DNA of 64,000 nucleotides, taken from assembly GCF_004010195.1 (NCBI RefSeq), contig NC_057719.1:36635094-36699093 (forward strand), given 5' to 3'. The position numbers and the translations under genes were made by a program. Source of the stretch: Chiloscyllium plagiosum (taxonomy: Eukaryota). The notes under the pieces were generated by a model, which was not told where the DNA came from, made no database searches, and was given only the letters and a program-made list of their open reading frames with translations. Shown here piece after piece: positions 1 to 64,000 of the stretch. How positions within the stretch are numbered: the first letter of the stretch is position 1; each line of letters opens with the position of its first letter.

Positions 1-3000
1 TTTTTAAAAAATGATTGCATCCTCCTAGTCCTGTCTTCACAATCCTGCGATTTATATAAATCAGAATAAAATTTTCTAAAGATTGCGTTAATCCGTTTAC
101 GATCATGTGTCAGAATACCCGTACTTTCCTTGATAGACGTGGTAGTTTGAGGGGCCTTTTTTTTGCAAGAAATGCTAAGCATCTACCCGGTTTGTCGCCA
201 AATTCATATAACCTTTGTTTTGCGAATAATATTTCCCTCTTAGCCGTTTGGGTAAGCGTAGTGTTTAGAGCTGTCCTAAGGGCCGTAGTCCTTTGCAATT
301 TGGTAATAGAAGGTCTATCAGCGTATGCTGTTTCAGCTGCTTTTAAGCGAGCTTCGAGCAGACGCTGTTGTTCTCCCTATAATTGTTTCTGGGTCGCTGA
401 GTATGAGATGATCAAACCTCGCGCGTAAGCTTTGATGGTCTCCCACATCATTGATGGGTTGCTAGCCGTACCTAAATTAATTTCTAAAAAAGTTTTAAAT
501 TCTTGAGAGAAGTACTTTACAAATTTACTATCTTTCATTAGGAAGGGGTCCATACGCCAATACCGAGGGGATGTCCCGTTGTTCCTCGCCTTGATTTTCA
601 TTTGTACAGCAGCGTGGTCAGAAATTGCTATACTACCTATTTTACAGGATGATATGGAATTTTTAAAAATCGAGGGGGCAAAAAACATATCAATTCTGGT
701 ATGACATTTATGTGGATTGGAGTAAAAAGAAAAATCTCTGCCCTGTGGATGAAGACATCTCCATACATTTACTAATCCTAATTCTTTGTTCAGATCCACC
801 AATTGTCTAGATCTGGGAGATACCCCTGCAGTACTTTTGGGAATCCTATCTATTTCCGGATCCATAATGCAATTAAAGTCTCCCCCTATAATTATATGAC
901 GGGCACCGAGAGCCATCAATTTTGAGAAGGCTTCCATTAGAAATTTAAAGGGGTGTGCCGGGGGGGCAGTACAAATTTAAAATCCCATATTCCTCTCCAT
1001 TTATAAGGACTTTAATCAGAATATATCATCCAGATTCGTCTTTTATCTGATTTAGGATTTTGAAAGGGAAATTATTCCGAATAAGAATAACAACTCCCCT
1101 GCTTTTTGAGCTAAAAGAAGAAAAAAAGGCCTGATCAAATCCACCCTGTCGTAATTTCAAGTGTTCTTTATCCAACAGCTGTGTCTCCTTTAGAAGAGCT
1201 ATATCAACACTTTCTTTCTTGAGATTTGATAATATTTTCTTCCTTTTGACCGGCGAATTACTCCCCTTGACATTCCAGGTGCACCACTTAACCGACTGAT
1301 CAACCATAATCGTCCGGGCAAATCCGAGACCCCTCGGGAGGGGAAACCCTATCCAGAACATCCCGAGCATAGAGCATATAAAATTCACAAAAATAAAGGC
1401 TCTCTAATACACTCACAACAGTATAATAAAAAACTATTTCTAAATAATAAAAAAAATAAAACTTATTTAAATGGAGATTTTCCCCCTTGTTCCCAGGGGG
1501 TGTCACTTCCTTTCCAAAGGTCCATCGTATCCTCTCCCAACCAATGCCCCACCCTTGACCCAGGCGCACCTCAATAGGATGAGGAGAATTCAGATATAAT
1601 ACAAAGCTAGAGTTAGGTGAGCATCCTATCCCCACCACCCCCCCCACCCACACCAACACCTGGATATATTTGGTAATGTTAATACCATGTGTAAACATAT
1701 ATAACTATAAAATTACAACCTCAACAAATAATAATTAAATATAATAGTACAAAATAACAAGGGAAAACAACCCCGCTCCTAGAGACAGTGGTAAAATAGA
1801 ATAAGGTAACCACCTCCCCCCACCAACATTAACTATATATATATATATATATATACATACATACACATACAAACATATGTATATACATACGTATACACAA
1901 ACACATACATAGAATAATAAAAAAAACCCCAAGTGGGGGAGAACAAATAAATAAATCCCTCTCCCCACCTCCCCAGGTAATATTAAACAGTAAGGTAAGA
2001 AAAAAGAAAAAGGGGGGGGATATAAACCGGAGTGGAGGGGAAGGCAAACCAACATCCTTTATCTCTTACAATTTACCTAAGAGAGTCCAAAAATTCCTTA
2101 GCCTTTTCCGGCGATCCGAAGTTATACACGGATCCTTCATGGTTAAAGCGTAGCGTCGCTGGGTAGCATAAGGAGTACTGAATATTTAAGTCCCTTAAAC
2201 ACTTCTTCGCCTCATCGAATGCCTTCCTCTTTCAGACCAGAGCTGGGGAAAAGTCCTGGAATAACATGATCTTGGATCCTTTATAGATCATGGCTTGGGG
2301 ATCTTTTTCAAGATTTCTAGAGGCTTCTAGGAGTATCTGCCTCTCCCTATAACTCTGCAGCCAGAAGAGGACCGGGCGGGGACGCTGGTTCGAGCCGGGC
2401 CTGCGTATTGCAACCCGGTAGGCCCATTCTACCCTGACCTGGCCTGATCCAGCCTCCAGATTTAACAGCTGTGGCACCCACTGCTCGAGGAACGATGTAA
2501 GCTGGCCTTCCTCTTCCCGCTCGGGAAGGCCCAGCAAACGAATATTTTTTCGACGACCTCGATTATCGAGGTCATCAGTATGATTCTCTAAGGTCCGGAC
2601 TCGCTGTTCGAGAGTTCGGACCTGATCCACGGCTGTAGTTTCGGAGGTCGCGGCCTTTAGCTCCGCCCCTCCGACTCGGCGCTCGATTACTTTAATGTCT
2701 CGGTCGTGTTTTTACAGCGCGTCGGGATTCTTCAATAAATGTGTCGATCTTCGCATCCAGTTTGGAGATGATTTCCACGAGGCTCGCCACTGTAGCTAAG
2801 TCCCCCGGGGCGGCTGCGGATGCCTCTCCTGAAGCTGGAGAGGGTGGGGGAGGGGTTCCTGCTTGCTGAGAGCTGCGGGCTCCCTTCCCTTTACTCATTT
2901 TTACTAAAGATTAGATTGTTTAAATTTAATACTAAGCAACTAATTAAATTAAACAGCAATTTTAAATGATTTGGTGAGTGTGGTGGGGGTGGGTGGCCCA

Positions 3001-3069
3001 CTTTGCCCAAGTCTTGGGAGGAGCACTGTAGACTCAGACTTGCTGGGTCGCCGCCATCTTGGATCCCCC
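1..3069 (-). mobile_element. L1-clade LINE, 5' portion (5'UTR, ORF1, long spacer, ORF2 endonuclease), disrupted; continues beyond the window start
   Basis: The 5' end is GGGGGATCCAAGATGGCGGC. ORF1 (~2898-2073) has LDNRGRRKNIRLLGLPE and IMLFQDFS with frameshifts. ORF2 from 1307 has APE motifs TWNVKG, GGDFN, TRID, SDH and WRMD, with stops. Confidence 0.93.
1833..1910. repeat. (TA)n/(TACA)n microsatellite in the L1 inter-ORF spacer
   Basis: Seen directly in the sequence. Confidence 0.9.
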
Positions 3070-3419
3070 GAAAAGGCAGTTTAAGCAAGTTTCCACCTCA
3101 CTATCTTCGGCCAATCGTCGGCATCTTTTAGCAGGACAAGACCACTAACTGAGATCTTCTGGAAACTGTTAATTCCATCATGAATTCAATCCTAAGCTAA
3201 GGATGTCTGTTGCCTCAATTCATTCCATTGATTATAGCCATGTACCCAACTGCTTTCTCTACTATGTGCTAGTCGTGAGGTCACAGCCTTCCGCTGTTGA
3301 AACCTCAGCTGCAAGCATATCTATGAGCAAGATGTGAAGTTGGCGCATACTGACAACCGGAAGGCAGTCGTAGATGACCATGATCTCTAGAGGCCAATTG
3401 TTTGGAAGAGGGAAGGAGA

Positions 3420-6400
3420 AAGAACAAAGAGAACAAAGAAAATTTACAGCCCAGGAACAGGCCCTTCAGCCCTCCGTGCCTGAGCCGATCCAAAACCACT
3501 GTCTAAATCTATTGCACAATTTCTAAGCATCTGATTTCCTCTGCCCCCCATCTATTCATGCATCTGTCCAGACGCATCTTAAATGAATCTACCGTACCTG
3601 CCTCTACCACCTCTGCTGGCAACGCATTCCAGGCACCTACCATTCTCTGTAAGTACTTGCCATGTGTGTCCCCCTTAAACTTTTCACCTCTCACCTTGGA
3701 AGCCTGACCTTTCATTATTCAATCCTTCACTCTGGGTAAAAGCTTATCTCTATCCACCCTGTCTATACCCTTCATTATTTTGTGACCTCAATCAGGTCCC
3801 CCATCAATCTCCTTTTTTCTAATGAAAACAATCCTGACCTACTCAATCTCTCTTCATAGCTAGCACCTTCCATACCAGGCAACATCCTCGTAAACCTTCT
3901 CTGCACCCTCTCCAAAGCATCCACAGCCTTTTGGTAATGTGGCGACCAGAACGGTACACAGTATTCTAAATGTGGCCGATCAATGTCTTGTAGAATTTTA
4001 ACATGATTTGCCAGCTTTTATACTTAATACCCCGTCCAATGAAAGCAAGCATACCATATGCCTTCTTGACCACTTTATCCACCTGTGCAGCAACCTTCAG
4101 GGTACAATGGACCTGCACTCCCAGATCTCTCTGTTCATCAACTTTTCCCAAGGCTCTTTCATTTACTGTATAATTTGCTTGAGAATTAAACTTCTCAAAA
4201 TGAATCACCTCATATTTGCCTGGATTAAACTCCATCTGCCACTTCTCCATCCAACTCTCCAGTCTATCTATATTCTCCTGCATTCTTTGATAGTCCCCTA
4301 TGCTTTCTGCTACTCCATCAAACTTGATGTCATCTGCAAACTTGCTGATCATACCAACAGTGCCCTCTTCCAGATCATTTGTGTATATCACAAACAACAG
4401 AGGCCCCAGCACTGATCCCTGTGGAACACCACTAGTCACCTTCCTCCATTTCGAGAAACTACCTTCAACTACTACTCTCTGTCTCCTGTTGCTCAACCAG
4501 TTTTTTATCCACCCAGCTAGAACACCCTGCACACCATGTGACTTCACTTTCTCCATTAGTTTACCATGGAGAACCTTATCAAACCAATTAGCCATACTAA
4601 AGTCCATGTATATGACATCCACAGCCCTTCCTTCACCTATCAACTTGGTCACTTCCTCAAAGAACTCTATGTTGGTAAGGCACGATCTCCCCCGCACAAA
4701 ACCATGTTGCCTATCACTGACAAGCCCATACTTTTCCAACTATAAATAGATTTTATCCCTCAGCACTTTCTCCAGCAACTTTCCCACCACTGATGTCAGG
4801 CTCACTGGTCTATGGTTAACCAGAATATCCCTACTACCCTTCTTGTATGGGGAGACAACATGAGAAACCCTCCAGTCCTCCGGCACCTCACCTGTGTTTA
4901 AGGATGCTACAAAGATATCTGTCAGGGCCCCAGCTGTTTCCTGTCTCGCCTCCCTCAGCAACCTGAGATAGATCCCATCCGGTCCTGGGGATTTGTCCAC
5001 CTTAATAACCTCTAGCATACCCAATACATCTTCCCTACTTATGCCAACGTAATCCAGACCATTCAAACTTATATCTCTAATCTCAACATTTATCATGTCC
5101 CTCTCCTCAGTGAATGCTAATGCAAAGTAATCATTCAGAATGTCACCCATTTTCTCAGATTCAACACAAATCTTTCTTTCTTTATCCTTTAGTGGAACAA
5201 ACCTTTCTCTAGTTACCCTCTTGCTTCTTATATAAGAATAAAAGCTTTGGGATTCTCCTTAATTCTGCTCGCGGAAGCTATCTCATGACCCCTTTTAGCC
5301 CACTTGATTCCTCGTTTAAGACTAGTCCTACTCTCCCGATATTCCTCCAGGGCCCATTCTGTTCTTAGCTGCCTGGGCTTTATGTACACTTCCTTTTTCC
5401 TCTTGGCTAGTCGTATGATTTCTCCTGTCATCCACGATTCACAAATCGTGCCTTTCCTATCCTTTACTTTCAATGGGAAATGCCTATCCTGCACTATCTT
5501 TGAAAGCCTCCCACATATCAAATGTGGACTTCCCTTCAAATAGCTGTGTCCAATCCACATTTCCCAGCTCCTGCCTAATTTTGATATAATTGGCCTTGGA
5601 CCAGTTTTGTATTCTTCCCTTAGGACCACTGTCATCTTTATCTATGAGTATTCTAAAACTTACAGAATTGTGGTCACTATTCCCAAAGAAATCCCCCACC
5701 GCAACTTCTACCACCTGGTCTGGCTCATTTCCCCAACACCAGGTCCAATATGGCCTCTTCCCGCGTCGGACTGTTGACATACTGCGCTAGAAATCTCTTC
5801 TGGACACTTCTTACAAATTCTGCCCTATCCAGACCTCTGACACTAAGTGTATCCCAGTCAATGTTGGGAAAATTAAAATCTCCCATCACCACCAACCTAT
5901 TGCCTCTATATCTTTCCATAATCTGTTTACCTATTTGTTCTTCTACCTCATGCTCACTGTTGGGAGGCCTGTAATACAGCTCCAGCAATGTAACTGCTTA
6001 TTTCTCAACTCCACCCATAATGCCTCACTACTCAAGCCCTCGATAGTGTCCTCCTTTAGCACAGCCATGATATCATCCCTGACAAGCAACGCAACTCCTC
6101 CCCCCACCTTTTACTTCCCTCCCTGTCCTGTCTGAAGCTTCTATATCCTGGAACATTTAGTCGCCAATCATGCCCTTCCTTCAACCAAGTCTCTGTGATT
6201 GCAATGACGTCATACTCCCAGGCACCAATCCAAGCCCTAAGTTCATCCGCCTTACCTCCTTGCATTAAAGTATATGCACATCAGGCCACCATTCTTTTGC
6301 GTTCATCTGCTCTCTGCCTACTCTTCCTCCTGGTAATGCTAACTTCATGATCCTTACAGTCTCCAGTTTCCACCTTGCTGTCTACTTGTCTTCTCTTCTG

Positions 6401-7610
6401 GTTCTCAGCCCCCTGTCACATTAGTTTAAAACCTCCCCAACAACAGTAGCAAAACTCCCCCAAGGACATTAGTTCCAGTCTGGTTCAGGGGTAGGCCATC
6501 CGATTTGTAATAGTCCCATCTTCCCCAGAACCGGGCCCAATGTCCAACAAATCTGAACTCCTCCCTCCTACACCATCCCTCAAGCCACATGTTCATTCTG
6601 TCTATTCTGTCTTTTCTACGCTGGCGAGCACATGGCACTCGTAGTAATCCCCAGATCACTACCGTTGAGGTCCTCCTTTTTAACTTCTCTCCTAGCTCCC
6701 TGAATTCTGCTTTCAGGGCCTCATCTCGTTTTCTTATTTATATCATTGGTGCCTATACGCACCATGACAACTGGCTGTTCACCCTCCCCTTTCAGAATGC
6801 TCTGAAGCCGATCGGTGACATCCCTGACCTGAGCACCCAGGAGGCAACAAAACATCTGGAAGTCATGTTTTCAGCCACAGAACCACCTATCTACTCCCCT
6901 TACAATAGAATTTCCAATGACAATGGCCCTACGAGTCTTTGTCCTGCCCTTCTGAACAGCTGTGTTCGCCATGGTGCCATGATCTTGACAACTGCTGCCC
7001 TCTCCTGGTGAGCCATCTCCCCCAACAGTATCCAAAACGGTATACCTGTTTTGGAGGGAGATGACCGCAGGGGAAACCTGCACTGCCTTGCTACTCTTCT
7101 TCTGCCTTGTGGTCACCCATTCACTGTCTCCCTCAGCAATTCTAACCTGCAGTGTGACCCATTCACTAAACATGCTGTATCCATGATTTCCTCAGCATCG
7201 CGAATGCTCCACTGTGAGTCCATCTGTAGCTCCAGAGCCGTCATGCGGTCAAACAAGAGCTGCTGCTGGACACACTTCTTGCAAGTGTAAGAGTCAGGAA
7301 CGTCAGCCACGTCCCTGAGCTCCTACATCAAGCAAGAGGCACATGCCATGGGTCTGAGGTCCCCAGCCATTGTAAGCCTTAGCTTTATATCAACTAACTA
7401 AAACCAAACAATGCACTTAAATATATGAAAGAAAAGAAAGAGAAAAACTAAAAGCCTTACTTTACAGAGTCTTTTTCTTCTGGCTAGGGGAGGGGGGGAG
7501 TGTGGGAGGGAGATACTACACGTGTAGTTTCTTGGGTTTAGCCGCTGCCCAAACTTATACTAAGTCCTTATCTTCCCAGCACCCTCCTGGTCTCCACATC
7601 ATCTCCACTC
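3420..7610 (-). mobile_element. Near full-length CR1 LINE (zinc finger + SGNH esterase ORF1, APE-RT ORF2), decayed
   Basis: ORF fragments: [75 protein letters not shown]. Short tandem tail (AGAACAAAG on +) at 3420. Confidence 0.93.
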
Positions 7611-8734
7611 TGTCTCCTGCTTGCTCCCGGAGAGGAAAATGATAAACTCAGTTGGTCAAGTAAATCATCTTATCAGCCTACTCTCTTCCTTTGCAGTTGA
7701 CACTGCTTGGCCAGAGTGGGACTCCTGAGGCACACCAAGTTATGATTAAAACAGAATTGACCACCATAGTGCAAAGCATCAGCAAGTGAGATGGAAGATC
7801 ACGAATAACATCTTATAACTCAGCACATTAAAATGGGACTTCATCTGCACAAGGGCTATGTAATGGTCACCATTACTGTCATGGGCAGATATATCCATGA
7901 TAACTAATTTAATGAAGCTGAGGTATGTAGGCTCCATCTTGATTCCCTCACTACTGACATTGGCCCACTCTGTATCCAAGCCTCTTGGTAGGTAATGGTG
8001 CTACCAGTCTGCATTTGGTGATAGGTGTTCAAATCTCCAGGTGCCTTGAGTATATTTTTTGTCTGTGAAACTGTTCCTTCAAGTGATTTTTAAACATGAT
8101 GGCATGCTTTTCACCAACAGAGGGACACAGCTGGATAGGATTAATTAGGTGCCAGAGTCAATGTTGAAGACTCTCAATGTCAGTCCCTTCAATTGTCAGG
8201 TATGTCTGTCTTGCCTGTGGAACAGGACATTGTCCGCAATTTCCCAATTCCTGGGTAATGTATCAACTACCCTTGCACATTAATTTACTAGTATGGTGTA
8301 CCTCTGACATCTAAATTATATGTTGGTACAAAATCTGCAGTTACGGCTCAAAATATACACAATTTTTTTTAAGAAATGTTGAAACAACTTGTTTAAAATT
8401 AACTTAACACTTGCTTGTTTTAATATTCTAAAGTGCTCTCCTCTTTTTCTTGTAAATAGAACACTGAAGGTCAACTGACAAGTTATTATTAGATGTGCTT
8501 TAAAATTAACTGCTTTCAAAGGTATTAGATTTCAACATTACACCTGGCATCCTAGAAATTGTTCCCTTGGATATAAATGGTCGATATTAACTTTATAATG
8601 AATAGGCTGTAATATCTCACTAGCAAAGAATAATCTTGTTTGTACCCTTTCATGTGATTATTCGGCAAGTAATTGATTGTATAATTGAATGAAAAATCAT
8701 TGATATCATCTCCACAAAGCTTGCCCAAAGGCTC

Positions 8735-10020
8735 AGAGATTGTACAAGCCCTTTGGCCCTTGATATTGCGCTGACCTTTTATCCTACTCTAAGATCAACA
8801 CCTACATACCCTTCATGGTACTGTCTTCCATGTGCCTATCCAAGAATCGCTTAAATGTCCCTAATGTATCTGAACCTACCACCACGGCTGGCAGTGCATT
8901 CCACACACCCACCACTGTCTGTGTAAAAAAAACCTACCTGACATCTCCCCTGAACCTTCCTCCAATCACCTCAAAATTATGCCCCCTCATGATAGCCATT
9001 TCCACCCTGGGAAAAAGTCTCTGGCTATCCACTCTCTCTATGCCTCTCATCATCTTGTACATCTTTATCAAATCATTTCCCGTCCTTCCTCACCCCAATG
9101 AGATAAACCCTGGCTCCCTCACCCTCACTTCATAAAACTTGCCCTCCAGTTCAGGCAAAATCCTGATAAATCTCCTCTGCACCCTCTCTAAAGCTTCCAA
9201 TTCCTTCCTATAATGAGGTGACAGAACTGAATACAAAATTCCAAGAGCTGTACAGAGCTGCAGCATAACCTCATGGCTCTTAAACTCAATCGCCCTGCTA
9301 ATGAAAGCCAACACACTTTATTCCTTCCTAACAACCTGTTAACCTGGGTGGCAACTTTGAGGGATCTATGGACACAGACCCAAAGATCCCTCTGTTCCTC
9401 CACACTGTCAACACTCCTGCTTTTAACTATGTATTCTGCATTCAAATTCGATCTTCTAAATGAATCACTTCACACTTTTGAGTTGAAAAATGTGGTGCTT
9501 GAAAAACACAGCAGGCCAGGCAGCATCTGAGGAGCAGGAGAATCGACGTTTTGGGCATTTTTCCAGCACCACATTTTTCAACTCTGGTCTCCAGCATCTG
9601 CAATCCTCACTTTCTCCTCACTTCACACTTTTCCAGGTTGAACTCCATCTGCCACTTATCAACCCAGTTCTGCATCCTGTTAATGCCCGTTGCAACTTAC
9701 AACAACCCTCCACACTACCCACCACTCCACCAACCTTCATGTCATCAGCAAACTTACTAATCCACCCTTCCACTTCTTCATCCAGGTCATTTATAAAATT
9801 TACAAAGAACAGAGGTCCCAGACCTGATCCCTGAGGAACACCACTGGTCACCTAGCTCCAGGCTGAATACTTTCCATCTACCACCACCCTCTGTCATCTC
9901 TGGGCTAGCCAATTCTATATCCAAACAGCCAGATTTATCTGTATCCCAAGCCTCCTTACTTTCTGAATGAGCCTACCATGGGGAACCTTGTGAAACACCT
10001 CGCTAAAAGCTGTGTACACC
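8735..10020 (-). mobile_element. 5'-truncated CR1 LINE fragment, interrupted by a Penelope fold-back
   Basis: GVPQGSGLGP...KFADD and ERVQRRF fragments. Confidence 0.88.
9480..9617. mobile_element. Short Penelope-derived fold-back insertion (family A)
   Basis: Inverted arms with the CATCTGCAaTCCTCACTTTCTCC tail. 15-bp TSD TCACTTCACACTTTT at 9465-9479 and 9618-9632. Confidence 0.85.
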
Positions 10021-11400
10021 ATAATATGATTGATCTTTATGTTTTTTCCCTAGAGTGGTAACCTTGGGATATGTATCTTGGTACATTGCCATTCTGTGTT
10101 CCTTTTTTCCCAAATTTAGATAACTTAACTTCCACATATTTTATTCATCCCTTGGACTGATTTAGAGTCTGGCAAATTAATTAGCCTTACTCTCAATACC
10201 ATGAAAAGACTAAAACTGAATTGGCTTTCTAAGAAATTAATGTTCAAAGCAAGGCTGCATGCAGGGTATTTGGAACATTTTGCCAATTGAGCCAAGATCA
10301 GTGGCAAATCTAAACTTCAATTGTATTTCCATACCTTTTTAACTATACCATTTCATGTTATTACCCAACAAAGTCCAGTTGATGTGATCTTGAACCTTAA
10401 AATTGACCCAACATCCAGAGATTTTTGAGTAAAGTTTCAGACTTTCATTAACCTTTATTCCAGCTGCATAGCTTTAAGATTGTTCCTCCTTACTCTGGAT
10501 TCCCATCAGAAGAGCTTCTCTGCATCTGACCTAATCAATAATCCTTCAGTATTTTAAATGCATCCTGCACCTTTCTTGAACTTGAAGTAAATAAAAATCA
10601 AAATTTATATAACCTATCCTAATAATCTAACCTCTTTATGATTGCATCCTGACAAATTTGCACGGCAACCCCTTCAAAGCCAATAAAAGTTCCAATATAA
10701 TGCTCCAAATGGAATACATTCATTCAGATAGGGTCTGACCAAGACTTAAAAATACAATTGACTTGTATCTTCTATCCCTAAAAAAAAAATCACCTTGAGA
10801 GGTTCCTGAGAGAATAGTTCCAGTTAAAGGGAATTAGTGGTTAGGTTAAGTAAGTGAGACTGTCCGGGGACTTTAGGAAAAGAGGTAGAATTACTAAGTG
10901 TTTACTTGAAGTGGCATTTCTTAGTCTATTTCAAATAAAATTATTATGTGTGCAACTTAGTAGTTTATTTCTACCAGCTGGGAGAAGCTTAAAGATCCAT
11001 TATTTTACATTAATAATATACTAATTGGACTTTATATCAGAATCTCAACCAGAAGGTACTCTGCCTGAACTCTCACTCAAAGTTCACCAGTCCCCAGTCT
11101 GCAATTCCCATCTCATCTCTTCCTTTATCTGGTCCGCACTATACCCTGCATAAATTGGACCAAACAAAATTAATGAAGTTTCAAATGATAAATTTCTTAC
11201 ATTCTAATTTAAACAAAAGCACATGCAAAAATGACAATCAATTGTTGTGCCTTAATCTATAGATTTGTCACTCCAATCAAGATCAGATTATTTTCTAGGA
11301 TTGTCAATAAAACAATTTAAAAGCAAAAGGTCAATTTACAGGAGAAAATATTAGTTAATTTCCTCTCCAAATATTTTAATTGTTTAAAAACTAGTCCAGG

Positions 11401-11620
11401 GGAGAAAGTGAGGTCTGCAGATGCTGGAGATCAGAGCTGAAAATGTGTTGCTGGAGAAGCGCAGCAGGTCAGGCAGCATCCAGGGAACAGGAGAATCGAC
11501 GTTTCGGGCATAAGCCCTTCTTCAGGAATGAGAAGAAGGGCTTATGCCCGAAACGTCGATTCTCCTGTTCCCTGGATGCTGCCTGACCTGCTGCGCTTCT
11601 CCAGCAACACATTTTCAGCT
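11401..11620. mobile_element. Penelope-derived fold-back insertion (family A) with hammerhead motif
   Basis: Near-perfect inverted arms of about 90 bp. TSD AAAAACTAGTCCAGG at 11386-11400 and 11621-11635. Confidence 0.9.
11493..11530 (-). ncRNA. Minimal type I hammerhead ribozyme motif
   Basis: The minus strand reads TTC-CTGAAGA-A-GGGC-TTAT-GCCC-GAAA-CG-TC-GA: intact CUGANGA/GAAA core, 4-bp stem II, palindromic ACGT and a GUC site. Confidence 0.75.
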
Positions 11621-11639
11621 AAAAACTAGTCCAGGCAAT

Positions 11640-14600
11640 CAGTCTGATTCCAAGAAAACCACATTGCTAACTGACAGAGTTAGCAGTTACTGCCTTTGCT
11701 GTTGAATTCATGTATCGCTGGACATTGGACTGCGTCTGGGAAAATTTAAAAACAGTGAAATCCACAACTGATCTTGGAGGAACCTGTTTAGGAAAGGTCA
11801 CAGGACAGAAGCAGATAAGTAGATTTTAAGCGAGGCCTTAAAATAAGTCGGCAGTAAGGAATAGAGTGGGTTCTTTCTTGATAGTATGTTTTATTGAGCT
11901 ATGTCTTTTGATTAAACTTAAAATATAAGCCATAAGTATTAATTTAACCTGGAGCAATATTTTGTAGAGGAAGACAGTGCTATTTTCTGGGTCTGTAGAT
12001 TGAAAGAAGCAAAAATGGCCCTTAGTAGAGTGATATGCTCTTCTTGTCAGATGTGGGAATTTAGGGAGAGTTTACGGGTTACTAAGGATTATATCTGCAA
12101 TAAATGCCTTTGGTTGTAAATCCTATCAGATCGAATGGAGTGGTTGGCGAGGCAGTTAGAGGCAATGAGGAATTTACAAGAGCAAGGGGATGTGATGATG
12201 GCAGTTATAGGAAGGGGGAAAGTCTCAGATACAATCGCATAGATGGGTTAACTCCAGGAAAGGTAAGAGAGGTAGCAGGTAGCGCAGGAGTCTTCTGTGA
12301 CCATTTCAAACAAGTATGCTGTTTTGGAAAATGTAGGGGGTGATGGACACTCAGGGGTACGTAGCACGAACAGCCAAGTTTCTGGTATTCAGTCTGGCTC
12401 TAATGTAATGAGAGGTACGTTGAGTTCCAAGCGATTGATTGTGTTAGGGGACTCTCTAGTCCGAGGTATAGACAGACATATCTGTGGCCAACAGCAAAAA
12501 ATCAGAATGGTCTGTTGCTTCCCTGGTGCCAGGATAATGCATCTCTCAGAGAGGGTGCAGAATGTTCTCAAAGGGGAGAGGGATTAGTAGGAGGTCATTG
12601 TACACATTGGAACCAATGACATAGGAAGGGGAAAGGTTGAGATTCTGAAGGGAAATTACAGAGAGTTAGGCAGGAATTTAAAAAGGATTACTCCCAGTGC
12701 TACTAGCTAGTGAGGGCAGGAATAGGAGGATAGATCAGATGAATGCATGGCTAAGGAACTGGTGTACGGGAGAAGGATTCACATTTTTGGATCATTGGAA
12801 GTTGCTTTGAGGTAGAGGTGACCTGTACAAGAAGGACGGATTGCACCTAAATTGGAAGGGGACTAATATACTGGCAGGGAGATTTGTTAGAGCAGCTCGG
12901 GAGGATTTAAACTAGTAAAGTGTAGGGGTGGAACCCAGGGAGATAACAAGGAAAGAGATCAATCTGAGACTGGTACAGTTGAGAACAAAGGCGAATCAAA
13001 CAGTCAAGGCAGGCAAGGAAAAAACAGAGAACAAGGTAGGACTGAAAAATTAAACTGCATTTATTTCAATGCAAGGGGCCTAACAGGGAAGGCAGATCAA
13101 CTCAGGGCATGGTTAGGAACGTGGGACTGGGATATCATAGCAATTACAGAAAGATGGCTCAGGGATGGGCAAGACTGGAAGCTTAATGTTTCAGGATACA
13201 AATGCTACAAGGATAGAAAGGGAGGCAAGAGACGAGGGGGGTGGTGTTTTGATGAGGGATAGCATTACAGCTGTACTTAGGGAGGATATACATCCAGGGA
13301 AGTTATTTGGGTGGAACTGAGAAATAAGAAAGGGATGATCACTTTATTGGGATCGCATTATAGACTCCCTAATAGTCAGAGGGAAATTGAGAAACAAATT
13401 TGTAAGGAGGTCTCAGTTATCTGTAAGAATAATAGGGTGGTTACGGTAGGGGATTTTAACTTTCCAAACATATGGGACTGCTATAGTGTTAAGTGTGTAC
13501 AAGAAAGTTTTCTGATTCAGTATGTGGATGTACCTACTAGAGAAGGTGCAAAACTTGACCTACTCTTGGGAAAGAAGGCAGGACAGATGACTGAGGTGTC
13601 AGTGGGGGCGCATTTTGGGGCCAGCGACCATAATTCTATTAGTTATAAAATAGTGATGGAAAAGGATAGACCAGATCTAAAAGGTTCTAAATTGGAGGAA
13701 GGCCAATTTTGACGGTGTTAGGCAAGAACTTTCAAAAGCTGATTGGGCGCAGATGTTTGCAGGTAAAGGGTTGGCTGGAAAATGGGAAGCCTTCAGAAAT
13801 GAGATAACGAGAGCGCAGAGAAAGTATATTCCTGTTAGGGTGAAAGGAAAGGCTGGTAGGTATAGGGAATGCTGGATGACTAAAGGAATTGAGGGTTTGG
13901 TTAAGAAAAAGGAAGGATATGTCATGTATAGACAAGATAGATCGAATGAACCCTTAGAAGAGTATAAAGGCAGTAGGAGTATGCTTAAGAGGAAAATCAG
14001 GAGGGCAAAAAGGGGACATGAGATAGCTTTGGCAAATAGAGTTAAGGAGAATCCAAAGGGTTATTACAAATACATTAAGGACAAAAGGGTAACTAGGGAG
14101 AGATTAGGGCCCCTCAAAGATCAGCAAGACATCCTTTGTGTGGAGCCGCAGGAAATGGGGGAGACACTAAATGAATATTTTGCATCAGTATTTACTGTGG
14201 AAAAGGATATAGAAGATATAGACTGTAGGGAAATAGATGGTGACATCTTGAAAAATGTCTGTATTACAGAGGAGGAAGTCCTGGATGTCTTGAAACACAT
14301 AAAAGTGGATAAATCCCCAGGACCTGATCTGGTGTACCCTAGAACTCTGTGGGAAGCTAGAGAAGTGATTGCTGGGCCTCTTACTGAGATATTTGAATCA
14401 TCGATTGTCACAGGTGAGATGCCGGAAGACTGGAGGATAACATGGTGCCACTGTTTAAGAAAGTTGGTAAGCACAAGCCAGGGAACTATAGACCAGTGAG
14501 CCTGAAGTTGGTGGTGGGCAAGTTGTTGGAGGGAATCCTAAGGGACAGGATGTGCATGTATTTGGAAAGGCAAGGACTGATTGGGATAGTTAACACAGCT

Positions 14601-15842
14601 TTGTGCGTGGGAAGTCATGTCTCACAAACTTGATTGAATTTTTTGAGGAAGTAACAAAGAGGACTGATGAGGGCAGAGCGGTGGACATGAACTATATGGA
14701 CTTCAGTAAGGCGTTCGACAAGGTTCCCCATGGGAGACTGGTTAGCAAGGCTAGATCTCATGGAATACAGGGAGAACTCACCATTTGGATACAGAACTGG
14801 CTCAAAGTGGTGGTGGAGGGTTGTTTTTCAGACTGGACGCCTGTCACCATTGGAGTGCCACAAGGATCGGTGCTGGGTCCATTACTTTTCATCATTTATA
14901 TAAGTGATTTGGATGTGAGCATAAGAGGTAAGTTAGTAAGTTTGCTGATGACACCAAAATTAGAGGTGTAGTGGACAGCAAAGAAGGTCACCTTAGATTT
15001 CAACGGGATCTTGATCAGATGGGTCAATGGGCTGAGAAGTGGCAGATGGAGTTTAATCTAGATAAATGTGAGGTGCTGCATTTTGGGAAAGCAAATCTTA
15101 GCAGGACTTATACACTTGATTGTAGGTCCTAGAGAGTGTTGCTGAACAAAGAGACCTTGGAGTGTACGTTCATAGCTCCTTGAAAGTGGAGTCGCAGGTA
15201 GAGAGAATAGTGAAGAAGGCGTTTGATACGCATTCCTTTATTGGTCAGAGTGTTGAGTACAGAAGTTAGGAGGTCATGTTGCAGCTGTACAGGACATTGG
15301 TTAGGCCACTGTTGGAATATTGTGTGCAATTCTGGTCTCCTTCCTATCAGAAAGATGTTGTGAAACTTGAAAGGGTTCAGAAAAGATTTACAAGGATGTT
15401 GCCAGGGTTGGAGAATTTGAGCTATAGGGAGAGGCTAGGACTGTTTTCCCTGGAGCGTCGAAGGCTGAGGGGTGACCTTATAGAGGTTTATAAAATTAGG
15501 AGGGACATGGATAGAATAAATAAAGTCTTTTCTCTGGGTGGGGGAGTCCAAAACTAGATGGCATAGGTTTAGGGTAAGAGGGGAAAGATATAAAAGAGAC
15601 CCAAGAAGCATCTTTTTCACTCAGAGGGTGGTATGCGTATGGAATGAGATGCCAGAGGAAGTGGTAGAGGCTAGTACAATTGCAACATTTAAAAGGCCTC
15701 TGGATGGGTATATGAATAGGAAGGGTTTGGAGGGATATGGGCCGAGTGTTGGCAGGTGCGACTAGATTGGGTTGGGATAACTGGTCGGCATGGACGGGTT
15801 GGACCGAAGGGTCTGTTTCCATGCTGTACATCTCTATGACTA
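11640..15842 (+). mobile_element. Near full-length CR1 LINE (ORF1 zinc finger/esterase, ORF2 APE-RT), decayed
   Basis: ORF1 has CSSC..CNKC, IVLGDSLVRG and CFPGA. ORF2 has [30 protein letters not shown] and [10 protein letters not shown]. The 3' tail ends CTCTATGACT. Confidence 0.93.
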
Positions 15843-16813
15843 TACCTCTAAATATTTCTCATGAAATGAGGTGATTTATTTTCCATTCCTACTTTGCAGC
15901 TACTATCTGAACACCCGGCCTTAAATCCTGGGTTTGGCCAATCTTCACCCTGTTTGGTACCAGCAGTCACTTCTTGAAAATGACTTGATAATTGTTGACA
16001 AGCTGGTCAGAGTTCTCACCTTTGTCATTAAAGCTTGAACAAAACTTCTAATTTTGTTTAAAATGCCAGCTGTAACTATCCTTTAATTAACTGGGATCTA
16101 TCCCCATTCCTCATAATATAATTATATGGGATTAATAATCCAGAAAACAGGATTCACAATTAGGAAAGGAAAGTTCAAATCCCATCATGACATTTGTGGA
16201 TTTGAATTTGGTTCATTAAATAAATCTTTTTAAAAAGTGCTCGTATAAGCAATTTTAACATGAGGCCATCAGACCTGAAATCTGTTGGGAAACAGAAATT
16301 TCTGGAGAAACTGAGCAGGTCTGGCAGCATCTGTAAAAAGAAAGCAGAGTTAACACTTAGACTCCATGGACCCTTCTTCAGAATGTAAAGGAAACCAGTC
16401 ATCCTTTCCTATCTGGTGTATGTGTGACTCCAGGTCCACCTTTGGCCTAGAGAGCCCCCACATGTTCCAAATTCCTTCAAAAAAAAGCAGAAGAATAATA
16501 AGACAAGACCTCTCAATATTGGATATAGGTAATGGATACAGAAAAACAACAAAAACATTCTTAGCCTGGCTGACCCAGCAAAGTCCTCCTCACAAACAAA
16601 TGGAGACTTGTGCAAAACTTGGGAATTGTTCCACGTATTAATCAAGTAACAATCTGACAAACATTACTCACAGAAACATACTTGTTATCCAGCATGCTGG
16701 TAATGTTTTACAATCATAGCTGAGTATATGCTGAAGGTACAGCATTGTGATAACAGACAAGACATGCAAGACTCCAGCAATAACTTCAGACCTTATATGG
16801 GGTCTTGTGGTAT

Positions 16814-17002
16814 TAGAGCTGAAAATATGTTGCTGGAAAAGCGCAGCAGGTCAGGCAGCATCCAAGGAACAGGAAGGGCTTCTTCAGGCTTATGCCCGAA
16901 ACGTCGATTCTCCTGTTCCTTGGATGCTGCCTGACCTGCTGCGCTTTTCCAGCAACACATTTTCAGCTCTGATCTCCAGCATCTGCAGTCCTCACTTTCT
17001 CC
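16814..17002. mobile_element. Penelope-derived fold-back insertion (family A)
   Basis: Inverted arms plus tail. TSD TCTTGTGGTAT at 16803-16813 and 17003-17013. The hammerhead core is scrambled at the centre. Confidence 0.85.
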
Positions 17003-17655
17003 TCTTGTGGTATCAGGTCAAACATGGGCCTTCATTTGCCTAAGCTACAGAATTCCATCTAAAGCTCTCTGACTTTACATCTTTAAAAACCCCATTGATA
17101 TATCAGTGCTCCTTCCATGTTGAGCACCAATTGGAAGAAACCCTGAGCAAGGGTTTGGAGTTTGGAGACAGATGTCACAGTTCACACATAGCACCACTGC
17201 ATAGCCAGTGAATTGTGTCCTACAGTGGCAGGTGATGGGAGAAGAAAAGAGAAGTACTTACTTGACCTTTTCCCCACTTATCTACCCCTGCTGATTCATG
17301 ATAGCATTTGTTGCAGGGATCATCACACAGACCCGGTGGAGACAAAACCTCACCTTCAAAACTGGGCGTCCATAATGGTACACTCAGCTATCAGCAGCAG
17401 AATTTTTAGTGTACAATTAGCAGTGAGCTGGATGACAATTGTAGGGTCCATTATGGGTCATGGAAAGGCATGGCAGAATCAGCATTCGGTGAACTTGAAT
17501 AACAGTGTGTATCTGTATTTGAGATATAACGTTGCTATTGAAACAAGGAAATAGCACACTTTAGATAAAGCTAGACAATTTCACAAGTCAACAGATTAGT
17601 TGAAACAACTAGCAGAACAATGAATGGCAGATGAAGCATGGACAGGAGTTACAAT

Positions 17656-17968
17656 GGGCGGCACGGTGGCACAGTGGTTAGCACTGCTGCCTCACAGCAC
17701 CAGAGACCCGGCTTCAATTCCCGACTCAGGCGACTGACTGTGTGGAGTTTGCACATTCTCCCCGTGTCTGCGTGGGTTTCCTCTGGGTGCTCCGGTTTCC
17801 TCCCACAGTCCAAAGATGTGCAGGTCAGGTGAATTGGCCATGCTAAATTGCCCGTAGTGTTAGGTAAAGGGGTAAAGGTAGGGAAATGGGTGGGTTGCGC
17901 TTCGGCGGGTCGGTGTGGACTTGTTGGGCCGAAGGGCCTGTTTCCACACTGTAAGTAATCTAATCTAA
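17656..17968 (+). mobile_element. tRNA-derived SINE, HE1-like
   Basis: A box TGGCACAGTGG, B-box-like GcTTCAATTCC, central GTGTGGAGTTTGCACATTCTCCCC, CR1-like 3' end and (AATCT)n tail. Confidence 0.9.
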
Positions 17969-18207
17969 GCTAATGGATCAATATGCAAGATAGCTGAAGG
18001 ATCTACAATGAAGTAGACAGAACCACTGCAGCCAACTAACAAAAAGATACTGGCACAATCTAAATTCCAGTATTCAGCTGTTTGCATCTAGCAACCATAA
18101 GTACCACACTAAGCATCTAGGTGGCCAAGCAAGACAAGCAATGTCATCTGGAGTAACATTTGTACAGTGTTGGAGAACATAAGGCTTTCTTTACAGAAAG
18201 CCTTCTT

Positions 18208-18497
18208 TATACAGTGTGAAAACAGGCCATTTGGCCCAACAAATCCACACCCACCCTCTGAAAGGGAACCCACCCAGATCCATTTCCCTACCCTAGTACT
18301 GTACATTTCCCCCAGATTGATGCACCTAACCTACACATCCCTGAACACTATGGGCAATTTAGCATGGTCAATTTACCATGGGAGGAAATCAAAGGAAACC
18401 CATGCAGACACGGGGAGAATATGCAAACTCCACACAGACAGTCAACCAATGCTGGAATTGAAGCCAGGTCTCTGGCACTGTGAGGCACCATGCCACC
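18208..18497 (-). mobile_element. tRNA-derived SINE, diverged copy
   Basis: Homologous to the 17656 copy in reverse orientation. Confidence 0.8.
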
Positions 18498-19494
18498 CTT
18501 TAGTAAATGTACTGTCATCTTTGTGTTATTCTGGCACAGCAGCATTCACAAACAGGGGCATCGGAGAACCACAAGATGTGGGCCAATAAATAATTAACTG
18601 TAGCCGCTACTTCTGCAATATACTGCACTACCTCAGAATGGATCATCCATGTCAGGATGGATGACAGAGAAATTGATTGTTCCCACTGATGTGTTCCAAT
18701 CCAACTGAATCTTCACAGAGAATTTCACTAAATTGTTCAAAAGCCTGTGGAAAGCAATAGGTAGTATCATATCTTCATGAAAATGCACACATTAGAGACT
18801 GTTGGAATTTGGGAACACAATAAATTCAGGAACAGATTTTGACATAGAATTGGGATCTTGCTTCTGTGTTTGCAGTCCAGTCGGGCTGGGGTATTAGAGG
18901 GGTAGATGATGCACTGAACTTAGGAAGTGAATGTTTTCTCTGGAGGCTCAGGCTTACATGGCAACTCATTGCTGATATCAGCAGCTTTTGAAGCACGTTT
19001 GACCATAGCAGCTGAACTATAAATTGTTGCTCAATAATAGGAATAAACAGGAATTTTGTCTCCGATGCATTGCTGGGTCTCTGGCTGTGAGATGTGAGGT
19101 ACAACAAAGAGACCTCAACATAATATAAGAACAGAATTAGGAAAGTCTGCCCATCAAGTCTGATCATAATCGACTCAGAGAGATGTACAGCACAGAAGCA
19201 GACCTTTCAGTCCAACATGTCCATACCAACCAGATTTCCTAAATAAATCTAGTTCCATTTGTCAGCATTTGGCCCATATTCCTCTAAACCCTTCCTATTC
19301 ATTTAACCATCCAGATGCTTTTTAAATGTTGTAATTGTACCAGTGTTGGATACTCTATTCATTCCATAGAATAACCAGTCATGAATGGTCAAGCGTTTAT
19401 TAGCAGACGCAGTGACAATTACATTCTGGTTGCTGAGAATAACTGTGTAACTACCTCGGTTCTGGATTTGGCTCACATTCTTTTAGTGCATTTA

Positions 19495-20061
19495 CAGTCG
19501 GTTCTGCTATAATACGTGTTTCTTCAACACAAATTAGCTATAATGTGACTGAAGAATTTAGACCACTATTTGTAAAACACGAACTTTCCTTATTTGTATT
19601 GGCTGTAATGCAATTCTGGTCCCATTGCTTTAAATGGTGCTGCTTTTACTTGATAATAAGAGGAATAGATAGAGTCTATAGCCAGAGACTTTTCGCAGGG
19701 CAGGATTGACTGGTCTGAGGGGTCATAGTTTTAAGATATTAGGAGAAAGGTATAGAGAAGACATCAGAGGTAGGTTCTTTATGCAGAGAGTTGTGAATGC
19801 ATGAAATGCATTGCCATCTGTGGTTGTTGAAGCAGAGTCATTAGGGGACATTTAAGTGACTGCTGGACTTGCACATGGATAGCAGTGAGTTGAAGGGTGC
19901 ATAGGTTATTATATTTTACATTAGGATTAAACCTCAGCACAACATCGTGGGCCTAAGGGCCTGTTCTGTGCTGTACTTTTCTATGTCCTATGTTCTATGA
20001 TTTTTTTTATAATGCAGGATCACACGGGAACTGAACTATCACATTGCATCAGAACAGACTG
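19495..20061. mobile_element. Tc1/mariner-pogo-type MITE inserted in the LTR, itself carrying a CR1 3' fragment (~19653-20000)
   Basis: TA flanks on both sides; imperfect TIR CAGTCGGTTCTG / CAGAACAGACTG. The LTR alignment resumes after it. A second copy lies at 47430. Confidence 0.85.
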
Positions 20062-20241
20062 TACTTAGTAGATGCTCACACATTCTAACAACAAGTCTAG
20101 ACAGTAACCTGGTTGTGACAGATGCTCATGTCTGCTTCAAACTGATTTCAATCACGCCGGCAAGCTTCCTCTTTCTTAGAATTTGCAAATTTAACCCTTG
20201 TTATGCTGTAGTTAATCACACAATTCTCAACATATTCCACA

Positions 20242-20255
20242 ACTACTCCCCCTTT
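20242..20255 (-). promoter_or_regulatory. Polypurine tract
   Basis: AAAGGGGGAGTAGT lies directly before the 3' LTR. Confidence 0.8.
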
Positions 20256-23200
20256 GAGTCTTTCCAAACAGAATCACACAAGTAAAGCAGGCTAACAATA
20301 ATATGTAGGTCACTTAGTACATTTGAGAGCAGTAAAATACCAAACTTCAGGCTACAGCATTTGCTGACCACAACATTTAAGCAACATGAACATGAAATAC
20401 AGAATAAGAATCACAACAGAAATGCAATACAATCAACTTCCCCATCTTGGGCAATTGCAACAACTCTTATCAAGCTTCAAGTTCAGTCACTGGTTGCTTG
20501 TTAACATCATATATGGGCTCAAAATTCACCAGTTCTCTTTTTCGACGTATTTGTGTGTCATCATTTTTTGGGCTTGTTCACTTCGACTCACAATTACTGT
20601 TTTAAAATTAGTTTCTGTATGGATACTGTGTCAGTGTCTTATCGTTTAACCTATGCTCTCGTGCTCTTCAAAGCCACTCTAAAATGTCCCTAATGACTCT
20701 GCTTCCACCACCACCGCATGTCTGTACATGCCCATTCTTTAATGCAACTTTTTTAACCAAGCATTCACTCATGTTTGTTACTTCCGAGGTAACACTCACT
20801 TTTGCAAACTTACATTGGTAACCAAGACCATATTACACATCCTTGACTCTCATATGATCTTATTAAAATACCTATGAGATTTTACTTATCTTTCCACATA
20901 CAGTCCTGATGCCTTGGGTCGTGGCTTGATTACCAAGTTCACCAGGGAAAGACAAGGACACAAACATCACCAAGAGAAAGTTATCAGTTTAGTAATCTCA
21001 CTTAAACTTCCTTTTCATTAAAATGCAGTTAACTTTAATTGCCTTTTCAACCCATTATTCTAATTTTGTTTTCCTTCTACTACTACTCTCCATCCTTTAC
21101 TGCTTCATCTCATCCAATTTTGCCATTTAACTATTGCCACCTATCTAAATCCAGAGACCTAGAGAGATTCGTTGTCCATGGTAAATCATCTAATAATAGT
21201 TTAAAACAGAAATAAAAAGTTTCTGTTTGATTCAAGCAAAAGGTTCTCTAAGACAACCGACATTTAAACTTATTTTATAGCTCAATCTGGATATTTGCTC
21301 TATCTCTATGTAAATTTGCCCAAATTTAAAATTCTGTTTTCTACCCCAAGGTCACAAACAATTTTTATGCATTAAAATTCCTAAATGTTTTCACAGTAGT
21401 TTTTCAATGATTACGCGTTTTTAACGTGAATGGCTTGATGGGTTAAGAATTCCTCATTTATCTCTGTGTCTGCAGACATGTTCAGAAGTTTGTACTCTTA
21501 TCTGAAAGACTAAAAGTATCCATCCATTCCACTTCAAGCAGAATGGGTTAATTAGTGGTGGTTGTAGAGATGAGGTGAAAATTCCTCAGCATAATTATGT
21601 CGACCATCTCTCTTCCTCCTGTACAGAAAATAAGTGTGTTATAACTAACAAAGGAAAAGCCTACCTCCTTGGTTGGATAGTACTCTCCTTTCCAAAACTC
21701 CTTGATGTCAGTTTTTTCAGATTTTAGAACATACCATCAGAATTTCCAAAATTCCCATTTTCCTAATACTTGGAATCTCTCACACCAAAGTACAATGAGC
21801 AAATCTTATACAAAGTTAGATGCACTCATCTGTTAAAACAGTATTTGGAAGTTCACTCTGGCCAGAAAATGAAATTCCAAATGTGATAATTTTTAATTCT
21901 AAAACGTAATTTTTACTAAGCTTTATTACACAAATTTTAAGTGAACATTTCATTGCAAATTGGTGCTTTATACTACCATTGCTAGTTCCTTAAAACAATG
22001 TAATCATACATGTTTCACACTGATACAGGCACAGACCACATTTTCAAATCACCATAGATGCCCAAAATGCAAATTCCAGAATCTCGAGCTCCAGGAAACG
22101 AAAACACAAATATTACACAGGATAACATTTAACCACCAACGAAGAAATATGCATTCAAACCAGACCACAAAGTGTTAACACTTAGTTCAATGAACGCACC
22201 ACCAAAAGCTGGTAGCTCTCTTTCTCTCTGACCTTTTTTCAAATTGCAATCTCTCTCTCTCTGTCTCTCTCTCTGATTTTTTGAAATAGCAGCCATCCAG
22301 TTGCTTCCGGGTCTGAAAATCTTTCCTTTTGGGAGGGGGTAGTTCTTTGGACCATTTGTCTCTCATTTTTGGCAGCGCAGGATCATTTCCGTGCCAGTTG
22401 ACCCATTCATATTTGTATTCAATCCTTCCTCCTTTTTCAAGTGTTTGCCAGGACCAGATTTATCTTTGCTTGGTCCATAAAGGGGCTAAACAGGGCTCCA
22501 CATTGTCACTGGATCAATGGAAGATTCAGCTCTCTTTCTCTTTCGTAATTTGCTCTCCAGTTGATTGAGCAAGGGATAGTGTTGTTGTCCACTGGGCTCA
22601 GAATAGTAGAGTTTGGAGGATTTGGTTAGTGAGTGTCCCATAGCCAATTATATAGGGGAGTACTTGGATTTGGTGAAGGTGAAGGATTCTTCATTACTGG
22701 AGGTTTCTCCTCCTCAGGCAATTTTTGTTTTGTTGTTTTAAGTTCTGCACAACAGCTTTCAATTGTTTGTTTAAATTATTAACTTCATGATCTTGATTAG
22801 ATATGTCTATGATTTCTTGTCGTTGTTGAATCTGTTTCATTATACATAGAGACCAGCGAATCTGTTTTTTTAATCTTTTAGTTGGGTGGTTTAACCCCAA
22901 ACACATTTAATATCATCCAGGGACATTTGACCTGTGGAGGTTCTATATTCCTCATGCAATTCTGTTAGAATTGTAGAGAGGTCAGATTGTAGTTCGATAT
23001 ATTTCTTTAAATTTTGGAGATTTTCAATATGCCGGGCAGGGCACGGTCATGGGCAACTCAGATTTACACATCTTAAGTGATGTTTATGCTCCTGCTTTTA
23101 GAGCCATTCGGCCTATTTTGGGGCCCTGGGTCTTTTGTGACCTTTGGGCTTTTTATGTGCCAAGGGTGTGGAGTCACCGGATTATAGACATCTAGTTTAT

Positions 23201-23348
23201 ATTTTGGGCTCTTATCTCCTATTGACAATAAGGTTCTTTTCTCAGAAAGCATTTGACTGTCTCTGAAAATTTTTACACGTGTGGACTATTATTATCTCGG
23301 GGCCCCGATGGGTGTATGGGATGTCCTCGGGGTCTCCGCAATCTTTGC

Positions 23349-23367
23349 GATTCTGCTGACTACGCCA
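23349..23367 (-). promoter_or_regulatory. Primer binding site complementary to the tRNA-Ser 3' end
   Basis: TGGCGTAGTCAGCAGAATC lies 3 nt inside the 5' LTR. It has two mismatches to the complement of vertebrate tRNA-Ser (TGGCGTAGTCGGCAGGATT) in the first 17 nt. Confidence 0.85.
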
Positions 23368-24269
23368 AGTTGATGGATAATCTATTCGTTCCGTAGCATA
23401 ACCAGTCGTGAATGGTCATGTGATCATTAGTAGAAACAGTGACAGTTATGTTCTGGTTGCCTAGAATAATTGTGTAACTGTGTCTGATCTGGGTTTGTCT
23501 CAAATTCTTATGGTGTATTTATTCTCATAATTGTTTACACATTCTAAACACAAAATCTAGAATGCTACTTGTTTGTGACATATGCTCATGTCTGCCTTGA
23601 ACCAATTTCAACTGACCCGGCAAGTTTCCTTTTCCTTAGAATTTGCATATTTAACCCTTGTTATGCTGTATAACCCTTGTTATACTTTTCAATATATTCT
23701 ACACCAGCCTCCACCACTTCCTCTGGCAGCTCATTTCATGCACAACCTCTGCATGAAAGGTTGTCCCTTATGTCCCTTTTAAATCTTTCCTCTCTCACCT
23801 TAAACCTATGCTATCTAGTTTTGGACTCACCCACCCTAAGGAATAACCCTTGGCTATTCACCCTATCTATGCCCCTCATGATTTTGTAAACTTCTAAGAA
23901 GATCACCCCTCAGCCTCCGACGTTGCAGGAAAAACAGCCCCAGCCTGTTCAGCATGTCCCTATAGCTCAAACCCTCCAACCCTGGCAACATTCTTGTAAA
24001 TCTTTGCTGAATGCTTTCAAGTTTCACAACATCCTTCCTATAGCAGGGAGACCAGAACTGCATGCAGTATTCCAAAAGTGGCCTAACCAATGTCCTGTAC
24101 AGCCACAACATGACCTCCCAACTCCTATATTCAACGTGCTGACCAATAAAGGCATACCAAATGCTTTCTTCACAGTCCTACCTATCTGTGACTCCATTTT
24201 CAAGCGACTATGAACCAGCACTCCAAGGACCTTACCATTAAGTATATAAGTGATTTTCCTCTGCTCTTC

Positions 24270-26170
24270 ATAGTTTCTCTGCGTTGCAGCACATAGTGGC
24301 TCATTGAAGTAATGTTCTCATGCAGTTTCATTTGTGCCTGTTGTGATGATTGCTTCTGTAGTTGAGTATTTGGTCTGTGTCTGTTGTTTTCCTGTAGACG
24401 CTGGTTTGAAGTTCCCCATTGGCTGTTCGCTGTACTGTGACATCTAGACATGGCAGTTTATTGTTGCTTTCCTCCTCTTTAGTGAATTTTATGCCAGTAA
24501 GAGTATTATTGATGGTCTTGAAGGTTTCCTCTAATTTGTTTCGTTTAGTGATGACAAAGGTGTCATTCAAGTAGTGGACCCAAAGTTTGAGTTGGATTAT
24601 TGGCAGAGCTGTTTGTTCACGTCTCTGCATTACTGCCTCTGCTAAGAACCCTGATATCGGAGATGCCAAGGGTGTTCTGTTGGTTTGTCTGTAGGTTTTG
24701 TGGGTGGTAAGGCATAGGTCCACTAGCTTGATGATACTGTCCTTGCTGATGAAGTTGGTGGTGTTTGGTGTATGTGTCTTTGGGTCTTCTAATAGTGTAG
24801 TCAGTGTTTCCTTGACCAGGTTGATGTTGATGGATATGAACAGGGCTGTTACCCCAAAGGAGACCATTATTTCATCCTCTTCTGTCTTGATGTCTTTGAT
24901 GGTCTTCAGGAATTCTTGGGTGGAGTGGATGGAGTGACATGAGTCTTCTACTTTAGTCTTTGGTCTAGCTCCTTGGCCAATCTGTAAGTTGGTGTTCCAG
25001 GTAGCAAAACTATGAGTCTGAGGGGGGTCCTGGTTTGTGAATTTGGGTAATCCGTAGAAGCGTGGTGTGTTGGATCCATCTGGTTTCATTTTTTGGAAGT
25101 CAGTTTTATTTATTTCTCCAGATTTCTGAAGTTTTTTGTGTAGGGCTGTGATTCAGTTCTCTAGTTGTGAGGTTGGGTCTATCACCACTTGTTTGTAAGT
25201 GTTGGTAGCTACAAGTAGTGTGTTCACCTTTTCAATGTAATCTCTTTGATTTAAAATGACTGTTAAGCATCCTTTGTCTGCAGGTATGATCTTTTTTTTA
25301 GTCTTTCTAGCACTTTCCTTTCTTGTGTATTGAGTGTGTTTCCTTCCTTTTTCCTGCTTAATGTTGGTGCAATTGTCTGTCTGATGGTTTGCTGGGTTTA
25401 TTCTGTGGGCTGGTTGTCTTTCAGTGTTGTTTCTAATGCTGCTAAGAAATCTTTCTTGTCCGCATTCTGGAAGTTGTAATTTAATCTTTTTACTAAGACG
25501 GCTTTTTCAGTGTCTGTTAAGGGTCGGTCAGATAAGTTTTTTATCCTTGTTTCTGTGTTGTCTGTGTTGTTATTTTGTGTAAGTTTGTCTAGTTTTTTTT
25601 TGGTAGGTCTAGGTTTTTCATTTTCTATGTTTGCCGCTGTCTAATGTCTATGGCTTATTGTACTGTGTCTGTCCATTCATGGTCTGTTGCAATCGTGAGT
25701 AAAACCTTTTGGTGCGAAAGTTCCCGGTTGTATTTACAAACTCATTTGTGGGCATCATTAATCATTTCTCTAAGCAGTCTGTGGCCATTTTGCTCTGGTA
25801 TTCTTTTGGCTAGCGGGGTGTTAAGTGGAGATATGTATTTAAGACATTTAGGTAGTACCTGCAGGAAGTACAGCTGTTCGTGGGTGGTGCTCTGTTGGAT
25901 GGCATTGGTTTCCCATATTGCGCCCATAGGTGTTAAAACGTTTTGAGAAGATTTGTAACTCTGGTTGAGGTTCTGGATGTAGGTTTGCTCACTGAACTAG
26001 AAGGTTCGTTTTCAGACATCACCAACCCAAGGAAACACAAACACATAAATCAAAAGGGGGTCATACCACCAGTATGGCTTCATCCGGAGGCTCACTGATG
26101 ATGTTACCTAGTATGATGACGAAACGTTATGAAGACGAACCTTCCAGCTCAGTGAGCAAACCTACATCCA
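24270..26170 (-). mobile_element. Penelope-like element (family B): RT region, 5' pLTR with inverted segment; 3'-truncated
   Basis: PRFYGLPK, MVSFGVTALF, SPISGFLAEAVM, YLNDTF, IKFTKEEE, LDV and VYRKTTDTDQILNYRSNH. Inverted repeat at 25970-26170. Confidence 0.9.
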
Positions 26171-26814
26171 AATTCAAAGTGTGGTTGTGAAATCTGACAC
26201 TGTGCTGTTGTGAAGGCTGAACAATAAAGGTAGTGAATTCACAGATTTATAAACTGACGTCTGTTAACTAGTCTTAGCATACTTTCAGAAAGCATGTCAT
26301 TTGACATTTTCTCTGAATAAGCTTTCCTCTTTGTTCTCTCACCTTTCTGATTCTCGACAGGTTTACTCTGAACACAAAAAGCTAAAAGAGACAGAGAATC
26401 TCTCTGGTATTGAAGAGTGACATGGCTGGTTAATTATGCTTAATAACTAATCTTTTCCATCCCATTCCCACCATTAGATGCATTAGTAGTACCAATATAT
26501 ACAGAAGCTTCCAAGATCAAATGAAAGACTCTTGTCCCAAATCAAGTAGCTCTGAAGTGGTCATCCATGCAGATGCCTGAATGGATGCCCCCAAACTCCA
26601 CCAGCTGTGACTGGTCAGTTATTTGCAAGAGGCAACCATTGCCCCTCTGTTGACATCAGTTCAGTCCTCAGAAAGTTGGCCTCCATTTGACACCAACACA
26701 ATTTGGATGGTGCTCTAAATGATTTGACCCTGCTCAAGGTACTGGGGCATCATTCTTTCCTTGCGATGTTCCCAATCAGTAACGGGGTGGATGCCCAATT
26801 GACAATCCGAGAGA

Positions 26815-27141
26815 GATTAGATTAGATTAGATTACTTACAGTGTGGAAACAGGCCCTTGTTGCCCAGCAAGCCCACACCGACCCTCTGAAGAGCAACCCA
26901 CCCAGACCCATTCCCCTACATTTACCCCTTCACCTAATATTACGGGCAATTTAGCATGGCCAATTCACCTGACCTGCACATTTTTGGACTGTGGGAGGAA
27001 ACCGGAGCACCCGAAGGAAACTCACGCAGACATGGACAGAATGTGCAAACTCCACACAGACAGTTGCCTGAGGCGGGAATTGAAGCCGGGTCTCTGGTGC
27101 TGTGAGGCAGCAGTGCTAACCACTGAGCCACCATGCTGCCC
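26815..27141 (-). mobile_element. tRNA-derived SINE, HE1-like
   Basis: Full-length homologue of the 17656 copy with (GATTA)n tail on +. Confidence 0.9.
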
Positions 27142-27811
27142 TATGCAGTGCCCAAACATGTGTTAATATAGGTAACATCAGACGGTGCTAAATTGAATCT
27201 TAAGTGGGAACAGAGATGGTTTTTGATGCTGATATGGTTCCATGAGGTCTGAACCTGAACTGCCCAGCCTCAAACTGGAAAAAAACAATATAAGCAAGGC
27301 TGAGATGATAGTGATAAAACTCCCACTGCCTTTAACATTCAGAATATAATAGATAACTTTTATAAGGTCCTGAAATCTGAAGTTCTGCAGCTTCCAATAT
27401 TCAGGCATACTTTCCCTTATAAAAAACACAATGATCTTTGCCTCAACTATTTGTTATAATTTCACAAGTTACTTAGAAAGATTGATAGGGAGGCATTAGT
27501 GTTGGTTGTTAATTAAAAGATAACTTAGAGGATGTACAGCTGGCATTGAGAAATAAAGTTAACACAGGAATAACATGAAGAAAACATCAATTACACGTCT
27601 TTCTTCTTTCCGGTATCCCTGCTGGTATTAATTGGGCTTAAAGGGTCAGGATTGTTCTCACTTGAATTAATTTTACTTGCCTTTGTTTTGTTTCTTACGA
27701 CTTGAGTCTGTGAGCTATTTAATAAAAACTCAATTCCCTTTCACACAGCCTGGCAACTGCTATGTACCTGTGGTAGAAAAGTAAATTAGAGTCAGAAAAT
27801 ACTCCTCATAT

Positions 27812-28622
27812 GTCTGCAAGTTAGCTTGCTGAGCTTGAGGGTTTGTTTTTAGATGTTTCGTCACCATATGAGGTAACATCATCAGTGACAGTCTCTGGTT
27901 AAGTGCTGTTGGTATGTCCCACCTCTCTTTTTATAGGTCTTGGTTTCTTAGGGTGGGTGATGTTATTTCTGGTCCTTGTTTTCAAGGTAAGGTAGATAGG
28001 ATCTAAATCGATATGTCTATTGATGGAGTTCTGGTTAGAATGCCACACCTCTAAGAATTCTTGCGTGTGTCTTTGTTTCGCCTGTCCTAGAATGTGTGGG
28101 TTGTCCCAGTCAAAGTGGTGTCCTTCTTTGTCTGTATGTGTGGAAACTAGTGAGAGTGGGTCATGTCTTTTGTTGGCCAGTTGGTGTTCATGTATCCTGG
28201 TGGCATGTTTCCTGCTAGTTTGACTGACGTAGTGTTTTTTTACAGTTCTTGCATGGTATCTTGTAAACGACGCTAATCTTTATGCTGGTATCTGATAGAT
28301 CTTTTAAGTTCATTAGTCGTTGTTTAGGTGTATTGGTAAGTTTGTAGACTACCGTGATGCCAAGGGGGTCTGAGTAGTATGGAAGTCATTTCTGATATGT
28401 CTTTGTTGTTTGAAAAAAGAACTGGAAATGACATCACCCACCTTAAGAAATCAAGACCTATAAATAGAGAGGTGGGACATACCACCAGCGCTTCACCAGA
28501 GACTCTCACTGATAATGTCACCTAGTACAGTGGCGAAACGTCTGAAAACAAATCTTCAAGCTCAATGAGCTAACTTTCAGACTTATCATCAACTTGAGCT
28601 ACAAATCTTGTCAAAAATCACT
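27812..28622. mobile_element. Penelope family B fold-back insertion including a GIY-YIG-like 3' region
   Basis: Inverted pLTR arms. TSD AATACTCCTCATAT at 27798-27811 and 28623-28636. The minus strand shows decayed YKIPCKNC, YVSQTSR and REFLEVWHS. Confidence 0.85.
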
Positions 28623-31600
28623 AATACTCCTCATATTGCAAAAACATTTTGTCCAAAATATTCTAATTACAGATACTAGGGACAAAACTGATTGGCGGAT
28701 TTTGTTCTTTGTATTGTTATTGCTGCAGTTCTTCTACATTTTCTTCAAAGCATTTTGAAATTTCTGTCTTCATAACTACTACTTCAAACCTATGTGAAGA
28801 ATACCTTCAATTCTCCACCTTTCAGTCTTCAAGACTTAACCCTCAGGTCTCAGTAGTTTGAAAATTTAAGAAGCTGATTATATAACATGTGCACTCTTTC
28901 TCTTGACCTCTGCCCTCATTTGATCATTCATTTTATCCTAAGAAAATAGTGAACACTAATCAGTAGTCTCAATATGAAATCTTTCAGCTACATGCATAAA
29001 TAAACTTTTTATGAAAACAGCATTCTATGTGTCAATTAGCTCGCAATATTTCCATCCTTCATGCTCCCTTCAAAACGCTTTCACTCCTAAGGGAATCAAC
29101 CAGAAATTAAGAACTAGGGTAGCTCACTACATTGCTGGTGTAGCCTCTAATCTGAAATATTCACATTTTATAAACTTGTTGCCATGTTTGATCGTACTGT
29201 TAGACAGAACCTTTCCAAGTGATGCAACAATTTGCCATGTTCACTAGGCTTCATTCAGGTCATTGTGACACAATGAATTAGAAATTAAATAGAGAACCAG
29301 GCCCACTGACAGGGATCTTACATGGATCTGCATCCAATTCCACCTGCATTTTATGTTTGGATGACAGAGCTGCTTTTCAACAGTAAACTGTTTGAGAGAA
29401 TGGCATGGTGGATGAACCAATTCCTTTCAGCATATACAGTATTTAAATTCCCTCATGGCATGTGGACAACACCAGCAAGGCTAGCATTTTTTGAACTCAG
29501 TGACTTCTGAAATCAGATAAAGAGTCAACCACAATGCTATATCCTAGACCAGACCAAGAAAGAATAACAGATTTCCTTCAACAAAGGACATTAGGAAGCT
29601 CTTACAACATAGTTTCATAGTCATTATTACTGAGATTATCTTATAATTAGTTGAAGAATAATTAATTTTGTCAGTTGCTATGATGGGGAATGTATCCATA
29701 TCCCAAGAATAGTTTGGATCTAAATTAGTTCTATGATAACATGCATTTCATTAATGTGAATTCGTAGCAGCACTAATCAATCAGAGACTCCAAGGAGAAA
29801 GCTGAGAGATAGACTGATTCACCATTAGAGACGAGGCCCAGATTTACTCATGGCAACAAGTACCATTCCACCTCCTGTCAACAGTGTTAACAGAGTAGAT
29901 CCACACAAATTAGAAGTTAACCAAAGGGAGACAGACCTTTCAATGATGGTAGCTTTCATTTGAATCTACTGGTTGATGATGTTAACATTCTCCATGTTTC
30001 ACAAAGAGAACATGTTCAGATCTTCCAGGAGCTGACATTCATCCTAGATAGAGCAGTCCATAGTGACAGTTTCATTTACTTTTGCTTGTTTATTTTATAA
30101 TAAATTAGTTTTGTATCCTCCTGCCTCAAAATAAAACCAGTTTATAAACCTATTGTGATATCTGAAATCTTTGTGATGCCCTGTGTGATGGTGAGGTTTG
30201 CTCTGTGATGTGATGTCAGAGTGAGACTCCTTTGCTAAGGACCTCTGCTTGTTGGAACTGCTGAGCAAACAAACAGGTAAAATGTTAAAACCTGGTTTCT
30301 ACTTGGTTATAAACCAATCACGTTGGTGGTGGACAATGGTGATTGTATTGCTGGCTTTTTCAACACCAGGATAGCTCCAATGTTGCAATATGTTTTAAAA
30401 CAATGTTTTTATTCCTTAGCTATGAAGCACAGTGAGCTAGACACTGCAGATCATCTGTAGCACCAGGTAGCACTGATCAGGATCACAAATGCTGGGATGG
30501 GCTATAGGCGTGGTTAGTGATGCCCATTCTGCTGGTGTAGATCTGAGTTCAATTTAATCTAAATTCTTGCTGTACTATACGTGTTGGGTCGGACATATTG
30601 AAAAGAGATTTTGAAGAAAGGCTACATGAGATGATGAGGCAGTCACATTAATCTCTATTCTAGACATGCAGATGGCTGGGAATAAATATCTACCTGGAAC
30701 TTTAGAGTATATCAAGCAAAACATGATCATTTTAATAATAGCTCTAGAGTTATAAACAATATCATATGTGATATGTAGTGGAATAAGCATTATGCTCACA
30801 GACTGGCAGTGCAGAATCTGAGAGAGGGCTAGTTACAACAGAAATCAGGCTGCAGACACATAACAATAAATATAGCTATTCCTTCCAAAGGTGCCTTTCC
30901 ACTGTCCTTCACCACTTGCAATACAAGATAACAACGTTGTGACTAACCTTTCGATGTCAGTAGCCTTCCTTCTATTGAATTTTGTGGTTGAGTGTACCCA
31001 CTGCTCTTGCTGCTTTCACAAAGTGAACTTTTTCAGATCCTCTCATCATTAATATTCAGTCTGAGATAGATCATCCACTTTGTAAGACTGTGCAGCTCCA
31101 CATCCTTAAACTGATTAGACAACCTACTACCTCAAATATACACTGCTTATTAATCAAATCTGATGCATATTGGGAAGGTAAGACTTGCTTTGTGATGTCA
31201 AAATTTGAGTCATACAGTTCAAGAGTCACACCTTGAGAAACTTCCCATGATGGCTTCATTTAAGATACAATGACTGACTACATTAGAATGAAAGAACAGG
31301 TTTCTATGTGATCATATCCCAGAGACCGGGATGTGCAGGCAATGGGCAGCAATGGGTTTTATTGCCTCCTGCCGATGTTATGAAGTAGCAGTTGTACACA
31401 TTTATAGAAAAGAAAGTGCTCAACAAATCCCCAAAATCGTGGCAGCCAATTAGTGTGGGATAACAAGGAGAAACATTGCCTACCTATGCCATGTATACAA
31501 TAGTCAAAACAAATTCAACCTAGCCAATTACTCCCATGAGTCTTCTCTCAACCATCAACAAAGTGATGGAAGGTGTCACCAACAGCACTGTCAAACAGCA

Positions 31601-31659
31601 CTTCCTCAGCAATAACCTGCTCAGTGATGACCAGTTTGGGTTCTGGCAGGTTCTTCCCT

Positions 31660-33287
31660 ACCTTCCAAGAAAAATAAATAGCAACCTCTTGAAAAATGTC
31701 CATATTGCAGAGGAGGTGGTGCTGTACACCTTAAAATGCTTAAAGGTGGATAAATCCCCGGGATCTAATCAGGTGTACTCTAGAATTCTATGGGATGCTA
31801 GGAAAGTGATTGCAGAGCCCCCATGCTGAGATATTTGTATCATCGTTAGCCACAAGTAAGATGCCAAAAGACTGGAGTTTGGCTAACATAGGTGCCACTA
31901 TTTACGAAAGGTGGTAAGGAAAAGCCAGGGAACTTTAGACTAGTGAACCGATCAGTGATAGGCAATTTGTTGGAGAGAATCCTGAGGGCTAGGATGTACA
32001 TGGACTTAGAAAGACAAGGACAGATTAGGGATAGTCAACATGGCTTTGTGCGTGGGAAATTCTATTTTACAAAGTTGATTGAGTTTTTCGAAGAAATAGC
32101 AAAGAGGATTGATGGGGGCAGAGCAGTGGACGTGATCCATACGTACTTCAGTAAGGCATTCGACAAGGTTCCTCATGGTAGATTGGTTAGCGAGGTTAGA
32201 TCACATGGAATAGAGGGGGACCTAGCTATTTGGATACAGAACTGGCTTGAAGGTAGAAGACAGAGGGTGGTAGTAGAGGTTGGTTTTCAGACTGGAAGCC
32301 TGTGACCAGTGATGTGCCACAAAGATCAGTGCTGGGTCCACTGCTTTTTGTCATTTATATAAATGATTTGGATGTGAACATAGGAGGAATAATTAATAAG
32401 TTTGGAGGTGTAATGGACAGCAAATAAGGTTACCTCAGAGGACAATAGGATAACAATCAGATGGACTAATGGGCTGAGGAGTGACAATGGAATTTTATTT
32501 AGAGGTGCTGATTTGGAAAAGCAAATCAAAGCAGGATTTATACACTTAATGGTAAGGGCCTGGGGAGTGTTGCTGAACAAAGAGATCTTGGAGTGCAGGT
32601 TCATAGTTCCTTGAAAGAGGAGTTGCAGATAGATGGGATAGTAAAGAAGGTGTTTGGTACGCGTTCCTTTATTGGTCAGTGCATTGAGTACAGGAGTTGG
32701 GAGGTAATGTTGTACAGGACATGGTTAGACTACTTTTGGAATATTTGTGCAATTCTGGTCTCCATCCTATAGGAAGGATATTGTGAAACATAAAAGGGTT
32801 CAGACCTGTTTTACAAGGATGTTGCCAGGGTTGGAGGGATGGAGCTATAGGGAGAGGCTGAATAGATTGGGGCTATTTTCCCTGGAATATTGGAGGCTGA
32901 GGGGGCGACCTTATAGAGGTTTATAAAATCATGAGGGGCATGGACAGGATATATAGCCAAGGTCTTTTCCCCAGCATGGGGGGAGTCCAAAACTAGAGGG
33001 TGTAGGTTTAAACTGACATGGGAAAGATTTATAAGGGACCTATGAGATGACTTTTTCACACAGAGGGTGGTGTGTGCATAGAATAAACTGCCAGAGGAAG
33101 TGGTGGAGATTAATATAATTGCAATATTTAAAAGGCATCTGGATGGGTATATGAATAGGAAGGGTTTGGAGGGATATGGACTAAATGCTGGCAAGTGGGA
33201 CGAGATTTATTTAGGATATCTGGTCGGCGTGGACGAGTTGGCCGAAGGGTCTGTTTCCATGCTGTATATCTCTATGATACTTCTATA
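31660..33287 (+). mobile_element. 5'-truncated CR1 LINE
   Basis: [23 protein letters not shown] and FKRHLDGYMN fragments; CR1 3' end. Confidence 0.9.
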
Positions 33288-35584
33288 AAGTGCTTAAAAA
33301 AAACAGACTTTCATATTTATATGATGCATTACGTATTGATGTATAATATGAACATTTGAATAATTATATACCAAATGTTACCGTGTCGCTTTGTCATAGA
33401 TTTATTTGGATGCCCGGAAGTAATGTTAATTTACATATTGTTCATGGGATGCGGGCACCACTGGCAAGGCCAGCAGTTTTCACCCATCTCCAAATGCCAT
33501 TGTGAAGTTGAGGTTAAGTTAAAATTAGGTCACATTGGAAAGTAGTTTGAGTAATACTGCTGTAATTCCTTGCTTCGCAAGTACATAATCCATCCTGGTA
33601 AGATTCGGTTATTAGCATGGGTGTCATCTTGTATTACATGCACCATCTTCATTAAATGCTGCTGTCATTTTTCTGTTTTGACACAAATGCATTGGTTCAG
33701 TCTTCACAGTATTAGAATATAAAAACAAGGAAAACTAATGTTTCTATCCACTTGAAGTCTAATAATTTCAGAGACTTAAAATTGGCTAGATGCACTTGCA
33801 TTCACTATAGTCCATTAAAAAGTTGCTCGAATTATATAATTTGTCATATAAAAATGTTTGACTTCTTTGCCTCAACAAGGAGTTTTTGCTCCAAATTGTA
33901 AATTACAACAGCAGATTAAGGTACTAGCATACATATGTCTAATACTGAAGGTAGACTTAATCTGAAACTTCTTTAACTTCACAAAAACTTTGGAGTTGCA
34001 GGCTTTTGTGAGTGACTTCAAATGTAAACTTCTGCCAAATGAAATGAACAAATGTATAAGTTAGTTTTACATAAATCAATCCAATATTGATGAAATGACC
34101 TTGTTGATTTTTATATTTTGTGTTCCAACTCCCTCTACCTTTAAATCATTTTGGAGGAAATATTCTTAAAGATATTAAATGCAAAATATTTTTTTTTAAA
34201 AGACACAGTGTTAAGTACTATAATCTTGCATTGTCTCCGTCAAACTGAACGTGTAAATATGTGGGTAAGACCACTCTATTGCATGTCTTCTTAAAACTAA
34301 AATTTGTGGAGAAAAATGTACCTCCTTCATGACGACTTTCTCCAGAATGGTATTAACTATTCTTTTGTCAGTCAACTATGTTTAAGAAGAGGAAGATCAC
34401 AGGTTTCACTTCGCTTGATTATATAAACATAGTAACTAGGAGCATACTTTGAGCCTGCTCCATCACTTATGATGATCATGGCTGATCATCCAACTTAATA
34501 GCCTATTCCTACTAACCCCCTCAACGTTCCCCCCCCCCACGCCATACCCTTTGATCTCTTTAGACCCAATGCTATATCTACTTCTTGAACTCATACAATG
34601 TTTGGCCTCAACTGCTTTCTGTGCTAAATTCCACAGACGCATCACTTTCAATCCTAAATGGATTGCCCCATATCCTTAGACTGCGACCCCTGATTCTGGG
34701 ACTGCTCAGCCATTGAGATCAAAGTGCAGAGGAATAGCAAAATGGAGAAAATGCTGTTCGTAATCAGGGTTTTTTTAAATTGATGTTTAGAAATTCAACT
34801 TGGTGCCAAACAATGCTTTAAATCAATACAAAAATGTTACATTTATAAAAAGAAAAAAAAAATAGCTCACAAATGTATTTCAAATTGAAACTACCAACAG
34901 TTACTGAAAAAGCAACACTAATTATAAATTTACATTGCAAGGAACTGCAACAGACAAAATGCAAAGTACACCAAAACAGATTTCATTTTTAGTTCAGATT
35001 CTGTAGATAGTCTTGGTAACAAACATTTATCATGAATTTTACATTCTCAGGCTCACATTGCATTTCTTAGGGAACTGGTTACTTTCAAGTCTGGGCACTT
35101 GTTGATTTGCAGAAAATATAGCAGCAACTTGTATACAGCAAGATTCCTCAAGCAGCAATTGAGATAAATAACCAATATAACAAACTAGTTAAGAGATAAA
35201 TATTGGGGGAAACAAAGGATTCCACACTCTTCATGGGGAACTTGTGTATACATGGCATCAGGCAGTTGGGCTTCTACTTCAAATCAAAAGATAGCACGCA
35301 TGGCAAAGCAGTTATCCTTCGATTCAGTACTGAACTGTCAACTGACATTATATATTCAAATTCTGGAGTGAGGTTTGAACTAGTGACCTTTCCAATCAAA
35401 AGGCAAAAGTGATGACACCTATAAAGTTAATATTTGAAAGGAATACATAAAAATATACAACTTACAGTCATATAGCACCTTTAATATAATAAATCACCAT
35501 AAAGCACTCTACATGAAGCAAAATTTGACATTGAGCTGAGAGAGGGGCAAAGTCAGGTAATACTACCAAGATGGAAAATGGCAG

Positions 35585-35822
35585 AAAACAAAAAATGCTG
35601 GAGATCACAGTGGGTCAGGCAGCATCCAAGGAGAGAAAAAAAGCTAACGTTTCAAGTCTAGATGACACTTAACCAGAGCTCACTTCACGTCAGCTCTTAA
35701 GAGTCATCTCGTCTCAAAACATTAGCTTGTTTTCTCTCCATGAATGCTGCCTGATCCACTGTGATCTCCAGCATTTTTTGATTTCAGTACAGATTCCAGC
35801 ATCCGCAGTAATTTTCTCTTAC
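35585..35822. mobile_element. Penelope-derived fold-back insertion (family C), decayed hammerhead motifs
   Basis: Inverted arms (TGCTGGAGATCACAGTGG...). TSD ATGGAAAATGGCAG at 35571-35584 and 35823-35836. Confidence 0.8.
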
Positions 35823-35899
35823 ATGGAAAATGGCAGCATGGATAAATTGTCAGATGTTGATCTGTGGATCAAATACGATTTGGTATGATATAAATAGGT

Positions 35900-36910
35900 T
35901 TTAATCAGATTTAGTGTGCTTACTTTCAGACTGCTGCTGGAAAAAAGGATGGCATCAATAACTAAGGAGCAGAATGTGGAGTAGGTACCAAAAACAATGC
36001 TTTCGCCTTCAAAATATTTAATTGAAGGGACTATCCCAGTCAGTATTGTATGTTGGATAAGCAGTCTGAAAATAAACTTAGCAACACTTGAGAAGTCCAG
36101 ACAGGTGTTAGTGAGGTAGAGTTGGGCGTCAGTGTATATGTGAAAACCCAATGCTGTACTTTCCCATTATGTCACCAAGTCACCCCATGAAGGGCAAAGG
36201 CTGCATCTTGGGGTCACCATGGATTAGAAGAGAAGCCATTACACATGATACTGTCACCAGGATTAGATGGATAAGAATAGAAACAGAATGACAGTGAAGG
36301 AACACAAGGGAGAATGCATAGCCAATAGTTAAACAATGTACACAGGTTAAAAAAGACAAGGAGGGACAGTTTATCTTTATCACATTCATAAAATGCAATT
36401 TATATTTTGATAAATACCACTTTGTTATTGTGATGAGGTAGAAACCTGTTTGGAGGGATTCAAATATGGGGTTCCAGGAAGGGTAGGCAAGTGTTTGAGA
36501 GGCAAGAACACATTTGAGGTCATTGGAGTGGAAAGGCAGGTTAGAGATAGGGTATTGGTTTGCAAGGATGGTGTGTACCAAGGATTGTTTTTTTTGAGAA
36601 GAGGGGTGATGACAGCATATTTAAAGGATTGAGTCAACACCTGAAGAGAGAAACTGTTAACAATATCGGTTAACAGGGAAGGAGTGTGGATGGTCTGTAA
36701 TTTAATAGGAATTGGGTCGAGGGAGCATTTTGCAGATCTCTTGGATAAAATGAGCTTAGAAAGGGCACAATGGGGGATAGGAAAGAAAGTACAAAGATTT
36801 GTGAATACAGGACTAGGGAGTAGCAAAAAAGCTTGGCCCAGTAGGGTAGTGGAAGAGAGGATGAGGCAGATGCAGCTGATCTTACTGACAAAAATGTGCA
36901 TGAACTCTTT
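35900..36910 (-). mobile_element. Old L2-clade LINE fragment
   Basis: CSLDPIP, FKYAVITPLLKK, YPISNLPF and YTDAQLY remnants. Confidence 0.7.
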
Positions 36911-36967
36911 GAACTTAACGATGGATATTTCATATATATGCCACTGTCTGTGTTTTTATAATGAATT

Positions 36968-36991
36968 TATATATATATATATATATATATA
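36968..36991. repeat. (TA)n microsatellite
   Basis: Seen directly in the sequence. Confidence 0.9.
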
Positions 36992-37035
36992 AAATACACA
37001 CCATCCTTAAAGCCTTTCATAGAAATTATTTAATA

Positions 37036-37041
37036 TTTATT
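37036..37041 (-). terminator. Candidate proximal polyadenylation signal AATAAA of the carrier gene
   Basis: AATAAA on the minus strand about 60 nt after the stop codon. The region is AT-rich, so this could be chance. Confidence 0.3.
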
Positions 37042-37098
37042 TGAAATATTAACTTACGTGGATATGATGATTGAATATCTTAAGATGTAGGAACTTAA

Positions 37099-37385
37099 TT
37101 AATCCTTTGCATTTATTTTTTTGAGAAATGCCAGCACAGTTTCATAAATTACAAATGTCAGTCCATTGACAGGAAATGCACGCACACAGTTTAAACTTAA
37201 ACCCTTGAAGAAAACTCTTGCCCCTTCTTGTCTGAAACTTTCATTGATACAATTTAGTACACCATTATATCTCTGCTGTCCCATGCCATCCATCTGCATT
37301 CGGGATTTCATGACATCCATTGGAGTGGCCAAAGTCCAGTAAGTCATGCCAGCACATCCACCAGCCAACAGCATGGCTGACCAAT
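37099..37385 (-). CDS. slc25a47: SLC25A47-like coding exon 6 ((D)WSAMLLAGGCAG...PMDVMKSR...RAFPVN...NAKD*)
   Basis: CAG acceptor and 287 nt to TAA. Contains the third signature and RAFP. Exon lengths sum to 37+44+72+183+283+287 = 906 nt, an uninterrupted 301-aa frame. Confidence 0.93.
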
Positions 37386-40041
37386 CTGATGAGGAAGAAA
37401 AAACTTTTAACTCAAAATATGTTCATCATTACAAAACTATTTCTCCATATTTTTGTCACCTCATTTAATTTAAATCTACTTGCAAACAATCTGTGCAGTG
37501 TTTTAAACATAGAAAAACATTGAAATATAATTCACAGAAATATAATCTGACAGAAATAGATGCAAAGCCGAAAAGATGAAATAGAAAAATGTGGAACATT
37601 GGTCAAACAGTTGGATTTTAAAAAGAGCTTTAAACCGAAGTTGAATTGTTTAGAGGAATGCTCATCAATGTGAGTAAAATTAAAAGGGAAAACTTAAAAG
37701 ATCAGAGTTGAATAAAAGTTAAGCTTTTGGGGATTAGTAGGGCTGATAGTTTTTATAGAGATAAAGGTGGAGGTTAGATCGACAAAGGGATACTAAATAC
37801 TGGGATAAGGGTTTTAAACTGGAGAAATTAGAATCCATTGTGGATCAGCAAAGACAGGAGTACTTTGACAGTATAGCTTGGGGCAATGCAGAGTCAAAAG
37901 ATTTTTAATCTAAAGTTTCTGGGACGCTAAGATTGGAAGAGTAACCAGGATGACATTGGCTAACCCAATCTGGATGGGATAAATACATGAAAATACATGA
38001 ATGGGATCAAGAAAGTAGGAGGTTGGTCTTGTGGACAAATGAATCTCAAGAATAAAATGGGGATACATAGAAAAGGTACTAGACAGAAGCAGGGAAGTGG
38101 TAGAGATGGCTGAACAGACAGTATATGAGTAAGTGACAAAGAAATTCACAAGCTTCTTGAATGTGCTATGGAAGTGAAGATGGATGGTGCAGAGAGAGGG
38201 ATTTAACAGATGGTACCGGAGAAAAGGAGGAAGGGGTTATATTTGTTCTTCAAGATGGGTGCTAGACTAATGAAAGATGCTGCCAAACCTTCTAAGCAAA
38301 ATGAACATAAATTTTAAAAGAGTTAATCCTTTGAATTAAAAAACACTTGGTCATTTCACAGATGCTGTCAAACCTTTACTTCAGATTTCCAACACCTGTT
38401 TGGTGTAGTTCAGTCAGATTTGATGATCTGACAGCTGAAGACCTTGAGAGAGCAAAGCAGAAAGTTACACCAGGGGAATGCCTAGAATGGAAGAGGATAG
38501 AGGTTTGAGTGAGACCAAAGGTGGGGATGAGAAATTAGTGGAGCTGCAGCAATACAATGGGAAACAAAAGACCAAGCAAAGCCTAGGCAATTGGAATCTT
38601 GGTAATACTGTTATATATGATTTAAGGAAGTGTTTTTGCTGGGATAAACGTAGAAGAAAGTAGAATTTATAAGGGATAGGGCTGGAGAAAGAAAGATACA
38701 ATAAGCAGTTGTAGATAGACTTGTATGTTGTCACTAAAGTTTAGATATTTAATGGACTTGCAACAACACTACCAGCAACAATAACTCTTTAGATTCAACA
38801 CTACTAAGAGGACTAAAGCTAACTGGATGCATATAAAAATGTATTAAGGATGGCAAGGGGACAAGAGCAATCGGCAAAAGAGCTCCCGTTACACTGGGAA
38901 ACCGTCACTGAACAAGCCATTTTCAACCTTTCGTTTGCACCTGCTTTTTTTTTGTTTCCAGGTAGCTCCTTCCCTGGAAACACAAAACTGCCCCAGCTAC
39001 AATGTCACATTCACAGTAAATCCCTCCTTTTTCTTTGCTCCTACAGCATCCCCATTCATTCAAACAGCTTATCTCCCTTCCAATGCAGTCACTCCCAGAG
39101 TAAAATTCCGGGTAAACTCAACGAGATTGATTCATTTTCTTTTCTACTTCCGTCTCGTTCAGAAATAATACAACCTTTGTTTCAATATTATCCCCTTTCA
39201 AACTCTGATGTCTTCCTTAACTCCCTGCCCCTCTCCAAACCAACATTAACTGCGTAAAAGCAATGTTCCCCCTGAATTACAAAGGAAGCTCTTCATTAAA
39301 CCTTTTTTTCAATAAAAGACAAGTTCAGTTGAGCTTTTGGGTGGATCCAGAGCGACCAACCTTTTCAGGGGAACGCCACGGATAAGTTAAACGAGGAAAC
39401 TCAGAATCATTTTAAAGTTTCATTAATGAAGAAAATGTCGTTTTGTTGGAAACACAATCTTTCGTTTGAGGAAGATGGTAAATACAACTTATTATGAAAT
39501 ATCATCACTGAAATAAAGGGAAAAGATACTCTTCAGTTGACATTGCCTGAAAGTTTTTTTCCCTTTAATATCACGTCCCGCAAATAGATTTCTAAATCCT
39601 GACTGCACTTCCCAGTTTGTCAGCGATATTCACAATGAAACCAGCGTCTCCTCTCCTCTCCGCCTTAACAGTAGATTCGCTCACGCCTTCACTATCTGAA
39701 TCGCCCGAATGAATTTATCTCAGCTTCCTCAACGAAAAATAATTAAATATCTGAAACAAAAAGGATGGCAATGGATATCGAGTTGAGTTTCACATTAGTT
39801 ACATTTTTATTTCCCTTCAATGGGTCACCTGCTACCTGTGAATGGTACATGGGATGAAGAATACATTTAAAATGACAGTCAAGACATGCAGTAGTTAAAA
39901 ATATTTTTTTAAAAATAAAGAAACCAGTTCTTCTGATAAGGATATTCAGAACAAGAGGACTCAATCTTACAATTAGAGTTAGGCCAGTTAGTAAAATCAT
40001 CAATTGAATGGACCTTAAAATGGTTCCAAATTTGTAATTAC

Positions 40042-40324
40042 CTGGCTTATGTTGTCCTTGTGGAGTTAGCCATTCAGTGAAAACAGAGTACACCAAAAAA
40101 TATAATCCAAAACATGGAATGTCTCTTAACCATAGTGCAGTAATACCTCTGTACAGTCCCAAAATTCCTTCCTCTTTTATTACTGTTATTAGGCAGTGGG
40201 TTGGGCCTCTGTATTTTGGCTTTAACAAAAGGTCACGAGAAGGAGGGCCTTGATAAGACTGATGAGGATGTGTCTGATTCTGCTGCCTTATCTTGATTAG
40301 GTCAATGGGAGCAAACACCATAGC
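40042..40324 (-). CDS. slc25a47: SLC25A47-like coding exon 5 (AMVFAPIDLIKIR...EEGILGLYRG...RDIP...QHKP+G)
   Basis: CAG acceptor, GTAATT donor, 283 nt. Contains the second signature PIDLIKIR, EGxxGLYRG and the R-D contact point. Confidence 0.93.
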
Positions 40325-41512
40325 CTGAAAAGAAGTTAACAAAATGGCATTACAGGACTGATATATTTGGTTTTGGTTTAGGTTTATACAATTTATAACT
40401 TTAGTGGAGTTATAAACACATGAGATAAAGTTAGGTTAGGGACAACTTTCAGAGTGTTTATAAAACATCCTTTTCAAAATCAATTTCAATATCCTGGCCA
40501 ATGACAACTAATTAATGACTTTAATGACTTTAGCAATGGACACGGTGCACTATGAATTGATCTTTTTACAATGTTTTTGATTGTTCATAATTTATACTAT
40601 TATATATGGAGTACCAAAAGGTCTTTACACTACAGAGAATTCCCAATTTACAAAACAATATAACAAAGCATTCCTGTCAAATTTCAATGTTAAACATATT
40701 AGTGAGTGATAAATTGGTTAAAAATATTTTCCTCTACCCTGCAAAGAAAACCCTCCTAGAATGCTCATCATATAGATGCAATAATAGAACTTATTGGGCA
40801 CAGGTGCCAGGTTTGGTCAGTTTGCCAGTCATGAGAGAAAAAAAGATTTTCTATTTGTGTCCTTTGTGGGCTCAAAGAGATTTACAGTTATGTCAGTTTA
40901 ATGTTTCATCTAATAACAGGACCTCTGACAATGCAGCAAGTTTTCATCACTGCATTTAAAATAAGTCTCGATTAATGATTCAGGTTCTACACTGGGTCAT
41001 TAACTTACATTCTAAATCAGAGGTATGAATATCACCAGTGAACCAAAATTGCTGCACTCAAGCTGTAGTCCGCTTACACGTATTTACAGACATGCGCCAC
41101 ATATACCGCACCCCTCCACAAAATTGTGAAGCCCTTTAGTAATCAGAAAACATATGCACACCTGAAACAAAAACTTTAGGTATTCTGTAGATCTAATTTA
41201 GTAGTGGCAATGCATTCAAATTATTCTTATTAAAAAATATAAAAGGTGTATTGCAAATAAATCTGAATATCAACTCTTCTTAAATATGGTTAGCTAAGAT
41301 CATCTGACTTCCAAACGTCTGCCTTGAATAATTTGATCATTTGTTAGGAGTCGTAAGTTTCATAGGTCAATTGTGTATTGATATTCATTCTCCGAAACTC
41401 AAATTCAAAAGATACAGAATGAATAAACTACAATCTAATTAACTCAACTGCACAAAGAACCAAAGCATGAAAGATATTTTGGACTTTATATATAATCATG
41501 TAGGTAACTTAC

Positions 41513-41695
41513 CTCAGCAGTCCCTGCAGAACAGCCTGCAATGAAAACATCAAATCTGGATGGTTTCACATCTGAGCTACCATGTCTCAACTGACTTAAA
41601 AAATGAAGGCAATTTCTGTACGTGCCAAAGCAAACTGAACCACATACAGACACCGACAGAACAGGTAATGCCATTCCTTTGTAAAATCCATATAC
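41513..41695 (-). CDS. slc25a47: SLC25A47-like coding exon 4 (VYGFYKGMALPV...GTYRNCL...FIAGCSAGTAE)
   Basis: CAG acceptor, GTAAGT donor, 183 nt. Contains GFYKG, H2 and the start of H3. Confidence 0.93.
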
Positions 41696-41739
41696 CTGAG
41701 TAAAAGACAGAACAAATATTACTGAAGAATTCCTCAAAT

Positions 41740-42465
41740 GAAATGATCTGGACAATATCCAGGCTTGGGCTGAGAAGTGGGAAGAAACATTTGTCACACA
41801 TAAATGCCAGGCAATGACCATCTCCAAAAAGAGACATTGCTCCTTGACATTCAATGGCATTACCATCACTAAATCCTCTTCTATCAACATCCTGGGAGTT
41901 ACCATCGGCTAGAAATTCAACTGGACCTACTATATAAATACAGTGACCACAAGAGAATGTCAAAGGCTTGGAATCCTGCTGCAAGTACTCTCATTCTAAC
42001 TCTCCAAAACATTTCCACCATCTATAAGGCACAAGTCAGGACTGTGATGGAACACTCCCCACTTGCCTGTTTAATTGGCACCAGATTCACAAACATCCAC
42101 TCCCTCCACCACCAACCCTCAGTACACGGCGCACTTCAGAAATTCACCAAAGATCCTCAGAAAGCACCTATCAAAATCATGACCACTTCCATGTAGAAGG
42201 ATAAGGGCAGCATATATGGGAACACCACCATTTGCAAGATCCTCTCCAAACCATTAACCATCCTGACTTGGAAATATTGTTGAACCTTCACTGCTGCTGG
42301 GTCAAAATCCTGGAATTCCCTAAGAGTATCATAGATCAACCTATAGCACATGGACCACAGTGGTTCAAGACGGCAGCTCACCACAGCCTTCTCAAGGGTA
42401 ACAAGGACGGGCAGTAATTGCTGACCAGCCAGCAACACCAACATTCCACAGTGAATAAATAAAAC
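41740..42465 (+). mobile_element. 3' fragment of a second CR1-superfamily LINE family
   Basis: DLDNIQAWAEKW, KCQAMTIS and IYKAQVRTVMEHSP, with an AATAAATAAAA tail. Related 3'-end pieces occur near 51040-51240 and 61880-62130. Confidence 0.75.
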
Positions 42466-43331
42466 GTTAATATTTAAGTAGAACAAGCAACTGGATTACC
42501 ATTTCCAGAACAGTACAGAACTGAAAAATTGCTAAAAACAGACATGAAGTCAAAATTTTTCAACTTGCATTCATCACAACTTAGATGTGACAAATCAAAC
42601 TTAGAAATCGAACATCAATTTGTTAATCATGACAAGAGGGTGCTGACTGATTGGATTATGGTTGGCAATGAGATGTAGAATGTATTAATTACTAACCTTA
42701 GTTAGCTGATAAACTCATGATTTTGAGTAGTCAGATTGCTGCCATGGGAAATGCAGCACGGATATTAAATCTCTAAAACTCTCTCCTCAATGAAAATGAT
42801 ACAAAGTATGGGTAAATCCTTTTGCCTATTTTGTATGTAAATAAATATACTTTCTAGCATGCGCAAATTAATCACAGGCAATCCTGAATGATACTCTTAA
42901 ATTGGTTTCCAATGTAAGTCTTAGTCTAGTCAGGATTACTGAGTAAAAGTTTCCAGTAGCAGAGTCAAATCAAATGCTGGACATAGTATTCTGATGTTTG
43001 CAGGCATGGGCTGGTTGAGCACAGTTGGTACACTAGCTCTTGTGGATCATCGTAGGGACTTGTTGTTTGATACGAGAGGCTCACATCTTATATGGAGAAA
43101 GTGAGGACTGCAGATGCTGGAGATCAGAGCTGAATCTATGTTGCTGGAAAAGCACAGCAGGTCAGGCAGCATCCAAGGAGCAGGAGAATCGATGTTTTGG
43201 GCATGAGTCCTTCTTCAGGAATCAGGAGAGTGTGCCAAGCAGGCTAAGATAAAAGGTAGGGAGGAGGGACTTGGGGGAGGGGCGTTGGAAATGCGATAGG
43301 TGGAAGGAGGTTAAGGTGAGGGTGATAGGCC

Positions 43332-43804
43332 NNNNNNNNNNNNNNNNNNNNNNNNNNNNNNNNNNNNNNNNNNNNNNNNNNNNNNNNNNNNNNNNNNNNN
43401 NNNNNNNNNNNNNNNNNNNNNNNNNNNNNNNNNNNNNNNNNNNNNNNNNNNNNNNNNNNNNNNNNNNNNNNNNNNNNNNNNNNNNNNNNNNNNNNNNNNN
43501 NNNNNNNNNNNNNNNNNNNNNNNNNNNNNNNNNNNNNNNNNNNNNNNNNNNNNNNNNNNNNNNNNNNNNNNNNNNNNNNNNNNNNNNNNNNNNNNNNNNN
43601 NNNNNNNNNNNNNNNNNNNNNNNNNNNNNNNNNNNNNNNNNNNNNNNNNNNNNNNNNNNNNNNNNNNNNNNNNNNNNNNNNNNNNNNNNNNNNNNNNNNN
43701 NNNNNNNNNNNNNNNNNNNNNNNNNNNNNNNNNNNNNNNNNNNNNNNNNNNNNNNNNNNNNNNNNNNNNNNNNNNNNNNNNNNNNNNNNNNNNNNNNNNN
43801 NNNN
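43332..43804. other. Assembly gap (N run); further gaps at 45805-46499 and 48408-48490
   Basis: Runs of N. Confidence 1.
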
Positions 43805-45403
43805 GGACCAGTGGGGTTCTGTCCTGGTGGCAATTGGAGGGGCGGGGCTCAAGGGCAGAGGAGCAGGAAGTGGAGGAGATGCAGTGGAGAGCATCGTCGA
43901 CCACATCTCGGGGGAAATTGCGGTCTTTGAAGAAGGAGGCCACACTCTGGGTTCCTCAATTGTTCCAGAGAGTTCCATCGGCCTCAGAAATCACTCGGGT
44001 GCCATTAACCATGCGGCCGCTGCAGCGCCCGTGGCAGCAATCGCCGCCGCGAACCATGACGTCACTTCCGCCCCCACCGACCTCGCAGCCTCCGCAATCG
44101 CCGCCCAGACCACTGCCTCCATGATCGCCAGGAAGACCATCGCCGACAGATTTGCGGCCTCCACGGGGTCCACGGCTATCGGGAACAACACCGTTTCTGC
44201 CGTCGCCACAGCCACTTCCGCCCCCAGTGACATCATTCACCTGCACAACGACCACGCCACATGTGTCTCCGCACCCCACGCCGATCTCCGTCACCACGCC
44301 TAACCACGCCCCCACGGCGATCTCCATTCGCATGCCGAACCCCGCCCCCACGTCGAACCCCATCCACGCCCCGATCTCCGTCCCCGCCTCGATTCCCGCC
44401 CCATGCCTAACCCCGCCCCCACTCCCAACTCCAGCCCCACACCAGGTCCTAGGTCCTAGCTCCCAGCCCTGCTGTGTTTTCACCATCCCTCCATAACTAC
44501 CCCTCTCTGAGGATGTAAGATCAGTCCTCGACAGAGGCCTCACCTTCATTCCCCTACGCTCTCGGATTAATGAGTTCAACACGCGGCGAGACATCGAACA
44601 ATTCTTCTGCAGCCTTCGCCTCCGCGCCTACTTCTTCAACCAGGATTCTCGCCCACCCTCAAACAACCCCTTCTCCCGCCTCCAACACACCCCATCCACC
44701 TGGACACCCCATGCTGGCCTCTTACCCGCCCTCGATCTCTTCATAGCCAATTACTGCCGCGACATTAACTGCCTCAACCTCTCCACCCCTCTCACCCACT
44801 CCAACCTCTCACCCTCGGAACGTGCAGCCCTCCACTCCCTCCGTTCCAACCCCAACCTCACTATCAAATGGCAGACAAGGGAGGCATAGTAGTAGTTTGG
44901 TGCACCAACCTTTACACTGCTGAGGCTAAATGCCAGCTCGCGGACACCTCCTCCTACTGCCCCCTTGACCATGACCCCACCTCCCACCACCAAACCATCA
45001 TCTCCCAGACCATCCATAGCCTCATCACCTCAGGGGATCTCCCATCCACCGCCTCCAACCTCATAGTCCCACAACCCGCACCGCCTGTTTCTACTCCTGC
45101 CCAAAATCCACAAACCTGACTACCCTGGCCGACCCATTGTCTCAGCCTGCTCCTGCCCCACCAAACTCATCTCTGTATACCTCGACATGGTCCTATCCCC
45201 CTCAGTCCAAGAACTCCCCACCTACGTTCGGCACACCACCCTCCAACGCCCTCCACCTCCTCCATGATTTTCGCTTCCCCGGTCCCCAACGCCTTATCTT
45301 CACCATGGACATCCAGTCCCTGTACACCTCCATCCCCCATCACGAAGGACTCAAAGCCCTCCGCTTCTTCCTTTCCCGCCGTACCAACCAGTACCCTTCC
45401 ACT

Positions 45404-45570
45404 GACACCCTCCTTCGACTGACTGAACTGGTCCTCACCCTGAACAACTTCTCTCTTCGACTGACTGAACTGGTCCTCACCCTGAAAGACACCCTCCTTC
45501 GACTGACTGAACTGGTCCTCACCCTGAAAGACACCCTCCTTCGACTGACTGAACTGGTCCTCACCCTGAA
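45404..45570 (+). repeat. ~42-bp tandem repeat x4 (DTLLRLTELVLTLK) inside the Penelope RT
   Basis: CTTCGACTGACTGAACTGGTCCTCACCCTGAA occurs four times. Confidence 0.92.
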
Positions 45571-45715
45571 ATCTTCTTCCTGATCTCTCCGCCCCCACCC
45601 CAGTCTGTCCTATCACCCTCACCTTGACCTCTTTCCACCTATCACATTTCCAACGCCCCTCCTCCAAGTCCCTCCTCCCTACCTTTTATCTTAGCCTGCT
45701 GGACAAACTTCCCTC

Positions 45716-45752
45716 ATTCCTGAAGAAGGGCTTATGCCCGAAACGTCGATTC
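45716..45752 (+). ncRNA. Minimal type I hammerhead ribozyme motif in the pLTR
   Basis: ATTC-CTGAAGA-A-GGGC-TTAT-GCCC-GAAA-CGTC-GA; core intact. Confidence 0.75.
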
Positions 45753-47429
45753 TCCTGTTCCCTGGATGCTGCCTGACCTGCTGCGCTTTTCCAGCAACAC
45801 ATTTNNNNNNNNNNNNNNNNNNNNNNNNNNNNNNNNNNNNNNNNNNNNNNNNNNNNNNNNNNNNNNNNNNNNNNNNNNNNNNNNNNNNNNNNNNNNNNNN
45901 NNNNNNNNNNNNNNNNNNNNNNNNNNNNNNNNNNNNNNNNNNNNNNNNNNNNNNNNNNNNNNNNNNNNNNNNNNNNNNNNNNNNNNNNNNNNNNNNNNNN
46001 NNNNNNNNNNNNNNNNNNNNNNNNNNNNNNNNNNNNNNNNNNNNNNNNNNNNNNNNNNNNNNNNNNNNNNNNNNNNNNNNNNNNNNNNNNNNNNNNNNNN
46101 NNNNNNNNNNNNNNNNNNNNNNNNNNNNNNNNNNNNNNNNNNNNNNNNNNNNNNNNNNNNNNNNNNNNNNNNNNNNNNNNNNNNNNNNNNNNNNNNNNNN
46201 NNNNNNNNNNNNNNNNNNNNNNNNNNNNNNNNNNNNNNNNNNNNNNNNNNNNNNNNNNNNNNNNNNNNNNNNNNNNNNNNNNNNNNNNNNNNNNNNNNNN
46301 NNNNNNNNNNNNNNNNNNNNNNNNNNNNNNNNNNNNNNNNNNNNNNNNNNNNNNNNNNNNNNNNNNNNNNNNNNNNNNNNNNNNNNNNNNNNNNNNNNNN
46401 NNNNNNNNNNNNNNNNNNNNNNNNNNNNNNNNNNNNNNNNNNNNNNNNNNNNNNNNNNNNNNNNNNNNNNNNNNNNNNNNNNNNNNNNNNNNNNNNNNNC
46501 CAAGTCCCTCCTCCCTACCTTTTATCTTAGCCTGCTTGGCACACTTTCCTGATTCCTGAAGAAGGGCTCATGCCCAAAACGTCGATTCTCCTGCTCCTTG
46601 GATGCTGCTTGACCTGCTGCGCTTTTCCAGCAACACATTTTCAGCTCACATCTTATATACATTGTTATGTCATGAATAGGGCCCTAGCCATCTGCTCACT
46701 GTGTAGGCTCAATCCCAAAATAGGGTATAGCAAAACAATCCTGTGATATAATGGCACTGCAATTTTAGGAATCTGAAAGCAATTGATGGAGTATGCAGAA
46801 ATAGTTTTCAGAGTGAGGGCAAGTCAAGGACAAAGGAACAATACAATACAAGCACAGACAAGCCATCAAGCAGTGATGTTAGGGAACACTTTTACATGCA
46901 AAGCTTGATAAGAGTGTGGAACTCACAAAACGTGATCAATGTCAGCTTAGTTAACCTTTTGTTTCTGTGATTAATAGGCCATTACTAGCCAAGAGCACTA
47001 AAGAACATAGGCCCAAGACTTGTGGAGGGACACGTGATTTCATTGAATGTCTGTACAGAGTGGAGGGGTTGTTCCCTTATTTACATAATTAAATTTGAAA
47101 AATTATTTAAAACTTTAAAGTGTAGAACCCAGCCTTCTAGTTATAGAATCATAGTCATAGAGATATATAGCACGGAAACAGACTGTTCAGCCCAACTTGG
47201 CCATGCCGACAAGATATCTTAAATTAACTAGTCCCATTTGCCAGTATTTGATCCTAAAATGTCACTCCTCAACCTCCAGTGCTCCACAGAAAATAGCCAT
47301 ATTGATTGAGATTATAACAAGGTATTTCAGCAGTCTGCATTGGAAATGATTCAATGAAGTTAACATTTATTAACAGCAAATAAGTAGGTTTTAATAGGAG
47401 GCTGTGTTTGCACTTATGCTTCACAAGTA

Positions 47430-47646
47430 CAGTCTGTTCTGATATAACACAATAGTTCCATTCCTGTGCAATACTGCATTAAGAAAATTGCATAATAGCA
47501 GCACAATGGGGGTGGAATCGCGTTACAGTCAATACAGGTAAGGAAAGTTTGAGCTCTATAAATAATGATCTAAATTCTTCAATCAGGTTATAGCCAATTC
47601 ATGCCAAACCAATTATAGCCAATCCAATATATAGCAGAACCGACTG
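47430..47646. mobile_element. MITE (same family as 19495), opposite orientation
   Basis: TA-CAGTCTGTTCTGATATA ... TATAGCAGAACCGACTG; the interior is homologous to the 19495 copy. Confidence 0.85.
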
Positions 47647-47802
47647 CAGAAAAAGCTATAAGTGCTCAATTTCCAACATTGCTTCCAGTTAAAGATAACA
47701 TATATATGAACAGCACAAATAAAGGCTTAAAAATTTAAAAAAATTCTAACATAAGCAAACAATTCACAAAGCTGTACACAATTGACAACAATTCTGATTT
47801 AC

Positions 47803-47874
47803 CTTTTCTCTCTGGTATGTTGATCGAATGCAGTGCCAAATACCACTGTACATATGTTGTGTCTGAATTCTCAC
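47803..47874 (-). CDS. slc25a47: SLC25A47-like coding exon 3 (VRIQTQHMYSGIWHCIRSTYQREK)
   Basis: TAG acceptor, GTAAAT donor, 72 nt, separated from exon 2 by an 82-nt intron. YxGIWHC...TY.RE is SLC25A47-like. Confidence 0.92.
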
Positions 47875-47956
47875 CTAGTGAAACAACTTGTATTAGCTAC
47901 AGTATCATGAGTGAAGCATTGGCAATTTCTAGCAGCAGCTCAAATACATACACTAC

Positions 47957-48000
47957 CTTGATTGTATCCAAAGGATATCCAACAGCGGTAGCAAGTCCAC
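47957..48000 (-). CDS. slc25a47: SLC25A47-like coding exon 2 ((G)GLATAVGYPLDTIK)
   Basis: CAG acceptor, GTAGTG donor, 44 nt. Encodes the first PxDxxK signature; AVGYPLDT matches SLC25A47 as recalled. Confidence 0.92.
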
Positions 48001-48194
48001 CTGTGGTGGCAATGTAGATTTCACACCAATGGATATTAAACATAATTTACATTGCGAATGTTACATGACAGATATTTTCAACATGCTTACCTTACATAAA
48101 ATTTCTAAAATATCTATTTTACTGTAATCTGTAAAACATATGTATCTGTATTGGCATGGTTATGATCTTTACTGTGCATTGCATTCTGCTTTTA

Positions 48195-48825
48195 TAGAGT
48201 CATAGAGGTGTACAGCATGGAAACAGACCTTTCGGTCCAACCTGTCCATGCCGACCAGATATCCCAACACAATCTAGTCTCACCTGCCAGCACCTGGCCC
48301 ATATCCCTCCAAACCCTTCCTATTCATATACTCATCCAAATGCCTCTTAAATGTTGCAATTGTACCAGCCTCCACCACATCCTCTGGCAGCTCATTCCAT
48401 ACATGTANNNNNNNNNNNNNNNNNNNNNNNNNNNNNNNNNNNNNNNNNNNNNNNNNNNNNNNNNNNNNNNNNNNNNNNNNNNNNNNNNNNTGTCCTGTAC
48501 AGCCGCAACATGACCTCCCAACTCCTGTACTCAATACTCTGACCAATAAAGGAAAGCATACCAAACGCCTTCTTCACTATCCTATCTACCTGCGACTCCA
48601 CTTTCAAGGAACCTGCAATCCAAGGTCCCTTTGTTCAGCAACACTCCCTAGGACTTTACCATTAAGTGTATAAGTCCTGCTAAGATTTGCTTTCGCAAAA
48701 TTCAGCACCTCACATTTATCTGAATTAAACTCCATCTGTCACTTCTCAGCCTATTGACCCATCTGGTCCAGATCCTGTTATAATCTGAGGTAACCCTCTT
48801 CACTGTCCATTACACCTTCAATTTC
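48195..48825 (-). mobile_element. CR1 3' fragment (spans a gap)
   Basis: VWNELPEDVVEAGTIATFKRHLD and KKAFGMLSFIGQSIEYRS. Confidence 0.88.
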
Positions 48826-49130
48826 GTCAGAGAAAGGGCCAGTTGCAAGTAACTATCCAATTCAAATTCTGCTCTTTCACCTCTGCTGCCTAGATTTGAA
48901 TTATCATGAAAGTAACTCTCCAGGATATTAAGCAAAGGGGAATCAATCTGTTGTAACTCATTTCTAATTAAACTCAAGTACACAACTGAAAACTGTCAAC
49001 ATTTTCCCATTGAGCCCACAGAGATGATAAATATGGTCACCTGCTACACAGTTTAACATTGGTTGATGTGCATTTTTAGAAACGAGACTCAGCTTATTAG
49101 AGGGGCTGCTATAAACAGGATTTATAATAG

Positions 49131-49227
49131 ACAGATAGGAGGCTGGAAGAACACAGCAAGCCAGGCAGTATCTGGAGGGGGAGTAGTCGACATTTCGGGT
49201 GTGACCCTTCTTCAGGATTTTATCTAC
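49131..49227 (-). mobile_element. Short Penelope pLTR fragment (family D) with hammerhead motif
   Basis: The minus strand reads TC-CTGAAGA-A-GGGT-CAC-ACCC-GAAA-TG-TC-GA. Imperfect direct repeat AAACAgGATTTATAAtAG at 49113 and 49228. Confidence 0.7.
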
Positions 49228-51248
49228 AAACAAGATTTATAACAGAAATGGGCCACCGATTTTACCCAGTAAACTAAAATCAACAGCAATTTCAGAGTCA
49301 AACACTGACTTATCGAAAACCTTTCCATCACTTCTGTATTGTAAACAATACAATATACCATTCCTATTTTCTGTTGCTAATTCGCAGCTGAGTATACCAA
49401 AGGTCCAGTGGTAACAAACTAGCTGGAAAAGCTTAGATACACATTAACAGATTATCAGCTAGAATCAGATCCATTTCAGTTATATAACTATAAAAAGGAA
49501 TGGATGACTTTCGATGCAGTCATGCTAAACGTTTAACTGAAGTATTTTATGTATGAACATGCACCATTCTCCAATAAAATAATATTTCTGGTTTTAGTGA
49601 AATTCACCAAAAAGAAATTAATCTCTCATGTTGGAAGCTTTAATAAAGTCCTAGTTTAAAATTAACTGAAGGATTAAAATTGTAAATTATTTTGATGATT
49701 TACAAGTTGTCTTGGAAAATATTTACACAATAACTGATGCACCTGAAGACATAACGTGAGAGTTATGTTTTATTTGCACAGTTTTTTTTCTATTTTAACA
49801 CTGTTCTGGAGACAGCTGTCTGCTTACCAGCTAAGGGCATTCACATTTAAATATTGTCTTTTTAAAAAAATTGGTTCCACAGCAGCAATCTGAGTTACTG
49901 GTCCAGAGACAAAGGGAATAACTTAAATCTCCAACAGCAGGCAAGTTTGGCTTGGGCAGGATTACATCTTAAAGACATTCAACATGACCTCAATCAGCCG
50001 ACATTTGATTTTAATTGACAGCACGTGCATTCCCCAACCCATTCACAGGAGGCAGCTTAGTTAGTAAAAACCATGTAAGTGGCTACCTGTTGTTATTTTA
50101 CTGGCTCTTTACCTTAATCCATTTTAGTTGGATTCCCTAGCTGTTGGTAAAACTATTAAAATTCCATTGCACCATTACTGGAGAATCAGGAGTGTTTCTT
50201 CCACCCAATGAACTGTTCTGCTTCTAATTCCATGATTCATAACTTGACACCATTCATGATCTGCCCTGCATTTCCCTACCTTCTTTCTGCATTGACCACC
50301 ATCTTGTGCTATAGTTTTCCTACCAAGCAGACCAGAAATCAATCAGTTGTTCTGGTTTTGGGGGGTAGGAAACCCACAGAAACAATTTTAAAGATGTCCC
50401 ATAATTAATATCAACATGTTGTATCTCTCCACTCTCAGGGCATAAGAACATGAAAACCATCATCTCTTCAGACAGGCATATCTGAAAAAACAGAAGCAAA
50501 TTTTGTGTCAGATCCCAGTTTTGTTAAATCGCCACCCTGCTTGGCTTGTACATTGCCTCTCGCAGTGGAGTAGATGATTCTATTCCCACCTCATTTTCAG
50601 ATGAGGTCAGAAAACAAGGCAGCACGGAGAAAGACGTTGCCACCTGCCAGAATTTCTACTAGCCACCGTTAGCTAGCCCCAGTCCTTGTGGTAATCCACT
50701 GTTCTAAGTGTACTGGTGTTTTCAGAAACAGGTCAGCTTTGCTCACAGAGCAGCATCAATGTCCAGCTAGTTAGCATACCAGCAAAGTAGCTACTTCCTG
50801 TTGCAGAATTCCCCCTCCCACTCTCTATCTCGCTACAGCAGTCATTTTGTTATGGAAGACTGAGAGTTTTTCAAGGACTTTTTATTTTCATGGAGTACTT
50901 TTTCTATTTTCAATAACTCCTTTATTATGAGAATGGTCTTGTACTAATAGTAACATCTGTATGAGAGCAGTTTTTTCTAAGAAGGGTTTCCTTCTTTAGC
51001 TTGGTATAAGTGCTATTTTATCCAAGACTGTATAATTTATTTTATTCACTCCTGGGATGTAAGATTACTGTCTGGCCTCACATTAGTTGCCCTTCTTGAA
51101 CAGCCACAGTTCAATTGGTGTAGATACACCCACAGCAACATCAGGGAGGGAGTTCTAGGAATTTGAGCCAGCAAAACTGAAGGAACCAGTGACATATTTC
51201 CAAGGGAGGATGGTGAGTGGCTTGGATGGGAACTTGCAGGTAGCAAGT

Positions 51249-51553
51249 GGGCGGCACAGTGGCTAGCACTGTTGCCTCACAGCGCCTGAGACCCGGGTTC
51301 AATTCCCGCCTCAGGCGACTGACTGTGTGGAGTTTGCACGTTCTCCCCGTGTCTGCGTGGGGGTGCTCAGGTTTCCTCCCACAGTCCAAAGATGTGCAGG
51401 TCAGGTGAATTGGCCATGCTAAATTGCCTGTAGTAAGGGGTAAATGTAGGGGTATGGGTGGGTTGCGCTTCGGCGGGTCGGTGTGAACTTGTTGGGCCAT
51501 AGGGCCTGTTTCCATACTGTAATGTAATGTAATGTAATCTAATCTAATCTAAT
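51249..51553 (+). mobile_element. tRNA-derived SINE, HE1-like, inserted in an older LINE 3' end
   Basis: GGTTCAATTCC B box; (TGTAA)n(TCTAA)n tail. Confidence 0.9.
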
Positions 51554-51821
51554 CAATTCCATACATCTGCTGCATTTGTCCTTCTAGGCAGGAGTGATTT
51601 GAGAGTTTGGAATGCGCTAAAATGGAACCTTGATGAATTTTTACAGAGTATCTTGTAGATGGTACACACTGTGGCTATTTGTGGCTGTGCTGGTAGGCAT
51701 GAATGTATGTGGATGTGGTGTCAATCAAGCAGACGGTTTTGTCCTGGATGGCGTCAAGCTTTTAATATGTTTTTTGTAACTGCACACATCCAGACAAGTG
51801 AGAATCAAAAATTACAGAAAG

Positions 51822-52152
51822 TTCTGGATGTAGGTGTGTTCGCTGAGTTGGAAGGTTTGTTTTCAGATGTTTCGTCACCCTTCTAGGTAACATCAGTGAA
51901 CCTCCGGATGAAGCACTGGTGGCATGGCCCACTTTTTGTTTATATGTTTAGGTTTCCTTTGGAAGCTCAGGAACCAAAGGAAACATAAACACAAAGAGAA
52001 AGCAGGCCATGCCACCAGTGCTTCATCTGGAGGCTCACTGAAGATGTTACCTAGTATGGTGATGAAACGTCTGAAAAACGAACCTTCCAGCTCAGCAAGC
52101 AAACCTACATTCAGAATGTCAACCTGAGCTACAAATCTTCTCAAAACTCACT
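51822..52152. mobile_element. Penelope family B fold-back insertion
   Basis: Inverted arms of about 140 bp. TSD ATTACAGAAAG at 51811-51821 and 52153-52163. CTGAAGA...GAAACGTC at ~52038-52071. Confidence 0.88.
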
Positions 52153-52177
52153 ATTACAGAAAGCTATCTGCAATATC

Positions 52178-52481
52178 TGTGGTGCGTGGCTTAGTGATGG
52201 CTGCCTCACAGCATCAGGGACCCAGGTTTGGTCCCACCCTCAGGCAACTGTCTGTACGAAGGTTGCACATTCTCCCCATGTCTTTGTGGGTTTCCTGCAA
52301 ATGTTCCAGTTTCCTCCCACATCAGGATGTGCAGGTTAGGTGAATTGGCTAATCAAAATTGCCCACAGTTTCCAGGGATGTGCAGGCTAGGTGGATTAGC
52401 CATGGGAAATGCAGGGATAGGGGTAATGGGATGGGGCTGGGTCGATGGCTGCTTCTAGACAGTAGAGATTCTATGATTCTA
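52178..52481 (+). mobile_element. tRNA-derived SINE, diverged
   Basis: Homology to the other SINE copies; (GATTCTAT)n tail. Confidence 0.75.
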
Positions 52482-53465
52482 CATTGTGTCCTTTACTGTG
52501 AAGTGTTGCATAAATGTATTTATAAGCCATTGTGAAAAGAAGAAGGTGCACCAATATCACAAACTTACTTTACAATAATAACAAATTACTAAATTCAAAC
52601 ATACATGTTCATTTAACTTATTATATAAGACCACCTCTCAACAATACGCTTTGAGGCTTAAAAGCTCCTTTACGTCCTCACATCTCACACTCAACATCAG
52701 GGATCAAATACCACTGTTCAAGGTTGAATTTTCCCTCCATACTTTCTCAAATTTCTATCCACCTCATTCAGCTGGGTGGGACTGCATTTACTTAACCCAT
52801 TCATAGTCCACGAATCACAGCAATGGTTTCACTTGCCACCATTGCACCTCTGGCTCCACTGGATCTACTCTGGACCCCCCTCCAATTTCCCTTCTTGCTA
52901 CCACTTGGCAACATCATCCAAATGAAAAAGTGTTCATTTCTGTACACATGTTGATGACATTCAACTCAACCCCTCCACTCTCTATATACTATACTTTGAA
53001 TGAGCAGAAACTTCCTTCAGCTTTATAACTGGGAACATAAAACCTTTGAATTCCTCGATAATCTCCTTTCTCTGGCTACTATCCGATATTGAACCAGACT
53101 GTTTGCAAGCTTGGTGCCAAACTTGACCCTAAGATGAACTTCCAGCCATGTATCCACACTATCATGAAGATCACCTATTTGCATCTTTATAAGTTGCCTG
53201 TCTCAGTCATTTGTTTGCTAAACCTCATCCATGTCAATGTTATCTCTAGGTTTGACTATTTTACACACCCCTAGCTAGTAGACTAAAGTCTATCCTCTAA
53301 ACAAACTGGGTCATCCAAAGCTCTGCTTCTATACTTATCTTCAGCAAATCCTGAACATCCATAGCTGCTGCGTATTGACCATACTGGTTTCTGATTATGT
53401 ATCATAATTTTAAAATTTTCATCCACGTCCAAGAACTTGCTTAGCCTTGCAAGACCCTGCCCTCA

Positions 53466-53683
53466 ATTGAAAAATGTGGTGCTGGAAAAGCACAGCAGAC
53501 CAGGCAGCATCCGAGGAGCAGGAGAATCGACGTTTCAGGCATAAGCCCTTCTTCAGGAATGAAGGGCTTATGCCCAAAACGTCGATTCTCCTGCTCCTCG
53601 GATGCTGCCTGGCCTGCTGTGCTTTTCCAGCACCACATTTTTCAAATCTGGTACTCCAGCATCTGCAGTCCTCACTTTCTCCT
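53466..53683. mobile_element. Penelope family A fold-back insertion
   Basis: Inverted arms. TSD AAGACCCTGCCCTCA at 53451-53465 and 53684-53698. Confidence 0.9.
53524..53560 (-). ncRNA. Minimal hammerhead motif, sense to the carrier pre-mRNA (intron 1)
   Basis: ATTC-CTGAAGA-A-GGGC-TTAT-GCCT-GAAA-CGTC-GA. Core intact, but the stem II closing pair is G:U. Confidence 0.6.
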
Positions 53684-56336
53684 AAGACCCTGCCCTCACC
53701 CCACTACCTTTAATCAACCCCATTCCCTTACCCCTCCATGCACTCATCCAAGTCTGGCCTCTTCAGCATCTCACATTTACTTACTCCATTGTTAGTGCTT
53801 GTACCTACAGTTACCTAGACTTCAAGTTTTAGAATTCCCTCCCAAAACATGTAGGATTGCTCTCTCTATCCTTTTCAAGATGCACCTTTAATCCTGCTTT
53901 TGGTTATCTGCCCTCATTTCTGTGAATGCTTATCATTCTTTTTCAATATAGTTTCTATTAAGCACTTTAAGATTTTTATTATGTTAAAAGCACTGTATAA
54001 ATAGAATTGCTGTTGTTTTCAAAACAGTACATGACTTCATTTTTCCCTATCTTTGCAATACTCTCCAAACCTCCAAGATTTTGCCATCTTCAATTTTGCC
54101 ATAGCCAATTTTAAATGGTGTACCATCAGCTGACATAGCTTTAAACTCTGGAATTCCTTCCCTAGATCTCTCCACTTCAGAAAATACAAAACAGGAGGAA
54201 GTGGTATGACATTCAGCCCCTCAAGCCTGTTCTGTTATTTAATGAAGTCAAAGCTGATCTTCTACTTCAGTTACATCTTATAGTACCCTTGCACCTCTTG
54301 AAGCTTTTAGCAACATTTGTAAATCTTGCATTTGAATATAACAACTCAACATCTACAGGTCTCTGGGGTAGAGAAGTTCAAAGATCCACAAAGCTTTGAC
54401 AAAGTAATCTCTCACAGTTGTAAATGGTCAACCCATTATCTGAAACTGAGACTGCTAATTCTAGACGCACCCTGCACCTAAACTATCAAGCCACTAAGAA
54501 TTTTATAAATTCCAATGAGATCACTTATCATCCTTCAAAACTCCAAAAAAAATCAGTAGAAATCAATATCCTTATCCCAGCAATCAGTCTAGTAAAACTT
54601 TACATAAAACCCCACTTCCTTTTGCTAATTTGCCCTTATTTCAATTTTTATGGTTGAGTGTCAAACTTTGAAATATGCTAGAGGTGCTGTATAAATACAG
54701 TTTATCATCAGTGACCGGATTCTATGCCGAATGTGGTAAGATACTAAACACCAAACAGTTTCAGCATGACTTCTCCAGTCTTTTACTCTACACAGCATTA
54801 GCTTCCCATGCACAGTATTTCACAACTGTCAAGATTAAATTTCAGCTTTCATTGTTCTGCTTGTACATTTTGTCCTACTTATTTTACTATTTCTAAACTA
54901 TATACCATCTTTCTCCATTTAACACTTCTACAAAATGTGAGCTATTTGCAAGACCCTATTTTTCAAGAGAAAAACAAAAATCCAAACAAAAAAAACACTA
55001 AAAAACCTAATTTACATAATGCCTGTCAGCCTTTTTCAGGCAAAAGATTACATTGTGTCATCAACAGAAAAGCTAAATTTACTTGCATTCTTTTCAAAGT
55101 TATAACTAATAATGGAACATAAAATATCCTAATAAAAAGTTAAACCATAATATTTTTACCCACGTCTATGGATACTATTCATGGTGTGCATCAGTTGCAG
55201 TTGGTCAATATGGATAGGCTTTAAATCAGAAAAGGTTTCAGGTAAAAAAAAGATAAAGATAGTAGTTGAGGACATAAAACTTCTACATGGTTCTCGGTAA
55301 AGACAAGAACACAAAGGGACAGATCATTTAAGAGTCCACCTACACATAAGGACCAACCAAACACCAGTTATTAAAAAAATCTCTAACTGAATGTGAAAAG
55401 CATTCATACAGTCACTTAGAGGAATTAGCAGCACAAATAAAAATAAAATGATTTAGATACACTTGCTATTACAAAGGCTTAGGAATGGAGGTAGCCAAGG
55501 TTATGCAATAAAAATTCCATGTACACAACATTTCAAAAGGACAGGCAATATCAGTTCCAGTAGTCAAGGATAATTTCACTTATAGTACAGTGATTGACAG
55601 TACATTGGAGTGAAGAGGATGCTTGTCATAGACTCAATAGAGAGAGAAAACGAGACACTTTGAGATAGTGGTGAAGTTGGGGATTGGTAAGAGATATTGA
55701 AAAAGAAGAAAACAATAGGCTAATGGAAAGATAACACTTTTTAACGATCCAAGCTTCATATTCAATGTCAGCAGTCAGTTGATAGTCTGTGATCAAAGAG
55801 ATTTCTTGCTTTCTTGAAGTTTCTTTTTGCTCTCACATCTTCAGCCTTATAGTTCAAACTTAAAACCAGCCACATCTTGGCGAAGCAGGACCTGCTATAA
55901 GTGGAGTCCAGTGTACTGTCTTCCCAGCTGTTGAGGTGAAAATGAATAAACAATGGTCAGAAAGGATTTAGGCTCAAATCTGGAAGTAGAATCAGTAGAT
56001 ACAGTCAAAAAATACTAATGGTAGTAGCTTGTTGGCTCTGGAACAATAGTTATACCGGTATACAAATCACTAAGGAAGGAAAAATTGGAGTTTGATGCAA
56101 AGGCAACATGATTGCAAGAGACTTTAAATCTTCATGTAGAATGAACAGATTAAATTAACAAAATTAACCTGAAAGATAGGCTTTTAGAATATTTTTATGA
56201 CATTTCCTGTAACAACATGTATGGAATCAACTCAAGTCAAAATCTAGTATTGCATAACAAGGCAGCATTAATTAGTACTTCCACAGTACAAGATCTGCTA
56301 AGAAAGAGAATATAACACAACTGAAACCCAGACTAT

Positions 56337-58790
56337 AGTAAAAGCAAAATACTGTGGATGCTGGAGATATGAAATAAAAACAAAGTGCTTGTGCTGGAGA
56401 AACTCAATTCTGGCAGAAACTGTGAAGAGAGAAACAATTAACATTTCAATTCCTATAAGTCATCTTTGGAATTGTAGGAGAATGAAAAGTTATGATTTTT
56501 ATGCTGTTGACAAAGTGGGAGAAAGAACAAATGGAACAGATGTATGGGGTGCCAAATAAAATACAAAAGCAAGTGCTAATAGTAGGAAAAGAGAGAGGTC
56601 AGCACAAAAAGATGATAACGATAGATGTGAATAGTAGAAAATACTTCAGCTCTAAGCAAATATACATTTCAAGACATGGTTTGGGAAGTACAATCAAAAT
56701 GGAGGACAGTATGAGCTCCTGAGCTCAATGTTAGGACCTGGAGGCTGTAAAGTGCCAAAGCAAAAACTGTGAGATGCTGTTCATCCAGCTTGGTTAGGCA
56801 AGGCTTGGCTAAAGTTTTAAGCTAAAACTTTTTAAGTCTTCAAGACTTAACATTCTGCTCCATTTTGATTACATGCACCCATCCCATCCTGTTCGCATTA
56901 TCTTGTCTACATGAATTTGTTCTCAGCAGAGTTGAATTCTTTTCTATTGACACCTATCAATATGGCTATTTTGATTGGGAACCATGAGGAGAGGGTTGGC
57001 ATCAGGACCATAGAGAGAACTGGAGGTGTGCAGCAATGAGGCAAGAGGAAGACAGAAAGAACAGGGGAGAAGAGCAGGTGAAGCCCCTTTGATATCTTAT
57101 CCCTGTTCACCTGTCTGATCCCTTGACCAGTCTTAGTCAGTAACTGCTTGTCACTCACGAGAACCAATGGATGTAACCAATCGAGACTTCCAGAAGACCT
57201 TTGATAAGGTGCAACATAGGAAACTGAGTAAGGTAAGGGCCTATGGTATTCAAGGCAAGGTACTAGAATGGATAGAGGATTGGCTGTATGGCAGAAGGCT
57301 AAGAGTGGGAATAAGAGGGTCCTTCTCAGCATGGAAGCCGGTGACTAGTGGTGTACCACATGGGTCAGTGCTGGGAGAACAGCTTTTCACTTTATATACT
57401 AACGATCTGGATGAAGGAACTGAGGGCATTCTGGTTAAGTTTGCAGATGATACAAAGATAGATGGAGGGACAGGTAGCATTGAGGAGGCAGGCAGGCTGC
57501 AAAAAGACTTAGAGGTGAGGAGTGTGGGCAAAGAAGTGGCAGATGAAATACATGGGAAAGTGATGTCATGCACTTTGGTAGAAAGAATTGAGGCATGGAA
57601 CTATTATTTTCTAAATGGGGAGAAAATTCATAAATGCAAAGGGACTTGGGAATCCTAGTCCAGGTTTCTCTTAAGGTAAAATTGCAGGTTGAGCCAGTAG
57701 TTAGGAAGGCAAATGCAATGTTGTCATTCTTCTTGAGGATTTGAATATAAAGGCAGGGATGTACTTCTGAGGCTTTATAAAGCTCTGGCCAGATCACATT
57801 TACAGTATTGTGAGCAAGTTTGGACCCCATACCTCAGGAAGGATGTACTGGCTCTGGAGTGGAGGTTCACAAGAGGAGGCTCACAAGAATGAACTCAGGA
57901 ATAAAAGGCTTAAAATATGTTTGAGGACTCTGAGACTATACACAATGGAGTTTAGAGGGATGAGGGGGGGAATCTGATTGAAAAACTTACAGAATACCGA
58001 ATGGCCTGGGCAGAGTGGATATTGCGAAGATGGTTCCACTGGCAGGACAGAAGAGGACCCTAGGACACAGCCTTGGAGTAAAGGGAAGACACTTTAGAAC
58101 AGAGATAAGGAGAAACTTGCTTAGCCAGAGACTAGTGAATCTACAGAATTCATTGCCACAGAAGACGGAGGAGGCCAGGTCATTGAGTATATTTAAAACA
58201 GAGGCAGATAACTTTTGATCTCCTTGGCAATCAAGAACTTATGGGGAGAAAGCCGGAAAATGGGACTGAAAAGCCTATCAGCCATGATTCAATGGTGGAA
58301 CAGATTCAATGGGCTGAATGGCCTAATTTCTGCTCCTACGTCTTACGGCCATGGTCTGTAAGCTGCCATATAATTCTGTGAGCCTTTTTGGAGTTGGTTC
58401 TTGGTGGCCATTTTCTCACCCGAACCCCTGTACCATCAAAGCAAGAGGAAACTGGGGAGGAGAACGGGTTGGGGTGAAGAAGAAGAGAAACCCCTTTGAT
58501 GCCACCACACACCCAAGATATTTTCTGTTGCCGACCCCTTTAAAATGTTGTCTCTGCTCTGTGCACATATGCAGTGAGATGCAATGATATAGAGGATCGA
58601 TGTCCATGCCCTTTTCTGAATTATCATGCAGCTGCATTTGCCCAGCAGTTTTGGTGTCAGCAAATACTGCTTTTCCAGCCCCCTTCAGTTCTGAGTGAGT
58701 GTCATTGGACTTGAAACATGAGCATCTCTCTTCACAGATGCTGCCAGACTTGCTGAGTTTCTCCAGAATTTTCTGGTCTTCTTTCCAAAT
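56337..58790. mobile_element. Old Penelope-like remnant with inverted ends, interrupted by a CR1
   Basis: TGCTGGAGAAACTCA...CTGGCAG at ~56395 versus CTGCCAGACTTGCTGAGTTTCTCCAG at ~58741. No clear TSD. Confidence 0.45.
57165..58350 (+). mobile_element. 5'-truncated CR1 LINE
   Basis: DFQKTFDKV, GVPHGSVLG and KFADDTK. Confidence 0.9.
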
Positions 58791-59057
58791 TCCATATTAA
58801 GATTGGAAGTGACACATTGTAGACCCAAACAAGAATGCTAAACATAAACAATGTCATTTACATGATAGGGAGAGCTGGCTAAAGTCAAATGGGCAAGTAT
58901 GCCAGTAATGTTTTCTACTGTTTATTTTAAACAATTCAAAATGTTCTAAAAAATATATTGTTTAAAAAATGTTCAGTAAGAAAGACCCTTCCACGACTTA
59001 GTAAAGAGCCTGAAAACAGTGTAATATTAAATGAAAAGGTTCAATGTTGCAAAGGAA

Positions 59058-59416
59058 AGAATCATAGAATCCCGACAATGTGGAAGCAGACCATTTCACC
59101 CACTGAGTCCACAATAACCCTCTGAAGGGCATCCCACCCAGAACCACCCCACTACCCTAACTCCGTAAACCTGCCTTTACCATGGCTAACCCACCTAACC
59201 TACACATCCCAAGGCACTATGGGCAATTTACCACAGCTAATCAACCTAACCTACAACCATTGGACAGTAGGAGGAAACTGGAGCACCCAGAGGAAATCCA
59301 TGCAGAAAAAGGAGGAATGTGCAAACTCCACACTGACAGTCACCAGAGGGTGAAATTGAACCCAGGTCCCTGGCACTGTGAGGCAGCAGTGCTAACTCCT
59401 GAGCCACTGTGCCACC
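59058..59416 (-). mobile_element. tRNA-derived SINE, HE1-like
   Basis: Homology to the other copies. Confidence 0.8.
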
Positions 59417-60179
59417 CCAGAGAAACTCATCAGGACTAGCAGCATCTGTGAAGACAGAGCAGAAAGGAAAGAATTTCAGATATTCCCTGTCCTTTGTCTC
59501 TGCGGACGTACGTGCCTTCTGACATCTCTCCCAAACAGCCTGGCTGGGATTTGAAGGCTCTGCCCCCCACACACAAGATTGTTGTAATGTAGGAAATCTG
59601 GCACTTAATTTTCACTTAGCAAACTCCCACAATAAACAAAGCAATAATGACTACATTATATTTTTGTTATACTGATTGAGAAATAAATATTGGCCAATAT
59701 AATAACAATAAATCCCCTGCCCTTCCTTGAAATAGTGCCATGGGATTGTTAACATTTACCTGAATAAGAAAATGGGACCTTGCCTTAACATCTCATCCAA
59801 AAACAACACCCCTGACTGTACAATGCTCCCTCAATACAGCTCTGAAGCAGAAGCTTTGAAGCAGGACTTGAATCCAGAAGGCATGGTTCAAAGATAAATG
59901 TCCCAACAATTGAGCCAATTTTCAGGGTTAAAAAGTGAGGAATAATTTGAAAATTAATCACAAAATACAAAGGAAATACTGTAAAAATTCAAATTAGACA
60001 ATACTCACCAGTTACTTTTTAAGCGGCCCTTCGGGTTCCGGGTGATTTGCTTCTATTCTAGTTTGATGGATACAGAGTTGGCTGATAAGTCCAAGGCACG
60101 AAGGATAACTGTTGCTTGGACGGTCAGTTGACTTGACTTTGCTTCTGCATTTTTCAAAGAATGTCTGTGTCTTCCTTAA

Positions 60180-61200
60180 TGAGCCTTATCCCATTGTTTT
60201 ATGACAGGGCAGTCATATTTGACAAGTTTGCTACTGGTCTTTGAGGATATAACAAGCAGAGATGATAAAGGGAAGATGTACAGATGTTGTGTATTTGGCT
60301 TTCCAGAACGCATTTGATAAAGTGCCACATAAAAATTTATTTGACAAGATAGGAGCTCATGATATTGCAATAATGTATTAGCATGGATTGAGGATTCATT
60401 AATACAAGATGGACAGAGTGAGAATTAATGGGTCTCCTTTGGATTGGAAAAACCTAACTAGTGGAGTGCTACTAGATCCAGTTCTAGGGCCTTAATTATT
60501 TACCATCCATATTAATAACTTGGATGAGGGGCAAAGTCTAATGCATCCTTTACTGTTGACTGGGGGGGGGCATGGAATTTAAAAGTAATGTCTTGTTACA
60601 ACTGTACAGGGTATTGGTGAGGCCACACCTGGTATACAGTGTACAGTTTTGGTCTCAATGTAGTTAAGAAAGAATATACTGGCATTAGAGGCTGCTCAAA
60701 ACATTCACTAGGTTGATTCTTAGGACAAATAGACTGACTTATCAAGAATGGCTAACCAGTTTAGGCTTTTATTCATTAAAGTTTAGAAGAATGGTGGGTG
60801 GGGGTGAAGGTGGCAGCAGTGGCCTTACTAAAACCTACAAGATTCAGAGGAGGCTTGACAGGATAGATATTGAGAAGATGCTTCCACTGCTGGTAGAATC
60901 TCAAATTAGGCGACATAGTTACAGAATAAGGGGACAACATTTAAAACTGAGATGCAAAGGAATTTCTGCTCCATGAAGGTAACAAATATCTGAAAGCCTC
61001 TACCCTAGAGAGTTGCGGAGGCTAGATCACTGAACATATTTAAAGAGCAGGTAAATAAATTTTTGGTGTTTCAGAGAGTTGAAGGAGGATTATGATAAAC
61101 AAAAGAGGATTTGAGGCCTGTGGCAAATTGACCGTGACCTTGTTGAATGACCAGCAGACCCGAGGAGCTAATGATCCATTCCGAACCCTATTTTTAGTAT
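60180..61200 (+). mobile_element. Decayed CR1 fragment
   Basis: FQNAFDKVPH and YRVLVRPHL..VQFWS remnants. Confidence 0.75.
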
Positions 61201-62996
61201 TATGATTGGTTACTACGAATGGGTGGAGTACTTCAGGGATGATTTGAAGACAGTTTTAAACTGAACTGGAGGAGATTGTTTGAGTGATTAATGTTTCAAT
61301 TCTGAGCTCCTTCAATGGCTTCAAAATGGCTTGTCTCCCTCACGTCCAGACTAGGGTTCCAAAATGAATCAGAAAATTTTAGCATCAGGCTTCTGAGGGA
61401 CAGATATTGAGCCCTGTATTTTCCACTCAAGTAAACTTCAAGAGGATGAAAGCAATTTTAATAAGTACAGTAATACATGCTGTGCCCATCTCAAACATGT
61501 TGAAATGGCCTGTGCTTCACCTGATGTAAAGCTCCACACAGGCACTCCTATGTGCTCCAAAATTAGTGTGCACTTGATTCAATAAATGTACATTCTCTTC
61601 ACTGAAGTGAGCAGTCCAGGCTTCAACTAACTCCTTGCAAAATAATCCTGCTCATTTGGCTATTTTTCTTGGAAGCTCCCTCCCCAGAGTTCTTCAAAAA
61701 ATCTGAGAATACTTTGCCTGCAATTGAATTCCTTCCTCACTCATTTCAGAATGGCATTGATTGCATCACAGTCCCAAAATTACAACTAATAACAAATGGC
61801 AATGTGAAATGACAGACAATTACGTAAATTTAAACCAAAGATGGACATTGTACAAACCTTAGAAAATGAAATCTCTACGGGATGCAGGCTTTGCTGGCTA
61901 AGCAAGCATTCATTGGCCATCTCTAACTGCCCTTGAGAAGGTGATGATGAGCTGCATCCTTGAACTATTTCAGTCCACCTGGTTCAGATACACCCACAGT
62001 GTAGCAAGGATGGGAGCTCCAGGATTTTGATTCAGTGATTATGAAGGAATGGTGATACAGTTTAAGTCAGGATTGTGTGGTGCTTGGACAAAAACATGCA
62101 AGCGATCGTGTTCCCATGCATCTGCTGCCCTAAATAGGGAATCTAGAATATGGGGCCAGGTTTTCCAGAATGGTGGCCAATCATTAAAGACTCCAATAAG
62201 GAAAAACTTCTTCAGTCTGAGGATTGTGAATTTTTGCAATTGTCAGAGCATTGTGAACTTTCCATGGTCAAACAAGTTTAAGACAGATGACTTGAATACT
62301 GACCTTGATCGCATTGAATGGCAAAGCATGTTACAGGGGGCCTGTATGTTTCTTATAACCACCATTGATGCTAACTAGTAACAGTTATCCTCTTGTTATC
62401 ACTCTTTGAACTTCCTCTCATACTGATATAACCCCTTAAACAAAATATCCAACTCTTGGCAATACTGACTTTATCATGAGTCCCCACAGCTTTGACTTTA
62501 ATAAATAACCTTCCAAGTAGAACTTTGGATTCTACCAACTACACACCTCTCCTTCGAAGGAATGCATCAATGACGAAAGACAGGGGTTTACACTAACCAA
62601 GAATCATTGCCCATTAGATATACTTTATTATTTAAACTGTCCCTGGAAATGTGACAACATTTAGAAACATCAGACACAAATCATGTCCTGCAGCTCTTAG
62701 TAATGATCTTCCAACATTCTCGTGTGTATCTGAATAAACAAATTTTCAATGGCAAACTATGAATTCTAACATGTACGACTTTAAAATTAGTATGTTCTTC
62801 ACTAACAAAATAACGCTTAACTATATTAATAAGTAACATTCAAGTCAATCCACAACTGAAGCAATGACAAAACTAGTGGAATTTTCCATTTTTTTAACAT
62901 ATAAAATCCTGTGTACCATCTGAAACTAACAACTGTATGCGTGGAATAAATACTGATCATTTTCAAACACTTTAACGACAGAGTACCATTTCTTAC

Positions 62997-63033
62997 CTGC
63001 AAACCACCCAGCTAAGAAGTCAAGTAAATACAT
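62997..63033 (-). CDS. slc25a47: Mitochondrial carrier SLC25A47-like, coding exon 1 (MYLLDFLAGWFA+G)
   Basis: ATG at 63033-63031 and 37 nt ending at a GTAAGA donor. DFxAG is the typical carrier H1 start. Phase 1 joins exon 2 in frame. Confidence 0.85.
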
Positions 63034-63059
63034 TTTGTGCCAAATGTCAACTTCTTCTC

Positions 63060-63480
63060 ATCAGCAATTGCGAAATGACGGACCTTAGTTTGAATATACA
63101 ACAGTCACCAGAGAAACTAAAACAAGACCATAAACGAACAGGAGTAGTCTAATTAACTTGAGTTACGTAACACAAGTTGTGAAAATAACAGCAAAAACTG
63201 CTGCCCCTGAACGAAAAAAGCCGAGTGCCCGCATAAAAATTATGTAAGATCCGACTAGCGGCGGAAATAGCCGAGTCAGGGCGGAAATAGCCGAGTCAGT
63301 GCGGAAATAGCCGAGTCAGGGCGGAAATAGCCGAGAAAGGGCGGAAATAGCCGAGACAGGGGGGAAATAGCCGGGTGTCCACGAACGCCGAAAATAAACG
63401 AGTAACGGTCGAACTCTTCGTCGGGAACGTGGCTGGCGCTTGACGGGAAGTTTGATTTTTTTTTCATTTCCCTCGGTTTT
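63060..63480. promoter_or_regulatory. CpG-rich putative promoter/5' region of the carrier gene
   Basis: Local CpG retention immediately upstream of the ATG-bearing exon in otherwise CpG-depleted DNA. Confidence 0.55.
63261..63380. repeat. 20-bp minisatellite (GCGGAAATAGCCGAGTCAGG) x ~6 in the putative promoter region
   Basis: Units start at 63261, 63281, 63301, 63321, 63341 and 63361 (last one degenerate). Confidence 0.95.
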
Positions 63481-64000
63481 ATTTTGAGAACTGACAAAAT
63501 GGACATTCTGCAATATACTGCAGCTTTGTTTGGTGCTAATAATTCACAAAATGGCAGTCATAAAACTAGTGTTCAACCCAACCTTACCTTTAACCGAGTA
63601 TATGCACTTTCCAACTTGCAGTCTTTAATGACACATTTTAAATTAAAAATAAAAGGCAACGACAAAGAAAAGTACTGTGCCCCAGCCCCATTATGTAGTT
63701 GGAGATTTGTAAAGTGACGGGAAGTTTGATTTTTGTGATCAAAACAGTGAGGGGGAGGGTAGGGACTAAATCAAAATAAATCCCTGGTTTATTTTTTTTC
63801 CTTAAATCCCTGATTTATTTTTTTTACAGCAATGACAGTTGCACATTAGGGTCCCTGTTTATTTATTTATTTATTTTTCCTTAACCCCCGGTTAGGCGGT
63901 AGTGCTTATTTTATCCCCAGTACCCATGGTGTGTGTGTGTGCAGGTGTGAGACACAAAGTGCACGAATCTTTATTCAAATTCCACCACCAGGAAGATAGG

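Follow-up and report, generated by a model that had tools for sequence, protein, structure and literature searches.

The 64,000-nt stretch of Chiloscyllium plagiosum DNA analysed here (the window) contains seven short insertions of 138–811 bp, and the question they raise is how such folded-back sequences are made. All are head-to-head, bounded by exact direct repeats (TSDs) of 11–16 bp, each with a single tail and a centre found in no other copy. A preliminary description attributed them to Penelope-like elements (PLEs), as independent products of one mechanism priming both target strands from the terminal repeat (pLTR). As a whole, the best explanation, to which we assign a probability of about 0.7, is that autonomous PLEs gave rise to them as 5'-truncated products.

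All seven positions were reproduced to within 1 bp, with exact flanking repeats as described (Table 1). Under the same search geometry, a shared word of at least 11 bp occurred in only 2 of 1500 random window pairs, so the TSDs lie far above chance. The two inverted arms measure 27–174 nt and are 84–100% complementary, and every copy carries its 32–40 nt extension on a single arm. The list of seven was incomplete: two longer copies, A5 and B3, had been overlooked, and these link the insertion ends to PLE ORFs. B1, described as merely two terminal repeats, also holds a GIY-YIG coding end. In total nine copies were dissected (A1–A5, B1–B3 and C1). Turn-around points do differ, with all centres unlike, except that the family-A copies have a common upstream limit. 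The layout itself is already known for the PLE class, and the copies are stump-sized PLE landings. No target consensus emerged from eight insertion sites, whose AT content (62% vs. 59% in the window) indicates no strong AT or ATT preference. The A5 insertion, judged from its left flank, is also present in a second organism, and no empty site came to light. Pattern scans returned three matches in viral contigs and five in metagenome contigs, of only 19–21 nt and with dissimilar flanks, which were rejected as chance.

Table 1. Dissected copies in the window. Arm positions (+/−) are counted from hammerhead C3.
Copy	Position	Strand	TSD	Features
A1, family-A fold-back	9480–9617		9465–9479 / 9618–9632 (15 bp)	short arm +15 to +93, tail arm +68 to +125; without full core
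A2	11401–11619		11385–11400 / 11620–11635 (16 bp)	tail arm from −7, short arm from +3; intact minimal hammerhead at 11525 (−) in tail arm
A3	16814–17002		16803–16813 / 17003–17013 (11 bp)	short arm from +34, tail arm from +10; centre a mosaic of hammerhead-core fragments in both orientations, 2–3 nt overlaps at joints
A4	53466–53683		53451–53465 / 53684–53698 (15 bp)	short arm from ~−6, tail arm from +6; intact core at 53556 (−) in short arm
A5, long RT-coding copy	43094–46643	+	43079–43093 / 46644–46658 (15 bp)	inverted tail arm ~850 bp with RT C-terminus at 43952–43806; sense arm RT-coding at 44308–45481, frameshifted, internally deleted, then two pLTRs; two N gaps
B1	27812–28622		27798–27811 / 28623–28636 (14 bp)	short inverted pLTR arm 27812–27985, tail-bearing pLTR arm to 28622; antisense GIY-YIG stretch 28300–27971; cores decayed
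B2	51822–52152		51811–51821 / 52153–52163 (11 bp)	both arms extend to ~−70; intact hammerhead at 52038 (+) with G10.1-U11.1, core deleted in other arm
B3, long RT-coding copy	24241–26170 (start approximate)	−	none found; far end lost	short inverted arm 26015–26170; sense arm begins at hammerhead cleavage site with 3-nt overlap, continues via tail into RT ORF
C1	35585–35822		35571–35584 / 35823–35836 (14 bp)	both arms to ~−4 to −7 of inferred, decayed core

In every one of the eight TSD-bounded copies, one end bears the tail and the other is short (p at most 0.004 if the two ends chose a site independently). This end structure supports two start points on two target strands. Calling both points 'fixed' suits the tail end, constant to ±1 nt in all five family-A copies, and not the short end, which varies over ~6 nt, with microhomology. 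Among the matches listed, loose tail and short ends occurred at ~1:1 in four of four runs (1915 vs. 1917, 931 vs. 977, 1242 vs. 1599 and 2229 vs. 1794). Much of the mechanism is already in print. Inverted pLTR, tail and TSD appear in two accounts (PMC3846280, PMC8557442), and an in vitro study of an anole PLE reports two internal RT start sites, extension of both strands, and start-site use without strand bias (PMC11167929). Absence of strand bias in vitro does not by itself predict strict one-tail pairing; this pairing, the non-containment of arms and the RNA limit described below are what this analysis adds.

In the mechanism we propose, a GIY-YIG endonuclease would nick both strands 11–16 nt apart. 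One 3'-OH would prime RT at the precise tail-end site. The other would do so at the less sharply defined short-end site, ~33–40 nt upstream, with microhomology as an aid and probably with the same RNA as template; the two cDNAs, one or both trimmed, would be joined head to head via 0–3 nt overlaps. That each insertion involves two such independent primings is probable. The published alternative is self-priming, in which a single cDNA, or antisense RNA (PMC3846280), folds back and the second arm is copied from the first. Self-priming has been put forward for head-to-head junction palindromes, and would account for private variants common to both arms of a copy: within a copy, the arms share a subfamily as well as private variants (mismatches 0/88 in A2, 1/60 in A3 and 3/85 in A4), which equally counts in favour of the mechanism we propose. 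Containment of one arm within the other likewise fits A2, A3, B1 and probably B2 and C1. However, in four of nine copies (A1, A4, A5 and B3) neither arm contains the other; the tail-less arm has extra upstream sequence while its partner has the tail or ORF, and a copy cannot outreach its template at both ends. These four copies favour twin priming over antisense self-priming, against which the junction overlaps of merely 1–3 nt also speak. Asymmetric later deletion in the palindrome centre could mimic non-containment. We regard self-priming as unlikely.

Somewhat less credible is that long insertions with flanking inverted pLTRs landed first and lost their centres later. Palindromes are unstable in general, the window does hold long inverted copies (A5, B3 and B1), and A5 is internally deleted. 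Yet the youngest copy, A2, with identical arms, is already short, and random deletion would not be expected to leave several copies with a common upstream limit at −4 to −8.

That limit, 4–8 nt upstream of the hammerhead core, is also where RNA reads on the family-A arm drop ~13-fold. RNA depth peaks at ~2540, is 605 at +5 and 217 at −5, and stays flat at ~185 to −27, in ~2% of one run and as a reflection of transcribed loci; mismatches of the reference copy from −5 to −19 cause clipping that blurs the limit. Arms of A2, A4 and C1 stop between −4 and −7, and strand-switch joints fall at −4 among the matches listed. Contig depth has a 6–12-fold core excess with no sharp step at −4, summed contig depth being distinct from copy number and not used as such. 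No position where many molecules start or stop was detected. Among indexed runs, no RNA run was listed as carrying the sequence, which counts neither way. The limit adjoins an initiator-like motif. Family-B arms, which extend to −70 to −99 or beyond, have no such limit. The RNA drop suggests RT run-off at the transcript 5' end, and we put this explanation of the family-A limit at roughly even odds. In family A the two start sites are only ~95 and ~130 nt away from the 5' edge of the hammerhead, so that initiation on the first pLTR copy of the transcript would run off at the 5' end (−4 to −8) and yield stumps of 140–240 bp; initiation on a downstream pLTR copy would yield long insertions. The template could instead be a separate short non-autonomous RNA that is moved in trans, such as a solo pLTR or a SINE- or retrozyme-like RNA, rather than the mRNA 5' end. 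PLE-derived retrozymes have been reported (bioRxiv 10.64898/2026.07.22.740005), and the core sequence is ~6–13-fold commoner than upstream sequence. But self-comparison of the window revealed no tandem hammerhead monomer array, stumps match the pLTR of the long copy at up to 98–99%, and the anole protein required ORF RNA past the tail (first 172 nt), which stumps lack. We consider such a template more doubtful than either preceding alternative.

That the insertions derive from PLEs at all is nearly certain. Their arms consist of pLTR, as the preliminary description held, and ORF start, and its view of them as independent insertions is supported. The pLTR overlapping the ORF start, the 30–40 nt tail and the inverted 5' copy are all present, and the B3 tail runs on into its ORF. 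The B3 RT matches RT+GIY-YIG proteins (P0001, E = 1e-107); B1 28300–27971 matches the EN of P0001, placing GIY-YIG in family B; and the family-B pLTR plus tail translation is homologous to the P0005 N-terminus (16/37 identical, E = 1e-4 within the window). The A5 RT is 76–85% identical to four Chiloscyllium punctatum proteins. The DKG motif of PLE-type RT, as ADKG, occurs in 105 of 122 family-A relatives and 17 of 30 family-B relatives. Pfam returned no match for four PLE fragments of the window. Among family-A relatives with a GIY-YIG CxxC motif, 59 of 62 have the CX2-5CXXC linker before GIY-YIG, vs. 0 of 18 for family B. Family A is thus probably Neptune-type, on a linker known from relatives and lying outside the visible A5 sequence, although Nematis has this linker as well; its EN is likewise seen only in relatives, the corresponding A5 region falling in an N gap or deletion. 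Family B appears to be Penelope/Poseidon-type, judged on relatives that have no linker zinc finger and a CxxC between GIY and YIG. C1 represents an older family, similar to family A in the tail stem, with no ORF in the window and placed in neither clade. A MITE family mobilised by a DNA transposase, suggested by short size, inverted ends and TSDs, is refuted for these copies by their lack of uniform internal sequence, asymmetric ends, TSDs of varying length (11–16 bp) and PLE-derived pLTR/ORF arms. A Penelope classification of the crocodilian 'Chompy' palindromes was not confirmed, the single passage located placing Chompy under DNA transposons.

Most copies had been credited with a hammerhead motif, intact or decayed. 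An intact core is present in three of the seven (A2, A4 and B2) and a decayed one in B1 and C1; A1 and A3 have no arm with CUGANGA aligned to stem II. A descriptor found six exact hammerhead motifs in the window, five in described copies and one in an older family-A-like remnant, and none in each of six shuffles. Rfam gave no hammerhead match at E ≤ 5; its best match, mir-3158 (57 bits vs. a threshold of 97), was read as a hairpin match. The proposal of ribozyme cassettes is unsupported: no more than three of the seven copies keep an intact minimal core, and the core is predicted to be masked through pairing with the mirror arm. In a transcript of any copy the antisense arm is made first, and computed folding gives a hammerhead stem II probability of ~1e-13 to 1e-15 in A2 and A4, with sequestration favoured by 34–43 kcal/mol in A4 and A2. 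Minimal hammerheads were found not to cleave as single motifs (PMC4209133) or, in the anole study, without protein (PMC11167929). Stumps would be dead on arrival, giving dsRNA hairpins and no working ribozymes. RNA depth has no step at the family-A cleavage site; the B3 sense arm starts exactly at that of its own hammerhead, which may be a trace of cleavage in vivo. In a check for A-to-I editing, A>G or T>C sites numbered 57 in RNA vs. 27–29 in DNA contigs, but transversions were about doubled too (65 vs. 29–32). The motifs resemble metazoan PLE minimal hammerheads (PMC4209133) in the type-I core, the unpaired base before stem II, the absent helix III and the palindromic 15.2-16.2. Non-LTR retrozymes are tandem head-to-tail (bioRxiv 10.64898/2026.07.22.740005), whereas the shark copies are single head-to-head units masking the motif.

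An overview (PMC8557442) calls it an open question how PLE insertions come to be inverted and tailed. Short, dense copies with clean TSDs make twin and self-priming separable by counting pairing, containment and the inner limit, and for annotation they resemble MITEs or miRNA hairpins. Tentatively, the usual product of Neptune-type PLEs in sharks may be an obligately asymmetric twin-primed stump, not a long copy, made by a dimeric enzyme that primes the two target strands from two staggered positions on a single RNA, with both cDNAs running off the transcript 5' end. If so, inversion would be the default integration step. Stumps would also show where transcription of the element starts, could be dated as LTRs are, from the divergence between their arms, and would form a genome-wide supply of 60–170 bp perfect dsRNA hairpins.

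How do these insertions compare with known systems? L1 twin priming likewise starts cDNA from each of the two target strands and leaves a truncated insertion with an inversion, flanked by TSDs. There, however, the internal position where the second primer anneals varies, and the two segments have hardly any overlap. In the shark copies the second primer lies at a near-fixed site 33–40 nt from the first, and therefore the arms duplicate each other. Complex insertions of the EN+ PLEs Pen2/Pen2a of Adineta vaga (PMC3846280; overview PMC8557442) share the head-to-head inverted 5'-truncated copy, the TSD, the 30–40 bp tail at one end only and the pLTR with ORF start. Their TSDs are 8–10 bp vs. 11–16 bp here, and the examples given keep ORF or captured sequence while most shark copies are two pLTR ends only; the self-priming model offered for them (PMC3846280) fits four of the nine shark copies poorly. 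For the Anolis Poseidon element PAc in vitro (PMC11167929), the accessible text is silent on inverted products, on TSDs and on any strict pairing of tail with short ends, and its AT/ATT target preference has no strong counterpart at the eight shark sites. PAc is alike in its two RT start sites bounding the tail, cutting and extension of both strands, a predicted dimer, an uncleaved RNA template and an ORF starting in hammerhead stem II, and the distance from tail end to ATG is ~110 nt in family B and 111–118 nt in PAc.

The seven short insertions of the preliminary description (A1 to A4 of family A, B1 and B2 of family B, and C1 of family C) were found at their loci in the window, as had been described. 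Every one is flanked by an exact direct repeat of 11–16 bp and has two inverted copies (arms) of a terminal repeat laid out head to head, the antisense arm leading into the sense arm, with a tail of 32–40 nt on one arm only. The flanking repeats are target-site duplications (TSDs); among 1500 random pairs, only 2 shared a repeat as long as 11 bp. Divergence between arms ranges from 0% in A2 up to 13–15% in B1 and B2, so insertion has been ongoing over a long span.

Fold-back copies, with arm positions counted from hammerhead C3, and other repeats and exons in the window
Feature	Position	Strand	Arms	Remarks
A1			short arm from +15, tail arm from +68	within repeat-covered segment
A2			tail arm from -7, short arm from +3	
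A3			short arm from +34, tail arm from +10	mosaic centre
A4			short arm from about -6, tail arm from +6	
C1			both arms to about -4 to -7	putative core position
A5, long family-A relative	43094-46643			15-bp TSD, two N gaps
B3, long family-B relative	24241-26170	minus		one end lost
Older single remnants	near 16293, 49142, 56338, 58725			
Mitochondrial carrier (SLC25 family) gene exons	39743-41908	minus		Pfam PF00153; C1 on one side, A5 on the other
Dispersed SINE-like repeat, ~300 bp	17656-18491, 26814-27141, 51249-51545, 52197-52415, 59075-59417			copy at 17685 lies next to one at 18490 in inverted orientation
Decayed LINE RT copies	3552-5332, 13972-15844, 31672-33289			Pfam RVT_1 at 3966-4739
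LINE fragment with endonuclease	377-2711			

The insertions are real and derive from Penelope-like elements (PLEs). The ORF of B3 has matches among proteins that combine RT and GIY-YIG domains, and B1 retains the GIY-YIG end of the element. Translation of the family-B terminal repeat (pLTR) plus tail gives a sequence homologous to the N-terminal part of an 824-aa RT-EN protein; the B3 tail continues into the ORF. The RT of A5 is 76–85% identical to four Chiloscyllium punctatum proteins, which makes a bamboo shark the probable host. Among family-A relatives, 62 of 122 have the GIY-YIG CxxC motif, 59 of these with an upstream CX2-5CXXC linker; among 30 family-B relatives the linker occurs in none of the 18 motif-bearing sequences. 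By the linker criterion in PMC8557442, and judged on relatives, family A is classed as putatively Neptune- or Nematis-type and family B as putatively Penelope/Poseidon-type. Family C has a tail stem resembling that of family A and no ORF within the window. In the A5 RT, a ~40-nt internal stretch is repeated several times directly before a deletion (45405–45571), which could be an assembly artefact near the N gaps.

The outer ends of the arms differ in precision. The tail end is constant to within 1 nt (5/5 family-A and 2/2 family-B copies), and the short end, which lacks the tail, is spread over ~6 nt with microhomology to the target of up to 4 nt. All eight TSD-bounded copies pair exactly one tail with one short end, an outcome with a probability of at most 0.5^8 = 0.004 if both ends chose independently. 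In sequences placed on the inverted arm of A5 (one run of RNA, three of contigs), tail ends about equalled short ends in 4/4 runs, among the rows listed and with contig counts as lower bounds. The short ends map to 43139–43144 because the A5 reference diverges there. The commonest joint among those listed links the tail end to an opposite-strand short end (43093/43094 to 43142–43149; at least 76, 75 and 14 contigs in three runs), apparently tail-to-tail neighbours, which may be fold-back units arrayed in tandem or the result of re-insertion next to a tail. Another joint, from 43126 back to 43094, places the 33-nt tail in tandem (at least 9, 3 and 2 contigs in three runs), and in other contigs the sequence returns to the tail end after a point deeper within the arm; both would represent re-initiation at the tail site. 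In sense arms of families A and C, the tail GAUGCUG can pair with an upstream pLTR CAGCAUC, leaving the short end in the loop, and this pair is retained in both families and in older remnants.

At the central junctions the arms overlap by 1–3 nt. Subfamily and private variants are common to both arms of a copy, which points to a single template. Self-priming, in which one arm is copied from the other, was put forward for such junctions in PMC3846280; it fits A2, A3 and B1 as well as do two independent primings on both target strands, and B2 and C1 are ambiguous. In A1, A4, A5 and B3, however, the tail-less arm reaches further upstream and the tail or ORF lies in the other arm. Each arm thus holds sequence absent from the other and neither can have been copied from the other, which speaks against self-priming, barring later reshaping of the centres by deletion.

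Family-A arms have an inner limit. From about 2540, RNA depth in one sample is down to 605 at +5 and to 217 at -5, with a plateau near 185 as far as -27, and strand-switch joints lie at -4 in two DNA runs (at least 4 and at least 11 contigs). Mismatches in the reference, starting at -5, mean that the limit is placed no closer than -4 to -8. A TCATTCC motif that fits the initiator consensus coincides with it. Promoters of PLEs sit in the pLTR, according to PMC2377424. Several observations count against the limit: contig depth is 6–12-fold higher over the core than upstream, without a sharp step; no mass start site of molecules was found in runs placed on the A5 inverted arm; the RNA depth comes from a single sample; and arms of family B reach at least -70. 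The 5' end of the B3 long arm falls on the hammerhead cleavage site, inside a 3-nt overlap (26014–26017), a single case noticed post hoc in which the RT possibly ran off the end of a cleaved RNA; family-A depth has no step at this site.

The suggestion that these insertions seed ribozyme cassettes is not supported. A minimal-hammerhead descriptor found six exact motifs in the window and none in six shuffles, but only three of the seven insertions (A2, A4 and B2) hold one; an Rfam search of the window gave no hammerhead match. Whichever strand of the head-to-head unit is transcribed, the antisense arm comes first. Freeing the core has a computed cost of 43 kcal/mol in A2 and 34 kcal/mol in A4, with a computed stem II probability near 1e-14. 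Minimal motifs in single copy reportedly gave no cleavage (PMC4209133), and an anole motif is reported to require protein for it (PMC11167929). Predicted core sequestration and this reported inactivity of lone or protein-free motifs suggest that the copies are hairpins rather than ribozyme cassettes. The A2 centre (11488–11567) aligns to Rfam mir-3158 at 57 bits against a threshold of 97; the match, with a 10-nt identical stem segment, was taken as chance.

The data demonstrate the PLE origin, the TSDs and the pairing of tail and short ends; from the arm geometry and a published in vitro result, we infer twin priming. Nicks on the two target strands, 11–16 nt apart, would provide one primer for the tail site and, on the opposite strand, a second for the short site. 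Both would probably be extended on a single RNA, with head-to-head joining of the resulting cDNAs. Starts on the transcript's first pLTR copy would run off after about 100–130 nt, hypothetically at the transcription start site, leaving the short insertions. A search of titles and abstract openings, in a mostly open-access literature, found no paper on fold-back PLE stumps in sharks, on obligate pairing or on run-off at the 5' end; repeat databases, outside that search, may contain curated families of this kind, and short inverted copies may appear in supplementary figures of PMC11167929. The outline is mostly already known: inverted pLTRs with a tail and an 8–10 bp TSD (PMC3846280, PMC8557442, PMC8969392) and two start sites with extension on both strands (PMC11167929) have been published. 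The pairing, the non-containment of the arms and the inner limit make an open mechanistic question testable.
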